Virus record (IMG/VR): IMGVR_UViG_3300037067_027684
Span: 160,001 to 224,000 of that record
Direction: 5' to 3' (one strand)
Source of the DNA: a virus
Taxonomy: Duplodnaviria; Caudoviricetes
DNA length: 64,000 nucleotides
Part shown: one piece after another, positions 1 to 64,000 of the stretch
Position numbering within the stretch: position 1 is the first letter of the stretch
Layout: the number at the start of each line of letters is the position of its first letter
Program-made: the position numbers and the translations under genes
The notes under the pieces: generated by a model
The model's database searches: none
Told to the model about the DNA's origin: nothing
What the model saw: the letters and a program-made list of their open reading frames with translations, nothing else

Positions 1-135
1 TTTTGCGCATTGATTGCAGCAACAGCCTGTTTTGATGCATGGGCTTCCATCTCTGTCGATTTCGGCTAGGGAGATTTGTATTCCCATTCCTTCGCTGGGG
101 GTTAGCGTGTGTCCACAGCTTGCGGTGATTGACAT
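1..135 (-). CDS. hypothetical Cys-rich protein (partial, runs off window)
   Basis: AAAAGGAG RBS then ATG at 135; MSITASCGH...CCNQC open to window edge. Confidence 0.6.
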   Translation of the reverse strand, partial: MSITASCGHTLTPSEGMGIQISLAEIDRDGSPCIKTGCCCNQCAK

Positions 136-151
136 GTTTTTCTCCTTTTGT

Positions 152-282
152 GGGCGGCAGGACCAGACGGGCGGGTGCGGCGGGATTTTGCCGGTCTTTG
201 AGCGTCGTTTGCCGTCCTGCGAATCGTGTGCCGGTGGCGGTATCCCCGTACCGACTGGCGCGGGTTTGGTGGTGGTGTTTAC
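152..282 (-). repeat. GC-rich ~130-bp dispersed element, copy 1
   Basis: Minus strand GTAAAC-N24-GGTACGGGGATACCGCC...TCAAAGACCGGCAAAATCCCG; blocks and spacing match copies at 16.7 and 34.4 kb. Confidence 0.85.
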
Positions 283-448
283 TGGTGTTCTAGGTCTAAT
301 CTTCGTTTAGTCCTCCGCATTTCTTGCCATCACATTTTGCAGTTTTTGTGTTGTTTGCAGCGCTTTTTGGTTGTTGGTTGTTTGCACCAGCTACAGGTTG
401 GTATCTTCATTGTTTACTCCTTTAATGGTTTAGTGAATGTCGGAAAAC

Positions 449-536
449 TTATAGAGGCTGGGATCTCACCTTGTCTGCAAGCTTCAAGACTGGAGGGGCT
501 TGAAGCGAGTCATGGGAGTTCTACCAGCCTCTATAA
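449..536. other. long imperfect intergenic hairpin
   Basis: TTATAGAGGCTGG/CCAGCCTCTATAA outer stem and GCTTCAAG/CTTGAAGC inner stem; second 9-bp hairpin at 549-571. Confidence 0.75.
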
Positions 537-595
537 CTGAATTTTGTGGTGAGCCTCTTTGGGAGGCTCACGATACTACTCCGGATCGATTTGTA

Positions 596-835
596 TCATT
601 TGAGAGCCTCGTTTTCGATTTGTTCGACATCTTCAATACGAAGGCGGATGATTGCGGGTGCATCTTCTTCATAGTGACCCTTTGGGCCGAAACGGGGTTT
701 GCGTCCGAGAATTACCAGTCTGCGGCTGTTATCACCAAGGCCAATCAGGTATTCGAGAAGCCAGCCTATTTCTCCTTTGTCTGCTATTTGGCCTTCTGCT
801 GTGATAATGTCATTGATCAAGCGTACTTTGGTCAC
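596..835 (-). CDS. hypothetical protein
   Basis: AAAGGAG RBS before GTG at 835. Confidence 0.55.
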   Translation of the reverse strand: MTKVRLINDIITAEGQIADKGEIGWLLEYLIGLGDNSRRLVILGRKPRFGPKGHYEEDAPAIIRLRIEDVEQIENEALK

Positions 836-872
836 GTTAACACTCCTTTCAGACCATTTCGTTTTCTTTGTA

Positions 873-1223
873 TCAAAGACCGTGAGAAGAAATACCTGCC
901 ACAAAGAGTTCTTCAAGCTTTTGGAAGTTATCTCGTTCAAGCCTGATGACCTTTCGGGCTTCATCCAGGGTGGCGAGGACTGCTTCGTTGGGGTTTGCGT
1001 AGCTATGGAGTGTCCAGCGACAATCGCCGCTGCAATGTCCTCGGTATCCGGCTAGACAGACGAAGCCTTGTGGCTGGCTCGGGTAGACGGTGATTTCTTT
1101 GTTGTCGCCTAGATAAGCGGCGTAGTGCCAACCAAGGTTTTCCCAGACGTGGGGTTTCCAGGGTTTGCCTCCTAGTTGCTTGCAGAGCAAGTCTGCTGCG
1201 ACTTGTGCGTCAAACTTTTCCAT
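873..1223 (-). CDS. hypothetical protein
   Basis: RBS + ATG, tiles with neighbours. Confidence 0.7.
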   Translation of the reverse strand: MEKFDAQVAADLLCKQLGGKPWKPHVWENLGWHYAAYLGDNKEITVYPSQPQGFVCLAGYRGHCSGDCRWTLHSYANPNEAVLATLDEARKVIRLERDNFQKLEELFVAGISSHGL

Positions 1224-1232
1224 TTTAGTCTC

Positions 1233-1589
1233 CTATGGATTTGGGTCTGCGAAATTGAACTGTATTTCTTTGCGGTTTGCCCGTTCGGGATTAGATTTCC
1301 ATCTTTCTTTGAAGTACCATTTGAAGGCGTGTTGTTCATCGTCAAATTCCAACCCTTCACCTTCAGCATCTTCAAAGATCCAACCTTCCAGACGGCTAGA
1401 ATATTTGGTGCAGGGTCCCAAACCTGTGTCGTCCATAAACAAAATTCGATCCCCGATGATGGACTCGACACCTTCAAGGAGGTCGCCCCATTTGATTTGC
1501 TCACCTTCTAGGAGGAAGATGATTTGTTTGTTGATTAGTTTGGCTGTGAAGCCTTTTCGATTGAGTAGGTCGATTTTCTCTTTGGTCAT
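1233..1589 (-). CDS. hypothetical protein
   Basis: AGGAG RBS + ATG. Confidence 0.7.
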   Translation of the reverse strand: MTKEKIDLLNRKGFTAKLINKQIIFLLEGEQIKWGDLLEGVESIIGDRILFMDDTGLGPCTKYSSRLEGWIFEDAEGEGLEFDDEQHAFKWYFKERWKSNPERANRKEIQFNFADPNP

Positions 1590-1631
1590 TTGAATCTCCT
1601 AAATCGGATATTCCGGCATTGGCTCCTTAAT

Positions 1632-1682
1632 TAGGGGTCGGGCGGTAAAACCGCAACAAAGGGGATGCCCTTCCGACCCCTA
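1632..1682 (-). ncRNA. candidate three-way-junction structured RNA
   Basis: TAGGGGTCGG/CCGACCCCTA closing stem encloses two small hairpins; directly upstream of RBS and minigene MPEYPI*. Confidence 0.45.
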
Positions 1683-1698
1683 GGGGTTTAATTTCTTA

Positions 1699-1860
1699 TC
1701 AGGCTCCGCAGAGGTCGTCAAGGTATTCGTCTTCGAACTCCCAGATGGAAGTCTGGTCGAGTCCAAACTTTTGGATCAGGAATCCACCAATCTCCAGGAG
1801 TTCAGATGCGGCGAGGTTGGGGTTGTGGAGCAGGAGCATTCCGATTAGGCGATACCACAT
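1699..1860 (-). CDS. small hypothetical protein (53 aa, not in ORF track)
   Basis: AAGGAGG RBS; MWYRLIGMLLL...DDLCGA*; downstream of twister-like RNA. Confidence 0.6.
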   Translation of the reverse strand: MWYRLIGMLLLHNPNLAASELLEIGGFLIQKFGLDQTSIWEFEDEYLDDLCGA

Positions 1861-1908
1861 GTTTCGTCCTCCTTGAAGTTGTCCCTAACGGGATGTTAGG
1901 GAATTAGT

Positions 1909-1973
1909 CTGGACTTGAGACCAGTCTGGCGGTTGCCAGGGCCTTAAGCAGGGTCGCAACCCTGCTCTCTCGG
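1909..1973 (-). ncRNA. twister-like ribozyme (P5-type permutation), copy A
   Basis: CC-GAGAG-[AGCAGGG/CCCUGCU]-UAA-GG-CC-[CUGGC/GCCAG]-[CUGG UCUCAAGU CCAG]; GAGAG/UCUC covaries with GAGGG/UCCC of other copies. Confidence 0.8.
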
Positions 1974-2101
1974 TTTTGAGTTTTGACCTGTGTGTTCGGC
2001 CTTTAGGACCATCGCCGCATAAAATTTGCCTCCTCTTGAAATCAGACCACCTTCTGAAAAGGTCGGGCCAAAAGATGGCCCTTCTCTATGCGGTAGGATA
2101 A

Positions 2102-2131
2102 TGGCACTCGCTCAGAAGTATGGGGATATTA
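2102..2131 (-). promoter_or_regulatory. candidate phage promoter motif, copy 1
   Basis: TAATATCCCCATACTT-N3-AGCG-N2-TGCCA, nearly identical to 41773-41803. Confidence 0.45.
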
Positions 2132-2139
2132 CTTTGGTA

Positions 2140-2388
2140 CTATGTTGATTGAATCCAAATACGTTCAATATCTGCCCAATCATAGAAATGGTTCATAGCA
2201 CGATTGAACGCCGCTTCAGTCTTGGCCTTCTTGAATCGTTCGATAATTTCAACGGGGACGCGTTCATTCTTGAGGACTTCGATAGCTTTTGCTGCTACCT
2301 TTGGGATTTCTTCCAATTCATTCTCAGGGTTGTAATCGTCGTTATTGATGATGCCTTTGAATTGGATGGTGCGTCGCCAGTTAGGCAT
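2140..2388 (-). CDS. hypothetical protein
   Basis: AGGAG RBS + ATG. Confidence 0.7.
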   Translation of the reverse strand: MPNWRRTIQFKGIINNDDYNPENELEEIPKVAAKAIEVLKNERVPVEIIERFKKAKTEAAFNRAMNHFYDWADIERIWIQST

Positions 2389-2638
2389 TCTTAATCTCCT
2401 TTTTCTTGATCTTCTTCACTTTGCCATTTTCATCATAGGTTACTTTGGTCTTGCCGTCTGTGGCAGTTAGTCCACCACATTGTTTGGCTACTTTCTCTTT
2501 TCCTCGCTTCCTCGTAGGCTGCTCTATCCGCAAATGTGAAGTCAACGCATTCGTGGAGTTTGCAGTTAGAGCAATGGAGGTTGGCGTACGGTCGCCATTT
2601 GCCGTTTCTACATCTGTGTGCGATGAATCCTGCGTCCA

Positions 2639-2839
2639 TTAGTGACAATCCCAACCAGCTTTGACCCCTTTGATTTTATTCAGCGCCTTTTTAGCTCCTT
2701 CTTTAGCTATGGTGGCTAGTTCATAGGAGGTCAAGCCAGATGTGCTTTCAATATCCAAACTCCATTCCTCGTTATTATCAAATTCAGATTGACGAACGGA
2801 GATAAACAGGTCAAATTTCTTGACTTTCTTCTTTTTCAT
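2639..2839 (-). CDS. hypothetical protein
   Basis: ATGA overlap with upstream gene. Confidence 0.6.
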   Translation of the reverse strand: MKKKKVKKFDLFISVRQSEFDNNEEWSLDIESTSGLTSYELATIAKEGAKKALNKIKGVKAGWDCH

Positions 2840-3030
2840 TTGCGCCCTCCAGCCTGATTGGGCCTTTTAACCCAACGTTTGAATGTGATTTCGACTAAGG
2901 CAATACCACACTCCTTAAAATTGTGCTTCCTATTGATTGTCTTAAGGTTTGGGTAAACTGTGGTGTCAGTACTTTCTAGTTCGTCAAGGAAAGCAATACC
3001 ACACATGTAGCCGGTCTTAGTCTTCTTCAT
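2836..3030 (-). CDS. hypothetical protein
   Basis: RBS, overlap tiling. Confidence 0.6.
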   Translation of the reverse strand: MKKTKTGYMCGIAFLDELESTDTTVYPNLKTINRKHNFKECGIALVEITFKRWVKRPNQAGGRK

Positions 3031-3253
3031 TTGTGTCCCTCAAGCGTTTGAATCGTGGATTGTCGTCCTTGGTGACTTCGACACTCTTAACAACTGTGTC
3101 GTCATCGCATTCATCGTAGTCGTTGAAGTCAATGGCATTGGCTTGGACGAGTCGATCTACCTTATCTGCTGCTTCAAGATCATTTTCTGCTCTGGTCCTG
3201 AAGAAGCGTCGGCGGGTAAAAGTCCGCTCGACAATTACATCAAAGTCTTTCAT
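3017..3253 (-). CDS. hypothetical protein
   Basis: GGAGG RBS + ATG. Confidence 0.65.
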   Translation of the reverse strand: MKDFDVIVERTFTRRRFFRTRAENDLEAADKVDRLVQANAIDFNDYDECDDDTVVKSVEVTKDDNPRFKRLRDTNEED

Positions 3254-3559
3254 GGTTTGCCTCCTTTGTTGGAAGTTGACATCTGGAATATCAACGCAGT
3301 GACGCTCTCCAAGGAGCGTGTTGGTCGCTCAAAGATTTCGGGTAATCCTTGCTTACGGATGTTCTCCATCTGTTTGTCCGTAAACCCCGACTCTGACTCA
3401 GCAATCTTAACCGCCCATCGAAATAAGTCTAACTGAACGTCATCGGGAGTCTCAGCAGGAATTGTGTCTGATCCGGTTTGAAGTTCGATTTGCTTCCATA
3501 CTGGCCCAAGCTTTACGCCACTTCGGAGGGAAGCTATCCCCTGTTAGTAACCATCCCAT
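3250..3559 (-). pseudogene. probable frameshifted small gene
   Basis: Open frame 3250-~3543 lacks an early start; removing one base of the C-run at 3538-3541 would join it to ATG 3559. Confidence 0.35.
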
Positions 3560-3561
3560 TT

Positions 3562-4107
3562 TCATTTGTTGTACCACTCCCAAGTATGGACTTGAAGAAA
3601 GTCACCATTATCCAATGGCGCAAACAATCCGATGATTTGGTGCGAACCATCACTAGGGCGGCAGAAACCAGTGTACCCAGTCCCAAGCATTATTTTGTTG
3701 ATGTTTGGAATATGGTTCAAGTCTTGATAAGATGGCATCATTTTCTCATGCCAATCCAGATCGAAGGCATAATCAAAACTTGAGTCGGTGTAAGGCTTAT
3801 GCCGATACCTGCGAACGTCGTCAGTCCAGATGGCGACTGGCACTACAACCCAGAATTCGAGTCCAGTTACTCCGCATTCGTAACGGAGGTTGAGTTGTTC
3901 GGCATCTACGCCTAGATTCCTGAGGCTCTCCCATGGGTGTTCCCAAATGGCGCTGGCTGTGAGTCTTTTCTTGCCAGGGATTGTTTGGGCACCAACTGGC
4001 AGGATGTTCTTGAGTGATGTCAGCCATTCGTTGATGTCATTCTGTCCCCAATTCAGGTCTCCACATTCGGGCTTATAGGGGATTTTTGGTTTTACGAGCT
4101 TTATCAT
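3562..4107 (-). CDS. hypothetical protein
   Basis: 181-aa ORF, tiling. Confidence 0.7.
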   Translation of the reverse strand: MIKLVKPKIPYKPECGDLNWGQNDINEWLTSLKNILPVGAQTIPGKKRLTASAIWEHPWESLRNLGVDAEQLNLRYECGVTGLEFWVVVPVAIWTDDVRRYRHKPYTDSSFDYAFDLDWHEKMMPSYQDLNHIPNINKIMLGTGYTGFCRPSDGSHQIIGLFAPLDNGDFLQVHTWEWYNK

Positions 4108-4247
4108 TGATCGTCACCTTTCCCTTAGCCAAGGCTTTGTCCAATTCCCAAATGATTGGGCCGATTTCTGTGAGTTTTTCGTATGGCGACATTTCCTTTG
4201 ATCTGAGGATTTCGGTGCAGTAGTAAATCTTCTTTTCGAAACTGTCT

Positions 4248-4613
4248 TTATGGACATTCATTTTTGATCCTTTCTAGGATAGGTCCTGAGGTTTCATACC
4301 AGGGGTAGAATCCGGAATCATCGCCTGTGAAGACGGTTCGTCCTGAACTATCCTGGAATCCTTTGGCTCCCCAACGGTCAATGATTGGTGTCCATTCGGG
4401 TTTCTCTTCGTCAATTATATGTTCGAAGAGGGTGTTGTAGCGGGACGCCAGCCCTTCGGCATCATATTTTGGTCCATCTAGACCGTCATAGAAGGCATAA
4501 CCTATCTTCTTGGCTTTACGGAGGGCTTTCATAGCTTTGGTTTTGAAGCAGACATCTGCGAAGTGGTAGATGGCGATTGGGGCTATGATGTCGAATTCTT
4601 GATTATTGGTCAT
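4248..4613 (-). CDS. hypothetical protein
   Basis: AGGAG RBS, ATGA overlap. Confidence 0.7.
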   Translation of the reverse strand: MTNNQEFDIIAPIAIYHFADVCFKTKAMKALRKAKKIGYAFYDGLDGPKYDAEGLASRYNTLFEHIIDEEKPEWTPIIDRWGAKGFQDSSGRTVFTGDDSGFYPWYETSGPILERIKNECP

Positions 4614-4897
4614 CTTGGTTCTCCTTTGATGATCAATCGTCCATCTTCCTTGCGGATTACGTGGCCTGTGATCAATTCACCAATTTCAGCTAGAATCTTA
4701 AACGATTCCAAGCCATTGCGCCCGAAGTGCCACAATACTCCATCTTCTTCGATTATTCCACAGATGGAGGTTTCGACGACCCTTTTTACTTCTGTGGCTA
4801 CGGCTTCTGGATCGTCTCCTTCGATGCAGTAGTGATGCCTTTTGGTAGTATCTTCTTTTCTGTCACAGATAATTCGGAATCGGTGGATGTTGGTCAT
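4610..4897 (-). CDS. hypothetical protein
   Basis: start MTNIHRF overlaps upstream TGA. Confidence 0.6.
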   Translation of the reverse strand: MTNIHRFRIICDRKEDTTKRHHYCIEGDDPEAVATEVKRVVETSICGIIEEDGVLWHFGRNGLESFKILAEIGELITGHVIRKEDGRLIIKGEPR

Positions 4898-5181
4898 TTG
4901 ACTTCCCTTCCGCAGGAGGACTGCAATGGTGTAATGGTCCAAATGATGAGGGGTTCATTCGAAAGTTCTGGGAACTGTTTAGAACATTCTTTGCCTGCCA
5001 TAATTGCGACATAATCCCTCTTGATTTTGAGCCTACAAGTATTATGAAACTCTTTGAGGAATTCTTTGGCTTCTCTAACTGCGAATTCTTTAGCTTTTTT
5101 GCGAGTGAACAATCCGAAGACATTGCTATTGTTCGCTGAAGCTGATTCGACTACAACCACATATTCACTGTTGCTTTTCAT
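4894..5181 (-). CDS. hypothetical protein
   Basis: AAGGAG RBS before MKSNSEY. Confidence 0.6.
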   Translation of the reverse strand: MKSNSEYVVVVESASANNSNVFGLFTRKKAKEFAVREAKEFLKEFHNTCRLKIKRDYVAIMAGKECSKQFPELSNEPLIIWTITPLQSSCGREVK

Positions 5182-5384
5182 CCGAAGCTCCTTCGAAATC
5201 CAGAGTGGTTTCTTCATCGTCCACTTCAACCGAATACCCAATTTGTCGTAATAGGAATCGAACATCCCTTCTAGAGTACAACTCTCTACAAGCTTCGACA
5301 GCATCCTGCATATTCTTTGTTTCTGAATCTTTCTCGATTTCAACATAACCAGTCATGGTGATTTTGAATTTAACCCTAAACATT

Positions 5385-5702
5385 TCACCAGTTTTCATCT
5401 TCACCATGCTCCTTTTCAGTCCAAGGAATTTTCACCCAAGCAGAAACCCAACACTCCTTAGTGTCAAGATAAGGATCAATCGTCGGGTCATTATCGATCT
5501 GGATTGATTCAGTTTGATAGAGTTTTTGTGCTATCTCGACTGCGATAGCTTGCCGTTCTGTTCCCAGTTCCTTTAACTCCCTTCGGACTCGACGTGCTAA
5601 ACCCTGAAGGTGCGTAAAGATATCACCGTCAGGAATCAGATCAAGAAGTTGTTGTGCTGTTTCACGGTTCATTTGGATGACAATGTTAGAGGGCTGATCC
5701 AT
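5385..5702 (-). CDS. hypothetical protein
   Basis: AAGGAG RBS before MDQPS. Confidence 0.6.
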   Translation of the reverse strand: MDQPSNIVIQMNRETAQQLLDLIPDGDIFTHLQGLARRVRRELKELGTERQAIAVEIAQKLYQTESIQIDNDPTIDPYLDTKECWVSAWVKIPWTEKEHGEDENW

Positions 5703-5879
5703 GTTTGGACTCCTTATAGGTTGTGGTTGAATCGCCACAACACAAAATGGTCACGGAGGTATTCTTTGAATTCTTTCAATGCTTGGTCTTTGCATTGGTC
5801 ATGTGGACGGCTGGGATCGAGGTAGGCAAGTGATTTGGCTCTATCCTCGATTACATCCGACATGATCTCAGTCACTTCG

Positions 5880-6269
5880 TTAGCTTTCGGTCTCATGTAA
5901 TCTCCTTAAGCAGTCGGCCAAACTCTTGGGGGAGGTGACATCGACGGCAACCATTTCTTCACCAAGCCAACCAACCACGAGTTTCGTGGTTAAGAGTCCA
6001 TCAAGTACTCCCTTAGACCAATATTGGTTGACATAATATTCAGTATGACTTTGATCACGACCAATCACCAATACTTGATTCGCAACTGGGTAATTCTCAG
6101 TGGTTGAGTCAAGAAACGATTTCTGATCTGTAATCAGTGGTGTGATAATTAGCGAACCCAAAGCTTTCACATCCTTGATATCGCCATGCTTCTTGATGAA
6201 ATTGATAACCTTCTTTAGGTGGGCTAGATTCTTGTGTTTGGGTGCAAGGATTTGGATTGTTAGGAACAT
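5880..6269 (-). CDS. hypothetical protein
   Basis: abuts def stop codon. Confidence 0.65.
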   Translation of the reverse strand: MFLTIQILAPKHKNLAHLKKVINFIKKHGDIKDVKALGSLIITPLITDQKSFLDSTTENYPVANQVLVIGRDQSHTEYYVNQYWSKGVLDGLLTTKLVVGWLGEEMVAVDVTSPKSLADCLRRLHETES

Positions 6270-6803
6270 TCACTTCTCCTTTACATGGTCAATGAAGAGC
6301 TTTCCGGACAAGTGATCCACCTCATGTTGGTAGACTCTTGCTTCCCAACCCTCTGCTTCAAAGCTTAGGGGTTCACCTTTAATGTTTAGGCCATTAACGC
6401 GAATTTTCATGTAGCGTTCGACTTCATCGTGCCTTCCAGGGACGGATAGGCATCCTTCGTGTTCGCGCATTTTAAGGGCGACCAATACTTCTATTGCGGG
6501 GTTGATGATCGCTTTGAATTGTGAGGGTCCACTCAACATGGAGGGGTCACCTGTTGGGTCAACGACAATGACTCGGAGTGGAATTCCTGCTTGGGGTGCT
6601 GCTAATCCTACTCCTTTCTTGTGGTACATTGTCATCTTCATTCGCCTGACAAGCTCCTCCAATTTCATGACTTTTTGCTTGCCTTTGTGATTGGTGAAGG
6701 CGACTTGTCCAGTCTGAATTTCCGCTAAGGAAACTTCGCGGCTGGTCTGCCTCAAAATTGGGTTGGGTAGAGTTACGACCTCAAACGGCTCTGTTGGCTG
6801 CAT
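6270..6803 (-). CDS. def: peptide deformylase
   Basis: All three PDF motifs: GVGLAAPQ, EGCLS, QHEVDHL; RBS before ATG 6803. Confidence 0.95.
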   Translation of the reverse strand: MQPTEPFEVVTLPNPILRQTSREVSLAEIQTGQVAFTNHKGKQKVMKLEELVRRMKMTMYHKKGVGLAAPQAGIPLRVIVVDPTGDPSMLSGPSQFKAIINPAIEVLVALKMREHEGCLSVPGRHDEVERYMKIRVNGLNIKGEPLSFEAEGWEARVYQHEVDHLSGKLFIDHVKEK

Positions 6804-6949
6804 GTGTTCTTTCTCCTTTCTCCACCGTCCTTGTGGCGTTTCGTTGCCTCTATAGGGAGGTGTCAATATGTGCTTAGAGCATTTGTACTTCTAATACTTA
6901 GTGGTTTGTATCAAATTTAGACAGTATTTTAAATTGGTTGTTAGTAATT

Positions 6950-6957
6950 TAAAAATA
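6950..6957 (+). promoter_or_regulatory. candidate late-promoter motif TAAAAATA
   Basis: Just upstream of RBS of counter-oriented gene; also at 8132, 8749, 55463 (minus). Confidence 0.4.
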
Positions 6958-6977
6958 GTTTAAGGAGGATTAGAGCC

Positions 6978-7853
6978 ATGAGACTAATTCTAGTGCTGGT
7001 TCTCGCCTTGATGTGCGGTTGTGTGAAGCCGACTGCTAACCCTGATGGTGAAATAGCCACCCCAACTAAAAAAGCACTAATAGTTGGGATCAACACTTAT
7101 CCTGGGGCACCCTTATCTGGCTGTGTCAACGACGCTAATGATATGAAGGATTTCTTGATTAAGAATTATGGTTATAGGGACAGTGAGATTAAGATGCTTC
7201 TAAATGATAAGGCTAAGACTGCCGATATTATTGATGGGCTTATATGGCTTACTCAAGACGCGAAAGCCGGTGATAAGCGAGTATTCCACTATAGTGGACA
7301 CGGCGCGGAGTATGCTTATGAGACTACTGGTCAGCCAGGTAATATGAACCAAGTTATTTGCCCCTATGACTTTGATTGGACTCCAGGTCACATGATTATG
7401 GATATTGATTTTGCTAAGATGTTTAAAGAAATGCCAAATGGAGTCATCTTCAATTGGGTTAGTGATTCTTGCTTCTCTGGTGATTTGACTAAGGAGCTTC
7501 CGAAGAATGGGTTGAAGATTGTCTCAAAGTCTTATCCTAACGTTCCCGAGAAGATTGCCAATAGGGTTCGTTTGGCTAAGGCTGCGAAGAAGCCTCGTGG
7601 GATGGTAAATGGTGTGTTGGATGTTGGGTACGTGTCTGGTTGTAGGTTCGATCAGACTTCTGCTGATACTGAGGATGTGTCTGGTAGGCCATGTGGCGCT
7701 TTGACTCATTTCTTCTTGGCTAACTTGGGTCGGAATTTGACTGTTAGTCTGAGAATGGTGGTTACTTTGACTGATGAGTCGTTAGCCGCCAGAGGTTACG
7801 AACAGGTGCCGCAGGCGGAAGGTGCTAGGATTGATAGGGCTTTTCAAGAATAA
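6978..7853 (+). CDS. metacaspase / peptidase C14 with lipoprotein-type signal peptide
   Basis: KALIVGINTY, LSGCVNDA, HYSGHG (His), DSC (Cys), GALT; N-terminal hydrophobic stretch then MCGC. Confidence 0.9.
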   Translation: MRLILVLVLALMCGCVKPTANPDGEIATPTKKALIVGINTYPGAPLSGCVNDANDMKDFLIKNYGYRDSEIKMLLNDKAKTADIIDGLIWLTQDAKAGDKRVFHYSGHGAEYAYETTGQPGNMNQVICPYDFDWTPGHMIMDIDFAKMFKEMPNGVIFNWVSDSCFSGDLTKELPKNGLKIVSKSYPNVPEKIANRVRLAKAAKKPRGMVNGVLDVGYVSGCRFDQTSADTEDVSGRPCGALTHFFLANLGRNLTVSLRMVVTLTDESLAARGYEQVPQAEGARIDRAFQE

Positions 7854-8115
7854 TTTCAATTCCTGGCATTGAGTTACGCAACCAACTTATGGCTTTGGTT
7901 GCGTCTAGAATTCCATCTGTGATTGCTGTGTTTACGATTCCTATTGCTTTCTTACCAAGTACGTCTTTTTCTTCTTGTGAGGTTGTTTGAATCCAATGTT
8001 GTCTTATTTCTGCGAGCATCATTAGAATTCGACTGTAGGCGTTAGGGTCTACGTTGGGTGCTTTTAGGTCGAATTCTACTATTAGTGCAAGGTTCAATTT
8101 TTGGTCGAAGTTCAT
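7825..8115 (-). CDS. hypothetical protein with N-terminal FDxKLxxAL motif
   Basis: GGAGG RBS, MNFDQKLNLALIVE. Confidence 0.65.
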   Translation of the reverse strand: MNFDQKLNLALIVEFDLKAPNVDPNAYSRILMMLAEIRQHWIQTTSQEEKDVLGKKAIGIVNTAITDGILDATKAISWLRNSMPGIEIILEKPYQS

Positions 8116-8147
8116 GATTGCCTCCAACCATTATTTTTGCTATTTTG

Positions 8148-8744
8148 TTATTGTATTCTTGCAGGCTCGGTCCAGATTTGTTGTCCTAAATTTAGGGAAC
8201 CTGGTTTAATTATTTCATTAACATAACCATTAATCATTTTATAAATACCAGTCATTTCTGATATATTGACATCTCTTAATATTCTAAGAGCGCAATAATT
8301 TGGGTCATGCATGTATTTGAGGTACAATTTACTCAATATGTTGTCTTCTTCGTGGACTCCATGTTTGGAGATATAATCGAGTATTTTTGGATGAATTGGA
8401 TGAGATGGCCATTCTGTTTTTCGCTTTTTTATATCGACATTTTTGTAAAATCCTTTTTCTGGGTTTGAATCAGCATGTTTTGGTATTTCTTCGTCATCTA
8501 ACCAGAGGAATTCGTACCCTTCTGCCCCCAGAGAATTGGGTGGAATTAATATCTCAAACAAATATGTTGGATTACCATGGTCATATGCGCCATCTGCCGT
8601 CTTTGCTACCCATGGTTTCTTAATTTTTCTACTTTTTACGATTGCGGAATAGGTACCTTCATTAACTCCTACCCAATAGGGTCCAGCTAGATGTTCTTCA
8701 ATTAACAATTTAAGACGAGAATTAAGTTTTGTCTCTAAGCTCAT
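8148..8744 (-). CDS. hypothetical protein (AT-rich, possibly leaderless)
   Basis: 198-aa ORF; CAAAAATA 4 nt before ATG and no RBS. Confidence 0.7.
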   Translation of the reverse strand: MSLETKLNSRLKLLIEEHLAGPYWVGVNEGTYSAIVKSRKIKKPWVAKTADGAYDHGNPTYLFEILIPPNSLGAEGYEFLWLDDEEIPKHADSNPEKGFYKNVDIKKRKTEWPSHPIHPKILDYISKHGVHEEDNILSKLYLKYMHDPNYCALRILRDVNISEMTGIYKMINGYVNEIIKPGSLNLGQQIWTEPARIQ

Positions 8745-8942
8745 GTTGTATTTTTGCTATATTGCTACCCATTGTTTGGTTGCGATTTTGGTTAGAATAG
8801 CTTTCTTCTGCATGTTCTGCATCATTTCCTCATGTTTCTTGTGCCCGTAAGATAATCCGGAGTTGAATTTAGTAATCCATTTACTTAATTCTTTTTCACT
8901 CAGATTACTTGGTGGTATTGCGCAGTGGAATAATAAGATCAT

Positions 8943-9638
8943 TTATCGGCTCCGTTCGTATTTGTTGACAATATCGATGAGTCGGCGTTGAACTTTACCG
9001 TTGACTTGGAATTCTTTGTAGATTGGTTCTACTCCGGTTTTGATGCGTTGTGGGGCGACAGCGCCACTATATCTCCAGGTATAAACGTCTCGGTATCCCG
9101 TAATGATGCGGTGGTACCAGAGTCCTTTACGTCGGGCGTAGGTTTGGCCTTCGATTACGGTTACTTCTGCCACGAGTTTTTGGTGTGGTACTCGAACGCC
9201 TTGTTCTTTTACGTAGTAAGTCTCGAATTCTTGTGAGAAGCAGGATGGTTTTCGGTGTTGTTTCTTCCAGACTCTTCCGACTTTGCGGAGGATTCCGTTG
9301 GTGTCTACGAAGAATTTGTTCCATTCGTATGGGCCGGTTTGTTGTGGTGCTTTTGGGTCTCCTACGAGTTTGCTTGTAAAGAACCATTCGGGGTATTGGT
9401 TCAGGTGAGATGGGATTTTCTGGATGACTTTCTTTCAGGGTTTTCCGATGTTGTTGTTGAGGTAGCGCAGGAGTGGTGCGTAGCTGTATCCTGCGGGGTG
9501 TACGGTGTCGCGTGGGCGCATTCTTTCGCGGCTTGGGGAGTTTTCCCATTGGTTTTTGGCGTACAGGTTGTTTAGGCGGGCGTAGCCTTTTTCAGCGTCT
9601 TTGTTTTTTGCGCATTTTGGTGAGTCTCTTAGGCTCAT
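8943..9638 (-). pseudogene. gene interrupted by in-frame TGA at 9435-9437
   Basis: ORFs 9435-9638 and 8943-9173 are in one frame joined by 87 open codons; context NIGKP*KKV. Confidence 0.6.
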
Positions 9639-9999
9639 TGTGGTCTCCTTTCATCTCAAATTCTGCTAGTGCTAGAACTGAACAGGATGGACACAACATT
9701 TGTGGATCTTTACCATATTTTGTCCAACTCCTTGCTCCTTTGTTTCCGCAAACATATGGGCCGTTGAGGTATTCACAATTCATATTTCGATTATCCAGCC
9801 TTCTGGATTCTTCAGGAATTCCGCTTGAGATTTCCTGTCTTTGCCCATCAGAAACCAACCACTTTTGGTGCCTTTTACGAAGAAAATTACGTGTTTTGCG
9901 GCTTTGGTTCTGTTGGCTTTACTGAGTAGTTCAAAGGCTTCTTTGTAGTTTTTGCGTTTGGCGATTACAAATTCGGTGAATAGGCAAATTTTCTTCATG

Positions 10000-10260
10000 T
10001 TATTCTCCTTTCTCCAGTTTGATCCACCAGCATTCTGATCCCCATAGAGTAGTTCCATCGTCCAAAGTTATACGTATTCTCCCTTTGATTTCTTCAGCGA
10101 ATCCTTTCTTACCGACGTGGGGTTTAGATTCTGGCGGAGTTCTGGCTACCAGATATGGCTTTTTGCCGCCTTTGGGGCGTAGGGCTAATCCGTCTGGGTC
10201 GATGACTTTGCAGCGGCATGGCACCCAGTCACTACCGGCTTGTTTCTTTGGTTTCTTCAT
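10000..10260 (-). CDS. hypothetical protein
   Basis: GAGG RBS + ATG. Confidence 0.65.
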   Translation of the reverse strand: MKKPKKQAGSDWVPCRCKVIDPDGLALRPKGGKKPYLVARTPPESKPHVGKKGFAEEIKGRIRITLDDGTTLWGSECWWIKLEKGE

Positions 10261-10362
10261 TTTATCCTCTCACAAGTTGTTGGATTATCGTTCCTATGAC
10301 AATTGCCAATACTGCTAGTGAGAGTGTCGAAATCATAATTAGGTCGATGGTTTCTATTTTAA

Positions 10363-10710
10363 TCATTTAAGTGCTTCCTTTGCTTTTGCTGCGATTATGC
10401 TGAAGTCGTGGCCATTGGTGGAATCGAGATGGAGTTGTTGTGCTGTGACGATTGAGACATTGTATTCCTTCGCCACTGCTTCGCAGGCTTCTAGGATTTT
10501 CTTGAGAGTTTCGTATTTGGCTAATTCTTCGTCTCGATAGGGTCCGAGTTCAATGCTGCGAGGCCAGTCGGAGATGTCATAGGTTCCTAATTCGATGTGG
10601 ATGTCTCCTTCTTGGTCGAAGTAGACATTCATTACGTAGCTGCTGCTTTTGTCGGCTCCTGTGATCTTTTTGAGTTTGAGGAAGATTTTATGAATTTCTG
10701 TCCAGGTCAT
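10363..10710 (-). CDS. hypothetical protein
   Basis: tiling ORF. Confidence 0.65.
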   Translation of the reverse strand: MTWTEIHKIFLKLKKITGADKSSSYVMNVYFDQEGDIHIELGTYDISDWPRSIELGPYRDEELAKYETLKKILEACEAVAKEYNVSIVTAQQLHLDSTNGHDFSIIAAKAKEALK

Positions 10711-11083
10711 ATGCTTGCCCTCGTGTTGTCATCCACTTTCGGTAGACATCTTCTACACAATCCGTTGGCTTCACTTTGACTAACGTTTCGTTGAACTTCA
10801 TCCAAACATCTTCTTCTACTGCTCTTTTGACGAATTGGATAACCTCGTCGGTAGCTTTGCCAAATTCTTCTCCAAAGTTTGGGGTCACAACCCACTCCAT
10901 ATTATCGTTTAGATCGAGAGATGCAAACATTGGTTTGAAGGTGTTCAGATAATCTACGTCAACTCGTGGGAATAGTAGTCTCTTGATTCCATCTGGGGTG
11001 AGTTTGGTTTTAGGTATTGGTGCTGTGACATTGGTTTGTGTTAATGTTTCTCCAATGTCTAGTGTTCTGTCTCCTAGTTCCAT
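10688..11083 (-). CDS. hypothetical protein with N-terminal ELGDRTLD tag
   Basis: MELGDRTLDIG; weak similarity to 11093-11419 (EDxWxKFN). Confidence 0.75.
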   Translation of the reverse strand: MELGDRTLDIGETLTQTNVTAPIPKTKLTPDGIKRLLFPRVDVDYLNTFKPMFASLDLNDNMEWVVTPNFGEEFGKATDEVIQFVKRAVEEDVWMKFNETLVKVKPTDCVEDVYRKWMTTRGQAYDLDRNS

Positions 11084-11092
11084 GTTATTCTC

Positions 11093-11419
11093 CTAGATTG
11101 TGTCGTTGGTTGAAATCCAGTCATTATAATAAGCGTAAGTATCAAGTAATGGGTCATCATTAAGGTCAATTCGAAGCATACATCTGTTGAACTTTAACCA
11201 TGTGTCTTCACCTGATTCTCGTGCATAGATTCTGCTATTCCGGACTGCTTCTAGAATTGGTGTGCCACCTAATGGTTCAAGGATGTGCTTGCCGTTATCG
11301 AATATGATTTGGTATAATCCTAACCTAGTCAGCGTTTCTCTACTCGCGTAGAATTTACGCTTTATGGGTTGGGGTTGTGGTGGTACCCCAAGGTCCAATG
11401 TTCTATCGCCTAGTTCCAT
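11093..11419 (-). CDS. hypothetical protein with N-terminal ELGDRTLD tag
   Basis: MELGDRTLDLG. Confidence 0.75.
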   Translation of the reverse strand: MELGDRTLDLGVPPQPQPIKRKFYASRETLTRLGLYQIIFDNGKHILEPLGGTPILEAVRNSRIYARESGEDTWLKFNRCMLRIDLNDDPLLDTYAYYNDWISTNDTI

Positions 11420-11633
11420 TTAAGTCCTGCTCTTTAGCCAGTGTGGGAAGAAAAGATTTTTCATTAGGAGATCTTTTAACTCCTTGTCATTTACCTTTCT
11501 TTTAAGAGCTTCTTTAATCTCAAGACTGATTTGGTTACTGAATAACATAGAATAGCCTTTTTCATCTGTGATTAGATAGCCGACACAATCTCCGATTGAG
11601 ACATCTGTTAACCGGAACTTCTTGCTATTAAGT

Positions 11634-12080
11634 TTAAGATTGCGTGTCATGTTTTGCCTTTTGTGCCTTCCCAAATGCGGCCCATTCCTTACATTTGGTG
11701 AGGGCTTCTTCGCGGGTCAAGCCTGTAATATAGTACTGTTGTTTCCACTCCTTCCAGTAAACTTCCCTAGAATGAAGCTTAACTCGCCACTCTGATTTGC
11801 GGTTTACATTCCGCCAAAATTCTCCATACCAATTTGACTTATCAGCAGCCGCCCAGATAGAACCAGTGAAGTTAAGATTATTAATGTGGTCATCTCCGTT
11901 CACATCTCCACGGAGGCAGACTCCTTTGTAGACTTCGTTGACCATATTTGCGTAACTTATTTGTTCATTGAGATTTTCTAGTTGGCCTGTGAGTTTCTCG
12001 AACTTCTTTTCGAGATTTTGATGCTTCTGTTTAAGCGTTTTCTTTTGTTTAAACAGTCGTAGGAGTGTGGCGTTAGTCAT
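11634..12080 (-). CDS. hypothetical protein, N-terminal coiled coil
   Basis: GAGGA RBS before MTNAT. Confidence 0.6.
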   Translation of the reverse strand: MTNATLLRLFKQKKTLKQKHQNLEKKFEKLTGQLENLNEQISYANMVNEVYKGVCLRGDVNGDDHINNLNFTGSIWAAADKSNWYGEFWRNVNRKSEWRVKLHSREVYWKEWKQQYYITGLTREEALTKCKEWAAFGKAQKAKHDTQS

Positions 12081-12591
12081 TTTCTGTGTCCTCTTCTTCG
12101 ATTTCTTCATCTTCTTCGTCGAAGTCATCTTCGTCTTCGTCGTCAGAGTGGTCAGTCACAATTTGCACATCGCCGATGATTGCATTCCCAGCAGAAATCC
12201 CAACTAGACCATCAAGAGTGCCATCAAGAGTGACTTCAACGCCTGTGTGGTTATTGTTTTTAGGGATTAGTTCCTTAGGAATAACTGCTACCTTACCGGA
12301 GTCAACGCCAAACTCGCCAATCATAATACCACTTTGGTAAACCGGATAAGAACCATCTCCGTAAGCTGTGCCAAACATAAGAATTGTCTTGCCGTCCTTC
12401 TCGCAGGTCACCCAGTCGTGGCCACAGTTATTGGGGTATTTGTCCCATTCCCACATTTTGTGGATTTCGTCCCAAGCCTTAGACGAGTGATGCAAGCTAC
12501 CCCAGATGTAGCATGGGTCGATGATCACATATTCACCCTTAAGGTGAAGTTTCTGGGGTTGATGTTGCCCACCTTTGACGTTGGTAAACAT
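12073..12591 (-). CDS. DUF4241-like protein with acidic tail
   Basis: IIDPCY, AYGDGSYPVY and GVDSG motifs. Confidence 0.55.
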   Translation of the reverse strand: MFTNVKGGQHQPQKLHLKGEYVIIDPCYIWGSLHHSSKAWDEIHKMWEWDKYPNNCGHDWVTCEKDGKTILMFGTAYGDGSYPVYQSGIMIGEFGVDSGKVAVIPKELIPKNNNHTGVEVTLDGTLDGLVGISAGNAIIGDVQIVTDHSDDEDEDDFDEEDEEIEEEDTEND

Positions 12592-12821
12592 GTTCTCTCC
12601 TTAGTAGTGACCTGTGTGAAGCATTGAATCTGAGTATTTCTTCCTTGCTACTTCAAACCAAGCTGGCGTATTCCTTGGGCGGGTGAGTTTGATATCGACG
12701 TAGAACGCACCCTTACTGTCTCCGCTCAATTTGCGGATTCTTTGTTTCCTCTTAAAGAGGACGCTCTCTTCAGGGGAGAGTGTTATGGTTGTTTCTTTGG
12801 TGCGTGGGTTATATCCTATTG

Positions 12822-13160
12822 TCACTTTTGATTCCTCCATTGTATTGGGCGTTTGTGTTCGGGGAAGCGATCCCAGTATGCTTTCCAGAAGAGTATTCGT
12901 GTTGTTTTGCTTTCATAAGTGTAATTAGGGGAATCTTTGGCTTTGTCCTTCTGGAGTTTGTCGAAGATGGACACTAGGCGTGTGAAGGAGCTTTTGCGTC
13001 CTAGTTTTTTGTTCATGGTGACATCACTATAGGAGCTAAGGAAGTTTTCATTATCGATTTTGCCATTAGTGCTTAGCATGCAGATGGTTATGTTGCCTGT
13101 GGGGCCTGGGATGTGGTGCCACCAGACTCGGTATTCGTTGTTGTTGGCTTTGATGATCAT
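12822..13160 (-). CDS. hypothetical protein
   Basis: ATGA overlap. Confidence 0.65.
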   Translation of the reverse strand: MIIKANNNEYRVWWHHIPGPTGNITICMLSTNGKIDNENFLSSYSDVTMNKKLGRKSSFTRLVSIFDKLQKDKAKDSPNYTYESKTTRILFWKAYWDRFPEHKRPIQWRNQK

Positions 13161-13873
13161 AGTCTTGCTTCCGCTCCTGTGCTCACGCTGGTTCTGGTTG
13201 ATTCCAACCTTATCATGACTTGGGTTAATGCTTTGTCGTAAGACCCTGGGTATTCACCAGTGGAGGTTACTACCATTTCTGCTGCCTTATCTGATAGGAT
13301 TACTCTGCGTAATCTACTATCACTGAGACAGTTATTGCCAACCACATCCAATATTCTATAGACTATTTTGACGATATTGTTATCTGACAGCAAAATCTGC
13401 TTCTCTTCTAGAACATAGGCCCATAGGATGAACTTGTCATCCTTGAAGTCAATGTACCATGTTCCATCGGGAATTGGGGTTTCATATTTCTTCTTCAATG
13501 CAGCTAATTGCTCTCGCTCTTCTTTCTCTCGGCGTTCTCGTGTTTTCTTAGAAAAATCTAAGATTTCGGCCAAGAGTCTTGACGCTGCTTCTTTGCAGAG
13601 TTTTTCACGATTTTCACAGCCAACCAATATATCGAGTCCGATTTGGACATCTACGCAATCATCTGATAGTGTGATGTGTTTTTCTGAGAAGTTTTCTTCT
13701 GTTATGTATTCGCCCAATTTGCCAAAGTCAGTCTTGATTGTTAGTTCGTCCATTTCGAAGTCGCATTTTGGGTCTTTTTCTACGCCTTCTTTGATTTGGG
13801 CTGCGATAAAATCGAGTGTTTGGTGGAATTTAGGCCATGTTTGTAGGAAGCTGATGAGTTCTGGTTTAGTCAT
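13157..13873 (-). CDS. hypothetical protein
   Basis: 238-aa ORF overlapping polX stop. Confidence 0.7.
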   Translation of the reverse strand: MTKPELISFLQTWPKFHQTLDFIAAQIKEGVEKDPKCDFEMDELTIKTDFGKLGEYITEENFSEKHITLSDDCVDVQIGLDILVGCENREKLCKEAASRLLAEILDFSKKTRERREKEEREQLAALKKKYETPIPDGTWYIDFKDDKFILWAYVLEEKQILLSDNNIVKIVYRILDVVGNNCLSDSRLRRVILSDKAAEMVVTSTGEYPGSYDKALTQVMIRLESTRTSVSTGAEARL

Positions 13874-14349
13874 TTTCCTCTCCTGCTTGGTTCTTTGTAC
13901 GGCATACCAAATGCCGCGTAGATACTTTCTTCCGTCTCTCCTGCGATCTTCACGTTATTCTTATCGAAGAGGCCATATTGGTTAAGTAGGTATCCTTTGG
14001 TTTTCGACTTCAATCTCATACCTATTGTTGAACCTTTCGGCCCAGTCATATAGAGAAGCAATGCTCCCCAATAGGAGGGTTCGCCTCTGTAGCAGTTGAC
14101 TTGCATGCCTTGGTAGATGAAGGTGACGTGGGTGTCGCCGGATTCCTTGATTTCGATGCCTGGGATTTGTGGGATTAGGCGTAGGTCGCCTTGGATTGCT
14201 ACGTCTAGGTCTCCGATTGTTTGTTCGCCGCGTCTGAGTGAGCCGCAGAACATGATTTCTGCGAAGCCGATGTTTTTCATTGCGGTTCGGAGTTCGCCTG
14301 AGATGCGGAGTGCTTCGGCTCGTGGTGTTGCTGTTTTGTAGCTAGGCAT
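13870..14349 (-). CDS. polX: minimal DNA polymerase X (nucleotidyltransferase palm + thumb only)
   Basis: GSLRRGEQTIGDLD, YMTG, LNQYGL, TEESIYAAFGMPYKEPSRR. Confidence 0.9.
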   Translation of the reverse strand: MPSYKTATPRAEALRISGELRTAMKNIGFAEIMFCGSLRRGEQTIGDLDVAIQGDLRLIPQIPGIEIKESGDTHVTFIYQGMQVNCYRGEPSYWGALLLYMTGPKGSTIGMRLKSKTKGYLLNQYGLFDKNNVKIAGETEESIYAAFGMPYKEPSRRGK

Positions 14350-14677
14350 TCTTATCTCCTGGGATGTCTTTCGCAGTTATGAATCCAAGTTCTGTGGCCA
14401 GCTCAATGGCATATTCAAAACCATCGGTATCGCAACAGCGAAGAGCATCGATTAAAGAGTCAATATCAAGAGCCAACTCAAGTTCTTTTGAAGATAGCCT
14501 TTTCTTAGAGGCGATGTACCAAGTGTCACCACCAAAGTCAATATAATCATTCATAAAACAACGAACTTTGGTCTTGGGCGGTGTGTCGATGTCAATGCCC
14601 ATAATTTCCATCTTCTTAATGGCTACGTTGGCCTTTTTGAGGAGTAATTTCTTGAATTCTTTCCATTTCTTGTTCAT
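14342..14677 (-). CDS. hypothetical protein
   Basis: AGGAG RBS. Confidence 0.65.
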   Translation of the reverse strand: MNKKWKEFKKLLLKKANVAIKKMEIMGIDIDTPPKTKVRCFMNDYIDFGGDTWYIASKKRLSSKELELALDIDSLIDALRCCDTDGFEYAIELATELGFITAKDIPGDKNA

Positions 14678-14686
14678 TCTTATCTC

Positions 14687-14929
14687 CTAGAAAGATGGAT
14701 TATGGATAATCCAGGTTCGGCCTGTTCCATCGGCAGAAACGCAAAGGGTATCCCATCGGGAGACTTCTCGGGGATGTTCTTTGCAGTATTGGCACTGACA
14801 GCCACTACCCATTGTGGCACTTATTGTTTCTGCGAGCGAGGGTGGGATTCGGATGTAGATGGATTTACCGTCTTTGGATTTACTAACTGGTTGGTGGCTT
14901 AAGTCTCTGATTGGGGGTCTCTTTTTCAT
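14687..14929 (-). CDS. small Cys-containing hypothetical protein
   Basis: AAGGAG RBS; CQCQYC. Confidence 0.6.
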   Translation of the reverse strand: MKKRPPIRDLSHQPVSKSKDGKSIYIRIPPSLAETISATMGSGCQCQYCKEHPREVSRWDTLCVSADGTGRTWIIHNPSF

Positions 14930-14984
14930 GTTCTACTCCTTATTTCCATTGAGGAAATGTTGGTAATCTCTAGTTTTCTCGATC

Positions 14985-15479
14985 TCACCTTCCCCAACGC
15001 CGATCTTCTTCCTGTTTGCGAACTGTTTTGAGTATTTCGACTTGGGGTGATTCGATTTTGAATGTTCGGACTGCCGGTAGCCATGCGAAACTTGTGATTG
15101 TCTCCTCGTGTTCCAGCACGATCCTCTGTAGTGCATCGTACCAGCAGGAGTCGTGGGATGTAACAAATTCCCAATTCTCCCAATTGAACTTGTGTTCAAT
15201 AAAACCGTCTGAGGGTCCAATCTTCTTGTAGATTGAGATGTAGTTGCTTGGGGCGTAGATGAGGATGCCGAGCCAGGGGAGTGGCTTGATGTTGTCGTAG
15301 ACTTCGTTCCATTCTTCTCGTCGGAATCCGATGAACCCTACTTGTTCTCGTCTGATTTTGTCGAATGGTCCTTTGGTGTATTTCTCTTCGATTTGTTGAC
15401 GTAGGCTCCAGAGGAGCATGTGGTACATTTCTGTGTGTTTTCGAACGAGTAGTTCTGGCTTTGATCCTATTGTAAGCAT
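14985..15479 (-). CDS. hypothetical protein
   Basis: AAGGAG RBS before MLTIGS. Confidence 0.6.
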   Translation of the reverse strand: MLTIGSKPELLVRKHTEMYHMLLWSLRQQIEEKYTKGPFDKIRREQVGFIGFRREEWNEVYDNIKPLPWLGILIYAPSNYISIYKKIGPSDGFIEHKFNWENWEFVTSHDSCWYDALQRIVLEHEETITSFAWLPAVRTFKIESPQVEILKTVRKQEEDRRWGR

Positions 15480-16253
15480 TTGGGTGCTCCTTTTATTGCG
15501 TGGGTTTGATTCGTCTTCTAGGAGATTTCTTTCTTTCCGCCATGTCCGTATTTCCTTGCATTGCGAGCAATCTGCACGCATGTTACAGCATGCTCATAGG
15601 TGCGTGGTACTTGATAGCCATGCCAAGCTGAGATTGCGTGATGGTCACGAATAGCTTTCTTGGCAATTTCTTTTGCATTCTTTGCGTACTTGGTATGTTC
15701 CATGATCTTAATTCCTCTCGTTATTTCTGGAAGATCCCGAATTTGTTCCCACAGGGTCTGACTTCAAGGTGTTCTGATTCGGCGTTGAAGTCTTTAGCGC
15801 ATTGTAGAATTCGGCAACGAAGTTCTTGGTCGGGTGTTTCGCCTGCTGCTCCAGCCATTGTGACGTAGTTGGCGTGGATTTCAATAAGCAGGGATATTGC
15901 TCCGACGTATTTGGTTTTCAGGGGGAAGTCCATTTTGTTATCCTTTCATGGGTTGACCGGCTTTGGTTAGCCGGTTGTGTTCGTCTTTGAGAGCGTCTTT
16001 AAGCTTATCGGCCCATTCTCGGTCTGTGAGTTTTGAGCCTGCTTGTTTGAATGTGTTGATGAGGTGTGCTAGGTCATGCAGGTATGCTTGTTTGAGCATT
16101 TGACTCTCCTTCTGTTTCTGAATTCTTGTATGATCATTCGCATTTCTCTACGGGCTGCTGAATGGATTCCACCAAGGCGGTAGAATCGGAAGGCTATGTC
16201 CAATTCCACGGGGCTGAATCCTGAGTAGAAGGTTATTCGCATTTTGGATCTCC

Positions 16254-16622
16254 TTAATCTTCGGAAGGCCAGTAATTATTTTCAACCATAAGGTTGAATA
16301 TTTCGTTTTCGGCATCGGGGTTGTTTGCGACTTGCGCCATGACTTTAATTTCTTTATGAAGATTACTAAATTCTTTGGTTGCCAGATATTCAGTTGCTGT
16401 TGGGGGCACACCAGCTTCGTTTGTGTAAGGCGCACCATCTTTGATTTCGTCTTTTTCGGAGGGGGCAAAGACTACGAAATCCACGTCAACGAATCGTACG
16501 CCGAGTGGTCCTTTCGCTCTTTCACGAACCCAGGTGAATGCTTCTTTGAGCTTTTCCTTCATTTGTTTTGGACTGATGAATCCTTCTGTACTAAAAACAA
16601 TGGCCACTGCATTCTTAGACAT
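16254..16622 (-). CDS. hypothetical protein
   Basis: AGGAGATCCAAAATG start, directly downstream of GC-rich element 2. Confidence 0.7.
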   Translation of the reverse strand: MSKNAVAIVFSTEGFISPKQMKEKLKEAFTWVRERAKGPLGVRFVDVDFVVFAPSEKDEIKDGAPYTNEAGVPPTATEYLATKEFSNLHKEIKVMAQVANNPDAENEIFNLMVENNYWPSED

Positions 16623-16640
16623 TTTGGATCTCCTTTTCTC

Positions 16641-16771
16641 GCTGCGCGGGCAGCGGACGGGCGGCACGCGCCGGATTTTGCCGGTAATTGAGCGTCGTTT
16701 ACGATCCCGTAAGCGGCGTGGCGGGGCGGTATGCGGGTACCACCAGCCGGTAGTTTGGTGGTCCTGTTTAC
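16641..16771 (-). repeat. GC-rich ~130-bp dispersed element, copy 2
   Basis: GTAAAC-N24-GGTACCCGCATACCGCC...TCAATTACCGGCAAAATCCGG. Confidence 0.85.
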
Positions 16772-17346
16772 GGAGTTCCGATGGTCGAACATTTCTTGAA
16801 TGTTGTTGAAAGCACGAAGTTAGCCGTGGCAATCGGGCCAAATCCGAAACCAAGGCCATTGATTGCGTGTGAGAAAATAATTTGATGATATCTCTCTCGA
16901 TATCTGGCGCAGAGTCCTGCAAAGCGCCGGTTTGCCTCTAGAAAAATCAGAGTTCTTGTATGATCATTCGCATTTTGCGGGCTGATGTGTGGATTTCCGA
17001 TGTATCCAAATTCCCAACGTGGGGAAATTTTCATATTGTCTGGGAACCAGAAATTACTGTTGGTGAACAGTCTATGTCCTTTTCTTAGTTGGTTCACTAG
17101 TTGGGCGTTGGTGTAGGTTTCGGATGGTTTGGTGTATTTCTTTTGGGTCATTGCGAATTGGAGCAATTCTCGGGCGATTTCCATGTCTGATTTTTCAATA
17201 TTGTTGAATAATTCTTGGAGGATTCTGAGAGCTGTGGGTTTGTCTTGGACAGTATATGCCCAGCAAGTACAATGTGGTAGATATGTCTTATAGGCGTGTT
17301 TCGAATTTAGCTTGTCTTCTTGGATTAAGCGTTTGAATTTTCTCAT
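16768..17346 (-). CDS. hypothetical protein
   Basis: AAGGAG RBS; its TAA is the start of element 2. Confidence 0.65.
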   Translation of the reverse strand: MRKFKRLIQEDKLNSKHAYKTYLPHCTCWAYTVQDKPTALRILQELFNNIEKSDMEIARELLQFAMTQKKYTKPSETYTNAQLVNQLRKGHRLFTNSNFWFPDNMKISPRWEFGYIGNPHISPQNANDHTRTLIFLEANRRFAGLCARYRERYHQIIFSHAINGLGFGFGPIATANFVLSTTFKKCSTIGTP

Positions 17347-17529
17347 TTATTTTCTCCTTGGTTTGTTGAGAAATCAGCTTGTTATTCCGTACCGGCACAA
17401 TGGCATCTGGTCACTTTTATGGGGAGCGAATGAACACTCCTCAAGGGAGCGTGTGGTGAGTATGTGATGTTGAGGAGATTTGACATGGACGTAAAGACAG
17501 CAAATGCTGCGTACCTAAAGGAGAGGAAA

Positions 17530-17850
17530 ATGTCAGATAAATGCCAGTCAGAAGAGCCAGAACCAAAATTGAGAAGTTTGGGTGACATTTCTGGTTTAAT
17601 AAAGGGGATATCTAGTAGGTTAGTTAATATTAATGTACGAGCAAGCCACTTACGTCGTAGTCTGATCGACTTTCCTGATGCCAATAAGGTAGCAGCTAAA
17701 GAAGCCAACATTGGCAAGCAGGATACTACCTTCCTCTTCGCTACTCTTCATGATCTTGGGGCAATTAGGATTGAACTTAACGAGCTTGAAAGTCATTTGG
17801 ATGCGCTTGAGAATGGTTGTAATTGGCGTGATGTAAAACAGAAAGATTAA
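17530..17850 (+). CDS. helical/coiled-coil protein, paralog of next gene
   Basis: GGAGAGG RBS; shared pattern ending LENxC. Confidence 0.65.
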   Translation: MSDKCQSEEPEPKLRSLGDISGLIKGISSRLVNINVRASHLRRSLIDFPDANKVAAKEANIGKQDTTFLFATLHDLGAIRIELNELESHLDALENGCNWRDVKQKD

Positions 17851-17861
17851 AGGGAGATCAC

Positions 17862-18176
17862 ATGACAGACCGACCTGAAGTAGAGAAAAAGTCAATCCAT
17901 CAAATTCTGCGTGAACAGGAAGATATCTGTAAGAGCTTGTCACATCTAAACAGGCGCTTAACTAATATAAGGACTAATCTTTTTGGATACGAGGACTTCG
18001 AAGAACCACATCCTGAAAGCTTCCTAGATAGGTCCTTGGACCTTATTAAAATCAGTAAGGATAATCTTAGTTGTCTCGATCACCAATTGAGAATTCTTGA
18101 GAATGTTTGTGGTGTTGCTGCTTGTGGTGAGGAGGGTATGGCAGCGACTGGTCCGCAAATTCCTAGGCGAATCTAG
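17862..18176 (+). CDS. helical/coiled-coil protein, paralog of previous gene
   Basis: GGGAG RBS; shared pattern ending LENxC. Confidence 0.65.
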   Translation: MTDRPEVEKKSIHQILREQEDICKSLSHLNRRLTNIRTNLFGYEDFEEPHPESFLDRSLDLIKISKDNLSCLDHQLRILENVCGVAACGEEGMAATGPQIPRRI

Positions 18177-18564
18177 AGAATCTAAGCGGCGGATACCTAG
18201 GAGATGAGTTGTGATCAATCAGTATCCATCTGTTTTCTACTTTGATCCAGAATGAATGTCCTGGTTGAAGAAAAACTTCTCCAAGTCTGAATGGGCCTGA
18301 GAAAACACCTGGATATTCTGGGTTCGTTCCAATTCCGACGAATAATTTTGCTGTCACGTATTGCCCTCGCACTGCTTGACGGATTTCATCGTCTGTTAAG
18401 CGTGGGTCGATGTTGTCTGATTCGATGATTTTTGATATATCGATGTTGTGCACACTCTTAAGGTCATAAATTGTTGCTTGTGATGGATATGCTGAGTAAT
18501 CGAGTTCGGTCGAAACTTTTACCTCTTTGACTCCTAGATCTAATGTTCTGTCACCTAATTCCAT
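18163..18564 (-). CDS. hypothetical protein with N-terminal ELGDRTLD tag
   Basis: MELGDRTLDLG. Confidence 0.7.
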   Translation of the reverse strand: MELGDRTLDLGVKEVKVSTELDYSAYPSQATIYDLKSVHNIDISKIIESDNIDPRLTDDEIRQAVRGQYVTAKLFVGIGTNPEYPGVFSGPFRLGEVFLQPGHSFWIKVENRWILIDHNSSPRYPPLRFSRFA

Positions 18565-18566
18565 GA

Positions 18567-18818
18567 TTAAACTCCAGGTTCTACCTTACGCTCAAGCAGG
18601 AAAACCACAATACCACCGTGATCATGTGTTCCTGATCTATGTGGTGAAATCATGTTAACGACTCGCCAGCCTTTGCTTAGGAAGCTATTAATAGAATCAG
18701 GACATTCACCTCTTGCATCAAGGTCATAAGTGACAACTAATTGTTCCATAATAGGAGGACGAGGTCCACCGAGTGGGGGAGGACGGGGTGGTGGAGGGAC
18801 TACTCTTCGTTCATTCAT
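18567..18818 (-). CDS. hypothetical protein, Pro-rich N-terminus
   Basis: tiling ORF. Confidence 0.55.
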   Translation of the reverse strand: MNERRVVPPPPRPPPLGGPRPPIMEQLVVTYDLDARGECPDSINSFLSKGWRVVNMISPHRSGTHDHGGIVVFLLERKVEPGV

Positions 18819-18973
18819 GTTGACCCTTTCGCCTCTTCTTCATCTGGCACCCGCACAAATACCAAATATAATAACAATCGCCACAACCTCGCTTTAGTGG
18901 CATAAAACTCCCGTCATAGTCCGGATGCTCTTTACAAGGCTTATATTTAGGTTTTCTGCTCAAACGCCAACTC

Positions 18974-19336
18974 CTATCTTGCCACCCACCAGACAGCATA
19001 GGTGTAAACACAGAAGCACACAGCAACCGCCCAAATGAGATGAATCACTGCCGCTGGTCCAAATATCCTCCCAGCGTTTTCAAGGAAGAGCCTGTTCCAT
19101 TCGCGTTTCTTATCGTTATCTAGCTGAATCGCACCAGCATCAGGGTGCTCACTTGGAAGCTTATAACCCTCAAAGCTTCCTCGAATTTCTGGTGGTATTG
19201 CAGCTAATGTCTTTATGACTGAGCATCGAGACTCTTCCTTTGCGGCTTCTGCTCGATCAGCTTGAGCCTTTGCTTCCAATAACTTGGCATCAGCCCCATC
19301 TCTTAATTCACCGTGTTTGATCGGTGTCCAGTTCAT
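18974..19336 (-). CDS. hypothetical membrane-anchored protein
   Basis: C-terminal hydrophobic segment. Confidence 0.6.
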   Translation of the reverse strand: MNWTPIKHGELRDGADAKLLEAKAQADRAEAAKEESRCSVIKTLAAIPPEIRGSFEGYKLPSEHPDAGAIQLDNDKKREWNRLFLENAGRIFGPAAVIHLIWAVAVCFCVYTYAVWWVAR

Positions 19337-19656
19337 TACCCCTCCAGAATTAGTTGGCGTTCGCCCAACTCTGCTACTTTTTCGGGTGGTTGTGGTATGA
19401 TGAGTCTGATATATGTTTCAGCAATGCCTCTACGAATAACTGGTAAAAAATCATTGGCGAATTTTGTAGAATCTCCATATCCAATTAATTGAGCGCCATA
19501 CCAAGAGCATTCTAACATCAAAGCAAACTTCTCACGATCTGTGACTGGAATCTCTGCGCACTTTGATATTACAGGCCACCATTTTCTTAGACACTCTGAG
19601 GGAGTAGCTTTCATTTCAGACATCAAAGCTTGGCATTCAGCGGGAGTTTTCATCAC
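19336..19656 (-). CDS. hypothetical protein with C-terminal ELGERQLILE tag
   Basis: ends AELGERQLILEG. Confidence 0.7.
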   Translation of the reverse strand: MMKTPAECQALMSEMKATPSECLRKWWPVISKCAEIPVTDREKFALMLECSWYGAQLIGYGDSTKFANDFLPVIRRGIAETYIRLIIPQPPEKVAELGERQLILEG

Positions 19657-19946
19657 TCCTCCAGAATAAGTTGGCGTTCGCCCAACTCTGAAGCCGGAAC
19701 TTTTACTGCGTCATGGATTCTACACCAACCGTATTTGCGCATATCATCTTCGTTTAAATTACTAATGTCTGTTTTACCATCGGTAACTATGACGAGGCAT
19801 TTAACGGGCAATTTCTTTAGAGCGAGTCCAATTTGACTAACCAAATGCCTATATGACTCTCTACTGTCATTTACTTTAACATGAATGACGCTCCTGTCAT
19901 TCGCGTAATTACAGACTTCTGTGACTATTGCGTCAAGCATGTTCAC
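19653..19946 (-). CDS. hypothetical protein with C-terminal ELGERQLILE tag
   Basis: ends SELGERQLILEE. Confidence 0.7.
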   Translation of the reverse strand: MNMLDAIVTEVCNYANDRSVIHVKVNDSRESYRHLVSQIGLALKKLPVKCLVIVTDGKTDISNLNEDDMRKYGWCRIHDAVKVPASELGERQLILEE

Positions 19947-20449
19947 TCTTTGATTGCATCAGGCCAGATTGAGAGCAATGTTTTCTCACGATCCTTGGTG
20001 CTGTAGCCCCTACTCCCATCCTCCAAACCTGCTCCTACACCATATCCTGACCAACCGTGCCAGATAGTCCCCTCACAATGTTCGGCTCTGATGTATTGGT
20101 AGATATTGTCTTCCTCCTTCCACCAAACTGTTGTTTTATATCCAAAACCATCCATGAGTAGTGGCTTATTGGCTTTTCTGAGTTTCTCAGAATTAATATA
20201 CAGCTTACCCAGATATTCATCGATTGCGTCCTTATCCTTGACTAGAAGGATAAGGTCTCTTTCTCTCTCAACGTCTCGATAAGAAATATAAGTCTGCTTA
20301 TACAAACAAATGTAGATTGGTTTTTCACCAATAATTACGTGAAATTCTGGCTCTTTGACTATCCCTAACGGGGTGATTTTACAGTCTGATCTTTCTGGCA
20401 TTCGCTTGCCATTCCGGTAAGCGTAACCACCGTAATCTGAGTAGGCCAT
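19943..20449 (-). CDS. hypothetical protein
   Basis: TAATG coupling to NADAR gene. Confidence 0.65.
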   Translation of the reverse strand: MAYSDYGGYAYRNGKRMPERSDCKITPLGIVKEPEFHVIIGEKPIYICLYKQTYISYRDVERERDLILLVKDKDAIDEYLGKLYINSEKLRKANKPLLMDGFGYKTTVWWKEEDNIYQYIRAEHCEGTIWHGWSGYGVGAGLEDGSRGYSTKDREKTLLSIWPDAIKE

Positions 20450-20967
20450 TATTTTGTATCCTCGAAAAATTCGCGGCATCCTGCTGCAGTTATACTCGAT
20501 TCGATAATCCCGTCTTTAATCTCGTCTCGAACTTCCATCCACAACTTACCAAGCATATTGGTACCATCTTTGTTCTCACCCCAACCCCAGAAGTTGTCAC
20601 GCCATGAATTCTCGATAATTTGTCTATCACCTGTTTCTAGGAGTTTTCTGCGGACGTATTCGTGTCGTCCTGCTTTGGCACGTAGGATACGTCTCATTAC
20701 TTCTACTTTGACGGATTCCCAATTTGGGCGCACCGACATGTGGTTTACACGAGCTATCCGGAATGCTTCGTGTGCGGAGGGTGCTGTGCGGATGGATTCT
20801 CTCAGAATTGAGAGTTCGGGTGGGAATTTTTGCCATTGGTAGGCGTGTTCTGATGTTGGGAAGAGATTGGTATTCCAGATGAGGTCAAAGGCTGAGAAGT
20901 TACTGAGGGGGTAGAATTCTTGTTCGTAGAAGAATACTTCTTTTTGTGTGTCTAATCCGTGTGGCAT
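20449..20967 (-). CDS. NADAR/YbiA-family protein (ADP-ribose glycohydrolase / N-glycosidase)
   Basis: LSNF, FPTSEHAYQWQKF, LLETGDRQIIENS, DNFWG, GTNMLGKLWMEVR. Confidence 0.92.
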   Translation of the reverse strand: MPHGLDTQKEVFFYEQEFYPLSNFSAFDLIWNTNLFPTSEHAYQWQKFPPELSILRESIRTAPSAHEAFRIARVNHMSVRPNWESVKVEVMRRILRAKAGRHEYVRRKLLETGDRQIIENSWRDNFWGWGENKDGTNMLGKLWMEVRDEIKDGIIESSITAAGCREFFEDTK

Positions 20968-20976
20968 TTTTACCTC

Positions 20977-21333
20977 CTAGTCACTGAGGGTCCGATCTAG
21001 GAAATTTATGACATGCTCTTTGACGAATTCAAATGGTAGTTCAGTTTCTTTGATAATTATCTTAGTCATGGTCTCTGATCCCATCAATTCTTCTCCATTC
21101 TTCAGCGCTCGATCATAGTCCTTTGCGGTCCAATCTTTAGTTAGGCCATGGAGTTTTTCGCAGAGTTGTTCTATTTGGTAGACTAGGAAGTCACTGTGGT
21201 CTATTCGGTTGCAGTGCGCGCATTGTTTGTAGACGATTTTGGTTTTGAGGGTTTTGGAATATTTGATTCTGTAGGTGTAGTAATGGAAGAGGACATTTCT
21301 GCTTTGTGTGTTTTGTTCTCGTAATTCTGACAT
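20977..21333 (-). CDS. hypothetical protein
   Basis: GGAGG RBS before MSELRE. Confidence 0.6.
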   Translation of the reverse strand: MSELREQNTQSRNVLFHYYTYRIKYSKTLKTKIVYKQCAHCNRIDHSDFLVYQIEQLCEKLHGLTKDWTAKDYDRALKNGEELMGSETMTKIIIKETELPFEFVKEHVINFLDRTLSD

Positions 21334-21425
21334 TAGGACCTCCAAGCGCGTCGTCGGAGGCCATCCCGACGCAAAGCAGATGCCACAACCCACTCAGCTT
21401 GCGCTATGGTATCACTGCACCGCGC

Positions 21426-21677
21426 TTATCTAATTCTTCCACGGTTTCTGTTTAGTCGTGCTCTTGCAGCTTCAGCGTCAGAATTCATATTCAGGTGTGT
21501 TTTCGCAGAATCAGCATGTCTTACTTCGGCTGATACCAAATAAGCTTCATCTTCTTCATAGCGAAATTGAAAGTTCACAGTAGAGTCCATTGGCATATTA
21601 GCTGCTTGTTTGAGATATATTTCGATATCAGAAACATTGAATGTTACGACGGTTGTTTTTTCGATTTTCCTGTCCAT
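21426..21677 (-). CDS. hypothetical protein
   Basis: AAGGAG RBS. Confidence 0.65.
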   Translation of the reverse strand: MDRKIEKTTVVTFNVSDIEIYLKQAANMPMDSTVNFQFRYEEDEAYLVSAEVRHADSAKTHLNMNSDAEAARARLNRNRGRIR

Positions 21678-21819
21678 GCTGTCTCCTTACCATTCCCACC
21701 AGTGCACGCAGGACCATAGCAGATGATTCTGAATGGCGGCGGGTCAGGGAATTGTACGGTCACGTTCCCAACAACCAACGTCAGCATCAGTTGGGATTCT
21801 TTTTTCTTTCGTTTTCGCT

Positions 21820-22314
21820 TCATTTCTTCTCCTGTTCTTGATTTCGATAACACGTATCTACATTGTGCTCAATCCCTTCTATGTCTCGAAAGAATGACAC
21901 TTCACCTATAAACTTAGCAACTAACTTCCCACATATGTTGACTCGTAACCATCCAGTCTCAACTTCTATGTCGTGAAGTGGCCATTCGTCACCACTATAG
22001 AAATGTGCCACCAACGGCTGTGGCAGGCTGTCAATATGCTCCATTCTCAATTTGTCCATCACCTTCTTCTCCTTGAAGGCCCAAAGCTTATCACGTGGAG
22101 TTTGGGGATCAGGCGATTGAAGAGGTTGACAAAGTATTGCATCAGCTCCATGATCACGCTTCATAATTTCTTCGATCTTGCGTTCTGGGTCTGCTGGTAC
22201 TCCCGCACCATCTTCTATCAAAATAGTCAGGTCTTCTTCAAGAGTCAAATTACCCTTCCTATACATGCAGTGTACTTTGAATGGGATCATTTCAACTAGA
22301 GTAAGATTCTTCAT
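21820..22314 (-). CDS. hypothetical protein
   Basis: 164-aa tiling ORF. Confidence 0.6.
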   Translation of the reverse strand: MKNLTLVEMIPFKVHCMYRKGNLTLEEDLTILIEDGAGVPADPERKIEEIMKRDHGADAILCQPLQSPDPQTPRDKLWAFKEKKVMDKLRMEHIDSLPQPLVAHFYSGDEWPLHDIEVETGWLRVNICGKLVAKFIGEVSFFRDIEGIEHNVDTCYRNQEQEKK

Positions 22315-22317
22315 TGT

Positions 22318-23535
22318 TTACCTTTCGTCTAAAACATTCTTGCCATCCTTGGCCATTTGATTATAGAAAATATCTGCTGCCATCTTAAGTTGAAGGTTGC
22401 TATCTAACCAATCCTTAAGCTCAGTAATCTCCTTATCCAACATCCTTCTCTCTTCGGTTACATCTACCAGTCTTTGGGATTTGCGGATGTAAGTTATCAA
22501 GTCATCTAACGTTGGTTGGGCATGAATTGGTTCAAGGTGCTCAACGATTGGTTGGAGTCTTGATTCTACTTGTTTGGTTACTGCTTCTGCCTTCTCTAAT
22601 TCAGGCTCCAGGGCTACGGCTTGGATTACTTCTGGTGCTTGGTGGCTTACTTCAATCCATCCTTCTTCTGTGACTTCATATCCATCTTGAGTCTTTTTGA
22701 TCCAGCAAGTATCTCTTGAGTGACAGATTGTGGTGAAGAGCCTTAGGACTCCCTTGGGATGGATGTCTTTGGCTTTGTACTTGTCTTTAAAGAAGTCAGT
22801 CATCCATTTAATTGCTTCTTCATATGGAACTGATTTGGGTTTGTGACTTTCGGCGATTATTGAGAATACTTGTACGAATTCATGGATTCTGTTTGGGTCT
22901 TTGGTGTAGGAGAGTAGTGATAGGCGTCCATCCGAGTCTGGTTGGCCTGAGAATAGGTCATTCTTGGAGGTTGTGGTTGCGATGCCATCGGTTCGGATGG
23001 TGCAGGGGTATGGTTTGCTAGTGTCTGCTATTACTACTCTTAGTAGTGATCCTACTGGGTATTTGTTTAAGTCTTTTTTGTCGTAGGATTCAGACACGTC
23101 TTGTAGTGGAATGAATCCTTCATATTTCTCATCGATTAGGATGTCCATTCCGTGTTGTAGGTGGGTGACTATTCTGGCTTTTCTGAGTTGGTTTACTGTT
23201 GGTTCTTCGACTTCTTCGGTTGGTGTTTCTACTTCTTGTGCTACTTCTTTTTCATTGAGTTGTTCTATGTCGAATCCTTTGGGTGGTCGTACTGTGATTC
23301 GCCAGCTTGAGCTTTTATCAAATGGCCTCACTGCGTAGATTGCGTATTGGTTTTCTTTTGAAATCTTACGGAGTTCTATCTTTTCGGTGGTATTTTCTCC
23401 TGTTTTCTTGAATAGTTCTGCTTCCCAATCTCCTTCGTATCCTCGTTCGTTCAGGTAACTTCGGAGGATAGATTTGATTTGGTTGGCTAGGTTACTTCTG
23501 ATTTTGTTAGATGATGGGAAGGATAGGTTTATCAT
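22318..23535 (-). CDS. S1 RNA-binding domain protein
   Basis: central ARIVTHLQHGMDILIDEKYEGFIPLQDVS...YPVGSLLRVVI resembles an S1 OB fold. Confidence 0.65.
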   Translation of the reverse strand: MINLSFPSSNKIRSNLANQIKSILRSYLNERGYEGDWEAELFKKTGENTTEKIELRKISKENQYAIYAVRPFDKSSSWRITVRPPKGFDIEQLNEKEVAQEVETPTEEVEEPTVNQLRKARIVTHLQHGMDILIDEKYEGFIPLQDVSESYDKKDLNKYPVGSLLRVVIADTSKPYPCTIRTDGIATTTSKNDLFSGQPDSDGRLSLLSYTKDPNRIHEFVQVFSIIAESHKPKSVPYEEAIKWMTDFFKDKYKAKDIHPKGVLRLFTTICHSRDTCWIKKTQDGYEVTEEGWIEVSHQAPEVIQAVALEPELEKAEAVTKQVESRLQPIVEHLEPIHAQPTLDDLITYIRKSQRLVDVTEERRMLDKEITELKDWLDSNLQLKMAADIFYNQMAKDGKNVLDER

Positions 23536-23930
23536 TGGCTTGCCTCATACTTGGCCAATATTTCTTCCATCTTCTTGATTTGGGTTCGCAATTCTCGTAC
23601 GAGGGGAGATTTCTTGCTAGACACAGATTCGTCGGGTGTCTTTAGTAGGAATTGTCGATTGAATCCTTCACCTTGTTGAATTATTTGGTCTGCTTTGCAT
23701 AATTTACGGCATTGGGCCATTATTACCCATCGTTTGCCCATTTGGATTTGTTCTTCTAAAGGTCTTGTTTGGTCACGTTTGCCGCTTTTTTGGTAAGTTA
23801 AGTAGATTTGTGATGCTTTTTCTGAGGTTATGCATTGTCCAGCGATATTCAGGAGTTCACCTAATTCATGCCATTGTTTATCCTGCAATATTTCAAGAAT
23901 CTTCGCTCGTATGGTTTGGTTGATTGACAT
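23532..23930 (-). CDS. hypothetical protein, possible winged helix
   Basis: ILEILQDKQWH..ELL pattern. Confidence 0.55.
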   Translation of the reverse strand: MSINQTIRAKILEILQDKQWHELGELLNIAGQCITSEKASQIYLTYQKSGKRDQTRPLEEQIQMGKRWVIMAQCRKLCKADQIIQQGEGFNRQFLLKTPDESVSSKKSPLVRELRTQIKKMEEILAKYEASQ

Positions 23931-24162
23931 TTCACGCTCCCAAGGGGTCTACTACGATGCCAATAGTGTGAGTAATTTCACCAATGTGGTTCGGCTTGAA
24001 GAAATGCTCAACTGAATAGACTTTGAATCTGTGAGGACCATCATCAAGAAACAACATGACAACTTCCCCTACTCTAGGGATAAACTCTAGGTTAATATCT
24101 TTAATGAAATCTTCTTTCTTAGAACCATGGCAAAATCTAGCCAACATGTGACCTCCCATCTC

Positions 24163-25107
24163 TCAGATTCTCGCTTTGAGGTCTTTGAGGGAATCAATGA
24201 TTTCGTTCACGTCACTCTTGAGTTCTTTCCTTTCTTTCTTATCGTTGGTGAGTTTTTCAATTGGCGGGAAGCACTTACCATTATTCCCCGTAGCTAGGAA
24301 GCTCCGCATCCTAGTCAATTCTCGTCGGAGGTTGGTTTCGGGGCGATTCTTCTTACCAGTATTCTGGTCATTGATTTTCTTCTTCCAAGCAACAATAACA
24401 GCAATCTGCTCGTCTTCGGTTTGCTTCTCCCTAATATCCTTGACCATTTCTTCAACTTGGGCAGTTGGAAGTTTGTAGTCAGAGACTACTCGTCCTGCGT
24501 CCTTTAGGACGTTGATGTTGTCCTTAACGGGGGAGAGTGATGCCAGGACCGAGGAGCAGATTCCCTTGGTATCGACGTTTTTGGATTGGAGCCTCTCCCG
24601 CACGTCTTGGGCGGTGTTTTCAGCGGTGATTTTGCTATAGGTTTCTGGTTTGCCGCCGAAGAATTGGTCGTTAAGATCTCTCATCGAGATTTTGTACTTG
24701 CGGTGTTGTTCGACGCAGGCTGCGATTTTCTCTTCTGTGTTGAGGTTCCTGCCGTGGCGGATGTTGTCTTGGCGAATGAATGCGTCTCGTTGAAGGTCTG
24801 TGATTGAGCTATCGCAGACGTAGGCGTCTACTATTTTGAGTCCTGCTTGGATTGCGCCGTTGACTCGGTTGTTGCCGCCTAGGATATAGCCTCCTTCGAC
24901 GATTACGATTGCGGGGAAGCGTACTCCTTCTTTCATTTTGCTGGCGTAAAGGGTGCAGTCGTCATCGTTTAGGGCTTTGCCGAATCGGGCGTTGTTTTTC
25001 TTGGAGTCCTCTACTTTGAGGGTGTTGATTTTGAGGTTCTCGACGTACTTCCATTTAATCTTGAGGGAGTCGAGCAACTGTTCAACGGATGAGTCCTTTT
25101 CCCACAT
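24163..25107 (-). CDS. ParB/Srx N-terminal domain protein
   Basis: FPAIVIVEGGYILGGNNRV and DNIRHGRNLNTEEK motifs. Confidence 0.7.
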   Translation of the reverse strand: MWEKDSSVEQLLDSLKIKWKYVENLKINTLKVEDSKKNNARFGKALNDDDCTLYASKMKEGVRFPAIVIVEGGYILGGNNRVNGAIQAGLKIVDAYVCDSSITDLQRDAFIRQDNIRHGRNLNTEEKIAACVEQHRKYKISMRDLNDQFFGGKPETYSKITAENTAQDVRERLQSKNVDTKGICSSVLASLSPVKDNINVLKDAGRVVSDYKLPTAQVEEMVKDIREKQTEDEQIAVIVAWKKKINDQNTGKKNRPETNLRRELTRMRSFLATGNNGKCFPPIEKLTNDKKERKELKSDVNEIIDSLKDLKARI

Positions 25108-25269
25108 GGTCAAGTATCTCCTTTTGGTTGTCCCTTGGTATTGGTGTCGCGGTTATGAGGAATTAGAAGTTACATCTAAAGAGAATAGCTGTAATTGTTG
25201 AAATGAGCAGTCCTAATAGTAACCCAATCAGGAGTCCTCGATGATATCCTTCTTTATAACAAAAACCAG

Positions 25270-25593
25270 CTAATTCTGATGCTTTCGAGCAGATTTCTGT
25301 TTCCCTTTTGGTTTGCGGCCATGGCATTGGTGCTTTCGGCATTTGGATTCTCCACCCAGAGTGCGAATTAGAAATTCTATTAGATTTTCACCACCAACTT
25401 TTCGCTCTTTGGGAGTCTTCCTGTCTTGGGTTGACAACTCTTCAATAACTAGATCGATTGCGTCTTCAAGTTGGTCAATGCGCTTTTCAACATCTTTATA
25501 GAAAACAAATTCACCATTTTTGTGTTTACATAAACGGAAGGAGGGTCCATGGAACAAGCGGGGGTTGCATCTTGATAATCGATATCGTGTCAT
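25270..25593 (-). CDS. hypothetical protein
   Basis: ATGA overlap. Confidence 0.55.
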   Translation of the reverse strand: MTRYRLSRCNPRLFHGPSFRLCKHKNGEFVFYKDVEKRIDQLEDAIDLVIEELSTQDRKTPKERKVGGENLIEFLIRTLGGESKCRKHQCHGRKPKGKQKSARKHQN

Positions 25594-26162
25594 TTGTTCT
25601 CTCCGTAGAAATGGGAGATTAGGTCGGCCTGGGCACGTAACTCAGCAACCAAATTACACATTAATTCAGGTGCGTCATTCCAGAGAGCATCAGCCAATTG
25701 TAGACTTTCAAATGCATACAGCCTCTTGAAAGCAGGACTTGCCTCATCTTCCATCAATTCTTTGAGGTTATCAATCCTATCGACTAATTTGATGATTTTG
25801 ACTTCAAGCGGTTGTTTACTTAACCGTTCTCGGTCTTTCTGTTTACGTTCGGCTCTGGTCAATCCACGTTTCTTCGGTTGGTTGGTTAATCCAAGAACCC
25901 ACAAGCATACTTGCTCACCGAAGATTTGATCAATATCGTCTAGGACTTTCTGGTACCGGTCTTTACCACACTCTTCTAACACATCGTGGAGTTCGCCAGC
26001 AATACAAACGTTATCTGGTAAGCCTAATTCGATTAACCTATCGCAAACTCTATCAGGGTGGGTGATGTAGGGTCTTCCGTTATACTTTCTGGTTTGGCCT
26101 TTATGAATTTCTGTGGCGTATTCTTTGGCTCTAACGACTTTGGGCGACATTGTTTGGGTCAT
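25590..26162 (-). CDS. HD-domain hydrolase, RelA/SpoT small alarmone hydrolase (Mesh1-like)
   Basis: HKGQTRK..GRPYITHP, LHDVLE, KLVDRIDNL. Confidence 0.88.
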   Translation of the reverse strand: MTQTMSPKVVRAKEYATEIHKGQTRKYNGRPYITHPDRVCDRLIELGLPDNVCIAGELHDVLEECGKDRYQKVLDDIDQIFGEQVCLWVLGLTNQPKKRGLTRAERKQKDRERLSKQPLEVKIIKLVDRIDNLKELMEDEASPAFKRLYAFESLQLADALWNDAPELMCNLVAELRAQADLISHFYGENK

Positions 26163-26574
26163 TTAGCACTCCTTTCTCAAGTCTAGGCGTAAAATCGGGT
26201 TTACGCTTTTGTCGTTCGATTAATTCTAGGCAATGGTGGCAGATTACTTTATCATGCCAGCAACGTTCTTCGTAGTTGCAAGAGATTTGGACCCATCCGG
26301 ATGGTGGCTTAGTCAGCAGAGGGATGGTTTCGCTTGTCCAACAGAGGTCACATACCCATTTAGTCAGGTGTTCTACTGCCATTTTTGGTTTCCTCCAAAT
26401 AGATTAATCGTGCTTGTTGCTTCATGGCTTCTGTTAAACCTCGTTCAAATTCTTTATATACTCGGAAGTATGCGTCCTTTTTAGTCATCTTCCCATTCTC
26501 GGTTAGTTGTTTGAATCGTTTGGTCATGACGTTTTGAATTGCTGCTATTACGTCTGGTGTTTCAAACCAAGGCA

Positions 26575-27156
26575 TTAGTTCCCCTCCATAATCAATTTTC
26601 TATCGCCAATTTCTGCATTTGGTGTTCTAGATCCAGGGATTAGTCGCCCGAGGACTTTTGGGTATGAGTATGCGCATTGAAATATCCCAGTTTTAAGGAT
26701 TGTTTCCATCTTGTAGATTACTAATTTTGGGGCGTTGATTATCATTCCTTTGTCATTTACGACATTCCCATTGAGGCATGGGTGATTGATCAGTGGCATT
26801 GCTTCAACTAGTAACTTATCCCAATTTTGATGTAGGAAGCAAATATCATCATCTGCTTTGATGACGTATTCATATTTCGACATCCACGAGTAACTTGGGT
26901 TCATACGTAGACAATCTACATAGGAGTACCAATTCATGTATTCAACGTCGTGATGGAATATGCAGTGGGCGGTTGGTAGTCTATCTTCTGGGAAGGTTAC
27001 GTCTCTTAGGGCTGTTTTGTCCAGCATGAATATTCTTGCGACTGGGGAGTCTGCTGAGTGCAATGTCTGTCGATCAACAGATACTGTCTCGATCAGTGAG
27101 TCGTCCATTTCGACCCAGTGGTTACAGGTTATCTTTACTAGAATTAGTACTTTCAC
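26575..27156 (-). CDS. glycosyltransferase-like protein with C-terminal EIGDRKL tag
   Basis: YEYVIKADDD DxD-type motif; ends AEIGDRKLIMEGN. Confidence 0.5.
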   Translation of the reverse strand: MKVLILVKITCNHWVEMDDSLIETVSVDRQTLHSADSPVARIFMLDKTALRDVTFPEDRLPTAHCIFHHDVEYMNWYSYVDCLRMNPSYSWMSKYEYVIKADDDICFLHQNWDKLLVEAMPLINHPCLNGNVVNDKGMIINAPKLVIYKMETILKTGIFQCAYSYPKVLGRLIPGSRTPNAEIGDRKLIMEGN

Positions 27157-27410
27157 GATTTCTTTTGAAATCCACCATGGGCCTGTAGGTTGAGGGTGTC
27201 CATTTGGCGTCGGTAAGCTTGTTTGACTGCAAGAAAATGTCGTTCCATGGCCTCAATCTGTACTCGTAGTTCGCTCATGCTGTCTTGGTTGAGGTTTTTG
27301 ATGCCTGGAATCAATCCGTTTTCTAGGGCGTAAAGCTCTAATTCGGCTCGACCAGCTAAATCCAAAATCAGTTTGTCAACGGCTGGATCACCTTGGCAAG
27401 GTTCACTCAT
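27153..27410 (-). CDS. hypothetical protein
   Basis: tiling ORF. Confidence 0.6.
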   Translation of the reverse strand: MSEPCQGDPAVDKLILDLAGRAELELYALENGLIPGIKNLNQDSMSELRVQIEAMERHFLAVKQAYRRQMDTLNLQAHGGFQKKS

Positions 27411-27681
27411 TTTCTTTCTCCTTAGTGTCAGATACTCTCGATTGTTCGACTACAGCTTCAACATCTTTCTTTATCTCTTGTAGAGCTGACATAAAGGCTG
27501 CTGTGTCTTCTTCATACGTGGTGTCAGGGGTGCACCATCTAAATTCGATGCCAAGTCTTTTCATTTCTGGGCTAATGTCTTTGGTGTGTAGGTTGAATAT
27601 TGTGTTGAATTTGAATTCTGGTCCTGCTTTGGAGTTATAGATGGTTTCTGCTCTGTTAATTAGTTCGAGTAGTTTCTTCAT
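27403..27681 (-). CDS. hypothetical protein
   Basis: AAGGAGG RBS. Confidence 0.65.
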   Translation of the reverse strand: MKKLLELINRAETIYNSKAGPEFKFNTIFNLHTKDISPEMKRLGIEFRWCTPDTTYEEDTAAFMSALQEIKKDVEAVVEQSRVSDTKEKENE

Positions 27682-28058
27682 GCATCCTCCTTGTTAAACG
27701 TCTTGGGCTAGGGCTTCTATTCTTGAGGCTAGGTCTCCTAGTTCGTTGGCTTCTTCCATGAAAGATTGCCAATTATATTTTGGCTCTTCTCCTTTTAGCT
27801 TAGATATTTGGTTTGCTGCTTTCATTGCTGCTATTCGTGCGTTACATTGATCTGCTTGGGTTCTTAGTGCTATGATTTTGCCGACGTAGTAATTCATGGG
27901 TTACTCACCTCCCAAAGCCGCAATCATCGTGTCTAGAATGTTGCTGTACGCAACACTGGCTCTCCTAGCCTCCGAGAAGAGGGCAGGCAACATTGAATGC
28001 TCTATGTGGTCAATATTTTGACTTCTCTCGTTTCATTCATCGTTTTCTCCTACTTTCC

Positions 28059-28376
28059 TTACTGGAAACATTTGATCCCATTCTTAAGGATGTAATCGAC
28101 CTTCTTGTAAGTCTCCCACAATGTCAAAGCATCACACAACAGTTTCTGGCGAACGTTCGGTGGAATACGTTTAAATGAAGTAATTTTCTTGGGCTTAAAA
28201 TCACCCCATTCTGCGTCTAACTCTTCGAACCACAGGAATTCAGCAATCTTAATAAGCTCTTTCTTGTGGGGGTGTTTGGCCATGAAGGTTGGACTGGGAG
28301 AATAGGTTCGTAGGTCCATTTTTCTGATTGCTTCGGACCAACCTTCAAGCCAATTTTTACAAGCTTTGTTCTTCAT
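28059..28376 (-). CDS. hypothetical protein
   Basis: ATGA overlap. Confidence 0.65.
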   Translation of the reverse strand: MKNKACKNWLEGWSEAIRKMDLRTYSPSPTFMAKHPHKKELIKIAEFLWFEELDAEWGDFKPKKITSFKRIPPNVRQKLLCDALTLWETYKKVDYILKNGIKCFQ

Positions 28377-29173
28377 TGTAATTCCTTCTTGACGTGGACG
28401 ATTTCAACTTGGGTTGAAACTCCGGACCACTCTTTCAGGTACACTGAGGTATCGATGCTGGTTGCTTCGAAAATGATACCTGTTTGGTCTTTAAACTTCT
28501 CGTATTCTTTATTCAAAACCTGTTGGTAATTCATACATCCACTGTAATGGAATGGACAGGATCGTTGGTCTACAATAAAGGTTGCAAACTTCACATATTG
28601 TAAGGCGATTTCTGCAAGCGCGTATGTGGATTTACCACCGGTATAGTTCAGGCCGGTGAAGTTGGTTGGCTTGATTTTGAGGAAGGGTGGGTTGCTGATT
28701 ACCTCGTAGGCTGAGCCAATTTGTTCCCAAGTTTTGGCGTCAAAGGCATCCCCTAGAATCCATTTGGCGTCTGGGAGGATTCGTTTGCCTACTTCTATGA
28801 AGGTTGGGTTGTTTTCAACACAGATGTGTTTTGCCCCACCGCCTCCCATTATTTCTTCTGCGAAGCTTAATGCTCCAATTCCTGCACATACGTCCACAAT
28901 GGTTCCGATCCCAATTACTTCTAGAGAAAAATCTCTTGCTAAGTCATAAGGGGTGAAGAATGTTCCTGTTTTGCCAACATTGTGGGAGGCTTGTGGGTTC
29001 CAGTTTTTGAGGATGTAGATTTTCTCGTCTATGGTTAGGGGTTTGTCTTGTTTGTGACATTTTACCCAATCATAGGAGTCTGTTTTTTCGTGATAGAAGA
29101 GGCATGCTGTGCCGTCAACTAATTGTTGGGCTTGTTCGTGATTTTTGGTTGCTATTTTGCTTAATTTAGACAT
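28373..29173 (-). CDS. SAM-dependent N6-adenine (amino) methyltransferase
   Basis: GTFFTP, VDVCAGIG (motif I), ISNPPF (motif IV). Confidence 0.85.
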   Translation of the reverse strand: MSKLSKIATKNHEQAQQLVDGTACLFYHEKTDSYDWVKCHKQDKPLTIDEKIYILKNWNPQASHNVGKTGTFFTPYDLARDFSLEVIGIGTIVDVCAGIGALSFAEEIMGGGGAKHICVENNPTFIEVGKRILPDAKWILGDAFDAKTWEQIGSAYEVISNPPFLKIKPTNFTGLNYTGGKSTYALAEIALQYVKFATFIVDQRSCPFHYSGCMNYQQVLNKEYEKFKDQTGIIFEATSIDTSVYLKEWSGVSTQVEIVHVKKELQ

Positions 29174-29510
29174 TTTTCTCCTTAACCGGCCAGAGTTTGG
29201 GGAATTTACCATCACGCATTTGATTTACTCGTCGTGTGATCAATTCGATGTGATCTGTGTTTAGCCCTTCACCAAGAAGGGAGACTAGGGCTTTGCACCA
29301 TAATTTGTCTCGTTCAAGGCATTCTTGTGGCTCACTGGTTTTGTCGTTAACGAATTTAAACTCTACCATCAAATCAGGGAATCCTTGGTCGATTGTGGAT
29401 TCAAGGCTCACTACAAGTTGCGCAACCGTAAGTCTCTGTGGGATGTCCGGTTCGGGTGGGTACGGGAAATCTTTTGGGTCGTATGAGTTTACAATTGGTC
29501 TGTCTTTCAT
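29166..29510 (-). CDS. hypothetical protein
   Basis: tiling ORF. Confidence 0.6.
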   Translation of the reverse strand: MKDRPIVNSYDPKDFPYPPEPDIPQRLTVAQLVVSLESTIDQGFPDLMVEFKFVNDKTSEPQECLERDKLWCKALVSLLGEGLNTDHIELITRRVNQMRDGKFPKLWPVKEKNV

Positions 29511-29965
29511 TCTTTCACCTTTAGCACTTTGGCTGTCCCTTCATCCAAATCAAGTTCAATCCTGATGTTCTCACCCCATTCGATAAATTTTTGGGCAACT
29601 TCCTTAATCTTTTCGCACTTTTCTTCGGATTCTTCGGAGCCGTGCATTTCTATTTCGTTTTCGCAGGCGTAGGACACAACATCTGGTGTTTTGAACCTGA
29701 GGCATACTTTACCATATTTCTTCTGAGATACTCCAGTGGGCGAGTTTGCCTTTTCTTTAAGAATAGTTTCTGGAAGGTAGACGCAATAAGAGTTGCATTG
29801 GTCGAACGCTACCTCGACTTCTCTGCCAACTGGATTAGGGTAATCCTTCTTGAGGTCTTGGACATTTAGGATGCGAAATGTAGATCCTTGGAGTCTGCCT
29901 GTGCTGAGTATTGCTTGGTATTCTTTGGTTGCTTCGTAGATTACGACGTGTGCGTGTTCTATCAT
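29507..29965 (-). CDS. hypothetical protein
   Basis: tiling ORF. Confidence 0.6.
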   Translation of the reverse strand: MIEHAHVVIYEATKEYQAILSTGRLQGSTFRILNVQDLKKDYPNPVGREVEVAFDQCNSYCVYLPETILKEKANSPTGVSQKKYGKVCLRFKTPDVVSYACENEIEMHGSEESEEKCEKIKEVAQKFIEWGENIRIELDLDEGTAKVLKVKE

Positions 29966-30124
29966 TGGTCTCTCCTTCGTATGTTCTTTACTAGTTCAGC
30001 CATTTCTTTGAGCCATGGTTTGGGGATTGCTTTGCCTGCTTTCAGGTATCGGTTTCCTGCTTCGATGATTTCAAGCAAGCGTTCTTCCTCCGCTATCCAG
30101 CGGGGTCTGAGTCCTAGTGGAGGC

Positions 30125-30361
30125 TTAGTAGGTTGCTGCATCTCTGCGATTCCAGCAGTCAGCCATCTTTTGTTTGAGTTGGTCGGTATTTTGACCTTTT
30201 TCATGGAGGTCAAATTCATCGTAAATCACATGCATCGACCCGAAACAATCCTTATTCTTGCAGACTATATTGAGTGATGGGAATGATTTCATATTCCCGT
30301 ATGTTTCGGTGAATTTGGCTTCTGATCCACAGTGGGGGCATGGCTTTAGGGTCGGTTCCAC
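30125..30361 (-). CDS. Lar-family restriction-alleviation-like zinc-ribbon protein
   Basis: LKPCPHCG...CxxxxC...WNRR. Confidence 0.65.
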   Translation of the reverse strand: MEPTLKPCPHCGSEAKFTETYGNMKSFPSLNIVCKNKDCFGSMHVIYDEFDLHEKGQNTDQLKQKMADCWNRRDAATY

Positions 30362-30362
30362 G

Positions 30363-30656
30363 TTATTTCCTCTTTAACGTTCTGGATGCCATCCACATAG
30401 CTGTATCAATTGTTTCGTAACGGAGGTCGGACATTTGATCCCGATCATTGGCATTCCAATCTTTTGGTATTACTAGGTGTTTGTTGGCTTCAGCTAGCCA
30501 TTGGCTGAGCTTGACATAATTATGCTTCTCCCAATAGTGACCGTGGTTGATTATGTAGGAATGTTCATCGAACTTGGTGAAGTCAATTCCATCGTGATAA
30601 CCACGGATGAACTTCATTAGGTCTTTCTTGGTGAACTTCTTCATTTTGGGCTTCAT
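30363..30656 (-). CDS. hypothetical protein
   Basis: AAGGAGG RBS. Confidence 0.65.
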   Translation of the reverse strand: MKPKMKKFTKKDLMKFIRGYHDGIDFTKFDEHSYIINHGHYWEKHNYVKLSQWLAEANKHLVIPKDWNANDRDQMSDLRYETIDTAMWMASRTLKRK

Positions 30657-30846
30657 TTTTCCTCCTTAATAACTGAGACTTTGGGTACCCAGACTGCTCC
30701 TTTTTCGCCTTTGAATTTGACGAAAATCTTATTGTCGGTTCCGGCCCAATAGACTTTACCGGTTTTCTTTCCGTCTGCTGTTTTGATCTTGTCACCTTGG
30801 GTGAGGATTACTTGTTCTGGTTTCATCTTGATCCTTTCTTGTTAGC

Positions 30847-31509
30847 TCACTCATTCTTTAGCTCATTCATCATGGACCTGAGGCGCTCAAATTCGTTGTC
30901 TAAGGAGGCTCGATCTTCAATCCTGCCTGTACTTGGGTTGACCCATCTTAGTGTCTGTGCTGGTGGTCTTATTTCTGGTTTGGGTGTGGTTGGTTTATTA
31001 GGTCTAAACCAGAATTTACGAAAACGCCCCATTATAGTTCCAAACCAAGTTTTTCGATAATAATCAACTTCTGTTTCTGCTCCATCAATTAGATCCCTAA
31101 CGCGGGCATCTTCTTCAGCTTCGGCTGCGGCATCCCTAACGCGAGCATCCTCTTCAGCTTCGGCTGCGGCGATAAGGGCTTGCTGACGAATCCTACGTAA
31201 ACGATCCTTAATTTCTCGATTTTCTCTGTCCCTCTGAAGTATCCTCGTCATTTGGACAGCAGCATCATCAGGTCGTGGGAGTTGAACTACGGAACATGGT
31301 GTTCTTAATTCAGTTTGATCAACAACTGCCTTCTTCGTCTCGGATTCAGCAATAATACTATCAACAGCTTTGGAGAACTTCTCCAAAACTTCTAACTGAA
31401 CAGCCTTGTTGAGATTCTCAAAACTTTTAGTGAGCTTGGTGATCTGCTTAGTTAGTTCCTCAGATGGATTCTCACCAAAATCAAGCTTCCTATCACCAAG
31501 CTCACCCAT
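30847..31509 (-). CDS. coiled-coil protein with N-terminal ELGDRKLD tag and internal 13-aa repeat
   Basis: start MGELGDRKLDFG after GAGG; AAAEAEEDARVRD occurs twice. Confidence 0.7.
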   Translation of the reverse strand: MGELGDRKLDFGENPSEELTKQITKLTKSFENLNKAVQLEVLEKFSKAVDSIIAESETKKAVVDQTELRTPCSVVQLPRPDDAAVQMTRILQRDRENREIKDRLRRIRQQALIAAAEAEEDARVRDAAAEAEEDARVRDLIDGAETEVDYYRKTWFGTIMGRFRKFWFRPNKPTTPKPEIRPPAQTLRWVNPSTGRIEDRASLDNEFERLRSMMNELKNE

Positions 31510-31824
31510 GTGAACCTCACGCGACCCGCACTCTTCCGTAGTCCACGTCTGACACAATTTCATGACTCTCTAACCTGTCTAGCTCTTGCACCAAAGCGGA
31601 AAATTCCTCACTCGTATCCTCGTTAGTAAGATACCAAGCCATATACGCATCTTGGGCTAACGATTCGACTTCACGTACGTACTCAAGCATATTAATCCAT
31701 CCTTATAACAAGGACTCGGACCGACCCACCTTTGTTCGGTGGCAATTTAGACATAACCTCCACTGATCATCTCCAAAGCCAGGATAACCATGTTCGTCCA
31801 ACACCAAAAAGCGCTTCTTCTTGA

Positions 31825-32175
31825 TCATCTTACTGCTTCCTTTTCTGCTTCCATTTTCGACAACAGACGCTCTATTAGTTTATCCACGTTAAGATCACGC
31901 GAAAGGAATGAGTGATCACCAATACTGATTTTCAAATGATCTACCAAATACGCTTGAGCATTCTCATCCTTAGTGTCGCCCACAACCTGCTGAACCAAAT
32001 CATGACCAGCTCGGAGGAATGTCTTAGCAAGCTCAAGCTTACGCAGGTTACTGAGTTGTGATTCGTAAGACTCATCCTCAATCTCGTCAAGGCCGTCAAT
32101 CTCATCCTTGACATCTTGGATGTTGACATGGTAGAGCTGGTAGTGATGTGTCTTTGTGGTCCTTGTTTCTGCCAT
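31825..32175 (-). CDS. hypothetical protein
   Basis: AAGGAG RBS. Confidence 0.65.
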   Translation of the reverse strand: MAETRTTKTHHYQLYHVNIQDVKDEIDGLDEIEDESYESQLSNLRKLELAKTFLRAGHDLVQQVVGDTKDENAQAYLVDHLKISIGDHSFLSRDLNVDKLIERLLSKMEAEKEAVR

Positions 32176-32187
32176 TTTGAGTCTCCT

Positions 32188-33213
32188 TTAGAGTTTGCTC
32201 TTTGCCAAATAAGCAGGACTACGTTGTTTGAGGATTAACCTTTCAAGAGTCGGGTGTTTGATCACAAATCCCTCTCTATTGACAGCAGCAAGGCGACTCT
32301 GCCCGTCACTCATAACCTTGATAGACGATCCATTGAGGAATTCCCTCAATTTACCAACATAGAGAATTGGCACAACGTGTTCTTCTGGCATATTCTCAGC
32401 ACCGTAGAATTCTGTAACCTCCTTTTTGAATTCCTCAAAGGGGAGCCAATTGAAGTTGACCTTGATGTCAAACATCCGAACTTCATGCTCCTTTAGCTTA
32501 TAAATATTGTCTTGGATGCCAGGACCGATCATTTCACCGTAAACGGCGGCTGGCTTACCATATTTCTTATTGAGTTGTAGAGCAAATTCGGTTAGCCTGC
32601 ATCTTTTGGCAACCTTCCAGAAGGTGTGTTCATCACCCCCAATCGGGATTATAGTTTTGTTATGTTGATTCACCATAATCTCACCAGAGTTAGCGAAGGT
32701 ACTGAAGTTGGTGCCCTCTAACTTCTCTGTGATGACTACTTCTTGGTCCATGAGGAGTTGTGCTACATCAACATGACGATCAGCGCTCTCGATGTCGTAG
32801 GCTGACAAGCCATCAGGGAGGGGCAGTAGCTTGGCATTGTCACAAATTATTTCTGGTGGTTCATATTTGGTGACGCCAAGGTAATTGGTGATTTCTTCTG
32901 GCTTGAGGTCGTTTGGGATCAGGTCTGTTTTGCTTACTATTCCTTGGCTGATTTGACCTCTTAGTTTGACTGTTTTGATCCTATTCATTTCTTTTCCGGC
33001 TAGCTTCCCAGTTAGGCCGAGTTTTTCGATGAGAGGGGCTGGGAGCAAGGAGTCTACTGGGAAGTAGAGGCATTCTTCACCAATTGTAAATTGTCCTTTG
33101 CCGATAACGAATTGGAAGTCCATTCCTTCTAGGGATGCTAGTTCTATGCGGTCGGCATCTTTGATTGGTGAGATTGTTTTGATTTTCTCTTTGGTTACTC
33201 CGAAGAATGACAT
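32188..33213 (-). CDS. RNA ligase, DRB0094 (Rnl5-like) family
   Basis: N-terminal PIKDADRIE...YFPVDSLLP...LRGQISQG domain; ligase motifs TEKLEG, YGE, EGFVIK. Confidence 0.9.
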   Translation of the reverse strand: MSFFGVTKEKIKTISPIKDADRIELASLEGMDFQFVIGKGQFTIGEECLYFPVDSLLPAPLIEKLGLTGKLAGKEMNRIKTVKLRGQISQGIVSKTDLIPNDLKPEEITNYLGVTKYEPPEIICDNAKLLPLPDGLSAYDIESADRHVDVAQLLMDQEVVITEKLEGTNFSTFANSGEIMVNQHNKTIIPIGGDEHTFWKVAKRCRLTEFALQLNKKYGKPAAVYGEMIGPGIQDNIYKLKEHEVRMFDIKVNFNWLPFEEFKKEVTEFYGAENMPEEHVVPILYVGKLREFLNGSSIKVMSDGQSRLAAVNREGFVIKHPTLERLILKQRSPAYLAKSKL

Positions 33214-33222
33214 TTGGGCCTC

Positions 33223-34086
33223 CTAGTATTTCTCGTAGTATTCACAGTATCCCTTATTGCAGGATTGCAACCATTCTGCAAATTCAGGATCACACTTGGG
33301 TAATTTGGTCTTCCAAGCGTTTGCGTAGACATTACCGTAGTGTTGTACGAATTTATTTTCTTGATCCCTAGGTCGTTGCATTTCGGCGTAGTTAGAGAGG
33401 TAGAGCATACAAGGGAATTTGCATAACCAGAATGGGTTGAACCTCACATGGGGGTGAAGGTCGATTGCTTGCAATCTGGTGAGTAACCCTTCTCTGCCGT
33501 CTAGGTGGCATTGGCGGTACCATCTTTGGGCGGGGTAGGGCTTTCCATCAGGGAAATCTCTCATTAGGTCTTGGTATTTCTCGTCTTCGAAGAAGAGTCC
33601 TCCGGAGCAGTGGTCGGCTGCTTGGTAGAGTTCGTTTACTATTTGGTGTTGTTTGTCGCGTGACACTTCTGGCATGTCAGTGAAGATTTCGAAATTGACT
33701 CCTAGGTCGTTGACATGCTTCTCACATAGGGTGTGGGAGGTTATGTGTAGGTAGATGCCTCGTTTTTTGGACCAGTAGAATCGTTCTTCTTCGTGTTGGA
33801 TTTTTGGTTCTGCGGTGTAGTTGGGTGAGTAGTCGAAGTTGGCTTGGTAGACTAGTTTGAATCCTAGTAGGGATTCTTCTAGGAGTTTACAGGCTTCGTC
33901 GAAGTCTAGTCCTGATCGGGTGTCGTTTATGTCTTTGAGGAATTGTTGTTTGCGTTGGTTGTGGACTAGGAACATTCCTAGTCCTAGTCTTTGGGCGTCA
34001 CTGTTTTGGTCGTGTATGCTGGTGCCTGTGAGTTTTTCGGCTTGGTCTAGGGGGTCGAATCTCATGATTTCATCGAATTGGCTCAT
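33223..34086 (-). CDS. hypothetical protein
   Basis: AGGAGG RBS; 287 aa. Confidence 0.75.
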   Translation of the reverse strand: MSQFDEIMRFDPLDQAEKLTGTSIHDQNSDAQRLGLGMFLVHNQRKQQFLKDINDTRSGLDFDEACKLLEESLLGFKLVYQANFDYSPNYTAEPKIQHEEERFYWSKKRGIYLHITSHTLCEKHVNDLGVNFEIFTDMPEVSRDKQHQIVNELYQAADHCSGGLFFEDEKYQDLMRDFPDGKPYPAQRWYRQCHLDGREGLLTRLQAIDLHPHVRFNPFWLCKFPCMLYLSNYAEMQRPRDQENKFVQHYGNVYANAWKTKLPKCDPEFAEWLQSCNKGYCEYYEKY

Positions 34087-34140
34087 GGTGCTCCTCCTGT
34101 TAAAGGTCGTATCGTATTGGGGCATTGGGTTAAGTATTTG

Positions 34141-34356
34141 ATGACAATGGATAAAACTGAAGATCTTCTACATAATTGGAAGTTGTTGAGACAACTGCGT
34201 GATGACGCACTTAAAGAGAGAGCTAAATGTCCGACAGATTTTTCGGTCACTGACATAAGACGTGATGTTCTGCTCCAGTTGGCTTCTAGTATTGATCATC
34301 TTCTTTCGTGGTCGCCGCCAAGTACATGGAAAGAAGATCATCTCGATAACCGGTAA
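34141..34356 (+). CDS. small counter-oriented hypothetical protein
   Basis: MTMDKTEDLL...; its TAA starts GC-rich element 3. Confidence 0.55.
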   Translation: MTMDKTEDLLHNWKLLRQLRDDALKERAKCPTDFSVTDIRRDVLLQLASSIDHLLSWSPPSTWKEDHLDNR

Positions 34357-34480
34357 ACGTGACGATTGAACGCGGGGCGGATGGTATGGGGATACCGCCC
34401 GTGCGGGGCTATTTGCACCGCATTGAGTGGTGGTCAATTACCGGTAAAGTCCGGTGGCGGTACGGCGGCTGGTCGTGGTG
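34353..34480 (+). repeat. GC-rich ~130-bp dispersed element, copy 3 (inverted)
   Basis: GTAAAC-N24-GGTATGGGGATACCGCC...TCAATTACCGGTAAAGTCCGG. Confidence 0.8.
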
Positions 34481-35129
34481 CTTGGCCTTCTATTCAAGTT
34501 TTAGACCTCTCCTGTACTCCCTTCGGGGGACCACCCCTAGACTCTATAATTTCACGTCCGCAATTGGTTTTCATAGCCAAGTATTTCTCCTACGAGACGT
34601 GCCGCCCATTTGGGTGGGTTCCAAAGAGAAACGGTCGGATTGTTGCATGCTTCGATTTGCTGTACGACTCTTTCGGTGAATCTGACTTTGGTGCCTCTGG
34701 CTAGATGTCGTACTACGTTGAGTCTTGCGATGCTCATAATTCCTCCTATGGGTCAATGTTCAAGCAATATCCACACCAGCTACAGAAATTGAAACCTTGC
34801 ATTCCCCAATGACCACATTCACTCCTTAACGTTTTGAATTTCATCCTGATTTTTTCTTCTTCGTCTCTGTGTCTTTGATTTTCTTTTCGATATTGGCGTT
34901 CTAGTCTTTGTCGCTTTTTGATTATCTTGGTGACCCAGATTGGTTTATTTGGTGTCATTTGGGCACCGCTCGTCTTCCTTTTTGGCCCACCCAACCAAAA
35001 AGCCATGTACGCCATGGACGCTCGATGTTTCATATAGAACTTGGTTTCCACGCATGACTTTAAAGCGTACTCCAATTATAATCTCTAGGTGCAAATCACG
35101 CGCTATGCTCTCACTGACCTTCATGGTTC

Positions 35130-35387
35130 TCAGGATTTCTTCGTCGTGCATTTCTTTCTCCTCTTTCTCTTTATGCAGTAACCATATACATCCCAAAACT
35201 TCTCACCAGTTCTATATGCCTTCCAAGCCTCCTGCGCAGCTTCCGCTGCTGTGCTGCCATAACCTCGCAATTCCCAGGTATCTCCGTCACTATCCATTAC
35301 GTGAGCAAAGGATCTGAAGTCTTTATCTTTCTCATCGAATTTACACTGGATAACGATGTTGAGAAACATGGGTTCAAGCTTTTTCAT
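35130..35387 (-). CDS. hypothetical protein
   Basis: starts with duplicated 23-nt MKKLEPM block. Confidence 0.6.
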   Translation of the reverse strand: MKKLEPMFLNIVIQCKFDEKDKDFRSFAHVMDSDGDTWELRGYGSTAAEAAQEAWKAYRTGEKFWDVYGYCIKRKRRKKCTTKKS

Positions 35388-35538
35388 TTTTCGTAATTAG
35401 ACGAGCATCGTGCGTCTCACACTCGTTGTGATCGTCGTAAGCTGTTTGAGCAAAACGACGGTGTTCACGGATACTCTCTTTGATTTGATCTTCTAGGGAT
35501 TTCTTTGGTTTCCTCTTCATGGGTTCAAGCTTTTTCAT

Positions 35539-35904
35539 TTAACTCTCCAGATTAAATTTCAGATCTTGAAATGAACCCTTAACACCCAAAGTATCAACAC
35601 GACGCCAATGATTCTTATTCCAGATAAGAATCACAACTTCCTCAAATCCACCAAAATCATCATCCTTACCAGCATAGGCAATAATCATAGGCACAGAATC
35701 TTTCTCCTTCACAGGGACAACCTCCAGCATTTCATCTAGAATCTCGGTTGGCCCATGAGTCATCCCAAACGACTTGCCGTCGCTGGTATTACCAGTAGCA
35801 TAAGTTGTCTTGTCTGGCCTTTTCCGTTTTTCTTCTTGCTTCCGGAGCGAAGACGGGGTATACTCTTGTGGGATGTTGTCAAAATCGAATTTGGCTTCGC
35901 TCAT
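35539..35904 (-). CDS. hypothetical protein
   Basis: GGAGG RBS. Confidence 0.65.
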   Translation of the reverse strand: MSEAKFDFDNIPQEYTPSSLRKQEEKRKRPDKTTYATGNTSDGKSFGMTHGPTEILDEMLEVVPVKEKDSVPMIIAYAGKDDDFGGFEEVVILIWNKNHWRRVDTLGVKGSFQDLKFNLES

Positions 35905-36219
35905 AGAATCCTCCGGTGGGTTCTATCATTTCTAAAACCAGACTCAATTAGTCTCTCCACCCTCTAGAGTTAAAGAAGTAGGTCCCGTTCTGATTATGAA
36001 AGTGCAGAAGATGGAATTCATCGTACTTTTCACCAGTTAGGACTTTGGTCCCCAACCTAGGATTAGTCAACTTTGTCTCGCAGAAACTGAGTTCCAAATC
36101 TTCTTGTTGACTAATCCTCCCTATGAACTTTTCCTTTTCTTCAAGAGTAAGCCACCCAGGAATGACACCAACCATAGGGTTCATCTTTGATCTGGTGAGA
36201 GTGACGATGGTGACTTTCA

Positions 36220-36495
36220 TTAGTCCTCCCGCACGACAACAGTTTTACCATTACTTTCCTGATGAAGCTCCGAAACGCCACATCCAGTAATTGCAAGATA
36301 CTCCTTACCAGAATTCTTATCCTTCAAAATAAGAATCTCACGCTTATTGTTGTCATAACCGGCCTGGAATGAACCATAAGACGTGACTTCAAACCTCTCT
36401 GGTGCTTTCTCAACGGAAATGGCGTTCTTCTTTTCGATTATCTTCTCTTCCTCACAACCACAGAGGAAAAGCAGTGCTACGATGAGAATCCTCAT
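36220..36495 (-). CDS. putative lipoprotein
   Basis: MRILIVALLFLCGC lipobox-like N-terminus. Confidence 0.6.
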   Translation of the reverse strand: MRILIVALLFLCGCEEEKIIEKKNAISVEKAPERFEVTSYGSFQAGYDNNKREILILKDKNSGKEYLAITGCGVSELHQESNGKTVVVRED

Positions 36496-36919
36496 GTTAA
36501 CCTCCGAGCCAATGTTGGATGCAAGTTGCGTTAGGGATGCTTATCCTGTAAATGCATTTACCATCTTCAGTGGTGACTTCGATGTCTCCTTCATGAAGGT
36601 GGTCAATCATTATTTCTATTGCGTCTTTCAATAGTTGTTTGACGAATTCTGCATCAGATCCTTCGCCGATGTGTTTTTGGTAGTGTTTGGCTTTGATGTC
36701 AACTCGGAACATTTTATTCCCCGCTTGTCTGCTTGGTTATGTTCCATGGAATTGGAGGCTTCATATCGTCCAAAACCTCAGTTTTCATGTAACTGAGGGC
36801 AAGTTCTGCGCCAATACACATTGCTGAGAGGATAAGGTTGTAGTCACCCTCGTCTGGCTTGCCACCAAAACGTTCCTTGGCGAATTTTCTGGCTGCTTCT
36901 TGCAGTCTTTCATTCGCGG

Positions 36920-37405
36920 TCATTTGTTTTCTCCAAATTCTGTTTTGAGTTTCAGAAATTGCTGATATCGATCAGCCTTCTGTTCTTCTTCTTTCTTGGT
37001 TCGGGCTGCTTTAATCTTGTCTCGGTAATTAGACCAATACTTGGCCCAAACAGTATCCCTGTCAGCTTTATCTAGGCAAAGCCAGTGGGATGGGAATCTG
37101 TAATCCCAATCATCATTAACATTATTGTCTCTATCACAAAAGTTTAGTAGAATATCTTCGCCTTCTACTTCAAAACCAGCATAATTACGCATATAAATGC
37201 GACGTGAATTGTGTTGGAATTCCCACCTACCGTAACCAATCTCCTTGAACAACATGTCTCGTTGGGTAACGTCGAATGCCTCAAGTTCTGTAACCAGATT
37301 CGAAACAAGAGGTGTGATTGTTGCCATGGCTTCTGCGAGTGCTTCTTTGGCTTGATTGATTTTCGCCAAATTGTCCTTAATTTGAACGATTGTGTCTGTA
37401 GTCAT
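36920..37405 (-). CDS. hypothetical protein
   Basis: AGGAG RBS. Confidence 0.7.
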   Translation of the reverse strand: MTTDTIVQIKDNLAKINQAKEALAEAMATITPLVSNLVTELEAFDVTQRDMLFKEIGYGRWEFQHNSRRIYMRNYAGFEVEGEDILLNFCDRDNNVNDDWDYRFPSHWLCLDKADRDTVWAKYWSNYRDKIKAARTKKEEEQKADRYQQFLKLKTEFGENK

Positions 37406-37414
37406 TGCTCTCTC

Positions 37415-37918
37415 CTAATAAATGTTCAGGCCGACTTGGATACCTTCGGCCAGGGGGCCTGACCAAATTTCAGTGTGATTTTCGTTTTTGAGTTGTTGAT
37501 CTGGTAATGCAAGCAGAGCAGCGGCTAACTCGTGAGTAGAGATGTTTTTATTACTGAGCAGCTCTACTGCCTCTTGTACTGAAAGCGTTTTGGGTTGGTC
37601 CTTACTCATTTGCCATCCTCCTGAAAAATGTTTAGCGGTATCCTTAAACTTCTTCCTCAACTTGAACTGAATAGCCTTACCAACGTCATCAATGCTCCAC
37701 TTCTTCCTCACACAATACGAGAATAAGCAAACCAGAGCGTCAGCCATTTCGTGGATGTCATCTGGGGCATCTTCTAGCTCTGAGACCTCACCATGAGCGT
37801 ACTTGAGGATATCTTCGTCTGGGAAGAACCCACACTTCCATCCTTTCACATGCTCGGCATGATTTTCCTCTAGGATTCTTAATTCTTTGCAAGCTTTAAG
37901 GAATTCATCTCCGTGCAT
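37415..37918 (-). CDS. DUF550/MazG-like nucleotide pyrophosphohydrolase
   Basis: EVSELEDAPDDIHEMAD (ExxE...ExxD) all-alpha NTP-PPase motif. Confidence 0.65.
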   Translation of the reverse strand: MHGDEFLKACKELRILEENHAEHVKGWKCGFFPDEDILKYAHGEVSELEDAPDDIHEMADALVCLFSYCVRKKWSIDDVGKAIQFKLRKKFKDTAKHFSGGWQMSKDQPKTLSVQEAVELLSNKNISTHELAAALLALPDQQLKNENHTEIWSGPLAEGIQVGLNIY

Positions 37919-38374
37919 GTGAAACTCCTAAGCGATGTGGGTGGTTGCCCAAACTCGTTCCTGTCCAACCAAACCACCACTATGTTCCCATCTTTCCCAA
38001 TGATCACCATGGGAATTATAGGGAAGCTGATTGTGAATGAATCGGACGATATCGACAATGTGTTTCTCATTGTGGTCGTCAGCTTGGTGGATTGATTCGA
38101 ATAGTTCATGCTTCAGGACCGCCATTAGGAAGTCTCCAGGGTCTCTGGCGAAGAAGAGCCAGTTCCCTAGTCCTTCGATTGTGGATTGCTTAATTCCCTT
38201 GTGGTAGGGGTTTTGCATTTGCACTGTTACCCATTGGTTAAATCTTTCTTGTTCGGTCATTTCTTTCTCCTTATATAAAGAGGACCCCCAGGGAGTAGGG
38301 TTCTGGGGGTCCTCGTGAGGGTAATTGGACGATTGATCGTTCGGGTTTATTCGAGGCTGCAGCCTCCCCGCCAA

Positions 38375-38689
38375 CTACCCCCATAGACTCACCTTTGTTT
38401 TACCCACAACGGGCAACTCCAAAAGTTTCTCTAAAGCCTGCTTACACTCATCAGAACAACCAATACCCAACGTCGATGACCAAGCATCATCCAACTTAAC
38501 TCGCTTATCAAAAACTGTGATATAACCAGCACCAATAACCTTCCTATCTTTACTCATAGCACGATGGGAAGGTGAGAATGGCGTTACTAACGAGAATTCA
38601 AATTCACCATTCTCAAGCTGAATGAATCGATATAGGTAATCGAGCTTCAATTCAGGTTTCATTCGAATCCCCAAAGAAGAACTTGACAT
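38375..38689 (-). CDS. hypothetical protein
   Basis: tiling ORF. Confidence 0.55.
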   Translation of the reverse strand: MSSSSLGIRMKPELKLDYLYRFIQLENGEFEFSLVTPFSPSHRAMSKDRKVIGAGYITVFDKRVKLDDAWSSTLGIGCSDECKQALEKLLELPVVGKTKVSLWG

Positions 38690-39389
38690 ATGGGTCAGCC
38701 TTCAGCATATCCATATCAGAAGGGCTAACCTTAAAAAGACTCTTGATTCTAGCGTAGCCATCAGAGGTATTTATACGCTTGTTCGCTAAGCAGAATTCGG
38801 GTGTGGTTTTCTTAATGTGAGCCTCCAGATTGTTAATTTTATCCAGCCTGAATAGAACTAGTTGGAATCCCGATCCTTTGATAACTGTTAAGCCGTTTTT
38901 CTGGTCAAATTCATGCTCTAGGATGTTGATTCCTGTACAAGTTTCTATTAGCTTGAATTGTTTAACGTAGCTGAAGGATGACCATGGTTCAGCATTATAG
39001 AGGTTGCAGATGAAGTTCTGTTGAAGTTCTAGTGTTAGAATTTCTGTGTAGTGGGTCATTAGGCTGAGGTACCAGGAGATTGGGTCTCTGAATCCTGTGT
39101 ATATTGTGATTTCTTTGGGGTTTGTTCTTAGCCTGTGTTGGATGAAGTGTTCCATTCCCCAGCCGTTTTCGCGGAGGATGTGTCCGTTGGTGACGTAGTG
39201 CCATGTTGATTCGTTGGTGTGGGCGTGGATTGCTTTAATACCCAAGTTTCTGAATCCGTCTGCTATTGAGGTTGTGCCGCATTTTGGTAGGGATAGGACG
39301 AAGATGTCGGTGTTGGGGATTTCGCTTAGGTTGCCGATGTCTTCTTGTTGGTATTCATAGGTTTTCAGAGATTCTTCAAAGGTCATCAT
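38652..39389 (-). CDS. sulfotransferase-fold protein
   Basis: SLPKCGTTS (5'-PSB loop) and RDPISWYLS (3'-PB motif). Confidence 0.75.
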   Translation of the reverse strand: MMTFEESLKTYEYQQEDIGNLSEIPNTDIFVLSLPKCGTTSIADGFRNLGIKAIHAHTNESTWHYVTNGHILRENGWGMEHFIQHRLRTNPKEITIYTGFRDPISWYLSLMTHYTEILTLELQQNFICNLYNAEPWSSFSYVKQFKLIETCTGINILEHEFDQKNGLTVIKGSGFQLVLFRLDKINNLEAHIKKTTPEFCLANKRINTSDGYARIKSLFKVSPSDMDMLKADPYVKFFFGDSNET

Positions 39390-39409
39390 TTTCTCCGACG
39401 TATTTTCGA

Positions 39410-39862
39410 TTATCCGCCAAAGCTGGTTACATCTTCCATGGCAACCATTAGTGGGATTTTATATTTAATATTCCCACCATCAACATGGAGGACTATTCCG
39501 CCCTCAATGGATTCGACTTTCTCTAAAGTTGAAAAGTCCAAGTCAAGAGGCCATGGTTTATTGCAACGGGTACCCAACACCAGATTTTCCAATTGCCTTT
39601 GCTTATCTGCAAAACCTTCGATAAAAGTAAGGATCTTCTTCTCAAATTGGACTATCCTATCGATCCAAGCGACAATGTTTTTATCGTGTTCACAACATTC
39701 GTGGAGCCATTCTCCAACTTCATCTCCGAACAGGTCGTTGACTCCGCCTTTGGTGGTTGCTTCGATTACTTCGCTCCGAGTGTAGCTTTTGCCGTCAATG
39801 ACCCATCCACAGTGGTCTGGGTCTTTGTGGTCTTGCCACGCGGTGATTTTGTATTTAGTCAT
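39410..39862 (-). CDS. hypothetical protein
   Basis: tiling ORF. Confidence 0.65.
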   Translation of the reverse strand: MTKYKITAWQDHKDPDHCGWVIDGKSYTRSEVIEATTKGGVNDLFGDEVGEWLHECCEHDKNIVAWIDRIVQFEKKILTFIEGFADKQRQLENLVLGTRCNKPWPLDLDFSTLEKVESIEGGIVLHVDGGNIKYKIPLMVAMEDVTSFGG

Positions 39863-40178
39863 TGTCTTCTTCCTCGTAGGTGGTGTCGCCCCATGTTGCT
39901 GCTGTCATGTCAATCCAATCTCCACGTTCCAAATCATCAATGACGGATGCGGTTTCGACGGCACCATTTTGATTTCTAGGGAAATTCAGAGCACCAAAAT
40001 TGAAGTGACGCCACGCTTCCACAATATCTTGTTTGGTTGTTCCTTCTTCGAATTTGACGCCTGTGACTTCGTGGTTGTCGTCAATAATTCCGATGCATTT
40101 GTCGCCGATTTCGATGAGTCCCAGGTGTCGGTATCCTTCGTGTTGGTTGTGACTCTTCCAATATTTGATGAGTTTCAT
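39855..40178 (-). CDS. hypothetical protein
   Basis: tiling ORF. Confidence 0.65.
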   Translation of the reverse strand: MKLIKYWKSHNQHEGYRHLGLIEIGDKCIGIIDDNHEVTGVKFEEGTTKQDIVEAWRHFNFGALNFPRNQNGAVETASVIDDLERGDWIDMTAATWGDTTYEEEDND

Positions 40179-40188
40179 TGTTAATCCC

Positions 40189-40518
40189 TTAATTCAATTT
40201 CAAGGTCTTGAGTACCGACTCGTCAACGTAGACACGATCATCTCCATCGTCGTCATTTAGTTCAGTACTCATGAATTTATGGACAGCTTGAAGAATCCGC
40301 TTGGGGAGCTTCTTGGTGGCGACAATCCAACAATCTTTACTGCCAGGTTGGATGTAGACTTGCTTATGCTTGATGATGTCTCTCAAGCTGTCGGCTTGGT
40401 CGTGTGAATCTGTGTCATCCCATACGACGGTGACGATGTTGAATCGTTTGTCGATTTGGTCGCACATCTTTTCCCATTCTCGTTCGGTGAGTTTAACTAC
40501 GCATTGGCGTGTTTTCAT
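40189..40518 (-). CDS. hypothetical protein
   Basis: AAGGAG RBS. Confidence 0.65.
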   Translation of the reverse strand: MKTRQCVVKLTEREWEKMCDQIDKRFNIVTVVWDDTDSHDQADSLRDIIKHKQVYIQPGSKDCWIVATKKLPKRILQAVHKFMSTELNDDDGDDRVYVDESVLKTLKLN

Positions 40519-40900
40519 CTTGAATCTCCTTATGGTTGGGTTGTGGAGCTAGCTACGTACATGTCTCCGCTTTCGGCCACAGTGTATCGAGCTAGTTCGG
40601 CTTTAAGGTCGATTTCGTCGTTGGCTGACATGGCTTGTAGGATGTGCTTTTTGAGGGCTTCTTTTTGTTCCTTTTTGGTTGGGTTGTGTTTGAAGGTTGC
40701 GATGACTTCTGCTCCTGTGGTGTCGGCTACTTCGCCGAGGAGTATCCAGACTTCTTGGGGTGCCTTGGCGTTTGCCTTGGCGATTACATCAGCGAGTCGG
40801 CAAGATAATTCTCGGATTTCCGCGAAAGATAACGAACTCACGCTACATGGTGGAAGGATTGTATCGCGGATGAGCCGCCTGAGTTCTTTCTTTTGCTTAT

Positions 40901-41251
40901 TCATGATTTCTCCTCGCTTTCCTTCTTGTCCCAATTGTAAGCTTCTCTGTATTCTTTATCCCACTCTTTGCTTACTTCTTTGTAATCCTTCACGAAATCC
41001 GCCATATTCGGCCCAAACACATTGTCATAAGACCCAGTTCTGTCATAGATTATGAAATATGAAGCCATCTTTTTGCCTTTGGTGCAGGTATATCCTTCGA
41101 ATTTACCGTCGCCCCAGTCGGGTGTTTTAAACTCATCGGCGTCACCATCGTGGTTTTGTAACACTTTACTTTCTTTAAATTTCCAGCCTTTCTTCTTCAT
41201 TCTGCCGATGTAGTCGCAGTATTCTTCTTGGACATCTTTGCTAATTTTCAT
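40901..41251 (-). CDS. hypothetical protein
   Basis: GAGGAG RBS. Confidence 0.65.
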   Translation of the reverse strand: MKISKDVQEEYCDYIGRMKKKGWKFKESKVLQNHDGDADEFKTPDWGDGKFEGYTCTKGKKMASYFIIYDRTGSYDNVFGPNMADFVKDYKEVSKEWDKEYREAYNWDKKESEEKS

Positions 41252-41772
41252 GATTTCTCCTCTGTTAAATGTCCAGACCGCCTGACTGACGGAAAATCAC
41301 ATCACCATCTTCAGTTCGATGTATCGATGGATGATGTGCGAAAGCCGCTCCAGGATTCCCGCTACCTTCTGGGACCACGAATTGTTCCCAGATTGAACGG
41401 AGGTTTCCCTTAGCAAGCCACCTATCAACTATCAATGTTCGTGTCCAGGATTCACAATCTCCTCTGATTTGTGGTTGGATTACTGTGTTTTCTATTCGTA
41501 TGGCAGTCATTCATCGTCCTCCTTTGGGGTTACGAGTTGCACTGTGATTTCATCAACTTCAACATCATCTGGGTATTCGAGGTAATACAGGTCTTTGGCT
41601 TCCTCTGAAAGTGCGGGGTCGAGGCAGATTGTTATGTCTGTGCGCTCTTTGTTGGCCTGCTCTTGGGCCTGATTTAGAGCATCGTCATAATTCTTGAAGT
41701 ACCTGTTGTTGAGCATTGTTTTCTTACTCCTTTCTAGATCATTCGGATTCCTCGTATCTCCTGCTACGGCGG

Positions 41773-41803
41773 TGGCATCCGCTTGTAAGTATGGGGAATA
41801 TTA
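41773..41803 (-). promoter_or_regulatory. candidate phage promoter motif, copy 2
   Basis: TAATATTCCCCATACTT-N3-AGCG-N2-TGCCA, matches 2102-2131. Confidence 0.45.
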
Positions 41804-42003
41804 TTCGATGGTCGGTGCTTTAATATAAAGACCAAGACAATGACTTAGGACTCTTACTCCTGCCTCTGATTGAAGCGCTGACATCACTAAACATCGGCTC
41901 GACCAAATCCTCCACTCTGAAAAGGAGTTTAGGGTCACCACTTATGGTAACAGACCAGTCTTCAACAGAGAACCTAACCTCATGGTAAGATGCAGCTAAG
42001 TCT

Positions 42004-42390
42004 TCAAGATCCCAGATGTTGACCCACTGATAAGCTTTTGAGCGGGGGCATTTGTACTTTACGAGTTTCTTTTTTTCTTGATTTGAGTTCTAGTTCAAGA
42101 GCTAAGTCAATTGCGTCGTGGATTGTTTCGCCGTAGGTGGTCAGTGTTACTTGTTCTCCCTTTAGGAGGGTTAGTCTATAATTTGTAATGGTTTGCCATC
42201 CGGCAGCTGCTTCTGCTTTGAATTCGTCTCGAATTTCAATTTCACAATCGTACCAGAGTTCTTTGAGGGCTTCTCGTGCTGAGTTGCCTCTACCGACTCC
42301 AATCTGGCCTAGATGTTCCTGATTTTGACGTGGTGGGAGCGTTATTCGGGCTACGAATTCCATGCTTATGCTCCTTTTTGATTCGCCCAT
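42004..42390 (-). CDS. hypothetical protein
   Basis: tiling ORF. Confidence 0.55.
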   Translation of the reverse strand: MGESKRSISMEFVARITLPPRQNQEHLGQIGVGRGNSAREALKELWYDCEIEIRDEFKAEAAAGWQTITNYRLTLLKGEQVTLTTYGETIHDAIDLALELELKSRKKETRKVQMPPLKSLSVGQHLGS

Positions 42391-43627
42391 TCTTTAAATT
42401 TCTTCACACCGCACATATTATTCCTCCCAGTGATACCAAGCCAACACACCAACCTTCTTATTCTTGGGCTTCAAAGGAAGCAATTCACAACCACAAACAT
42501 AAAAACTAACTTTATTCTTTTTTAGGAAGTTCTTGACATTACGATGATCAAGTTTGGCCATGGCACAGGCACTTCGCTTATCTTCGGCAACTACGACAGC
42601 ACTTGCGCCACAATATGCTCCAATCCCTATACAGAACCAGACTTTATTCATTTTAACCACCATTCAGGGTCAACTTCACTCAATGCTGCACCAAGGTCAC
42701 GAGGATACACGACGGCTTTATCACCGATACATTGATGATTAGAGGTCAACTTCGCAATGCGCTTGAAGAAATCGTCCAACCTCTTCCTTTCACTGAAAAC
42801 TGTCTTAATGATGACCTTCTTCACGCGTGTGGTGCCATTGTCATCCCAAGCACCAGTTTTCTTATTACTCTTTTTCGCGTGGTGGATTAGGCTATCCAGC
42901 ATTGCCTCTAATCCTTCTGTGGTCATTGCGCTGTAACTTGGTTTCTTCATGTTCACTCCTTTTTCAGGGTTTCGGGAACGCCTACTTTGTGATGTACTCG
43001 TTCATGAAGTCGCATTGATATGTTGCAATAAACGACCGCGAAGAGGAACATAGGGAGAGGTCTAACCTCTTGGGCGAAAATCAGATATAAACTGATTGCG
43101 ACCAGAGTAACGATGTCGAGCCATCCGGAAAGATGCTTAAACATTTCTCGCCCCTTTAATTGTTCTCGAAACAGAAGGCCACGAAGTCTTGCAACTTCTG
43201 AATCTTGTGGTCCTTGATCAACTTCAGAATTTCTGATTGTTCTCCATCAGCTAGGATTCCCTTCTCGGTGGCTGTGAGTTGGGAAGCCAGCTTCTCTAAG
43301 GCAATTGGTGGGAATTTGATTTGGGTTTCGACAGAGAACCAAACTTCTGGGAATTCTTTAATTCCGTTGTTGTGGGCCAGAGTGTCCAAGATTTGGAATA
43401 GGTGTGGGCACATATTTCTGAATGTTGCCATTTTCATTTGGCGGGTTCCCTTTTTAGGGTTCGTGCTACCCAATACCCCTGTAGCAATCCAAGCAGGTAG
43501 CCTCCAACCATCAATATGTCCTTGGTGAGCGATTCTAATTCTGTGGATCGGTACTTTTGAGTTAGAATAACCCCAAGGATTACATAACTAGCAGTGCAAA
43601 ATAGCATAAACCAACCTAGTTTTTGAT

Positions 43628-43861
43628 TCATTTTGTGGGTTCCTTTGGGGCTTGCTCCTTCTTGATGTACTGCTCATGCCATTCGAGGACTCCCGTTAGG
43701 CGGGAGAGCATAAGCATCCTACTTTCCATGGTGTCCTTTCCGACAGCTTTTTCAATGATCTTCATAACGAAGAGGCCGATTATGCTTAGGGCAATGAGAC
43801 TTGCACTTCCTCCAAGGATAATCCGTCCAATCCAGAGGCACATCAAATCGAAGTTATCCAT
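43628..43861 (-). CDS. small membrane protein
   Basis: hydrophobic N-terminal helix; neighbours at 43434-43631 and 42953-43144 also hydrophobic. Confidence 0.55.
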   Translation of the reverse strand: MDNFDLMCLWIGRIILGGSASLIALSIIGLFVMKIIEKAVGKDTMESRMLMLSRLTGVLEWHEQYIKKEQAPKEPTK

Positions 43862-44095
43862 TACTCCTCCTTTGTTTTGGTTACTTTCTTGCCAGTTAAC
43901 TTGGTGAAGATCCTTCTTGCGATTGCATCAACTTCTGCCATGCCTTCTTCATAGGTCGAGTCACCTTCCTTGCGACCCCATGGCGGGGATTGCTGTATTC
44001 CACTTAGAGTGTCGAAGGCTTCATCCAGCATTCGGTGTAGTTTGTAGCATTCGGCTGCTGAGTGTTCGCCGTTGCCTAGGAAGATTTGTTCGGGT

Positions 44096-44458
44096 TTACT
44101 CACTTGCCCTCCTCTGTTTTGGGCAAAAGATCCACAAACATTTCATCCTTTGCAAACCACATTCACCAGAACAGTTGTGTTCACAATCTTCACCCGTTGT
44201 TTTGTAGAATTCATTTTGGGTTTTGGTGAATTGGTTATCTGATTGATCAGGTTTCGGCATGATTTCCCCAAACAAATCTGGCCTAAACTCACGGAGGACC
44301 ATGTAGAGGATATCTTTACCTGCTCGGTTTAGATCCTCGTCTGTTGGTCCTTTCAATCCGGTGTCGGTGATTCTGTCAAAGTCTGCTAGGTAGGCGGCGA
44401 TTTTCTCTTCCATGCCTACTTGTTGGCGGGCGTCGAGTTGGTCATTATAGGGAATCAT
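44096..44458 (-). CDS. hypothetical protein with Cys-rich C-terminus
   Basis: AAGGAG RBS. Confidence 0.6.
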   Translation of the reverse strand: MIPYNDQLDARQQVGMEEKIAAYLADFDRITDTGLKGPTDEDLNRAGKDILYMVLREFRPDLFGEIMPKPDQSDNQFTKTQNEFYKTTGEDCEHNCSGECGLQRMKCLWIFCPKQRRASE

Positions 44459-45710
44459 TTTTACTCCTTATGGTCACTTTCTTCCAAGACCCACTTGTAC
44501 ACCAACAGGTCCGCCACTTTAACTCTCGGACAAAAGTCCAATGCCCATCTTCATCGGTTACTATTCTGTCCTCTACTCCATCCGACACGAAGTATTTCTT
44601 GCCTCGGTATTCTAGTAAAGTCCCGTTTGGGAATTCCCTAATGTCTTGGACTTTCATCACCTACTCTTTTCTAACTCTTGGATTCGGATTCCTTGTTCAT
44701 AGACTTGAATCATCAAGTTTATGAAGGCTTTAGAGGTTGGGTCAGCCATCCCTTTCAGAACTGTCAGATTCTCAACCATATCCTCTAAATTACGGGTGGC
44801 GGTGATCATCTTTTGCCTTGTGGAGGTTAGGTCCCTGTCCTTGGTGTTATAGATAACACGGAGTTCAATTAGCATTCGGCCCAAATCTTCTTTGTTTCGT
44901 CCTGCGATTACTTCTTTGGTTGCTTCTTTAAGCTCTTCTTCTGGTATCATGTTAATCTCCTATCGGCACAATTGGATTGCGTGGGACTCAGCTGCTTTGA
45001 TCAGTGCAATCACGTCTTCAAGTGATCCGTTGACTTGAGTGTGCGCGTGGTCATTGGTTTCAATGCCAACTATTTTGTTGGTACCAATATACACGCTTCT
45101 AATGTCGAAGGATCGAACATAGAATTTTCTTTTCTCTCCATAGAATGTGAAATCTACCAGTGGTCCGTGCCAATTATCCAACATGTGAATCTCCTTATTC
45201 ATCAGAGCAACCTTCTTCATCGTCTGGTGGGGTATCTTCTTCGTCAAAATCTGTCTCGTCAGACTTGTCAGTCAACCTTTGTTCAATTTCTTCACTTGGG
45301 AGTGTACTGCACGATGTGCAGAGGTAATCACTCTCACCCCAACCCACACCACTGTTGAAACTGCAGCCACAAAGCGAGCATTTCATCGGAGCACCCCTTC
45401 CTTTGCGCAGAAAGTTATTTTCCTTTGGCTTTGTTTGCAATCATATCCACCAAGTCCAACCACATGTAGCTAGGGCAGTCCCAACCACGGACGCCATCGA
45501 CGCTAAGAGAAAATACCTTGTAGTACTTGATGTCAAAGTTCCTGCCGCCAGCCCTGAACTCGATGTGGTAGAAATCCTCTCTTGAGTCATAGGATAATTC
45601 TATATCACTTTCGAGAACTACTTTCTTTTCAACCGCTTCGGCGAAGGGTTTGAGGTAATTGGTAACAACTCCTTCGGCGAAGTAGGGGCCACTCATTTTC
45701 TGGATGTTAA

Positions 45711-46319
45711 TCATTCTGCCTCCTTTGGTAAGGCTGGTAAGGCTTTATATGACTCCTTCTTGGGGAGGTTTAGATCTTCTAAATAATCAAGAACCGCTTG
45801 AACTGAAACCTCCTTTAGCTCTTCAGATCCTCGATTATCAATACCATCAGGAGTATTCACGAATTCTTCGATTACGAAGCTGTTTTTCTTGATAATAATG
45901 TCGCATTCGTATTCAGGGCCACTCCATGTACCACGATCATCCTCGTGTTCTTCCTCACCAAATTGAGCATTGACTCGTACACTTCTAGCGCGAATATCAA
46001 TACTGCCTTCGAATGAGACCCATCCTTCAGCTTTATAAATCTCATTGAGCTTCTTCAATAATTCCTCTGCCATGCTTACGATCTTCGTCTTTTCGTCCTC
46101 ATTCGGAGTTTCTTCGATTTTCTTAGCTGCCTCAAGCAGATCTGATCCAGGCATATAGAGAGACATTACATTACTGGATAATTTTACCAACTTCTCACCC
46201 AACTCCTTCATCAATTTAACATCGCCTGTTTGGATAATCTCGTTGGTCTTGTCTTTGATTGCTTGCTTTGCTCTCTCGACATCAGCACTCAACTTCTTGA
46301 ATTCCTCCAAATTATCCAT
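45711..46319 (-). CDS. hypothetical protein
   Basis: AGGAGGT RBS; 202 aa. Confidence 0.7.
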   Translation of the reverse strand: MDNLEEFKKLSADVERAKQAIKDKTNEIIQTGDVKLMKELGEKLVKLSSNVMSLYMPGSDLLEAAKKIEETPNEDEKTKIVSMAEELLKKLNEIYKAEGWVSFEGSIDIRARSVRVNAQFGEEEHEDDRGTWSGPEYECDIIIKKNSFVIEEFVNTPDGIDNRGSEELKEVSVQAVLDYLEDLNLPKKESYKALPALPKEAE

Positions 46320-46812
46320 TTTTCACCTCCTGCGTTTGAGTTTTCGCTTCTTTCAACTTATTGAGTCGATCAAAACAATCGTAAGTCTCACCCTCATCAA
46401 GAGTCAAATCAAGGAGTACAAAAACAGCCCGAAGCTTGCGCTCCAACTTAGCCCGCTGCGTTCGAACATGCGACATCGAAGCCTCACCATCACAACTCAA
46501 ACACTCAGGAGACAACCCATTATAAATCGACATCAAAATATGAATTTCATGTTCATGGTCAAGAATCCACCAGTCAGTGAGGTCTTTCTTGACAGGTTGC
46601 TGGATGACAACCTCATTCCCATCGGCTGGGTAAATCAGATTAAATGGAACATTCCAGATAGTTCCGATTGGGCGGCTATTTCGGTCTTCATCTTGGCGGA
46701 TTTTGCACTTAGAGATGTTGATTTTCACAATGGTGCCTAGAGTCTTGATTCCATTCGGTGATCCGAATTTGACTTGCCTGCCTTGCATTGTTCGGATGGT
46801 TTCTTCGTTCAC
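46312..46812 (-). CDS. hypothetical protein
   Basis: AAGGAG RBS; 166 aa. Confidence 0.7.
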   Translation of the reverse strand: MNEETIRTMQGRQVKFGSPNGIKTLGTIVKINISKCKIRQDEDRNSRPIGTIWNVPFNLIYPADGNEVVIQQPVKKDLTDWWILDHEHEIHILMSIYNGLSPECLSCDGEASMSHVRTQRAKLERKLRAVFVLLDLTLDEGETYDCFDRLNKLKEAKTQTQEVKNG

Positions 46813-46813
46813 T

Positions 46814-47191
46814 TTAGTCTCCTTTCAGTGATTTCTTCAACTTGTCGATCAACTTAGAACTTCCTGAGCGCCAGTCCCAATGGTTATCAGAATAAACTAA
46901 GCCAGAGTAAACTTTCTTGAACTTCTTTGAGCCGATTTTGCAGCGATAAGGAAAATCCTCCATTATAACAAATTGAGACAGCGTGAAATCGACAACTTCG
47001 TCTCCGAAGGTAAGAACATTGTGTCCTATGAGGCCAACACTTACGTAACAGATCCTTGCTTTGACGCCTGCTTGTTCGGCGGTTATTCTTATCGCTTCAC
47101 AAACGTCGGCACATTGGTTTTCTGAGTTTCTGGGTAAGCGGTATTCATTTAGGATTGGTGTGATTGTTTTGATGAAGTGATTCTTAGTCAC
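46814..47191 (-). CDS. hypothetical protein, possible papain-like C-H-D triad
   Basis: NQC...GHNVL...VVDFT. Confidence 0.45.
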   Translation of the reverse strand: MTKNHFIKTITPILNEYRLPRNSENQCADVCEAIRITAEQAGVKARICYVSVGLIGHNVLTFGDEVVDFTLSQFVIMEDFPYRCKIGSKKFKKVYSGLVYSDNHWDWRSGSSKLIDKLKKSLKGD

Positions 47192-47466
47192 GACTATCCC
47201 TCAATTTGTGAATCCGCTTCAACACAGATTTCTTAGTCCCAATAAAGAAGAATACATCTGGGTCTAGAGGTATTACGAATATTGGCTTTTTACCGGCTTT
47301 TTGAGCCAATTCAAAACCATTCATGAAAATCTCATAACCAGTTGAACCATCATTGTCGTAACCTCTTGTACAACCTGAGTCGGCTGCATCAGAAAGCTCA
47401 TCATAGTCCTTCTTTTCGGCTAATTCAGTAATTTCTTGGTCCTGCTTGAAGTCCATTTGAATCTCC

Positions 47467-47826
47467 TTATTGCATCAATTTCTCGAACGCTTGTCGCCGC
47501 TTCTTAGCTGCCTGCATGACTTCTTCGTCTTCAGGGTATTTGTCCCCATGTTCTGAGACGATTTTGACACCAGTGTGGATTGCAATTTGGTTGACCATCT
47601 CTTCAACGTCATTCCTGCCGTATCGGATAAAGTATCGAACGTACTTGGTACTACTGCCTCCATAGGCCCAAAGGTAGTCTGTGCTTTGGTCTGTGCGATA
47701 CTTGAGGCATCGATCAGTTTTGGTCGTATCTTTGGTCTTTTCTTCTGTGATTCCTGGTGTTGAGAGTACATCCTTCCAGGTTACTTTGTGTTTTCCTCTT
47801 CCGAAGAATTCGTAATCGCAACTCAT
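47467..47826 (-). CDS. hypothetical protein
   Basis: AAGGAG RBS. Confidence 0.65.
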   Translation of the reverse strand: MSCDYEFFGRGKHKVTWKDVLSTPGITEEKTKDTTKTDRCLKYRTDQSTDYLWAYGGSSTKYVRYFIRYGRNDVEEMVNQIAIHTGVKIVSEHGDKYPEDEEVMQAAKKRRQAFEKLMQ

Positions 47827-48325
47827 TTTATTCTCCTTAACGGTCGTATGGCATTAACTTCCCGTTTTTAATCAATTCGACAACCCCAACTACGTTGTCA
47901 ATTGCTAACTCCTTAACTTCACCATTCCTTAATGTTACGTAGAGTTGTTCACCAGCTGGGTAAACTTGGATTGGTCCCAAATGGACCGTATCTTTAAGGC
48001 AATCAAGGACGAGGAAGTCTTCACCATTACATTCATCGGGGTGGTTTTCGGTCACCACAATCATCCCGAGTTTTTCGAATTCTGTGATCAGTTGTTCTAG
48101 GCGCATTTTTAGTCCCATCCGATGTTCTGGCTTGCGGTTGTGTGGCGTTCGTCACCACCTGGAAGTTCACGTAGTTCCTTCATTCGCTTTTGCCAATATT
48201 CACCTGTTTCGCCTTGGAACCAGGGACTTCCTATTGGAGCGTTGCGCCAACGCTCTAGGAGGCTTTCATAGCTCATCCCATCGATGTGAGCCTTGTTTTC
48301 TTTCGTGAGGTCCATTGGAATCTCC

Positions 48326-48637
48326 TTACAGCCGCTTCGCACATTTGGCAGAGCAGGCGACCGCACAGCCAGCGTCTTCGGGGTTGACTTCCGTGATCTT
48401 GCCACAGACTGCGCAAGGGACGTAGGCTACTTTCGCTTCCTTCACTCTGGCTAGGAGTTCTTTGTTGATTTCTTTTTCTGCGTCTCGGATTGCTTTGTCT
48501 GCTCTGGTTACATAGGGGTCTCCTTTGGAGGCGTCTCGACCGAAGCCGATTCGCATGAGGCTCAGGTATTGTGATCTGAGCATTCTGGTTGTTTCGAGAA
48601 GTTCGAACCAGATGTCTTTCTTCTGTTTCTTAGGCAT
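48326..48637 (-). CDS. hypothetical protein with CxxC zinc-binding tail
   Basis: CAVCG...CSAKC. Confidence 0.6.
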   Translation of the reverse strand: MPKKQKKDIWFELLETTRMLRSQYLSLMRIGFGRDASKGDPYVTRADKAIRDAEKEINKELLARVKEAKVAYVPCAVCGKITEVNPEDAGCAVACSAKCAKRL

Positions 48638-48648
48638 GGGTTTCTCCT

Positions 48649-49029
48649 TTAACCAACGAACGGTACTTTATTTCTCTCGCTATCCCTGATCATCAGATCA
48701 AGAAGTATCGGCCCAATTCCCTCGCCAAGACAGCCTTGTTCAGCGAGCCATACGTCAGTGGAGGAGTTCATCTGAAACTCCCCACCCTTCCACCCTATAA
48801 AAGTCTTACCAAGTGACGACTTAGCGCACTTTAGCATCTCACCAATTGTAACGTCTTTCATTGGCTCGAATGCGAGTTGGTCGTAATACCCTCGGTAGCT
48901 GTGTGGATTCCCGAATCCTTGTCGGGCTATCAGGGTTTTGTCTTGCTTGCTTAGAAAGTCGATCAGTTCTTCAAGTGTCATTAGTTTCTCCTTTGTCATC
49001 CCCGGTACTTCAAAGCGTGATACAAACAT
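48649..49029 (-). CDS. phage hypothetical protein
   Basis: PHSYRGYYDQLAFEP...GWKGGEF motif familiar from phage genomes. Confidence 0.65.
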   Translation of the reverse strand: MFVSRFEVPGMTKEKLMTLEELIDFLSKQDKTLIARQGFGNPHSYRGYYDQLAFEPMKDVTIGEMLKCAKSSLGKTFIGWKGGEFQMNSSTDVWLAEQGCLGEGIGPILLDLMIRDSERNKVPFVG

Positions 49030-49373
49030 CTAACCATGAACTGCAAAGCTTCTTTTGAGAAGACAACATCGTACTTCCTAGCCAAGGCAATTCCCTTGTC
49101 CCAAGCGTCCTTCTCACAAGTGAACTTATAGACACCAAGATCAGTTATGCTGTCAATGTGGCAGTGGGGTCCAAGAATGTGGCCAACTTCGTGAAAGAAG
49201 GAGGCCAATCGAACGCTCTCATTCTTATACTTCCCAAGTAGGACTTCTCTGCCGATGACAAAACTTGCTTCTTGTAGGACTTTTCTGTCGATTGCCAAAC
49301 TTGCTTCATCATAATTCCTAACTACTAGGTTGAAGTCATGAGCTACTTTCTTGATTATTTCGTCATTCGACAT
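48996..49373 (-). CDS. HExxH metallopeptidase-like protein
   Basis: FFHEVGH plus downstream EKDAW. Confidence 0.55.
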   Translation of the reverse strand: MSNDEIIKKVAHDFNLVVRNYDEASLAIDRKVLQEASFVIGREVLLGKYKNESVRLASFFHEVGHILGPHCHIDSITDLGVYKFTCEKDAWDKGIALARKYDVVFSKEALQFMVRCLYHALKYRG

Positions 49374-50556
49374 TTTTATCTGTCCTTTAGTCTCCAGGCA
49401 TTGGAGTGTTTACCGTTAACTTAAGAGCTTCTTGCAAAGCCAACCCAAGTTTAACCGCCATCGGGTTTAGCTTGATCACCTTCAGGAACTCGTCTTCCGT
49501 CTCAGGCAAGGCAAAGGATGATGGAGCATTTATTACTTTAACAGCTCCGGTTGATTTATTGTCAAGCACAAAACCAGCACCAGTTCGGGAATGTTCCCGC
49601 CTCCACTTCCCGTCCTTGGATTTCCAGCGGACAACACAAGGATGGAAGGAGACATGCAAATCATGAATATCCCCATAGAAGCATACCTCGACTTTTGTGC
49701 AATATGCTTTCATGTGGTCCTCCTTTCAACCCACTTGCCATCAACCACCCAACCCATATCGGCAGCATGATCTCTTAACTCATAGAATGAAATTGGCAAG
49801 TTAGGGAAGCGAGGCGGATCGACATCAACCCAAATGGTCTCAAACACCACCGTGGGTATTGACTTCATCGCCGTCAACCTATTATAGACTTCCCTAAACG
49901 CATCCTTTGGGGAGTCGTAAGTCCCAACTTCCTTCATTTCAAAGGTGAGCTTGAACTTGCGTCGAAGTATCACATCTGTGGCCAAAATCTCCATTTTAGT
50001 CTCCATTCTTGGCCCTAGGGCCACTAACAATCATCCTTGAGACGGCGGTCACAACGTCATCAACGCCTTCAGAATCACGCCAGATGAAAGTCCGTCCAAC
50101 ATGGGCTGCTCTGCAATCGAAACCTGCTCCATTCTCTTGGATGAGGATCACGTCTCCAAGGTAGATGACTTCGATGTTTCGATCCTCATTCAGGATGATC
50201 AGGCTTTCTTGGTTACGTTCGTGTTCTTTTTCGACTTTGTAATCCTTATTGAATGCTTCGACCAGAGCTTCGTGGCATTGGTTGTCGGTCATTTTAATCT
50301 CCTAGGAATTGCCTCAACTCAAACCAAGAGGCAAACTTCTTATCACCTTCAGAGCATCGGTCAATTGACCAATCCAGTGAAACTCGGAAGTAGCCGTTAC
50401 AGAACCAAATGTGCCAATCTCCGACTTCAAAGGATTTGCCGCTGCGTAATGCTTCTTCTGTTATCTCCTGGATATAGGCATCTGCTGCTTCGTCTGTTCG
50501 AAGATTTCGCTCATCTTGCTCATCCATCTTCTTGGTTACTTCGGAGTATTTGTCAG

Positions 50557-50976
50557 TCATTTTAATCTCCTAGAAGAAATCGCCACAAACTGTGGGTCAT
50601 CTCCGTAAACCACAATTGAGCAACCAGGATCACCAAAAATCGGATCACCAAACACCCAATTAGGCGTCACAGAAAATTGCGCCACTGTGCTTGGCCCGTA
50701 TCGCTTCCCCAAGTAGGCGAGGATTGCCTCAAGGCCACTTGTCTCAAAGAAGTAAGTGGTCATTCCCTTGCGCCGTCGTTTGTGTCCTTCAGGGACGGGG
50801 AGTTCCTTGGCGATTGACCGCAACTTCTTAAGCACTGGCATCCAAGGCAGCGAGTCGTGAATTGACTTGGCACAGGGCGGTTCGTCTCGGTACTTAGCTC
50901 CGCATCGGTCACATTTCATTTTCGGCTCCTTATTGGTGAACATTAGCTTATCGAAATCGACTCGTAGTTTCTTCAT
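50557..50976 (-). CDS. hypothetical protein
   Basis: ATGA overlap. Confidence 0.6.
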   Translation of the reverse strand: MKKLRVDFDKLMFTNKEPKMKCDRCGAKYRDEPPCAKSIHDSLPWMPVLKKLRSIAKELPVPEGHKRRRKGMTTYFFETSGLEAILAYLGKRYGPSTVAQFSVTPNWVFGDPIFGDPGCSIVVYGDDPQFVAISSRRLK

Positions 50977-52442
50977 TTTCGGCCCCTCTTTTTCAGTTCA
51001 AACCCCTCGGGGAGGTAGGCAATGTCGGCCATGATGAAGTTATCGCCATTACCTAGCTCGAAATCTGAGAAGCTGCATTTGTTTTTGAATTCCGGTTCCT
51101 CTTTATCCTCCTCATCTAAGCCATCATCACCAAAGGATGATTCATATTCTTCTGACATTTCTTTCTTGAGTTCAGCCAACGTTTCAGCGTGGATCAGTGA
51201 ACCAGCTCCGGATGGTTCGTTCTGTTCGCAGACGTAAGCCCTGAGTACGAACAGGCCAGGGACGAATTTGGCGGGTTTGTCGTATTGTGCGTTGCTCATT
51301 TTACCTCCACAAGTTCAAGTTTCTTATTGATTGAATCCCAGACGGGATCTGTCTGCGGGTTGCTCTTGCTCCGCATTAACTTCAGGACATCATCGCCAAG
51401 AGATTCAGGACAAGACGACGCTGAATCTCGGCATATTTCTAGGCATCTCAGAATGAGAGCTTTCTCTTTCTTAGTGAGGATCATTTTGGTCTCCTTAGCG
51501 TGAGAACATTTGGATTGCCAACATCTTCTTACGATTCTCGCTGAAATCGTCGTAGAATTCCTCGTCAAGACTAGACGCTTCCTTCAGAGGCTCTTCATCC
51601 AGAAAACCAAGGTCTCCGTCAGCCACTAGGATTACGGCGCTCTCATTCGGTGGGAGTGCCGCAAAATGCTTAGCTGCTTGTTCGTTTGTCATTTGGCCTC
51701 CAGTTTGTAAAGAGGTGGCTCACCAAGAAGTGCCCTTGCTTCATCGGCGATTCGGCAATTCTCCCAAGTATCGGGGAATGCACACTCGTAAGCGCCATCT
51801 GCGTAGCGGGTCAACTCACGAACCATGTCTTCAAGTTCCTGAATCCTACAATCACTGCAGATGAATTTCTTTGTGAGTGTTGGAGTTTCTTTCTTACATC
51901 TTTCGCAAATCATATTGACTCCTTCTTAGCTCAGCATCTTGATTGGGTAGGAGCACGGTGAAACCAAGTGCTCAACCTTCACACCCCTCTCACCAAACAC
52001 CCGCACAGCCCACTTTCGGATGACAACTGGGACATCATACCACCTGATTGCTCTGTACCAACCACTACCAGGGAAGAATTCCCCTTCCTTCTCGACTCGT
52101 TCAACGAAGAAGGAAACGCAGCCTCGTCCTTGGTATTCGGCCTTCCATTTCCGGCCTTTCTTGGTCACGTAGTTGATCTCGTTTCTGCTCATTTTAATCT
52201 CCTTTTAGAATTTAACAGCAAACACCCCATTCGGGCATTTCTTAATCAAGAGTTGATTGTCCTTATCAAGGAGTGGAATTGTATCAAGCCTGTTCACCGC
52301 GTACATGTCGGACCCTCTCACGAAGGGAAAGAAGCCCTCCAATTCGGGATCAGCATTTATTACTGCTTGGATCACCGCAACCTTATCTAATTGGGCTTGG
52401 AGGTCACTCATGTTTCATCCTCACTTCTCATGTCGAATCTCC

Positions 52443-53543
52443 TTATTTCGGAAGTCCGACGATCTTCTCTGGGGGTTTAAAACCAATGATCTTAGTTGTC
52501 TTTGGCTTTTTCCCAAGCAACTTCAACATCGCCCTGAAATCCCTCTGCTCTTTCTTGCGCTTAGCCAACTCCAATTTAGCGTTCTTGATGAACCTCTTGA
52601 CTTCACTCAATCCAACTTCTGCCCTCGCCCTAAGAGCCTCATGAACCGAAACTGGGTCAGGATCGCAATAATGGTCATGTATCTTACCCGCAGCATCAAT
52701 GTCACAGATTGGGTATTGACAACCACACAATGAGACATAGATCCTGCCCTTTTTCTCTCCGACTTTCTCCCTTGAGATAGAGAAGCTATTGAAGTACAAA
52801 GTGCGTTGACTCTCCCTGTGTTTGATATTCTGACCGAGAGTTCTCTTCAACAAGTCCCGCAAATACTTGACATCAGATTCTTCGAAAGTCTCAATGTGAT
52901 GATCTTCTGGCAAGCAGTCAATGAAGACTTCCAATTGACCAATTCGATTGAAATAAATCTCATTGATCATTGGGTGTTCAGATTTTGTTACGTCCTTATG
53001 CATAAAGCGAATTCGCGGGCCTTCGTTGTAGCCATCGCCAACACCACCAACTGCGGTGAAGTGTAACTCGCGTCCATCTTCGCGGGTAAACCACAAGCAA
53101 GATCGCTTCCCGAGTTCAGTCTTCTTGCCGCCGAACTTCTCACCTAGGGCATCGACTTGCTCCACTGAGAGTTGGTCATGGAAGACTTTGTCATTCCGTG
53201 ATTTCTGGGATTCATCGATTACCGCTTGAGCTTTCTTAGTCAGTTCCTTCTCAGTCCCGAAGAGGATTGTGACATGCATCCACTCACCATCTAAATCGTT
53301 CAGCCACCAGATTTTGCGACCTTTGGCTTTCTCAGTGACTTTGTTCTCACCCGCAACGACCATTTCTGAGAATTCGCCAGAGCGAGCGTGTGTGTCGAGT
53401 GAGTACATCCAGTCGCATTGGAGGTCTTCTTCTTCTTCGTTGACCTTCCACATTGAGTAGACTAGCTTCTCCAACTTTGGTCCAACCATTTTCCAGCCGC
53501 GTTTGTTCAGTACTGCTTCTGCAACTTCCCAGACTTTAGACAT
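52443..53543 (-). CDS. hypothetical protein (366 aa)
   Basis: AGGAG RBS before MSKVWE. Confidence 0.75.
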   Translation of the reverse strand: MSKVWEVAEAVLNKRGWKMVGPKLEKLVYSMWKVNEEEEDLQCDWMYSLDTHARSGEFSEMVVAGENKVTEKAKGRKIWWLNDLDGEWMHVTILFGTEKELTKKAQAVIDESQKSRNDKVFHDQLSVEQVDALGEKFGGKKTELGKRSCLWFTREDGRELHFTAVGGVGDGYNEGPRIRFMHKDVTKSEHPMINEIYFNRIGQLEVFIDCLPEDHHIETFEESDVKYLRDLLKRTLGQNIKHRESQRTLYFNSFSISREKVGEKKGRIYVSLCGCQYPICDIDAAGKIHDHYCDPDPVSVHEALRARAEVGLSEVKRFIKNAKLELAKRKKEQRDFRAMLKLLGKKPKTTKIIGFKPPEKIVGLPK

Positions 53544-53557
53544 TTTGTAATCTCCTG

Positions 53558-53572
53558 TTTCCACCGTGGAAA
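53558..53572. promoter_or_regulatory. TTTCC-N5-GGAAA palindrome (first of about 8 copies)
   Basis: TTTCCACCGTGGAAA next to an RBS; recurs at 54467, 54898, 57652, 59676, 60680, 61015, 63655. Confidence 0.55.
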
Positions 53573-54481
53573 TGAAATTTATGGCTTCAAGCCAGCCTTA
53601 TTCAAAGCTCGTGCGCAGATCAAGGCGAAATTCCGCTTTGCGAATTCAGCCACAAACTTGAAACCTTTCTTATCCTCAAACACAATGTCCCACGAGATTG
53701 TAGGAGTGCATTTTCCACCAACCTCACAGTTTAGACATCGCTTCACTATGAACTTAGACTTCTTTGACTTAGCCATTTGACCTCCTAATACGTTGGAATT
53801 TCTATGAAACATCCGCTTGGAAGCTTCACCATTCCTCTCCGGTCACCCAACTCCGCCCACCTGTAAGCCTCAGATTCAGACTTCACAGCAACCATAGCAA
53901 TCTTGTCATTCAACAACGTCTGTTCACGATCAAGAACCAAACCCGAATGCCTTAAAGCCTTCTCCATTCCACCAAGACTCCATTCACCACCAACCTCATC
54001 CCATTGAACGCGCATCAGGCACCTCCAAAGTTCCCCGCAATGCACGAGCAAAATCTTCTTGAGTCCAACCACTAGCACGAAGCCGCTCAACCTCAGCTTC
54101 AGCCTCAGCCAGAACTTCAGCCTTGGTTAAAATCTTGCCCCACGGACGCTTGCACCTTGGACAACGCAGGATTCGATCCTTATCAGAATCAACTTGAACC
54201 AAACACCTTGGGCATCTCATTTCATTCTCCTTAGTACTTAGACAAATCGCAAACTTTGATCTCCCTTTGAAACCGTCGATGCTTGTATCCAGAGAATAAG
54301 CAACTGGATCTGACGCAAATCAAATAATCCAAAGCATCTCTGACTTCTAAAGAATCTGGGGCTTCAGATAGAATCTTAATCAACTTTTCGCAAATTAGCG
54401 TAACTCCGCCACGTCCTTTGCCTCTGCTGCTTAGGAAGCGGTTCATTTTACTGTGTTTCAAGAATATTTCCTCCGTGGAAA

Positions 54482-54510
54482 CAGGGATACCCCGTTGAGG
54501 AGTATCCCTG
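54482..54510 (-). terminator. strong hairpin, possible intrinsic terminator
   Basis: CAGGGATACTCC/GGGGTATCCCTG stem followed by only a short U-run. Confidence 0.45.
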
Positions 54511-54544
54511 CTTATTAATCAGTCAATTTAGAGGTGGGAGCTAC

Positions 54545-54865
54545 TCAGATTTCGTCTAATGCACTGTCCAATTTTGCGTCAAAATCAGACGTACTCCATT
54601 TCAAAGCTTCAGCAATAGCCTGCGAGGCGGTCAGATCACCACCTTCTGCGTCATTGGGATCTTCAGCGGGCCAGAGTCCGTAATAGAAGTTATTTGGTTG
54701 CTCTGAAGCTCCACGAAGGACGTAGACCTTCTTAGCTCCTCCTATAACCAGAGCATTCCTGGGTGAAGCATTCAGGTAAGCTTCCATTTCAGGTAGGCTC
54801 TTCTTAACCAGAGGTTGATCAGCCAACACTTCGTCATTCGTTAGGCACACCAATGTCGAATCCAC
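54545..54865 (-). CDS. hypothetical protein with C-terminal FDAKLDSAL motif
   Basis: GGAGGT RBS right after ribozyme B; GTG start. Confidence 0.65.
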   Translation of the reverse strand: MDSTLVCLTNDEVLADQPLVKKSLPEMEAYLNASPRNALVIGGAKKVYVLRGASEQPNNFYYGLWPAEDPNDAEGGDLTASQAIAEALKWSTSDFDAKLDSALDEI

Positions 54866-54877
54866 TTTCACCTCCCT

Positions 54878-54950
54878 CAGGACTTGGGACCTGTCTCTTT
54901 CCGGACTGGAAAGAGAGTTCCTTACAGAGGGAATCACCCTCTGCCCTCGG
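54878..54950 (-). ncRNA. twister-like ribozyme, copy B
   Basis: CC-GAGGG-[CAGAGGG/CCCUCUG]-UAA-GG-AAC-[UCUCUUUCC/GGAAAGAGA]-[CAGG UCCCAAGU CCUG]-RBS. Confidence 0.85.
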
Positions 54951-55443
54951 TCTCATCCGGCTCCAACTCACGCTCACGATCAATAAGCCTCTGATACAAC
55001 GGATGAACCTCAGGCTCCACAGAACTAGTCACCGGAACCTTAGTCCCAGACGGAACCTTGCCAGTAAAGTAAAAATTCGGATCGCCATTCCCAATAAAAG
55101 CATCCTCATCCTCAAACGGCAAAGAACCACCAATAGAACTCCGATCAGCACTTGAAAAACCAGTCCACACCCCAATCGAACCATCCCTCAACAACAGAAC
55201 CTCAGACCACTCACCAATATCATTAACAGATTTTGCATTCAAAACCTGCTGAACATCCGCATCTCCCTCACTAAACCCATAATTCTTCACCATATTCGCA
55301 GCCACCAACTTCTTATACAAGGGTAACGCAGCTTCCTCATTGTCAAAAGCAATTGCATAAGGAGATTCATCCATCTCATCAACAACCACAAATCGACCAC
55401 CAGTCATCAGCGCCTCATCCAGTTTCTTGTCAAAATCAGCCAT
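54934..55443 (-). CDS. hypothetical protein with N-terminal FDKKLDEAL motif
   Basis: GAGGAGG RBS; stop codon lies in the P1 loop of ribozyme B. Confidence 0.7.
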   Translation of the reverse strand: MADFDKKLDEALMTGGRFVVVDEMDESPYAIAFDNEEAALPLYKKLVAANMVKNYGFSEGDADVQQVLNAKSVNDIGEWSEVLLLRDGSIGVWTGFSSADRSSIGGSLPFEDEDAFIGNGDPNFYFTGKVPSGTKVPVTSSVEPEVHPLYQRLIDRERELEPDETEGRG

Positions 55444-55474
55444 CCAACACCTCCTCAACATTTATTTTTACTCC

Positions 55475-55861
55475 TTAAAGTTTCTTCAACACAGACTCCA
55501 TGTCGGGCCTCAACGCAGAAGCCACACTAACAAACAATGGCTTCTCACCCTTCAGATGCCTCCCCAGAGTTGTCTGACGAATCGTGGACTCAAACTTCTT
55601 AATAATTTCAGAGAACACCGAATCCAAACCACGCTGAAGCTTGATATTCCTCATCTCAACAATCTTGCTCATGTCCCGTAAGAGAACCGAAACCAGACAA
55701 CTCACAGCCACCGTCTCAGTATCAACCCACCCAGACGGAGCCGCAGCAACAAACTCATCAAGAACCTTGGCGTATTCCTTCGATTTGCTCTTCTCCTTCA
55801 AAGCAGCCATTAATTCAGCGCTCTTCCCTTCCCACAATTTCTTGAGTTCTGCTTCATCCAT
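55475..55861 (-). CDS. hypothetical protein
   Basis: TAATG coupling. Confidence 0.65.
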   Translation of the reverse strand: MDEAELKKLWEGKSAELMAALKEKSKSKEYAKVLDEFVAAAPSGWVDTETVAVSCLVSVLLRDMSKIVEMRNIKLQRGLDSVFSEIIKKFESTIRQTTLGRHLKGEKPLFVSVASALRPDMESVLKKL

Positions 55862-56868
55862 TATTGTTTCCTTTTAAATTCGCCGTGGTGCTTAACCCAA
55901 ATTGCAATGTACCGATCCCGATCAGCTTCAGTCCAACTTGGGTCAGGTCGAGCAAAACGCTCATCAAGGAATGCCCCGACTTCCCTCAGGTAGGCTAGTG
56001 ATTTCTCCTTCTCAGCGGTGTGAGCAGGAGAGACTTCTGTGCCGCGACTATTGGTCATTCTTCCTCCTCATCAACTCTGCCAATGAACATCATCAAACCC
56101 TCAAGGCTAACGATCTTATCGGCCTTGAAAGGCTGATTGAATTCTTCAACATCAGAGTTGACAATATCTCCACGAGCCTCAACCGCATCAACAAATTCAC
56201 GAACCTCCTCTTCACTCGATCCTGTAACCCCGAAAACCCAGGGCTGATTCTCCATGTTATGGTAATGAACTCTGACACCCTTAGCGCAGTTAATCATTTC
56301 TCCTCCTTATTACTCTTCCTCATCTTCATCCTCGCCCTCACCATCCGGATCAGGCTCCTGAAAATTCAACGTCAAACGAGTCGGGTCATCTTCATTTTCA
56401 TAATCCAAAATCTCCAACCCATCCTTCCGTCCCGCCACAAACTCCTTAACCTTTACCACCTCATCTGGCGTCAAGTTCGATACAGAAAATAACAATCACC
56501 ACAAATAAGATCAAAATCATGCTGGGGCATGTACTCTGTATCAACCTTCTCCTTCCCAACCAGCTTCTTCAAATCCCGAAGAATCTTAGCTCTCTCAAGC
56601 ATACTTGTCTCCTCTCATTCGTAGGGGCACCACTGACACGCATTCTTAGCCAAACTCATTCCTTACCTCCTTTCAAACACCGAGTCGGTCGAATTCTGGA
56701 ATTTCAACCCACACTGAGAGCAGAACCTCCGCGCCTCAGCACAACTAACAAACGGCAACTTATTCAACCGTTCACCACCCGAATCCAACAACCACACGCC
56801 ATCCTTCTCAGATGAAACCCGCACAACCTCTCCACTCTTCTGAATCAAATCCAAATTGCTCATTCTAC

Positions 56869-57300
56869 TCATTGTACCCCTCCTTTCACAAAGTTCAATG
56901 CGTTGTCATTCATGTTGTTGAAGAATTCATTTATGTCACAACTGGGGATAACAGCCAAATCCTGAACAACCCCTTCACCAGTCAACACCCCAACACTCTC
57001 ACTAACCAATTCCCAACCCAAACAACCACAACCACGACCACCATGAACATCAAAACACTCAGCAACCAATCGACCAGCGCCGAAACGAGTCTTCAAAAAA
57101 TCAACAACCGAAGTATGCTTAGCGGGGCCAAAAACCAAAGCCCAACACCCATTAGGCTGATCACACCCACCAGAACCCTGAAAAACAAAGAACCTCTGAT
57201 TGACATCCAGAACCTTGCTCATCGTACCTAGAGCCTCAGTCTTAAACCAACTAAGTGCCTCTTCTCCAACAAAATTCTTCATCTTTTTCTTCCCTTTCAA
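56869..57300 (-). CDS. hypothetical protein
   Basis: tiling ORF. Confidence 0.6.
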   Translation of the reverse strand: MKGKKKMKNFVGEEALSWFKTEALGTMSKVLDVNQRFFVFQGSGGCDQPNGCWALVFGPAKHTSVVDFLKTRFGAGRLVAECFDVHGGRGCGCLGWELVSESVGVLTGEGVVQDLAVIPSCDINEFFNNMNDNALNFVKGGVQ

Positions 57301-57303
57301 TGA

Positions 57304-57621
57304 TTAAGGTTTGGGTTTGGAGACATCGCACGTCTCCTTCAAAATTCGAGCACTCACAACCACGTACTCATCAGCAGGCAAACGCATCTGTTGGTAAACC
57401 CTGGCGAACAAATCCCCAGGTTGAGAATCACGAGCAATCTTCTCACCATCAAGAGTACACTTCAAAATCCCAATCCAATAATCCCGCGAATCACGTAATG
57501 CCTGACAATCCAACGAATTAGGATCACGCTTCACAGCATCGCAAATCCGAAGCGTATAACCAGAAATTCTCTCCTCCAGAGCAACAACAAAAGCTTGACG
57601 AGCAATCTCGAAAGTTTTCAT
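57304..57621 (-). CDS. hypothetical protein
   Basis: GGAGG RBS right after ribozyme C; MKTFEIARQ. Confidence 0.65.
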   Translation of the reverse strand: MKTFEIARQAFVVALEERISGYTLRICDAVKRDPNSLDCQALRDSRDYWIGILKCTLDGEKIARDSQPGDLFARVYQQMRLPADEYVVVSARILKETCDVSKPKP

Positions 57622-57629
57622 GAAACCTC

Positions 57630-57702
57630 CCTGGACTTGGGACCAGGACCCTTTCCACCGTGGAAGGGTGGCCTTACGGGGAGTCAACCTCCCCGCCCTC
57701 GG
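57630..57702 (-). ncRNA. twister-like ribozyme, copy C
   Basis: CC-GAGGG-[CGGGGAG/CUCCCCG]-UAA-GG-CC-P3-[CCUGG UCCCAAGU CCAGG]; begins right after stop codon at 57703. Confidence 0.85.
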
Positions 57703-58014
57703 TTACCGAACAGCATGAATCTCAAACCCCTCAACCGGCACATAAACCTCACGAGTCCTAAAAGACAACGCATGCTGCCACCCATCAACATAAGGGACGC
57801 AAACATCCTGCTTCTCCAACCTGTGTAGAGCCTCCTTCGCCTCATCGTTATTCTCATCCCGCACTTCAGAACCGAGAACCAACTCCAAATCAGCAATAAC
57901 CTCGTTCGCCTCCTCCTGAGTGCCAACAACCACCAAATTGCCGGTGTCAGGCGCATTCCCATCGTAGTCACCGTAAACCGCAACCTTCTCCTCACAGACA
58001 ACCTTCTTACCCAT
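57703..58014 (-). CDS. hypothetical protein
   Basis: AAGGAGGT RBS. Confidence 0.7.
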   Translation of the reverse strand: MGKKVVCEEKVAVYGDYDGNAPDTGNLVVVGTQEEANEVIADLELVLGSEVRDENNDEAKEALHRLEKQDVCVPYVDGWQHALSFRTREVYVPVEGFEIHAVR

Positions 58015-58355
58015 TCAACACCTCCTTGACTTACATCCACTCACTCAACTTAAACCTCGGATCAACCTTCAACGCAGCCTTCACAGCCTTAGCTGTCGCT
58101 ACCCCACTCTTAGACTTCTTCCAAGCAGCCACACTCCCCCACTCACCACCAACCTCCTCCAAATGAGTAGCCTCCGCCTCAGCCGCATCAGCAAAAAGCT
58201 CAGCAACCTCAAGGTGATTCAACTCCTCAAAATGCTCAGCAATAGACGCACAACCATCAGCATGAATCCCAGAACCCTGATGCCACCGAGACGCCTTCGC
58301 CGCAGCCTCAAAAGCCCTAACAGAAGGTTTCTTCGACTCAGACATTTCACACCTC

Positions 58356-58682
58356 CTAATCATTATCAGCCAAATACTGCTTATTCAGACCCGCCAGAAC
58401 ATTAAGGATGTCAATGTGAAGCACATAAGCCTTCGCCCGATCATCCTTTTCAGGCAAATCCTGCCACTTCTCAAGCATCTTCGCAATCGAATCCAACTCA
58501 CGAAATTCAAGAACAATCCTACCAGGATCTGCATCCGCAACGTAAATCTCCAACCTATTCAAGAAACCACGCATAACCTCAGCATCATAATGCGACTTAG
58601 TACAAGCCCCAATAAGCCGTACATCCTCCCTCGAAAGCAACAATTCCGCCTTGGGAGTCCTGATAATCTTAGTCAGCGTCAT
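58356..58682 (-). CDS. hypothetical protein
   Basis: AGGAGG RBS. Confidence 0.65.
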   Translation of the reverse strand: MTLTKIIRTPKAELLLSREDVRLIGACTKSHYDAEVMRGFLNRLEIYVADADPGRIVLEFRELDSIAKMLEKWQDLPEKDDRAKAYVLHIDILNVLAGLNKQYLADND

Positions 58683-58983
58683 TTGAACCTCCTAATTTTA
58701 AGGAACATAACTTTCTTCATTGTACTTCTCCATTTGCATCCTAATCATCAACCGAATAATCTTCTGAGCCTTAGGATCATTCGGAAAATGCAAAGCACCA
58801 CTACCCTCACCACTCAACCACCAAAAACTCAACGGAATGCTGTTGACAGTAGTTCCAAGACAAGGCAAATGATCGTCAACCCAATAATCAACAACCTTGA
58901 CCCTAATCATCTCCTTGCCAGCTAAAGCCTTTCGAAGCCTCTCCTGCTCCTTCTCAGTCAACTCATTGAAAAACCGCTTGAAT

Positions 58984-59454
58984 TTAGTGACCTTCATTAC
59001 TCCCTCCTGGAAGTTCCAAATCCTCAACAACCTCACCACTCACACCCTTAACCCTCGGACGAGCAGCCATCCACCCACCCATCGGGTGCGGCTCCAATAG
59101 CCCCTGTCTCGCCATATCACATAAGAACTGCCCAACCAATTCACGATCAACCCACTTCTCCAGCCCAAAACCCGAATACTCAGTCGGAATCTGAGCCAGA
59201 AAACCAACCCCACTCCTCGCCCTCTCCAAATCCTCCTTCAACAACTCAGCAACCTGCCTCTTCACCCAAGCACGAGCAGCATTGTACGCAGGACGTGGGA
59301 TAACCCCAGTAAACCGCTGCTGATGCAACCTCCGATTCACCCCACCATTCCGAAGTTGAAGCTGAGTCTGCCGAATCCTCAACTTATGCTCAGCAATCAT
59401 CGCCTCAGCCTTCTCAGGTGGCAGCATCCTCCGACAAATCCCCTCAAAGTCCAT
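58984..59454 (-). CDS. hypothetical protein
   Basis: GGAGG RBS. Confidence 0.6.
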   Translation of the reverse strand: MDFEGICRRMLPPEKAEAMIAEHKLRIRQTQLQLRNGGVNRRLHQQRFTGVIPRPAYNAARAWVKRQVAELLKEDLERARSGVGFLAQIPTEYSGFGLEKWVDRELVGQFLCDMARQGLLEPHPMGGWMAARPRVKGVSGEVVEDLELPGGSNEGH

Positions 59455-59455
59455 T

Positions 59456-59671
59456 TCAACCTCCCTTCTTCACGTTGACAAACTTAATCGTAAAATCCTC
59501 CCCCTCAGGCAGAGATTCATCAACAATCATTTCAATCTGCCTCGTCAACTGCTTGACAGTCAATGGGGTCTTGCTCGCACCCCAATACCACAATCCAACA
59601 TTCCTCTGACTACTCTTGCCTGGGACCCTCGGTTTCACGAATGAACCAGCTTTGGTAACTATGACTACCAT
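59456..59671 (-). CDS. hypothetical protein
   Basis: GGAGG RBS downstream of ribozyme D; MVVIVTK. Confidence 0.6.
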   Translation of the reverse strand: MVVIVTKAGSFVKPRVPGKSSQRNVGLWYWGASKTPLTVKQLTRQIEMIVDESLPEGEDFTIKFVNVKKGG

Positions 59672-59702
59672 CTTATTTCCTCCATGGAAAGAGAAAGTAT
59701 TT

Positions 59703-59770
59703 TCTGGACTTGGGACCAGACCCACTTTCAGTGGGGGCCTTACACCCCAAAGGGGAGGGGTGCCCTCGGC
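59703..59770 (-). ncRNA. twister-like ribozyme, copy D
   Basis: GCC-GAGGG-[CACCCC/GGGGUG]-UAA-GGC-C-[CCCACU/AGUGGG]-[UCUGG UCCCAAGU CCAGA]. Confidence 0.85.
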
Positions 59771-59988
59771 TAATAACAATAACCACCATGACTGTGAATA
59801 ACATGCACCACCTTAAACCGACCCCCACCAACTTCCTCTTAGAAAAAGAAAGAAGAGGCCCATTCAAACCCAACAAAACCTCACGCGGATCGTCACACTT
59901 ATCAGCCTTATAAAAATCACCAACCCTCAACAACCTCCGAAACCTCCGATCCCTATAACTCCAAACCCCATAAGTCTTCCTCATAACT

Positions 59989-60047
59989 CCTCCTTATTCA
60001 CCACCAACCACACACCTCCTTATTCACCACCAACCACACACCTCCTT
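59989..60047. repeat. 26-bp tandem duplication containing an RBS
   Basis: CCTCCTTATTCACCACCAACCACACA twice, then CCTCCTT. Confidence 0.9.
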
Positions 60048-60115
60048 TAACCCTTCATGCAATCACGACGACGCTTACGCCGCTCCCTCTTCTTACGCTG
60101 CTTACGCGTCATACC

Positions 60116-60634
60116 TCACCCCTTCTTAGACAACACCATCACCTCAGGCAAACTAAACTCAGGAACAGACACCCCCAACACAAGAACAGCAGCCCCCACC
60201 TCACCCTTCATCGTCAACACAGCAGCCACCCTACCCTTCATCGCCTCAGCACCAGCCCTGAAAGCAACCCGAGCAGCCTCCTTCAAATCCCCAACCCGAA
60301 CCTCCACACCCTCCCTCATAGCCTCAAACGCCTCAACCTGCCCCCTCAACTCCGCAATCTCCCTCACCAAAACCTCACGCGAAGGAGAAACCCCAGCCCC
60401 CTCCACCCCCTCAGCCCGCAACACCCCCACCAACCCCTCCAACCCAACCCCCGAATGAGCAACCTCATCAGACCGACCCTCATAAGACAACTCCCACCTA
60501 CCATCCCCAAACACAGCAATCTCAAAATCCCCAACAAAACCAGTCACAGGATCAGACTCATTCAAAACAACCAACAACTCACGCCCCCTCAACCAATCCA
60601 AAATCCTAACCCCCTCACACCCAAACTCACTCAT
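60116..60634 (-). CDS. hypothetical protein with strongly G/T-biased codons
   Basis: GGAGG RBS before MSEFGCEG. Confidence 0.55.
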   Translation of the reverse strand: MSEFGCEGVRILDWLRGRELLVVLNESDPVTGFVGDFEIAVFGDGRWELSYEGRSDEVAHSGVGLEGLVGVLRAEGVEGAGVSPSREVLVREIAELRGQVEAFEAMREGVEVRVGDLKEAARVAFRAGAEAMKGRVAAVLTMKGEVGAAVLVLGVSVPEFSLPEVMVLSKKG

Positions 60635-60705
60635 CACACACCTCCACTCGCTTCGCTTGTGAAAAGACCAAAACCCCAATTTCCACCACGGAAAAGACCA
60701 ATCCC

Positions 60706-60978
60706 CTACCCCAAACCACCAACCACATAACAAAACCAACCACTAATCACCGAAATATTCGTACGAACCTCCTCAACCTCCAAATCCCGAACCCAACTCA
60801 AACAACCAGGCAACTCAACCAACAACCCCAACTCCCCAGCCTCATACAACTTAAACAACTCATCCACATCCTCCACAGTAAGAGGAGCAGTAGAATAAAC
60901 AGCAACAACCTCACCATCAGAATTATGAGGATTAACAATAGTCGTAATCGACACCACAGAACTCCTCACATCACCCAT
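60706..60978 (-). CDS. hypothetical protein
   Basis: GAGGAGGT RBS. Confidence 0.6.
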   Translation of the reverse strand: MGDVRSSVVSITTIVNPHNSDGEVVAVYSTAPLTVEDVDELFKLYEAGELGLLVELPGCLSWVRDLEVEEVRTNISVISGWFCYVVGGLG

Positions 60979-60984
60979 TCAACA

Positions 60985-61439
60985 CCTCCTCGCTTGTCCT
61001 CGCTTCGCTCGGAATTTCCTCCGTGGAAATAGAAACATCTTTCTATCGCCTCAAAACCAATCCCAAATTTAAAACTCTCAAACCCCGAAATCCCCTCACA
61101 AACTCACAGTACTTAGGCTAACCAATTCCCTCAATCCGAGAAATACCCCCTTAGAAATAATTCCTGAAAACCGAGTGGGTTATAATTCGAGGTGTTCCAC
61201 ATGGTGATTTCTCATTCCTCACGAAGTATCTCAAAATTAAACTAATGTACTCATTGATACGAAAAGCCCCAACCCAGGAATTATTTCCCCTGAGTTGGGG
61301 TTAATTGACTATTAGAGTAGTTCTAGTTGTAGGAGAAACCATTCCAAAATTAATCAACATACACATCGAAAATATCTGATGCTTGAATCAAACGCTTGTT
61401 TGAATCACTCATTTGAAACAAGCACAAATCCCCCCTTTT
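60985..61439. other. non-coding gap at a compositional discontinuity (candidate origin/control region)
   Basis: about 450 bp with no ORF in the track, several inverted repeats, end of the C/A skew. Confidence 0.4.
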
Positions 61440-61835
61440 TTAATCAGCGTTCCCGTCAACAAAGTGAGTAAGCTTAAACCGCCAAATCACCTCATCAGCA
61501 GTTCGGGACCAGAATCGGGGTTCCAGGATAGAATTCCTCACGATTTCGAGTAAATCCCCCTTCGTCCCAACCCACCTGAAATCGTACTCACCCCAACCAA
61601 GAGTGATTTGATTTCCTTCGTGGAAGTCCCTGATCATCTTCTTCATGTCTTCTGATTCTTCGTCCAAATCCAGCTCCAACTCAAGTGTTTCCTTGGTGAG
61701 ATCGAGGATCGGACCCATTAGCCCAAGTGAGTTGGCTGGTTGGATGTTGTTGCTTTCTGTGCGGAAGACGAGAAAGAGATCTTCGCCTCCACGGTCGGTT
61801 CCGTGAACTAAGTCGCAGCTTACTTTGATTTTCAT
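61440..61835 (-). CDS. hypothetical protein
   Basis: GGAGG RBS. Confidence 0.7.
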   Translation of the reverse strand: MKIKVSCDLVHGTDRGGEDLFLVFRTESNNIQPANSLGLMGPILDLTKETLELELDLDEESEDMKKMIRDFHEGNQITLGWGEYDFRWVGTKGDLLEIVRNSILEPRFWSRTADEVIWRFKLTHFVDGNAD

Positions 61836-61860
61836 TGGCTTCCTCCCTTACTCCGTTTGG

Positions 61861-62136
61861 TTAGGCGTAGAGGATTGCGCAGAGTGCACGACCAGAAGCA
61901 CTAACGATTTGAGACTCCTCGTCATTCCCACGTGTGACTTCAAGGAGATGAACACCACTTTGAGGTGAAGTTAAAAGCCTGACTGTAGCCTTGTACCTGT
62001 CTTTCCTCTCGTCGCCATCATTCCAACATTGGACGGTTGCTACCTTGCCCTTGATTTTCAGGAGTTTGATGTTGAAATCTAACTCCATTTTGCCGTAACT
62101 GTTGGCTCTTTGGATCACTTCTTTGAGGATGTTCAT
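61861..62136 (-). CDS. hypothetical protein
   Basis: AAGGAG RBS before MNILKE. Confidence 0.65.
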   Translation of the reverse strand: MNILKEVIQRANSYGKMELDFNIKLLKIKGKVATVQCWNDGDERKDRYKATVRLLTSPQSGVHLLEVTRGNDEESQIVSASGRALCAILYA

Positions 62137-62208
62137 TTGGCTCTCCTTGCTGTCTGTAATCGTTTTCATCTGACCGACTTCGGATTCAGATGTGTTTATC
62201 AGCTCTTG

Positions 62209-62490
62209 CTATTTGCTGGGGTAGACTGCCTTGCACTTGGTGCAGCGGTAAACCTCAAAAGGATGTTTCTTGATACGGTAAATCCTCTCACCGCACCTGC
62301 AGAGTCCTTTGGGGCGTCTTACCTCAAAGACTTGTTTCAAATCAGGTGGGTCGAGTGGTGGCATCCAGGCGTTGAAGAGTAAGCTCATGATTGCTTTGCC
62401 TTCGGGCATTTTACTTAGGATGACTCGGGCGTCTTTCAGGTCTTCTGGTTTGAAGGTGTTTGTGACATCTTCGATTTTTAGTGGTTCCAT
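62209..62490 (-). CDS. zinc-ribbon hypothetical protein
   Basis: CRCG...CTKC; RBS right after ribozyme E. Confidence 0.65.
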   Translation of the reverse strand: MEPLKIEDVTNTFKPEDLKDARVILSKMPEGKAIMSLLFNAWMPPLDPPDLKQVFEVRRPKGLCRCGERIYRIKKHPFEVYRCTKCKAVYPSK

Positions 62491-62502
62491 TGGCTCCTCC
62501 CT

Positions 62503-62571
62503 CAGGACTTGGGACCTGTGAGCTTAAATGCTCAGTTCCTTACAGAGAGGTTTTAGCCTCTCTGCCCTCGG
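62503..62571 (-). ncRNA. twister-like ribozyme, copy E
   Basis: CC-GAGGG-[CAGAGAGG/CCUCUCUG]-UAA-GG-AAC-[UGAGC/GCUCA]-[CAGG UCCCAAGU CCUG]-RBS; starts 1 nt after stop codon. Confidence 0.85.
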
Positions 62572-62572
62572 T

Positions 62573-62896
62573 TTACTTTTTGAGTTGGGCCATTGCAGCT
62601 TTGAGGAGTTCCTTCTTGGCGGCTTTCTTCTCAGCCTTCCGCTGGTCACTGCATTTGGTGCAGGTGTCGATTTGGAAGAGGTCGGAGGTGAAGACCCAGC
62701 GGGAGTCGTCGCAGCAGAGTTGGCAGCTGATTTTCACTTTGTACTTGCCTGCGGCTTCATCGAAAGTGAGGGTGTCGCTGAAGGCGTGGGGGTATTTGTC
62801 CAGGTTGGCTTTGATTTTCTCCAACTGGAGGTCCTTCTTGGCTTTGATTTTCTCGGCGAGTGCGAGAATCTCGGGTGTGACTTCTGTCTGTGGCAT
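62573..62896 (-). CDS. CxxC-CxxC zinc-binding hypothetical protein
   Basis: GAGGAG RBS before MPQTEV; CQLC...CTKC. Confidence 0.7.
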   Translation of the reverse strand: MPQTEVTPEILALAEKIKAKKDLQLEKIKANLDKYPHAFSDTLTFDEAAGKYKVKISCQLCCDDSRWVFTSDLFQIDTCTKCSDQRKAEKKAAKKELLKAAMAQLKK

Positions 62897-63249
62897 GGTC
62901 TGTCTCCTCTGCCCCGTTGGGGCGTGTGGGTTTGGGCGGGTTCTCCCGCCTCTCCCGTCCTGTGGCGCTCCCTTGGCTCTCTGGGGAGGTGCAATTTGGT
63001 TGAAGTGGTGAGTCACCTCCTGTACCCCCGCTTGTTGGTGGCGGTTGGTTGGTATTCTGGGGATGGTTTGAATAGCAAGAGTTGATAAATTCAATCAGAG
63101 ACGATTCCCTACCTTAAGGTTCCTGACAGCAAGGGTTGCTAAATTCCAGCTTGGAAAGGGTATCCCGCTTGGACGTTCACGGATACCCTAGCTTCTCCCC
63201 GTTCGGGTGGTGACTGGGAGGAAGAGAAACAACTCTTCCTCCCATTATG

Positions 63250-63621
63250 TTAACGAACCAAATAGCGACGGAATTCTTCTGAAACTTTCTTTCCGTCAGT
63301 TCCGATTGCATCTTCTCTGGTGACTTTCTTTCCGTCAACTCCGATTGACCATCGGTCGGAGCAATCACTTCCTGCGTTCGGAGTTTGTTTCTTTTGTTCG
63401 AAGGCTTTTTGGAAGATTTCGATGGGGTAGACGGCTTCAAGGCACGCCGTTAAATCAAGGCGGTTGAGGAAGTACCAGCTTGCGTCAACCTCGTCGTACC
63501 CGTTGATTTTTCGGGCTTCGTTTTCTTCGGCTGGGAAGTCGAAGATTTTGACGTAGTGTCCGTCCCAGTTGGTTTTGTTGCAGATTGCAACGTAGGTTCC
63601 TGCTTTGGTGTAGTTGTGCAT
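63250..63621 (-). CDS. hypothetical protein with IGxDGKKV repeat
   Basis: GGAGG RBS right after ribozyme F; 25-bp repeat at 63284 and 63323. Confidence 0.65.
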   Translation of the reverse strand: MHNYTKAGTYVAICNKTNWDGHYVKIFDFPAEENEARKINGYDEVDASWYFLNRLDLTACLEAVYPIEIFQKAFEQKKQTPNAGSDCSDRWSIGVDGKKVTREDAIGTDGKKVSEEFRRYLVR

Positions 63622-63632
63622 TGGGCCTCCCT

Positions 63633-63759
63633 CCAGGACTTGGGACCTGGTCGCTTTCCGGTGTGGAAAGCGAGTTCCTTACAAGGGAGAGGGATGACTT
63701 TGGGCACCCATGTGTTGATGGGCTTTGCCGTTAGTTCTTTCGCTCTCCGTTGCCCTCGG
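63633..63759 (-). ncRNA. twister-like ribozyme, copy F (51-nt P1 loop)
   Basis: CC-GAGGG-[CAACGGAGAG...CUCUCCCUUG]-UAA-GG-AAC-[UCGCUUUCC/GGAAAGCGA]-[CCAGG UCCCAAGU CCUGG]-RBS. Confidence 0.8.
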
Positions 63760-64000
63760 GACTTCCTTAATGCGTTTTCACTTTTCTGCCCTCTGTGCCT
63801 CTTTGCTCCTAAACTCACAAAAAGAATTCAAAATGTTTTGGAGTTTACTGAGTGCCCGGTGGTCGTGTCACTTGTTCACCCCTTTCGGTTTGCTTCGCTT
63901 GCTTAATTTGTGGGAATAGGGAGGGGGGCACTGCAGTGCCCCACCAGTGAGGCGAAGCTCCGCCACAAGCGGCCTCTAGCCTCAACTAAAAAGGCAGACC

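Follow-up and report, generated by a model that had tools for sequence, protein, structure and literature searches.

Does the RNA encoded at positions 1909-1974 of this phage sequence represent a new kind of self-cleaving ribozyme or a further member of a class already known, and what might it do for the gene that follows it? The window examined here is the whole stretch of DNA that was analysed, 64,000 nt in length, and corresponds to bases 160001-224000 of the 246,684-base genome record of a 247-kb uncultivated phage. The twister class, with which the RNA was compared, comprises thousands of members. The original prediction placed a sixth, distant ribozyme copy at this site, drew attention to a compensatory change in its T1 pseudoknot, and raised the possibility of an undescribed variant resembling twister-sister.

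The identity of the RNA was established by covariance-model searches. The type-P5 twister class (RF02684, clan CL00120) was described by Roth et al. 2014, as cited in PMC5408937, from which the published twister consensus used here was also taken. The RF02684 model aligned to the minus strand over all of its positions (1-58 of 58) with 33.8 bits, and the match covered 1909-1974, one base more than the predicted extent of 1909-1973. The E-value was 0.003 in a search of the window and 1.4e-5 in a search of the local stretch. The curated cut-off, 37.6 bits, exceeds this score by 3.8 bits, a near miss that does not exclude membership. Our own model R1, a covariance model built from three of the window copies, gave 40.3 bits (E 1.6e-7). 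The Rfam model begins with P2 and ends with P4, and the RNA follows on the minus strand the order CC (P2), GAGAG, P1 hairpin, U-A-A, GG (P2), CC, P3, and P4 with the loop UCUCAAGU; in the alignment, stems P1, P2 and P4 thus stand in the P5-permuted order, with the chain ends at the position of P5. Residues A1945, A1944, G1971, A1970, U1920, C1919, C1917, A1916, A1915 and G1914 all equal the RF02684 consensus, and every conserved position of L1 and L4 is retained except for the covarying pair and the last base of L4. Across the copies in the genome, the paired fraction in the R1 alignment was 98.5% for P1 and 100% for both P2 and P4, and a core-motif descriptor returned five matches in the window against an expectation of 0.00 (none in 100 shuffles). 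The RNA therefore adds a member to a known ribozyme class, and its arrangement has precedents among phages.

Each part of the ribozyme could be assigned from the RF02684 alignment together with the published roles (PMC5408937). The L1 3' strand, GAGAG, occupies 1967-1971 (-), where G1971 aligns with the catalytic guanine and A1970, G1969, A1968 and G1967 constitute the T1 strand. The P1 hairpin of 7-8 pairs (1947-1966, minus strand) is present in the minimum-energy fold, and 7/7 of its pairs vary on both sides among the copies; it would form the 3' end of the upstream cleavage product. The predicted scissile bond, U1946/A1945 (1945-1946, minus strand), lies in the conserved U-A-A that follows P1 in the RF02684 alignment, and both the A that is 3' of the scissile bond and the catalytic G have roles in twister cleavage (PMC5408937). 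Next comes GGCC (1940-1943, minus strand), which supplies the P2 3' strand (G1943, G1942) and then the T2 strand (C1941, C1940). P2 consists of C1973-G1942 and C1972-G1943, and these C-G pairs are 100% paired across copies. The optional P3 hairpin (1926-1939, minus strand) is an insertion relative to the Rfam model and lacks the TTTCCA..GGAAA box found in most clustered copies. In the RF02684 alignment the P4 stem pairs 1921-1924 with 1909-1912 (-) and encloses the L4 loop at 1913-1920. The T2 contact keeps its inner pair, C1940-G1914, and has C1941.U1913 as its outer position.

In crystal structures, T1 is formed by the four bases after the catalytic G of GAGGG, which pair with CCCA of L4 to give three Watson-Crick pairs and an A.A contact (PMC5408937). 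The same pattern is found here, as G1969-C1917, A1968-U1918 and G1967-C1919, plus A1970 opposite A1916. The prediction that this copy differs from the others at both partners of one pair was borne out: it has GAGAG at 1971-1967 and UCUCAAGU at 1920-1913, whereas the five other window copies have GAGGG and UCCCAAGU, so that A1968-U1918 replaces a G-C pair. That the paired substitution reflects selection on structure was likewise supported, and the middle pair is never mismatched in the alignments. MAFFT misaligned the copies in P1, and pairs were therefore counted in the structure-aware alignment to R1. Among the ten copies in the genome, the T1 middle pair is G-C in eight, A-U in two and unpaired in none; in the alignment of 33 distinct phage twisters, the position is occupied in 31, of which 26 are G-C, five A-U and none unpaired. 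The pair next to it is also A-U in one of the 33. As a whole the T1 helix is 100% paired, with changes on both sides. In the ten-copy structure, 96.6% of cells are paired as compared to 78.5% in shuffles, and 10 pairs change on both sides; sliding the register by 1-3 columns drops pairing to 25-53%, and the 33 distinct phage twisters agree.

The A-U version is not peculiar to this locus. A second copy in the genome (225716-225792, 39 bits and above the cut-off) is also GAGAG/UCUC, as is a twister in contig L012, which reaches 43.9 bits on RF02684 and so passes the cut-off, and the same A-U pairing occurs in at least 17 twisters of other phage and metagenome contigs. The first scan of viral contigs admitted all four purine/pyrimidine combinations, and only matched ones came back. 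A scan of metagenomes for the A-U form gave 20 further loci, which yielded 13 more GAGAG/UCUC twisters and one GAGGG/UCUC. Among the copies together with the phage and metagenome twisters, no A/C mismatch was found at the middle pair and a G.U intermediate only once. The RF02684 consensus prints both changed positions in lower case, as variable (GAGgG, UCcC), and the change consequently supports the known fold and adds nothing new to it. The double change is ordinary covariation inside the twister class that keeps the known fold, and it re-confirms a pseudoknot already known from crystal structures. As for the suggestion that the ends of this copy would be less compatible with those of the others, the cleavage ends are chemically identical in all copies; an A.C mismatch would arise only in a hypothetical hybrid that joins the 5' half of this copy to the L4 of another.

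The six copies of the original prediction correspond to those in the window; the genome as a whole holds ten, with four beyond the window edge, and all lie on the coding strand. The Rfam model detects nine, eight of them within 12 kb (214.9-226.3 kb) and the copy at 1909-1974 apart by 53 kb; R1 recovers all nine and a tenth. The six window copies all align at full length to RF02684 (1-58 of 58) on the minus strand. Four other copies in the phage score above the RF02684 cut-off, three of these in the window, at 54878-54951 (40.0 bits), 59704-59770 (38.0 bits) and 62503-62572 (44.3 bits), all on the minus strand. The remaining two window copies lie at 57631-57703 (-), with 33.0 bits, and at 63634-63760 (-), where a long P1 insert accompanies scores of 23.7 bits with Rfam and 48.7 bits with R1. 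The tenth copy, at genome 224587-224677 (-) (L003:372-462), is detected by R1 only (36.2 bits) and has a long P3; its L4 is UCCCAAAU, in which the conserved G of T2 is gone, and to judge from these letters it may be inactive. In three clustered copies, a long upstream open reading frame stops inside the P1 loop of the ribozyme (window 54936-54938 and 57686-57688, and genome 225074-225076, all on the minus strand), a placement in which a terminating ribosome would occupy the 5' half of the ribozyme.

Comparison among the copies bears on the origin of the double substitution. Over its 5' part (P2, L1, P1, UAA, P2 and T2), the copy at 1909-1974 shares 83% identity with the copy at genome 226261-226335 and 66% with the next best; no copy is especially close to its 3' part. 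Since this nearest paralogue is GAGGG/UCCC, with a G-C pair, the double substitution arose within the phage's own ribozyme family or came by exchange within it.

Beyond T1, the original prediction listed several departures from the textbook twister, and each of them was observed. P2, described there as 2-3 bp, has two Watson-Crick pairs and an A.C at the third position; the RF02684 alignment deletes one P2 column per side, and P2 does not reach the four Watson-Crick pairs of the published model (PMC5408937). The stated absence of a P5 stem agrees with our finding that the 16-nt flanks pair no better than shuffled controls, a result common to all ten copies; both P3 and P5 are optional in the published twister model (PMC5408937). 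L4 does end in AAGU, its last base being U and not C, and other phage twisters with AAGU reach up to 55.7 bits on the Rfam model. UAAGGCC was found in three window copies, as proposed. In the copies with AAC, the A after P2 pairs with the final U of L4, and T2 therefore covaries with the consensus (AC with GU vs GC with GC). In the UAAGGCC copies, including that at 1909-1974, the partner is C, which leaves T2 with one Watson-Crick pair and a C.U.

This C.U outer state of T2 (CC/GU) is present in 4/10 genome copies and in 27/63 collected twisters from 17 loci, where the 63 distinct twisters were parsed from the phage genome and fetched loci by search patterns that bias the sample to loops ending AAGU. 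Members of the CC/GU sub-type that were checked score 27-38 bits on the Rfam model, mostly below the cut-off. The form with short P2, UAAGGCC and AAGU is thus a recurrent phage sub-type that usually scores under the Rfam cut-off. How such a form might perform is suggested by the CHiTA screen of about 2,600 natural type-P1 twisters, in which imperfections in P1, P2 and P4 and variation in P2 length were tolerated, while mismatches in the two pseudoknots reduced cleavage (PMC11662667). We equate PK1 of that work, the two-pair pseudoknot, with T2. Given that pseudoknot mismatches were costly in the type-P1 screen, the C.U mismatch in T2 implies that the activity of the copy at 1909-1974 may be reduced.

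An intergenic gap of 279 nt (1861-2139) contains the copy, which is on the coding strand and 48 nt upstream of a start codon with a strong ribosome-binding site. That site, AAGGAGG (1868-1874), precedes a 53-residue orphan gene that begins with ATG at 1860 and runs to 1699, so that the pair spans 1699-1874 (-); the gene has no Pfam or PHROG family and no relative in viral contigs. A hairpin of 8 pairs (1882-1902, minus strand), which appears in both the minimum-energy and centroid folds, separates the ribozyme from the ribosome-binding site. On the other side, an 82-residue gene (2140-2388, minus strand) terminates 165 nt short of the ribozyme. Its product matches a single family, phrog_6318, of unknown function, and has no Pfam family and no relative in viral contigs. 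As both flanking genes are orphans, the context gives no clue to the purpose of the ribozyme. Upstream of the ribozyme, the gap contains a terminator-like hairpin and a minigene. The latter, of five codons (2003-2020, minus strand; M-R-R-W-S-stop), has a strong ribosome-binding site, stops 29 nt ahead of the ribozyme, and lies inside a multibranch fold in which its start codon is paired. Folding of the 279-nt gap is more stable than that of shuffles (z -3.2), and its minimum-energy fold includes P1, P4 and the downstream hairpin. An exact-stem search of metagenome contigs for the copy at 1909-1974 returned nothing.

A separate 62-nt element (window 1626-1687, minus strand) directly follows the stop codon of the 53-residue gene and folds as a three-way junction (-37 kcal/mol, z -2.3). 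An exact copy (62/62) lies 25 kb off at genome 136221-136282 (+), where it too immediately follows a stop codon and is oriented with local transcription. The element has no Rfam family and no viral-contig homologue; five pattern matches in viral contigs were rejected as unrelated inside the stem.

The clustered copies are arranged more tightly. In the eight that are detected by Rfam, a ribosome-binding site and start codon follow within 32 nt, mostly 6-14 nt, and several have the upstream gene's stop codon immediately ahead of the ribozyme or within its P1 loop. Twister arrays directly ahead of ribosome-binding sites were also found in the unrelated phage contigs L016, L128, L150 and L159, with ten twisters in 5 kb of L128 and seven in 3.5 kb of L016, and some of the collected contigs carry pistol or hammerhead type II ribozymes beside twisters. 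Such arrays resemble previously reported phage-related arrays of hammerhead, twister and pistol ribozymes (PMC6765202, PMC10085705) in having multiple ribozymes on the coding strand, interspersed among small phage genes. The copy at 1909-1974 differs from them in being solitary, 53 kb from its own array, and in having a longer structured leader instead of lying against the ribosome-binding site. A broad descriptor scan of viral contigs gave mostly chance matches and few loci with real twisters, and was not used for statistics.

Several of the collected loci have features of their own. L159 (Ga0209777_10001612) contains, at about 1090-12080, at least nine twisters with the P3 box TTTCCA..GGAAA as in most of the phage copies, one of them being the G.U intermediate GAGGG/UCUC, and probably comes from a relative in which ribozyme and box are combined in the same way. 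In three large phage contigs of 171, 216 and 75 kb (L014:8680-8746, L021:3365-3435 and L015:332-393), a GAGAG/UCUC twister precedes a conserved gene by about 115 nt, and the structured leader that separates them is conserved as well; L014 and L021 also carry a type-P1 twister of 63.5 bits, slightly below its cut-off. The metagenome contigs L150, L152 and L153 hold arrays of five twisters in which neighbours differ in T1 (GGG/CCC, GAG/CUC, GGA/UCC), and the L152 copies are not reported by Rfam at E <= 1.

From these arrangements a course of events can be proposed for the locus. During transcription, P1, P3 and P4 would form, and L4 would dock on GAGAG via T1, with its A-U middle pair, and on the CC after P2 via T2. 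The backbone would then be cut between U1946 and A1945, with G1971 and A1945 aligned to the catalytic guanine and adenine. Cleavage would leave a cyclic phosphate at the end of the P1 hairpin on the upstream RNA and a 5'-OH on the downstream RNA, whose 85-nt leader of P3, P4 and the 8-pair hairpin would precede the ribosome-binding site and the 53-residue gene. Judged from its position, the most likely purpose of the ribozyme is to uncouple the message of this gene from the upstream RNA and to give it defined, protected ends. We consider it probable that the RNA at 1909-1974 (-) is a genuine type-P5 twister that cuts at this bond and separates the two messages in this manner. Bacterial and phage ribozymes have been proposed to process polycistronic messages into segments, each with a stability or translation of its own (PMC6765202). 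The locus can also be compared to RiboJ, a satellite-RNA hammerhead with a hairpin before the ribosome-binding site, which raises transcript and protein levels (PMC6206723). Both have the layout of self-cleaving ribozyme, hairpin, ribosome-binding site and gene, and in both a short, defined 5'-OH leader would be left after cleavage. The present copy is natural and of another ribozyme class, and while an effect on expression was shown for RiboJ, the likeness here is one of layout.

Two other couplings between the ribozyme and translation were considered and rejected. Unmasking of the ribosome-binding site by cleavage finds no support in its predicted unpaired probability, which goes from 0.58 to 0.49 for the copy at 1909-1974; over nine copies, predicted exposure on cleavage goes up in five, down in three and stays level in one. 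Pairing of L4 with the adjacent ribosome-binding site was discarded too: the copy at genome 225716 has UCUC in its L4, yet its GAGGGAGG site is unchanged, so L4 and the ribosome-binding site do not covary.

Other readings of the RNA concern either its class or its activity. The original prediction raised an undescribed variant between twister and twister-sister as a possibility, and the features on which this was founded (short P2, absent P5, the AAGU end of L4, and UAAGGCC) are all real, as is the fact that sub-type members often fall under the Twister-P5 cut-off, at 27-37 bits. This reading is now very improbable, being already largely refuted. A high-scoring full match to the Twister-P5 model, named in the prediction as the outcome that would speak against novelty, is essentially what was found: the match is full length, and its score alone falls short. 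All six window copies align at full length, three of them pass the cut-off, and other GAGAG/UCUC twisters pass as well; other twisters with AAGU reach as much as 55.7 bits. The likeness to type-P5 twisters extends through the order of P2 strand, GAGNG, P1, U-A-A, P2 strand, T2 dinucleotide, optional P3, and P4 with UCNCAAGN, and includes all catalytic and loop residues and a T1 of three Watson-Crick pairs and A.A. The differences comprise a P2 of two Watson-Crick pairs over three positions instead of four, a T2 with CC opposite GU, a last L4 base of U rather than C, and unpaired flanks with no P5. The RNA vaguely resembles twister-sister in its stem layout and, like it, has a conserved A beside the cleavage site (PMC5408937), but the twister-sister model RF02681 has no match in the whole 246,684-base genome at E <= 10. 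Moreover, twister-sister cleaves the opposite strand and is without evidence of a pseudoknot (PMC5408937), whereas here T1 covaries as a twister-type pseudoknot and the U-A-A cleavage-site motif lies on the twister strand. Membership in the twister-sister class was accordingly rejected. We regard as unlikely a further view, in which the short form is a distinct, under-annotated structural sub-type whose weakened P2/T2 stack would make cleavage slower or conditional and so tune message release for each gene.

With respect to activity, the copy could be a decayed relic, inactive or weakly active, which reached its distant site by duplication from the array and has since become dispensable. Its score under the Rfam cut-off, the C.U and A.C at the outer T2 pair and third P2 position, the distance of 53 kb to the other nine copies, and the absence of the P3 box common to most array copies would all fit such decay. 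However, P1, P2 and P4 are intact, and the only two departures from the core consensus of the array (GAGGG, UCCCAAGU) are the two partners of a single T1 pair, which compensate each other, a result that random decay would rarely yield. The combination of CC and AAGU, moreover, recurs in 27 twisters at 17 loci, some of them conserved among three related large phages; this argues for a maintained form and makes a relic improbable. Somewhat less credible still is an active twister with a regulatory role, in which cleavage would be gated by the structured leader together with the five-codon minigene or a protein, or in which the T1 variant would prevent mis-pairing with other copies. The minigene is well formed, has a strong ribosome-binding site, and lies just upstream in the multibranch fold, and arrays elsewhere do mix the T1 versions GGG, GAG and GGA. 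Its stop codon, however, is 29 nt before the ribozyme and out of reach of a terminating ribosome, and no systematic alternation of T1 versions is seen: three copies in L149 are GAG, and eight in the phage genome are GGG. The reading that we prefer remains that of an active type-P5 twister that processes the message.

What deserves to be retained is that phage contigs commonly contain the short-P2/CC sub-type, most members of which escape detection at the Rfam cut-off. Because this cut-off misses the copy at 1909-1974 along with many other short-P2/CC phage twisters, counts of phage ribozymes are underestimated. The succession of ribozyme, hairpin, ribosome-binding site and small gene provides a natural parallel to engineered insulators, and would accord with the long-standing hypothesis that ribozymes of phages divide long messages into units of independent stability.

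Follow-up and report, generated by a model that had tools for sequence, protein, structure and literature searches.

Seven small proteins encoded in a 64,000-nt stretch of a Caudoviricetes genome (referred to below as the window; positions 160,001-224,000 of the 246,684-bp IMG/VR record IMGVR_UViG_3300037067_027684) carry copies of the same short peptide at their N- or C-terminus. Sequence comparison indicates that this tag is not private to one phage but recurs as the conserved C-terminal tail in a family of Cdc48/PAN-like AAA+ ATPases. On balance, we favour the view that the tag is a portable docking motif of the AAA+ module, which in this phage has been taken up by many accessory proteins and has also moved to N-termini. 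What is new is the link of the tag to the tail of the AAA+ family and to partner proteins beyond this phage.

A terminal peptide shared by unlike phage proteins

Searching the six frames of the window with the pattern E[LI]G[DE]R.L returned exactly seven matches, all on the minus strand, four of them straight after a start codon and three located 4-5 residues ahead of a stop codon (Table 1). These are the seven peptides listed in the preliminary description, which had placed them correctly at true protein ends and had also quoted the codon sets correctly, with synonymous codons varying among the copies. Most of the N-terminal tags are preceded by a Shine-Dalgarno-like GGAG or GGAGG at the usual distance, which argues that these are real N-termini. 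The gene starting at 11083 has GGAG 7 nt ahead of its ATG, while the ATG at 31509, with GAGG 6 nt ahead, is favoured as a start over the upstream ATG at 31563. In the three C-terminal tags of the window, the ribosome-binding site of the following gene also influences the final residues; the last codons of the ORFan at 19336..19656 (CTG GAG GGG TAA TG) double as the Shine-Dalgarno sequence and overlapping start of the gene that follows.

Table 1. Copies of the tag in the window and the proteins that carry them.
Tag	Coordinates	Strand	Carrier
N-terminal, M-E-L-G-D-R-T-L-D-I-G	11051..11083	-	131-aa ORFan, 10688..11083
N-terminal, M-E-L-G-D-R-T-L-D-L-G, then Pro-rich linker	11387..11419	-	108-aa ORFan, 11093..11419
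N-terminal, M-E-L-G-D-R-T-L-D-L-G	18532..18564	-	133-aa ORFan, 18163..18564
C-terminal, E-L-G-E-R-Q-L-I-L-E-G	19339..19371	-	106-aa ORFan, 19336..19656
C-terminal, E-L-G-E-R-Q-L-I-L-E-E	19656..19688	-	97-aa ORFan, 19653..19946
C-terminal, E-I-G-D-R-K-L-I-M-E-G-N	26578..26613	-	193-aa ORFan, 26575..27156
N-terminal, M-G-E-L-G-D-R-K-L-D-F-G	31474..31509	-	220-aa protein, 30847..31509, counted from the ATG at 31509

Across the whole genome the strict pattern has nine matches, all terminal. Relaxed to [LIVM]G[DE]R.L, it has 15, of which 13 lie within nine residues of a frame end and one more stands behind an in-frame ATG, and a position matrix recovered three additional terminal copies. The terminal placement emphasized in the preliminary description is thus a genome-wide property: in a greedy gene set, 14 matches to G[DEN]R.L fell in terminal segments, compared with 0.60 expected from within-protein shuffles (the maximum in 200 shuffles was 4), and two fell at internal positions, with 3.2 expected. 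A hydrophobic-acidic-hydrophobic C-terminus without the Arg showed no enrichment in the genome (14 observed, 10 expected). Altogether the core G-[DE]-R-x-L, or in its longer form G-[DE]-R-x-L-[DE/I]-[LIF], is found on Pro-rich or polar linkers at one end, which can be either, of about 20 proteins of this ~247-kb phage, roughly 5% of the proteins it encodes. C-terminal and internal copies together make up more than half of the total, and eight copies are N-terminal; two lie within linkers, one in a WGR protein that has both an internal and a terminal copy, the other 24 residues before the end of a DUF6744 protein.

The carriers are mostly unrelated, as had been proposed, and are not full-length paralogs: with the tag removed, BLASTP joined only 2 of 136 carrier pairs below E = 0.01, one pair being the WGR-type proteins (1.9e-13) and the other, a weak match, the neighbouring genes that start at 11083 and 11419 (5e-4). 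The ORFan carriers match no known family in Pfam and PHROG searches, the 131-aa ORFan at 10688..11083 included. Codons among the tag copies differ at almost every position. Compared with the close relative L014, the tag at 18532..18564 displays three synonymous changes and 0 replacements, with the two residues right behind it replaced, and the tag at 19656..19688 displays one synonymous difference; in the ORFan at 11093..11419 the tag and linker are retained and the C-terminal part of the protein is different. The codon drift between copies, and the exclusively synonymous changes within tags relative to L014, show that selection acts at the level of the peptide. The exact back-translated tag pattern had two matches in IMG/VR, both in GC-rich non-coding frames; a word search with a tag-bearing N-terminus found the phage itself and one near-identical relative only, and 22 kb of sequence had no megablast match among GenBank phages.

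The tag corresponds to the tail of an AAA+ ATPase

The phage's own AAA+ protein, which bears an intein, has the C-terminal end ...A-R-T-L-D-I-G. Its closest structural kin are Cdc48, p97, VAT and PAN, all of which are protein unfoldases. The protein comprises a degenerate D1-like domain and an active D2, the first 240 residues aligning with D1 of p97, Rix7 and NVL and not with the N domain. An end of the form [RK]x[LIVM]x[LIFMV] is present in a quarter of the 150 best metagenomic cluster representatives of the C-extein, compared with 2.5% of shuffled tails, and the same tail ends 30 of 60 non-redundant IMG/VR homologues of the AAA+ protein, the remaining half being without a recognizable tail. 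In the AF2 model the tail, at a pLDDT of about 55 compared with 92.8 overall, is predicted to be flexible. No account of such a tail on Ycf46-type ATPases was found in the literature.

In other genomes the genes adjoining the AAA+ gene, which encode DUF6744, DUF3150 and WGR proteins and an unnamed family of ~270 aa, bear the same tail, often twice, and such loci of AAA+ and partner genes occur in many phages and in some cellular contigs. The two copies in the partner proteins are 12-18 residues apart; such pairing would be expected if the carriers dock avidly on an oligomer. On five other phage contigs (L021, L022/L023, L028 and L029) the AAA+, DUF6744 and WGR proteins all share the tail, on L027 the AAA+ and DUF3150 proteins both display the variant L-T-L, and on L031 a basic tail, R-V-I-R-R, is common to the AAA+ protein and two proteins encoded downstream. 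Tail types (LDL, LEL, LTL and the basic VIRR) thus follow lineage, with the ATPase and its partners shifting together. Within a genome the tail cores of AAA+ and partner agree at 48 of 69 positions, compared with 37 of 69 in permuted pairings; 8 of 20,000 permutations reached the observed 48, in a statistic that ignores phylogeny and uses hand-picked motif copies from related loci. Lys or Arg is found mainly in acid-tail AAA+ members at columns 27, 36, 121, 201, 207, 320, 333 and 432 (P0005 numbering), although this apparent covariation of charged columns with tail type derives from non-independent pairs and may serve as a lead only. Searches of the literature returned nothing on DUF6744 or DUF3150, and the ESM Atlas look-alikes of the DUF6744 protein belong to its own family only. 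The DUF1257-like protein encoded at these loci has a ferredoxin/ACT-like beta-alpha-beta-beta-alpha-beta fold (best Z 6.3), which is not specific.

A proposed docking label for the AAA+ module

A portable motif that is read by one reader fits the enrichment at termini, the synonymous drift, the unrelated carriers, the pairing of copies and the concerted tail change. The seven peptides in the window would be copies of a single short linear docking motif, acting as the address label of the AAA+ module and tethering their carriers to one common receptor site that is part of, or works with, the ATPase assembly. Candidate receptors are the AAA+ ring itself or the small DUF1257-like and DUF2997-like companions, and the docked carriers may be brought to the machine either as cofactors or as clients for remodelling. 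In this phage lineage many small accessory proteins would have acquired a copy of the label, in an unusual turn also at the N-terminus. That the carriers bind physically, what they bind and what becomes of them once docked are what we infer from this pattern. In the relatives, within the 6-22 kb seen, the tail is carried by the module's own proteins only, and a shared receptor for the tagged ORFans of this phage is therefore an assumption. The preliminary description had put forward a portable docking motif that recruits diverse cargo to one hub; the evidence fits a portable, protein-level motif on flexible linkers of unlike carriers, and the AAA+ module is a candidate for the hub. A single complex prediction with four chains (residues 1-512 of the L028 AAA+ protein, a DUF1257-like protein, a DUF2997-like protein and residues 1-45 of the protein starting at 11419) gave scores of 0.00 and 0.30 against a mark of 0.32, a result that weighs neither way on binding.

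The tag is tied to a concrete, widespread and uncharacterized module consisting of a Cdc48-like AAA+ protein, DUF6744, DUF3150 or WGR partners and DUF1257 and DUF2997 companions. If the docking reading is true, the module would represent a viral counterpart of the p97/Cdc48 cofactor network, provide a first function for several DUF families and allow about 20 ORFan phage proteins to be grouped into one pathway. A broader proposal, which we hold to be possible rather than probable, is that phages and some bacteria contain a p97-like hub-and-cofactor system in which the clientele of a double-ring AAA+ unfoldase is set by a portable label of 6-10 residues whose code evolves from lineage to lineage (acidic R-x-L-D-L, L-T-L or basic R-V-I-R-R); its presence here on roughly 5% of proteins, at either end, would let one machine handle the whole accessory set.

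Comparison with known docking systems

The preliminary description likened the tag to encapsulin cargo-loading peptides, clamp-binding motifs and protease or chaperone adaptor tags. Only the chaperone/adaptor analogy fits, because the motif appears as the conserved tail of Cdc48/PAN-like AAA+ proteins and of neighbouring gene products; the other two each fail a defining feature. Two hallmarks of an adaptor or cofactor tethering peptide were found, namely a short peptide shared on flexible linkers among unrelated proteins, and co-occurrence and covariation with one AAA+ family (phylogeny uncorrected). The C-terminal XB peptide of SspB docks on ClpX, and is similar in being a short peptide that ends a flexible tail, in having more than one copy per adaptor and in tethering unrelated proteins to one ATPase ring. 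The sequences, however, are unrelated, and here the ATPase is tagged too, the tag can be at either end of the carrier and there is no ClpX-type N domain. The p97/Cdc48 system offers the closest structural relative of the AAA+ protein, and its unlike cofactors share short N-terminal, internal or C-terminal motifs, such as the SHP box; the C-terminal tail of p97 is itself read by PUB/PUL domains. The G-x-R-L stretch of the SHP box (Ufd1 225-FRAFSGSGNRL-235) superficially resembles the tag, but the box, F-x-x-F-x-G-x-G-x-x-L, depends on two Phe as well as two invariant Gly, and its binding site is the Nc lobe of the N domain in p97 (PMC5042407). The tag, with one Gly and no Phe, is not an SHP box, and the N-terminal 240 residues of the AAA+ protein are D1-like, with no N domain.

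The HbYX/GQYL motifs of proteasome activators (PAN, Cdc48, Mpa and Bpa) require a free C-terminus and a penultimate Tyr. They likewise constitute one C-terminal docking tail common to unrelated proteins, including AAA+ rings, and are inserted into a common partner ring, the 20S. This class was rejected, as the tag contains no Tyr and has eight N-terminal and two linker copies, and the phage has no Proteasome or CLP_protease match. The EEVD tails of Hsp70 and Hsp90 are read by TPR co-chaperones in a manner that depends on the C-terminal carboxylate; here too one terminal peptide is common to two unrelated ATPases (AAA+ and GHKL), although no TPR reader was identified for the phage tag. The bacterial beta-clamp-binding motif, QL[SD]LF (PMC11139829), and the gp45-binding C-termini of T4 resemble the tag in being terminal peptides on the pentapeptide scale with an L-D-[LF] core, present at either end of unlike carriers. 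The invariant residues of the tag are G, D/E, R and L, with no Q and no aromatic residue, which is at odds with a clamp-binding motif or PIP box and with the clamp analogy; the tag also travels with the AAA+ module and not with replication genes. The gp45, beta-clamp and PCNA families have no match in the phage.

Alternative explanations

The hub may lie outside the AAA+ module and be supplied by the host, as a chaperone, protease, polymerase or clamp, or by a different protein of the phage, in which case AAA+, DUF6744, WGR, GHKL and ORFan proteins would all be mere clients. We consider this unlikely, though not negligible. A tail on the ATPase itself is what would be expected of a client rather than a reader, the AF2 monomer leaves its own tail undocked, and the GHKL and WGR proteins, together with an NAD-dependent ligase encoded nearby, would suit a platform on DNA. 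Against an outside hub, the tail is retained in minimal cellular loci made up of AAA+, DUF1257 and DUF2997 genes only, and the variation of the tail in step with the locus is hard to square with a conserved host hub. The phage also has no match to clamp, proteasome or ClpP families, an absence that is weak evidence.

It is rather improbable that the tag is a degron, marking proteins that the AAA+ protein or a host unfoldase is to unfold or to clear at a set time, instead of tethering stable cofactors. Tagging of the ATPase and its conserved partners themselves, often twice and in internal linkers, suits tethering better, and no peptidase partner of the proteasome or ClpP families was found. 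These observations are set against an ATPase of the Cdc48/PAN/FtsH kind, the fact that unfoldases engage flexible N- or C-termini, matching tags at both ends, and the many carriers that are small accessory ORFans possibly needed only briefly.

There is little to commend a role in capsid targeting or cargo loading of the T4 or encapsulin type, in which the tag would pack carriers into the head for injection. Such peptides are ten-residue portable addresses on small unrelated proteins, the internal proteins of T4 are likewise small and fast-evolving with short shared terminal peptides, and the tag has an L-G-x-x-x-L spacing reminiscent of some loading peptides of encapsulins. The capsid targeting sequence of T4, however, is strictly N-terminal and is cut at a following [LI]-x-E, whereas the tag is also C-terminal and in linkers, with no common cleavage site behind it. 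Encapsulin loading peptides are found on cargo encoded together with an HK97-fold shell gene; tailed AAA+ loci with DUF1257/DUF2997, DUF3150 or eCIS genes have no shell or capsid gene in view, which removes the encapsulin analogy. Neither T4 Gp23 nor Terminase_6C has a match in the genome. A caspase-like protease (window 6978-7853) was considered as a processor of the tag and rejected, as it starts with a lipoprotein-type signal sequence and is unlikely to meet cytoplasmic tags.

Self-association, in which the tags of different proteins would bind one another and gather the carriers into a single assembly, is scarcely credible: all module members share the peptide and its core has both R and D/E, but the all-basic R-V-I-R-R on three proteins of one lineage would repel, and a stable zipper would need a longer peptide with less flanking Gly. 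That the tag has no function, being left over from paralogy or arising from a repeated stretch of DNA that is read in frame, would suit the two paralogous carrier pairs and the three C-terminal tags that overlap a ribosome-binding site, but is refuted for practical purposes by the divergent codons, by fifteen or more carriers that have nothing else in common, by enrichment at termini only and by recurrence of the motif in distant genomes.

An N-terminal tag on a GHKL ATPase

Use of the tag at the N-terminus is rare outside this phage, with one orthologue found. A tblastn search with the GHKL carrier against GenBank phages gave one distant match in which the tag was not covered, and a search for related loci with the same protein found none. 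The orthologue, a GHKL ATPase of another phage with 37% identity, also starts M-R-E-L-D-L, an N-terminal extension that is absent from 96 other GHKL homologues. Its gene adjoins a DUF1257 gene, and the same contig has an AAA+ gene.

A terminal peptide shared by unrelated proteins

A search of all six frames of the window with E[LI]G[DE]R.L returned exactly seven matches, all on the minus strand and at the positions of the seven peptides in the preliminary description. The synonymous codon sets quoted there for the tag were also correct, with the Leu, Gly, Asp and Arg codons varying freely among the copies. GGAG-type ribosome-binding sites lie upstream of most N-terminal copies, indicating that most are true N-termini, and in the last tagged gene the ribosome-binding site favours the ATG at 31509 over that at 31563. 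In the three C-terminal copies of the window the last codons (..CTG GAG GGG TAA TG etc.) double as the Shine-Dalgarno sequence and overlapping start of the next gene; the I-L-E-G ending (versus D-L-G) is therefore partly an effect of dual coding, while the tag core, G-[DE]-R-x-L, is not due to it. The 101-aa open reading frame listed in the table holds the first five residues of the tag but lacks the following Leu, and may represent a decayed copy. In the L014 orthologue of window 10688-11083 the beginning of the tag has apparently been duplicated.

Terminal enrichment extends to the whole genome, a 246,684-bp IMG/VR record of which the window covers bases 160001-224000; all nine matches of the strict pattern there are terminal. 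The pattern [LIVM]G[DE]R.L has fifteen matches, thirteen of which lie nine residues or fewer from a frame end, while a fourteenth follows an in-frame ATG; a position matrix added three further terminal copies. Looser copies form the ends of an AAA+ ATPase and of a 292-aa protein, and another lies in the DUF6744 protein, 24 residues ahead of its end. The carriers thus number about 20, eight with N-terminal tags and the remainder with the tag at the C-terminus or in a tail. Over a greedy gene set, terminal occurrences of G[DEN]R.L numbered 14, compared with 0.60 expected (maximum of 4 in 200 shuffles), and internal ones 2, compared with 3.2 expected.

Locations of tag copies, module tails and other features
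Feature	Location	Strand	Details
N-terminal tag copies (n=4)	window, gene starts 11083, 11419, 18564, 31509	minus	regex; directly after start codon
C-terminal tag copies (n=3)	window, gene ends 19336, 19653, 26575	minus	regex; 4-5 residues ahead of stop
101-aa open reading frame	window 53785-54090	minus	E-L-G-D-R-R-G, 22 residues ahead of its end
Frame across called start of 10688-11083 orthologue	L014:10587-10660		reads M-K-R-M-E-L-G-D-R-T twice, in tandem
AAA+ ATPase with LAGLIDADG-endonuclease intein	genome 116999-120103 (L002)		C-terminus ...A-R-T-L-D-I-G
C-methyltransferase with LAGLIDADG-endonuclease intein	genome 91687-94161 (L001)
Module tails	L021		..RQLDLDE, ..RELDLT, ..RDLDLD, ..RELDLF
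Module tails	L022/L023		..RILDL, ..RKLDLD, ..RILDL
Module tails	L028		..RQLDI, ..RELDI, ..RTLDL; WGR protein with second, internal copy
Module tails	L029		..RTLELH, ..RTIEI, ..RALEL
Conserved ~113-aa gene	L035:12389-12727 and 14 other IMG/VR loci		starts M-P-C-D-T; His-rich end H-S-H-D-G-G-x-x-W-H
Tailed AAA+ with DUF1257 and DUF2997, adjoining injection system genes	L024:64-8937		extracellular contractile system: sheath, gp19 tube, Pvc16_N, eCIS_core
Second shared N-terminal peptide, F-[DE]-Q-K-L-[DN]-x-A-L	window 7825-8127	minus
Second shared N-terminal peptide	L028:6166-6519		59%-identity relative
Caspase-like Peptidase_C14 gene	window 6978-7853	plus	lipoprotein-type signal sequence; adjoins peptide deformylase gene
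Adenylosuccinate-synthetase-like gene	genome 240186-241445 (L010:16189-17445)	minus	PHROG '2-aminooxy adenylosuccinate synthetase', 1.1e-33
Putative type I CRISPR-Cas effector set	genome about 46500-53300 (L007)		by eye; Cas3-like HD start, then 478, 395, 219 and 194-aa genes
TnpB-like gene	genome 68681-69832		by eye

The carriers had been described as mostly unrelated, and for the most part are indeed not full-length paralogs. With the tag removed, BLASTP joins only two pairs: the WGR-type proteins, at 1.9e-13, and more weakly (5e-4) the products of the neighbouring genes starting at 11083 and 11419. None of the seven window carriers matched Pfam or PHROGs; carriers outside the window include a GHKL ATPase and a protein with a WGR domain. 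Comparison with L014, a near-identical relative (249,992 bp, an NCBI metagenome contig), revealed only synonymous changes in the tags, while flanking residues were replaced. In one carrier the C-terminal half differs from that of the relative, with the tag and linker unchanged. The unrelatedness of the carriers, the synonymous tag changes and the retention of tag and linker beside a differing half together show that a portable element is under selection as a peptide. A GHKL orthologue in another phage (37% identity) starts M-R-E-L-D-L, and 96 other GHKL homologues begin straight at the conserved core, without an N-terminal extension. The gene for this orthologue adjoins one for DUF1257, and the AAA+ gene lies on the same contig.

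The tail of the AAA+ ATPase and its neighbours

The closest relatives of the AAA+ family are PAN, FtsH and the D2 domains of VAT, Cdc48 and p97; the family falls below every curated NCBIfam cut-off. A search with the C-extein of the phage ATPase covered 1.84 billion cluster representatives; of the 150 best homologues, a quarter display a tail of the form [RK]-x-[LIVM]-x-[LIFMV], compared with 2.5% for shuffled tails, as do 30 of 60 non-redundant IMG/VR homologues. A 550-residue homologue modelled with AF2 (pLDDT 92.8) matches the D1-D2 tandem of p97, Cdc48, Rix7 and NVL from end to end (TM about 0.6), so that its first 240 residues are a degenerate D1 rather than a p97-type N domain. The final 20 residues have a pLDDT of about 55, and the C-terminal tail is predicted to be flexible. 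At some AAA+ columns, basic residues are found mainly in members with acidic tails; relatedness confounds this comparison, which provides a lead only.

Like tails end all the AAA+, DUF6744 and WGR proteins of four further contig sets from huge phages (table), among them phages of 341 kb (L029) and 354 kb (L023). In contig L027 L-T-L ends both the AAA+ and the adjoining DUF3150 protein, while in L031 a basic R-V-I-R-R occurs on the AAA+ and two downstream proteins. At many IMG/VR loci the gene following the AAA+ one encodes DUF3150 or a member of an unnamed family of ~270 aa, and two copies of the tag, separated by 12-18 residues, lie in the Pro/Ala-rich tail of its product. Across 23 loci, with three core positions compared in each, AAA+ tails match those of their partners at 48 of 69 positions; permuted pairings give 37, and only 8 of 20,000 permutations reach the observed concordance. 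The copies of the motif in this test were chosen by hand, and the statistic ignores phylogeny. Minimal loci, on apparently cellular contigs, comprise a tailed AAA+ with DUF1257 and DUF2997 genes only. A DUF1257-like gene is present in seven of the nine contexts examined, the exceptions being the short contig L021 and the surroundings of P0065; its product has the common ferredoxin/ACT-like unit as its fold, with no specific structural match. In this phage the DUF1257-like gene occupies genome 122177-122452, and there are two DUF2997-like genes. The ~113-aa protein, third in many AAA+ modules, received no family assignment and may bind metal.

A putative docking motif

We consider, with moderate confidence, that the tag is a putative short linear docking motif of the AAA+ module. 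It is borne on flexible linkers, would act from either protein end or from the linker itself, is often bivalent, and drifts in sequence as a lineage-specific code common to all carriers of a genome. Linker placement, use at either end, bivalency and the lineage-wide code together point to one co-evolving receptor, for which the ATPase ring and the small DUF1257-like and DUF2997-like proteins are candidates. Docking on a hub outside the module is rather unlikely: tails that change in concert from locus to locus speak against a host hub that is itself conserved. Capsid loading, in line with the encapsulin-type cargo analogy drawn in the preliminary description, is very improbable, since the tail is conserved in loci that lack capsid genes. 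That tags bind one another is also highly improbable in view of the all-basic tail variant.

As a docking motif, the tag comes closest in its mode of operation to the cofactor motifs of p97/Cdc48 (SHP box, PMC5042407) and to the peptides that tether adaptors to AAA+ unfoldases; the C-terminal docking tails common to proteasome activators are also similar. The tag does not appear to belong to any of these three classes, as it departs from the defining residues of each and probably from the defining receptor. Clamp, proteasome, ClpP, T4 capsid and terminase families had no match in the phage record, which is weak evidence in such a divergent phage, and we found no paper on the AAA+ tail, DUF6744 or DUF3150. 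This phage stands out in that about 20 proteins, mostly ORFans, have acquired the label, and in its use at N-termini.

Other features of the genome

DNA of the phage is present in groundwater and landfill metagenomes. Although IMG/VR labels the record a provirus, the 249,992-bp relative shows collinearity with it from another point of circular permutation, and one carrier protein also occurs on a 371,794-bp contig. Rather than a prophage, the record may represent an entire phage genome that is circularly permuted. The second shared N-terminal peptide is separate from the G-[DE]-R-x-L tag. The Peptidase_C14 and peptide deformylase assignments derive from precomputed Pfam matches on L014. The PurZ-type match of the adenylosuccinate-synthetase-like gene may indicate modified adenine in the DNA.

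Follow-up and report, generated by a model that had tools for sequence, protein, structure and literature searches.

Type-P5 twister ribozymes at gene boundaries of an uncultivated jumbo phage, and the probable cutting of its messages into short segments

Why should a phage place a self-cleaving RNA at one gene boundary after another, directly in front of the site where the next gene is translated? The question is raised by a window of 64,000 nucleotides (the whole stretch of DNA analysed here), which covers positions 160,001 to 224,000 of IMG/VR virus record IMGVR_UViG_3300037067_027684, a 246.7-kb uncultivated (jumbo) phage genome; genome coordinates equal window coordinates + 160000. The original prediction described an array of five twister-like RNAs within a phage gene cluster. 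The phage setting is borne out by the virus record itself, a CheckV completeness of 91% and a tail-protein PHROG match, and the five copies are real, their predicted coordinates lying at most 1 nt from the cmscan Twister-P5 matches, but five is not the full set: a scan of the whole genome finds ten, nine of them clustered in 11.5 kb that extend beyond the window end and the tenth isolated near the window start. Every copy is oriented like the genes and lies in the coding strand. The features inside the window are as follows.

63634-63760, minus strand: copy F, Twister-P5, Rfam 23.7 bits; cleavage predicted at 63681 (U)/63680 (A)
63619-63633, minus strand: SD GAGGGAGG adjoining P4 of copy F, and ATG (63621) of a 123-aa ORF (63250-63621)
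62503-62572, minus strand: copy E, Twister-P5, Rfam 44.3 bits, E 6e-6; predicted cleavage 62542/62541
62488-62502, minus strand: SD AGGGAGG and ATG (62490) of a 93-aa ORF, after copy E
61267-61300, minus strand: terminator-like hairpin with a 14-bp stem and a T-rich tail, between A/C-rich and G/T-rich blocks
59704-59770, minus strand: copy D, Twister-P5, Rfam 38.0 bits; predicted cleavage 59742/59741
59676-59690, minus strand: UUUCC-N5-GGAAA hairpin standing alone, after copy D and before ATG 59671
57631-57703, minus strand: copy C, Twister-P5, Rfam 33.0 bits, E 0.005, subfamily model R1 61.9 bits; predicted cleavage 57676/57675
57619-57630, minus strand: SD GGAGG and ATG (57621) of a 105-aa ORF, after copy C
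54878-54951, minus strand: copy B, Twister-P5, Rfam 40.0 bits, with a UUUCC-N5-GGAAA hairpin in P3; predicted cleavage 54924/54923
54863-54877, minus strand: SD AGGGAGG and GTG (54865) of a 106-aa ORF, after copy B
1909-1974, minus strand: copy A, isolated Twister-P5, Rfam 33.8 bits, R1 50.4 bits; predicted cleavage 1946/1945

Four further copies lie past the window end, at genome positions 224587-224677, 225015-225089, 225716-225792 and 226261-226335. The first of these carries a G-to-A change in the conserved CAAG of L4 (CAAA) and has no gene behind it. One pair of copies flanks a tRNA-like non-coding stretch.

As judged by covariance models, the ten copies are the known type-P5 twister (RF02684), lacking the P5 stem and having a loop-closed P1; the twister class was reportedly described by Roth and colleagues in 2014. 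In a cmscan search against Rfam 15, where Twister-P5 has a gathering score of 37.6 bits, this family matches all five originally noted minus-strand sites, three of them above that score, and across the genome four copies reach it (44.3, 40.0, 39.0 and 38.0 bits) while the other six fall below (36.7, 33.8, 33.6, 33.0, 30.6 and 23.7 bits), mainly because of insertions in P1 and P3. The lowest score, that of copy F, reflects the penalty for a 48-nt insertion in its P1 loop; this extended P1 folds at -23.2 kcal/mol, P3 carries a UUUCC-N5-GGAAA hairpin, and the minimum free energy (MFE) fold of the copy contains the full set of twister helices (z -4.3). The same type of P1 extension is also seen in contigs L071, L073 and L054. 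The genome-wide Rfam scan returned no competing family at the ten sites. Twister-sister was rejected as an identity: clan competition (CL00120) in cmscan retained Twister-P5 at every site, with zero twister-sister matches listed up to E = 10. The subfamily covariance model R1 recovers exactly the ten sites in the 246.7 kb, with E values from 1e-13 to 5e-4. All ten parse into the same order of elements (5' strand of P2, GAGNG, closed P1 hairpin, UAA, 3' strand of P2, optional P3, and P4 with its L4 loop), and lone-sequence MFE folds reproduce the exact P2, P1, P3 and P4 helices in nine of ten, with z from -2.2 to -6.5. The parse places the five cleavage sites of the original prediction at the same nucleotides, and upholds its observation that P1, P3 and P4 differ in sequence between copies while remaining paired.

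A broader sample comes from metagenome contigs (groundwater, sediment and similar), where the covariance model picked out 76 sequences of this subfamily. Standard pairs fill 95.5% of the predicted pair cells, against 71.0% in shuffled and 30-59% in slid controls; the alignment was fitted to the covariance model, and this tilts it towards pairing. Double-sided changes occur in 421 cells and affect 20 of 24 pairs, the T1 pseudoknot included, and 0 of 500 shuffles reached the observed values. Pairing amounts to 98.6% in P1, 100% in P2, where the second pair is CG in 65 members, UA in 5, UG in 4 and GC in 1, and 99.7% in P4, where the second pair is AU in 32, UA in 31 and CG in 10. T1, formed between the GNG of GAGNG and the CNC of L4, is 99.1% paired, its middle pair being G-C (70 members), A-U (3) or G-U (1). 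The compensatory change is seen in this genome too: copies A and H combine GAGAG with UCUC (UCUCAAG in copy A). Rfam scores and covariation thus agree with the type-P5 assignment made at the outset, with the U/A of UAA as scissile bond, GAGGG as the T1 strand and UCCCAAG as the loop.

The positions expected to matter for chemistry hardly vary: the first G of GAGNG and the scissile U are each kept in 75 of 76 members, the following AA in all 76, and the G of the L4 CAAG in 74. Such conservation is what selection for catalysis would produce, since a plain hairpin would not need those bases. It also bears on the proposal that the twister fold is maintained without cutting, as a structured leader that recruits ribosomes or binds a phage protein, which we regard as very unlikely: a scaffold would not need the scissile U-A, the next A and the catalytic G that 75-76 of 76 members retain. 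What speaks for such a leader is that P4 adjoins the SD in nearly all copies, that T2 is incomplete in most members, and that ribozymes supporting translation initiation are reported for RNA viruses (PMC13725137), although the cases reported are eukaryotic. T2, with its register set by analogy with Osa-1-4, is complete (AC with GU) in five of the ten copies (B, E, F, G and H) and reduced to a C-G pair beside C.U in A, C, D and I; across the subfamily a full Watson-Crick 2-bp T2 appears in only about 9 of 75 members, and the two positions are 47% paired. Because this pseudoknot (PK1) proved sensitive to mismatches in high-throughput tests of natural twisters (PMC11662667), some of the present copies may, by analogy, be slow at cleaving.

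As originally described, B, C and E begin at or overlap the upstream stop codon: the TAA of ORF 57703-58014 shares its final base with the start of copy C, copy E starts right behind the TAA of ORF 62573-62896 (its context fold retains 100% of the structure), and the TGA of ORF 54934-55461 falls inside the P1 loop of copy B. Equally, B, C, E and F end at the next ribosome-binding site, with (G)AGGGAGG immediately after and the start codon 9-12 nt past the ribozyme, and copy D is indeed set back, ending 32 nt before the downstream start codon. Copy D has no UUUCC hairpin in P3 and lies within the open frame 59673-59984; the free-standing hairpin behind it contains an SD (GGAGG) in its loop and 3' arm. 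Copy A sits in the 5' UTR of ORF 1699-1860 and is followed by a hairpin, an SD (AAGGAGG) and an ATG. The L066 homologue of ORF 63250-63621 likewise has a twister upstream. The arrangement recurs in the relatives, where an SD and start codon lie within 45 nt of the ribozyme 3' end in 56 of 77 members (median 13 nt), upstream stops are concentrated a few nucleotides from the 5' edge, and most members form a compact stop-ribozyme-SD-start unit.

Several predicted self-cleaving ribozymes in sense orientation between phage genes, the hallmark of a ribozyme-punctuated operon, are present here as nine copies in 11.5 kb. The prediction that they punctuate gene boundaries holds in so far as they sit at boundaries directly 5' of SD sites, but only some boundaries are so marked: the ribozymes break up some 33 small genes into runs of 1-9, and the remaining junctions are tight and ribozyme-free. 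The 93-aa ORF behind copy E, for example, is the first of three genes that reach the terminator-like hairpin, and the 105-aa ORF behind copy C the first of about nine that extend to copy B. The further supposition of a single polycistronic mRNA fits the nine sense-oriented copies in 11.5 kb but not the hairpin at 61300-61267, which, together with the sharp change in strand composition, argues for an array spanning at least two transcription units rather than one mRNA.

The explanation that we consider probable is that long leftward transcripts carry small accessory genes together with sense-oriented type-P5 twisters, and that the twisters cut these transcripts into segments of 1-9 genes. Each intercistronic module consists of an upstream stop at or inside the ribozyme 5' edge, the ribozyme, a strong SD touching the base of P4, and a start 9-14 nt further on. 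Because the L4 loop is needed for catalysis and is transcribed last, cleavage at the U/A of UAA could occur only once the downstream ribosome-binding site is close to emerging. Of the two products, the upstream one would carry a 2',3'-cyclic phosphate behind the stable P1 hairpin, and the downstream one would open with 5'-OH-AAGG and continue through the P3 and P4 hairpins into the SD. The array would thus split transcripts into segments, each with a standard and context-independent leader, its own decay rate and its own translation rate. There is precedent in the tandem hammerheads of prophage polycistronic RNAs, which self-cleave in vitro and in E. coli (PMC3088659), and processing of polycistronic mRNA has been suggested as a role for twisters (PMC6765202). 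Identity, structure, covariation, placement and recurrence among relatives are established here, whereas cleavage in vivo, the fate of the pieces and any protective role of the 5'-OH end are inferred; no RNA run proved to contain the sequence.

The ends could also serve the opposite purpose, with ribozyme cleavage limiting how long the downstream (or upstream) message survives and acting as a timer or shut-off for early accessory genes, which we judge unlikely. A 5'-OH end need not be protective, because the 5'-OH left by the Bacillus glmS ribozyme reportedly marks the RNA for RNase J1 (Collins and colleagues, 2007); the fate of such ends depends on the host. Folding of the copies predicts no consistent change and no gain in SD accessibility upon cleavage, and cleavage of copy D, lying as it does inside open frame 59673-59984, would deprive that message of its stop codon. 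Against a shortened life, the 3' products keep two stable hairpins at most 7 nt from the 5' end as well as a very strong SD, and the 5' products all terminate in a GC-rich P1 hairpin; these are classic stabilising features. The same predicted ends are those joined by RtcB, which allows a scheme in which fragments between two ribozymes become circular mRNAs: one twister's 5'-OH half would come together again with the cyclic-phosphate half of the following copy, and either RtcB or a reversal of cleavage would seal the joint. Neighbouring halves could pair, as P2, T1 and L4 sequences are common to most copies, but only about 5-7 base pairs would hold them together after cleavage, compensatory changes occur within copies and not between neighbours, the I-to-H fragment would pair GA/UCCC with CC/GAGAG at the cost of two mismatches, and RtcB was not found in the phage genome; we hold such circles to be extremely improbable.

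The relatives also bear on gene exchange. In strain variants from other samples, genes are skipped or replaced; one joint falls precisely on 59770, where copy D has its 5' edge, and divergence sets in at 57628/57630, by the 3' edge of copy C. The contigs compared are short, and some of their matches cross over between paralogous copies. Other contigs carry homologous genes in a changed order, and the presence of a twister varies: in L068, L065 and L064 one precedes the homologues of 58014-57703 and 59454-58984, genes that have none here, and homologues of 54865-54545 in L037 and L062 lack the one found here. The 3' halves of copies I, H, G, F and B are near-identical while their P1 stems are unrelated. 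T4-type hyperplastic regions, with their promoter-stem-loop repeats, offer a comparable case of gene swapping, and the units might be mainly portable cassette borders whose 3' half (UAAGG, P3 hairpin, P4/L4 and SD) provides short homology for exchanging small genes between phages, cleavage being secondary. We think this quite unlikely, since recombination needs neither invariant catalytic nucleotides nor compensatory changes in P1, P2, P4 and T1, and since the conserved P3 sequence, shared as it is by distant contigs, points to function rather than recent conversion.

That P3 sequence is a second conserved component. The UUUCC(A)-N3-5-(U)GGAAA hairpin lies in P3 in 45 of 75 members, at the tip of P1 in 5, or stands alone ahead of an SD; the P3 hairpin is absent from 93 other viral type-P5 candidates. 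One reading, which we offer as speculation, is that twister and hairpin make up a two-part portable leader in a clade of groundwater, sediment and landfill phages, in which the hairpin would bind a phage factor deciding the fate of each cleaved cistron and the ribozyme-hairpin-SD unit would move with or between small accessory genes, as an integron-like, self-processing gene-cassette array.

The role of self-cleaving ribozymes in bacteria and phages is largely unsettled (review PMC6765202), and the value of the locus lies in what it offers for that question, the current picture of what type-P5 twisters are staying unchanged. One genome provides ten natural variants of one ribozyme, with and without a complete T2, and these occupy three settings: intercistronic positions, a 5' UTR and the flanks of a non-coding RNA. 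As the ribozyme has been gained or lost at corresponding junctions in relatives, they form a ready-made comparison set for asking whether cleavage insulates, stabilises or destabilises cistrons, and the array is a source of natural twister-based insulator parts.

Compared with type-P5 twisters at large (RF02684), the subfamily has the same element order, the conserved GAGNG, UAA and GGUCCCAAG, a covarying T1 and an optional P3, but differs in its L4 (AAGUCC versus AAGCCC), its 2-bp P2, the missing P5 stem, a T2 that is down to one C-G pair in most members, and a P3 that usually carries the conserved UUUCC-N5-GGAAA hairpin. RiboJ-type synthetic insulators, reportedly introduced by Lou and colleagues in 2012, resemble the present units in working only, in that a self-cleaving ribozyme and a hairpin immediately ahead of the ribosome-binding site strip the upstream context and leave a uniform leader; they are engineered hammerhead-based parts, whereas these are natural twisters of no common family with them. 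The closest natural counterpart, the tandem hammerheads of prophages (Perreault 2011, PMC3088659), likewise places several same-orientation self-cleaving ribozymes between small phage-type operon genes, but in two or three copies of another class as against ten twisters here, and with processing demonstrated experimentally for those hammerheads; the exact joining of stop codon, ribozyme and SD sets the present array apart. Ribozyme-punctuated phage operons were thus already known (Perreault 2011), and this array is a large, clean example rather than a new kind of element; what is new is the clade-specific UUUCC-N5-GGAAA hairpin at the P3 position and the gain or loss of ribozymes at gene junctions between relatives.

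The array is real, and the interpretation given to it in the original prediction, that of self-cleaving twister RNAs at gene boundaries, was correct in kind: a search with the Rfam twister models returned Twister-P5 (RF02684; gathering score 37.6 bits) at all five of the minus-strand elements claimed between 54.8 and 64.0 kb, and the scissile bonds obtained from the element parse are identical to the predicted ones in every case. It is the total that has grown, since across the whole source record, a 246,684-bp IMG/VR virus that CheckV places at 91% completeness and of which the window covers bases 160001-224000, a covariance model of the subfamily (relatives of these copies in metagenome contigs) finds exactly ten sites and nothing further, copy A and four copies just past the window end being the additions.

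Twister-P5 copies of the phage genome (window coordinates unless marked as genome; scores against the Rfam model)
1909-1974, minus strand: copy A, 33.8 bits
54878-54951, minus strand: copy B, 40.0 bits
57631-57703, minus strand: copy C, 33.0 bits
59704-59770, minus strand: copy D, 38.0 bits
62503-62572, minus strand: copy E, 44.3 bits
63634-63760, minus strand: copy F, 23.7 bits, low because of a 48-nt extension in its P1 loop
genome 224587-224677: copy G', just past the window end
genome 225015-225089: copy G, just past the window end
genome 225716-225792: copy H, just past the window end
genome 226261-226335: copy I, just past the window end

Ribozyme classes other than twister were found neither in the genome nor in 20 related loci, and the exact junction sequence between twister and Shine-Dalgarno (SD) site had no match in viral_contigs.

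Each copy opens with the 5' strand of P2, two or three nucleotides long and usually ACC, followed by GAGGG (GAGAG in A and H) and by P1, a closed, GC-rich hairpin of 6-8 pairs that is wholly different in sequence from copy to copy; then come UAA, the P2 partner GG (GA in copy I), the P3 hairpin, and finally P4, either CAGG or CUGG, whose loop is UCCCAAGU except in A and H, which have UCUCAAGU. The copies were aligned by covariance model, MAFFT having misaligned the variable stems. The expectation that P1 and P4 would vary and yet stay paired holds, with compensatory changes visible within this single genome: P4 is CAGG/CCUG in some copies and CUGG/CCAG in others, the middle pair of the T1 pseudoknot is compensated in A and H, where GAGAG pairs with UCUC, and P2 is compensated in copy I as UC with GA. 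Folded alone, nine of the ten copies give exactly these helices, with z scores of -2.2 to -6.5. The L4 loop of copy G' reads CAAA instead of CAAG, and there is no gene behind this copy.

The same architecture recurs well beyond this phage. A pattern scan of metagenome contigs gave 55 loci, among them one on a 31.9-kb contig with a dozen or more copies (L064) and two that share a 37.5-kb contig with at least 11 copies (L065 and L066), the other array contigs being short, with 2-5 copies per 1-3 kb; a general type-P5 descriptor run over IMG/VR found at least 117 stretches, some with arrays of 3-5 copies. With four gap-free copies as its seed, a covariance model recovered 76 members (E up to 1e-5), in which standard pairs occupy 95.5% of pair cells, as against 71.0% after shuffling and 30-59% when partners are slid, a comparison in which fitting the alignment to the model favours pairing, although the slid controls lie far below the observed value even so. 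Double-sided changes occur in 421 pair cells of this alignment, 20 of its 24 pairs covary, and the T1 pseudoknot is 99.1% paired, A-U replacements included. Of the 76 members, 75-76 retain the U-A step, the A after it and the leading G of GAGNG. We take this G to correspond to G45 of the Osa-1-4 twister, the catalytic G of that ribozyme (PMC6154101).

The T2 pseudoknot (PK1) is reduced. Full Watson-Crick pairing (AC with GU, 2 bp) is present within the genome only in B, E, F, G and H, and in the subfamily in about 9 of 75 members, a single C-G beside C.U standing elsewhere. Because PK1 of natural twisters proved sensitive to mismatches in a high-throughput study (PMC11662667), copies A, C, D and I cannot simply be presumed active.

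The contacts with flanking genes are as predicted for most copies. The upstream stop codon ends immediately 5' of copy E, overlaps copy C by its final base and, in B and G, falls within the loop of P1; on the other side of I, H, G, F, E, C and B the sequence (G)AGGGAGG abuts P4 and the start codon follows 9-14 nt past the ribozyme. The subfamily behaves likewise, its upstream stops concentrating at the ribozyme 5' edge and 56 of 77 copies having an SD and start within 45 nt downstream (median 13 nt). However, only some boundaries are marked: the array holds about 33 small genes, in segments of 1-9 genes between ribozymes, and the remaining junctions are tight and ribozyme-free. Copy D, moreover, lies within an open frame (59673-59984), so that cleavage there would strip the stop codon from that message. 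Copy A belongs to a 5' UTR, with a terminator-like hairpin before it and a hairpin, SD and ATG after it; upstream of A, at 1990-2100, the terminator-like hairpin is followed by a 5-codon mini-ORF (ATG CGG CGA TGG TCC TAA), which has a strong SD of its own and stops some 28 nt short of the ribozyme. At 60040-60100, immediately ahead of the ATG at 59984, there is an approximately 26-nt tandem duplication with AAGGAGG, preceded by a 21-codon Arg/Lys-rich mini-ORF.

The proposal of a single polycistronic mRNA probably has to be amended. A terminator-like hairpin at 61300-61267 sits where the coding strand turns from A/C-rich to G/T-rich, a composition switch which suggests that the blocks on either side differ in origin, and a second, similar hairpin lies just 5' of copy I; together, the hairpins and the switch indicate that the array probably spans at least two transcription units. 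Scans for sigma-70 promoters and for terminators gave counts not above those in shuffled sequence. The mRNA of the minus-strand genes is strongly G/T-rich at 54000-62000 as against A/C-rich at 62000-64000, and plus-strand GC skew passes from -0.43 to +0.07 between these intervals. Between G' and F there is a gene-free stretch of about 0.9 kb containing a tRNA-like sequence (window 63990-64000 on to genome about 224170) with acceptor, D and T arms and a large insert, of about 107 nt, in place of the anticodon loop; ARAGORN makes no call here, and what Rfam recognises is limited to a 3' end resembling that of a tmRNA or tRNA. At genome 301-374 there is a tRNA whose anticodon is CUA.

The most likely reading of these sequences is that self-cleavage would occur co-transcriptionally, after synthesis of L4, leaving a 5' product whose new end would consist of the P1 hairpin and a cyclic phosphate, and a 3' product that would start 5'-OH-AAGG and continue through P3 and P4 to the SD, so that each segment would gain a standard leader and be uncoupled from its neighbours. 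Engineered RiboJ insulators do the equivalent job, providing a standard leader and uncoupling. Whether the cleaved ends stabilise or destabilise the message depends on the RNases of the host, and a search of genome_contigs for relatives of the phage Cas7, made for host inference, found none. Unmasking of the SD by cleavage was considered and discarded, as nearest-neighbour folding predicts inconsistent changes in unpaired probability, up in E (0.38 to 0.97) and down in C (0.35 to 0.19). Production of circular mRNA was likewise rejected, given that the phage is without RtcB and the compensatory changes lie within copies.

A second element accompanies the ribozymes. The palindromic hairpin TTTCC-N5-GGAAA is present 23 times in the 246.7-kb genome, where block shuffles predict about 1.2 occurrences. 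In the array region there are 12 of the 23, either in a ribozyme P3 or directly 5' of an SD: five occupy P3 of copies I, H, G, F and B, and free-standing hairpins lie directly 5' of an SD, one of them just past copy D.

TTTCC-N5-GGAAA sites in the window, among others
14943-14957
28054-28068
53558-53572
54467-54481
59676-59690
60680-60694
61015-61029

It is found in 47 of 75 distinct subfamily ribozymes (in relaxed form, 45 in P3 and 5 at the P1 tip) and is absent from all 93 of the other viral candidates of type P5. The stem is conserved in sequence; of the loop, only the initial A and the terminal G/U are constant. The hairpin is an independent module that could be a protein-binding hairpin in RNA or an operator in DNA, the asymmetry of the loop on the sense strand (A first, G/U last) weakly favouring RNA. 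The phage encodes a type I-E CRISPR-Cas system at genome 46545-53950, with Cas3, Cse1/Cas8e (PF09481, E 3e-52), Cas7 (PF09344, E 1.8e-91) and an array of about ten 29-nt repeats with 32-nt spacers; a link of the hairpin to Cas6e was discarded, the repeat hairpin CCCGC-GTAA-GCGGG being unrelated to the UUUCC hairpin.

Occupancy of junctions by ribozymes is labile, homologues of several array genes in other contigs having a different gene order, with the upstream twister present or absent. Among the sequencing runs listed as containing this stretch, none was of RNA. Strain variants from landfill metagenomes, seen as short DNA contigs, break at 59770 and 57628/57630, which are ribozyme edges; on the basis of these short contigs, the pattern fits cassette-like turnover of array genes. 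Fourteen array proteins had no match in Pfam or PHROG. Two proteins of about 110 aa (window 62573-62896 and genome 226515-226853) are paralogues that share a TSD.FQ motif (usually VFTSDLFQ) and an invariant CxxC...CxxC, and their homologues adjoin twisters in the metagenome loci L054, L064 (three copies), L066 and L074. This protein, modelled at pLDDT 83.8, likewise lacks a Pfam or PHROG match, or a PDB match reaching E 0.001; the Atlas rows offer weak treble-clef zinc-finger leads only, and the modelled protein may be such a finger. Elsewhere, the genome encodes a Mom-family protein (genome 41995-43575), a C-methyltransferase split by an intein with a LAGLIDADG endonuclease (genome 91687-94161) and a PurA/PurZ-like adenylosuccinate synthetase (genome 240186-241445).

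Cleavage was demonstrated in 2011 for tandem hammerheads that flank genes in the polycistronic RNAs of prophages (PMC3088659), and a 2019 review holds that twisters and hammerheads close to phage genes may process polycistronic transcripts, their purpose being unproven (PMC6765202). The present array is a large and tidy case of an arrangement already known, distinguished by its copy number, its reduced T2, its clade-specific P3 hairpin and the evidence of gain and loss at its junctions.
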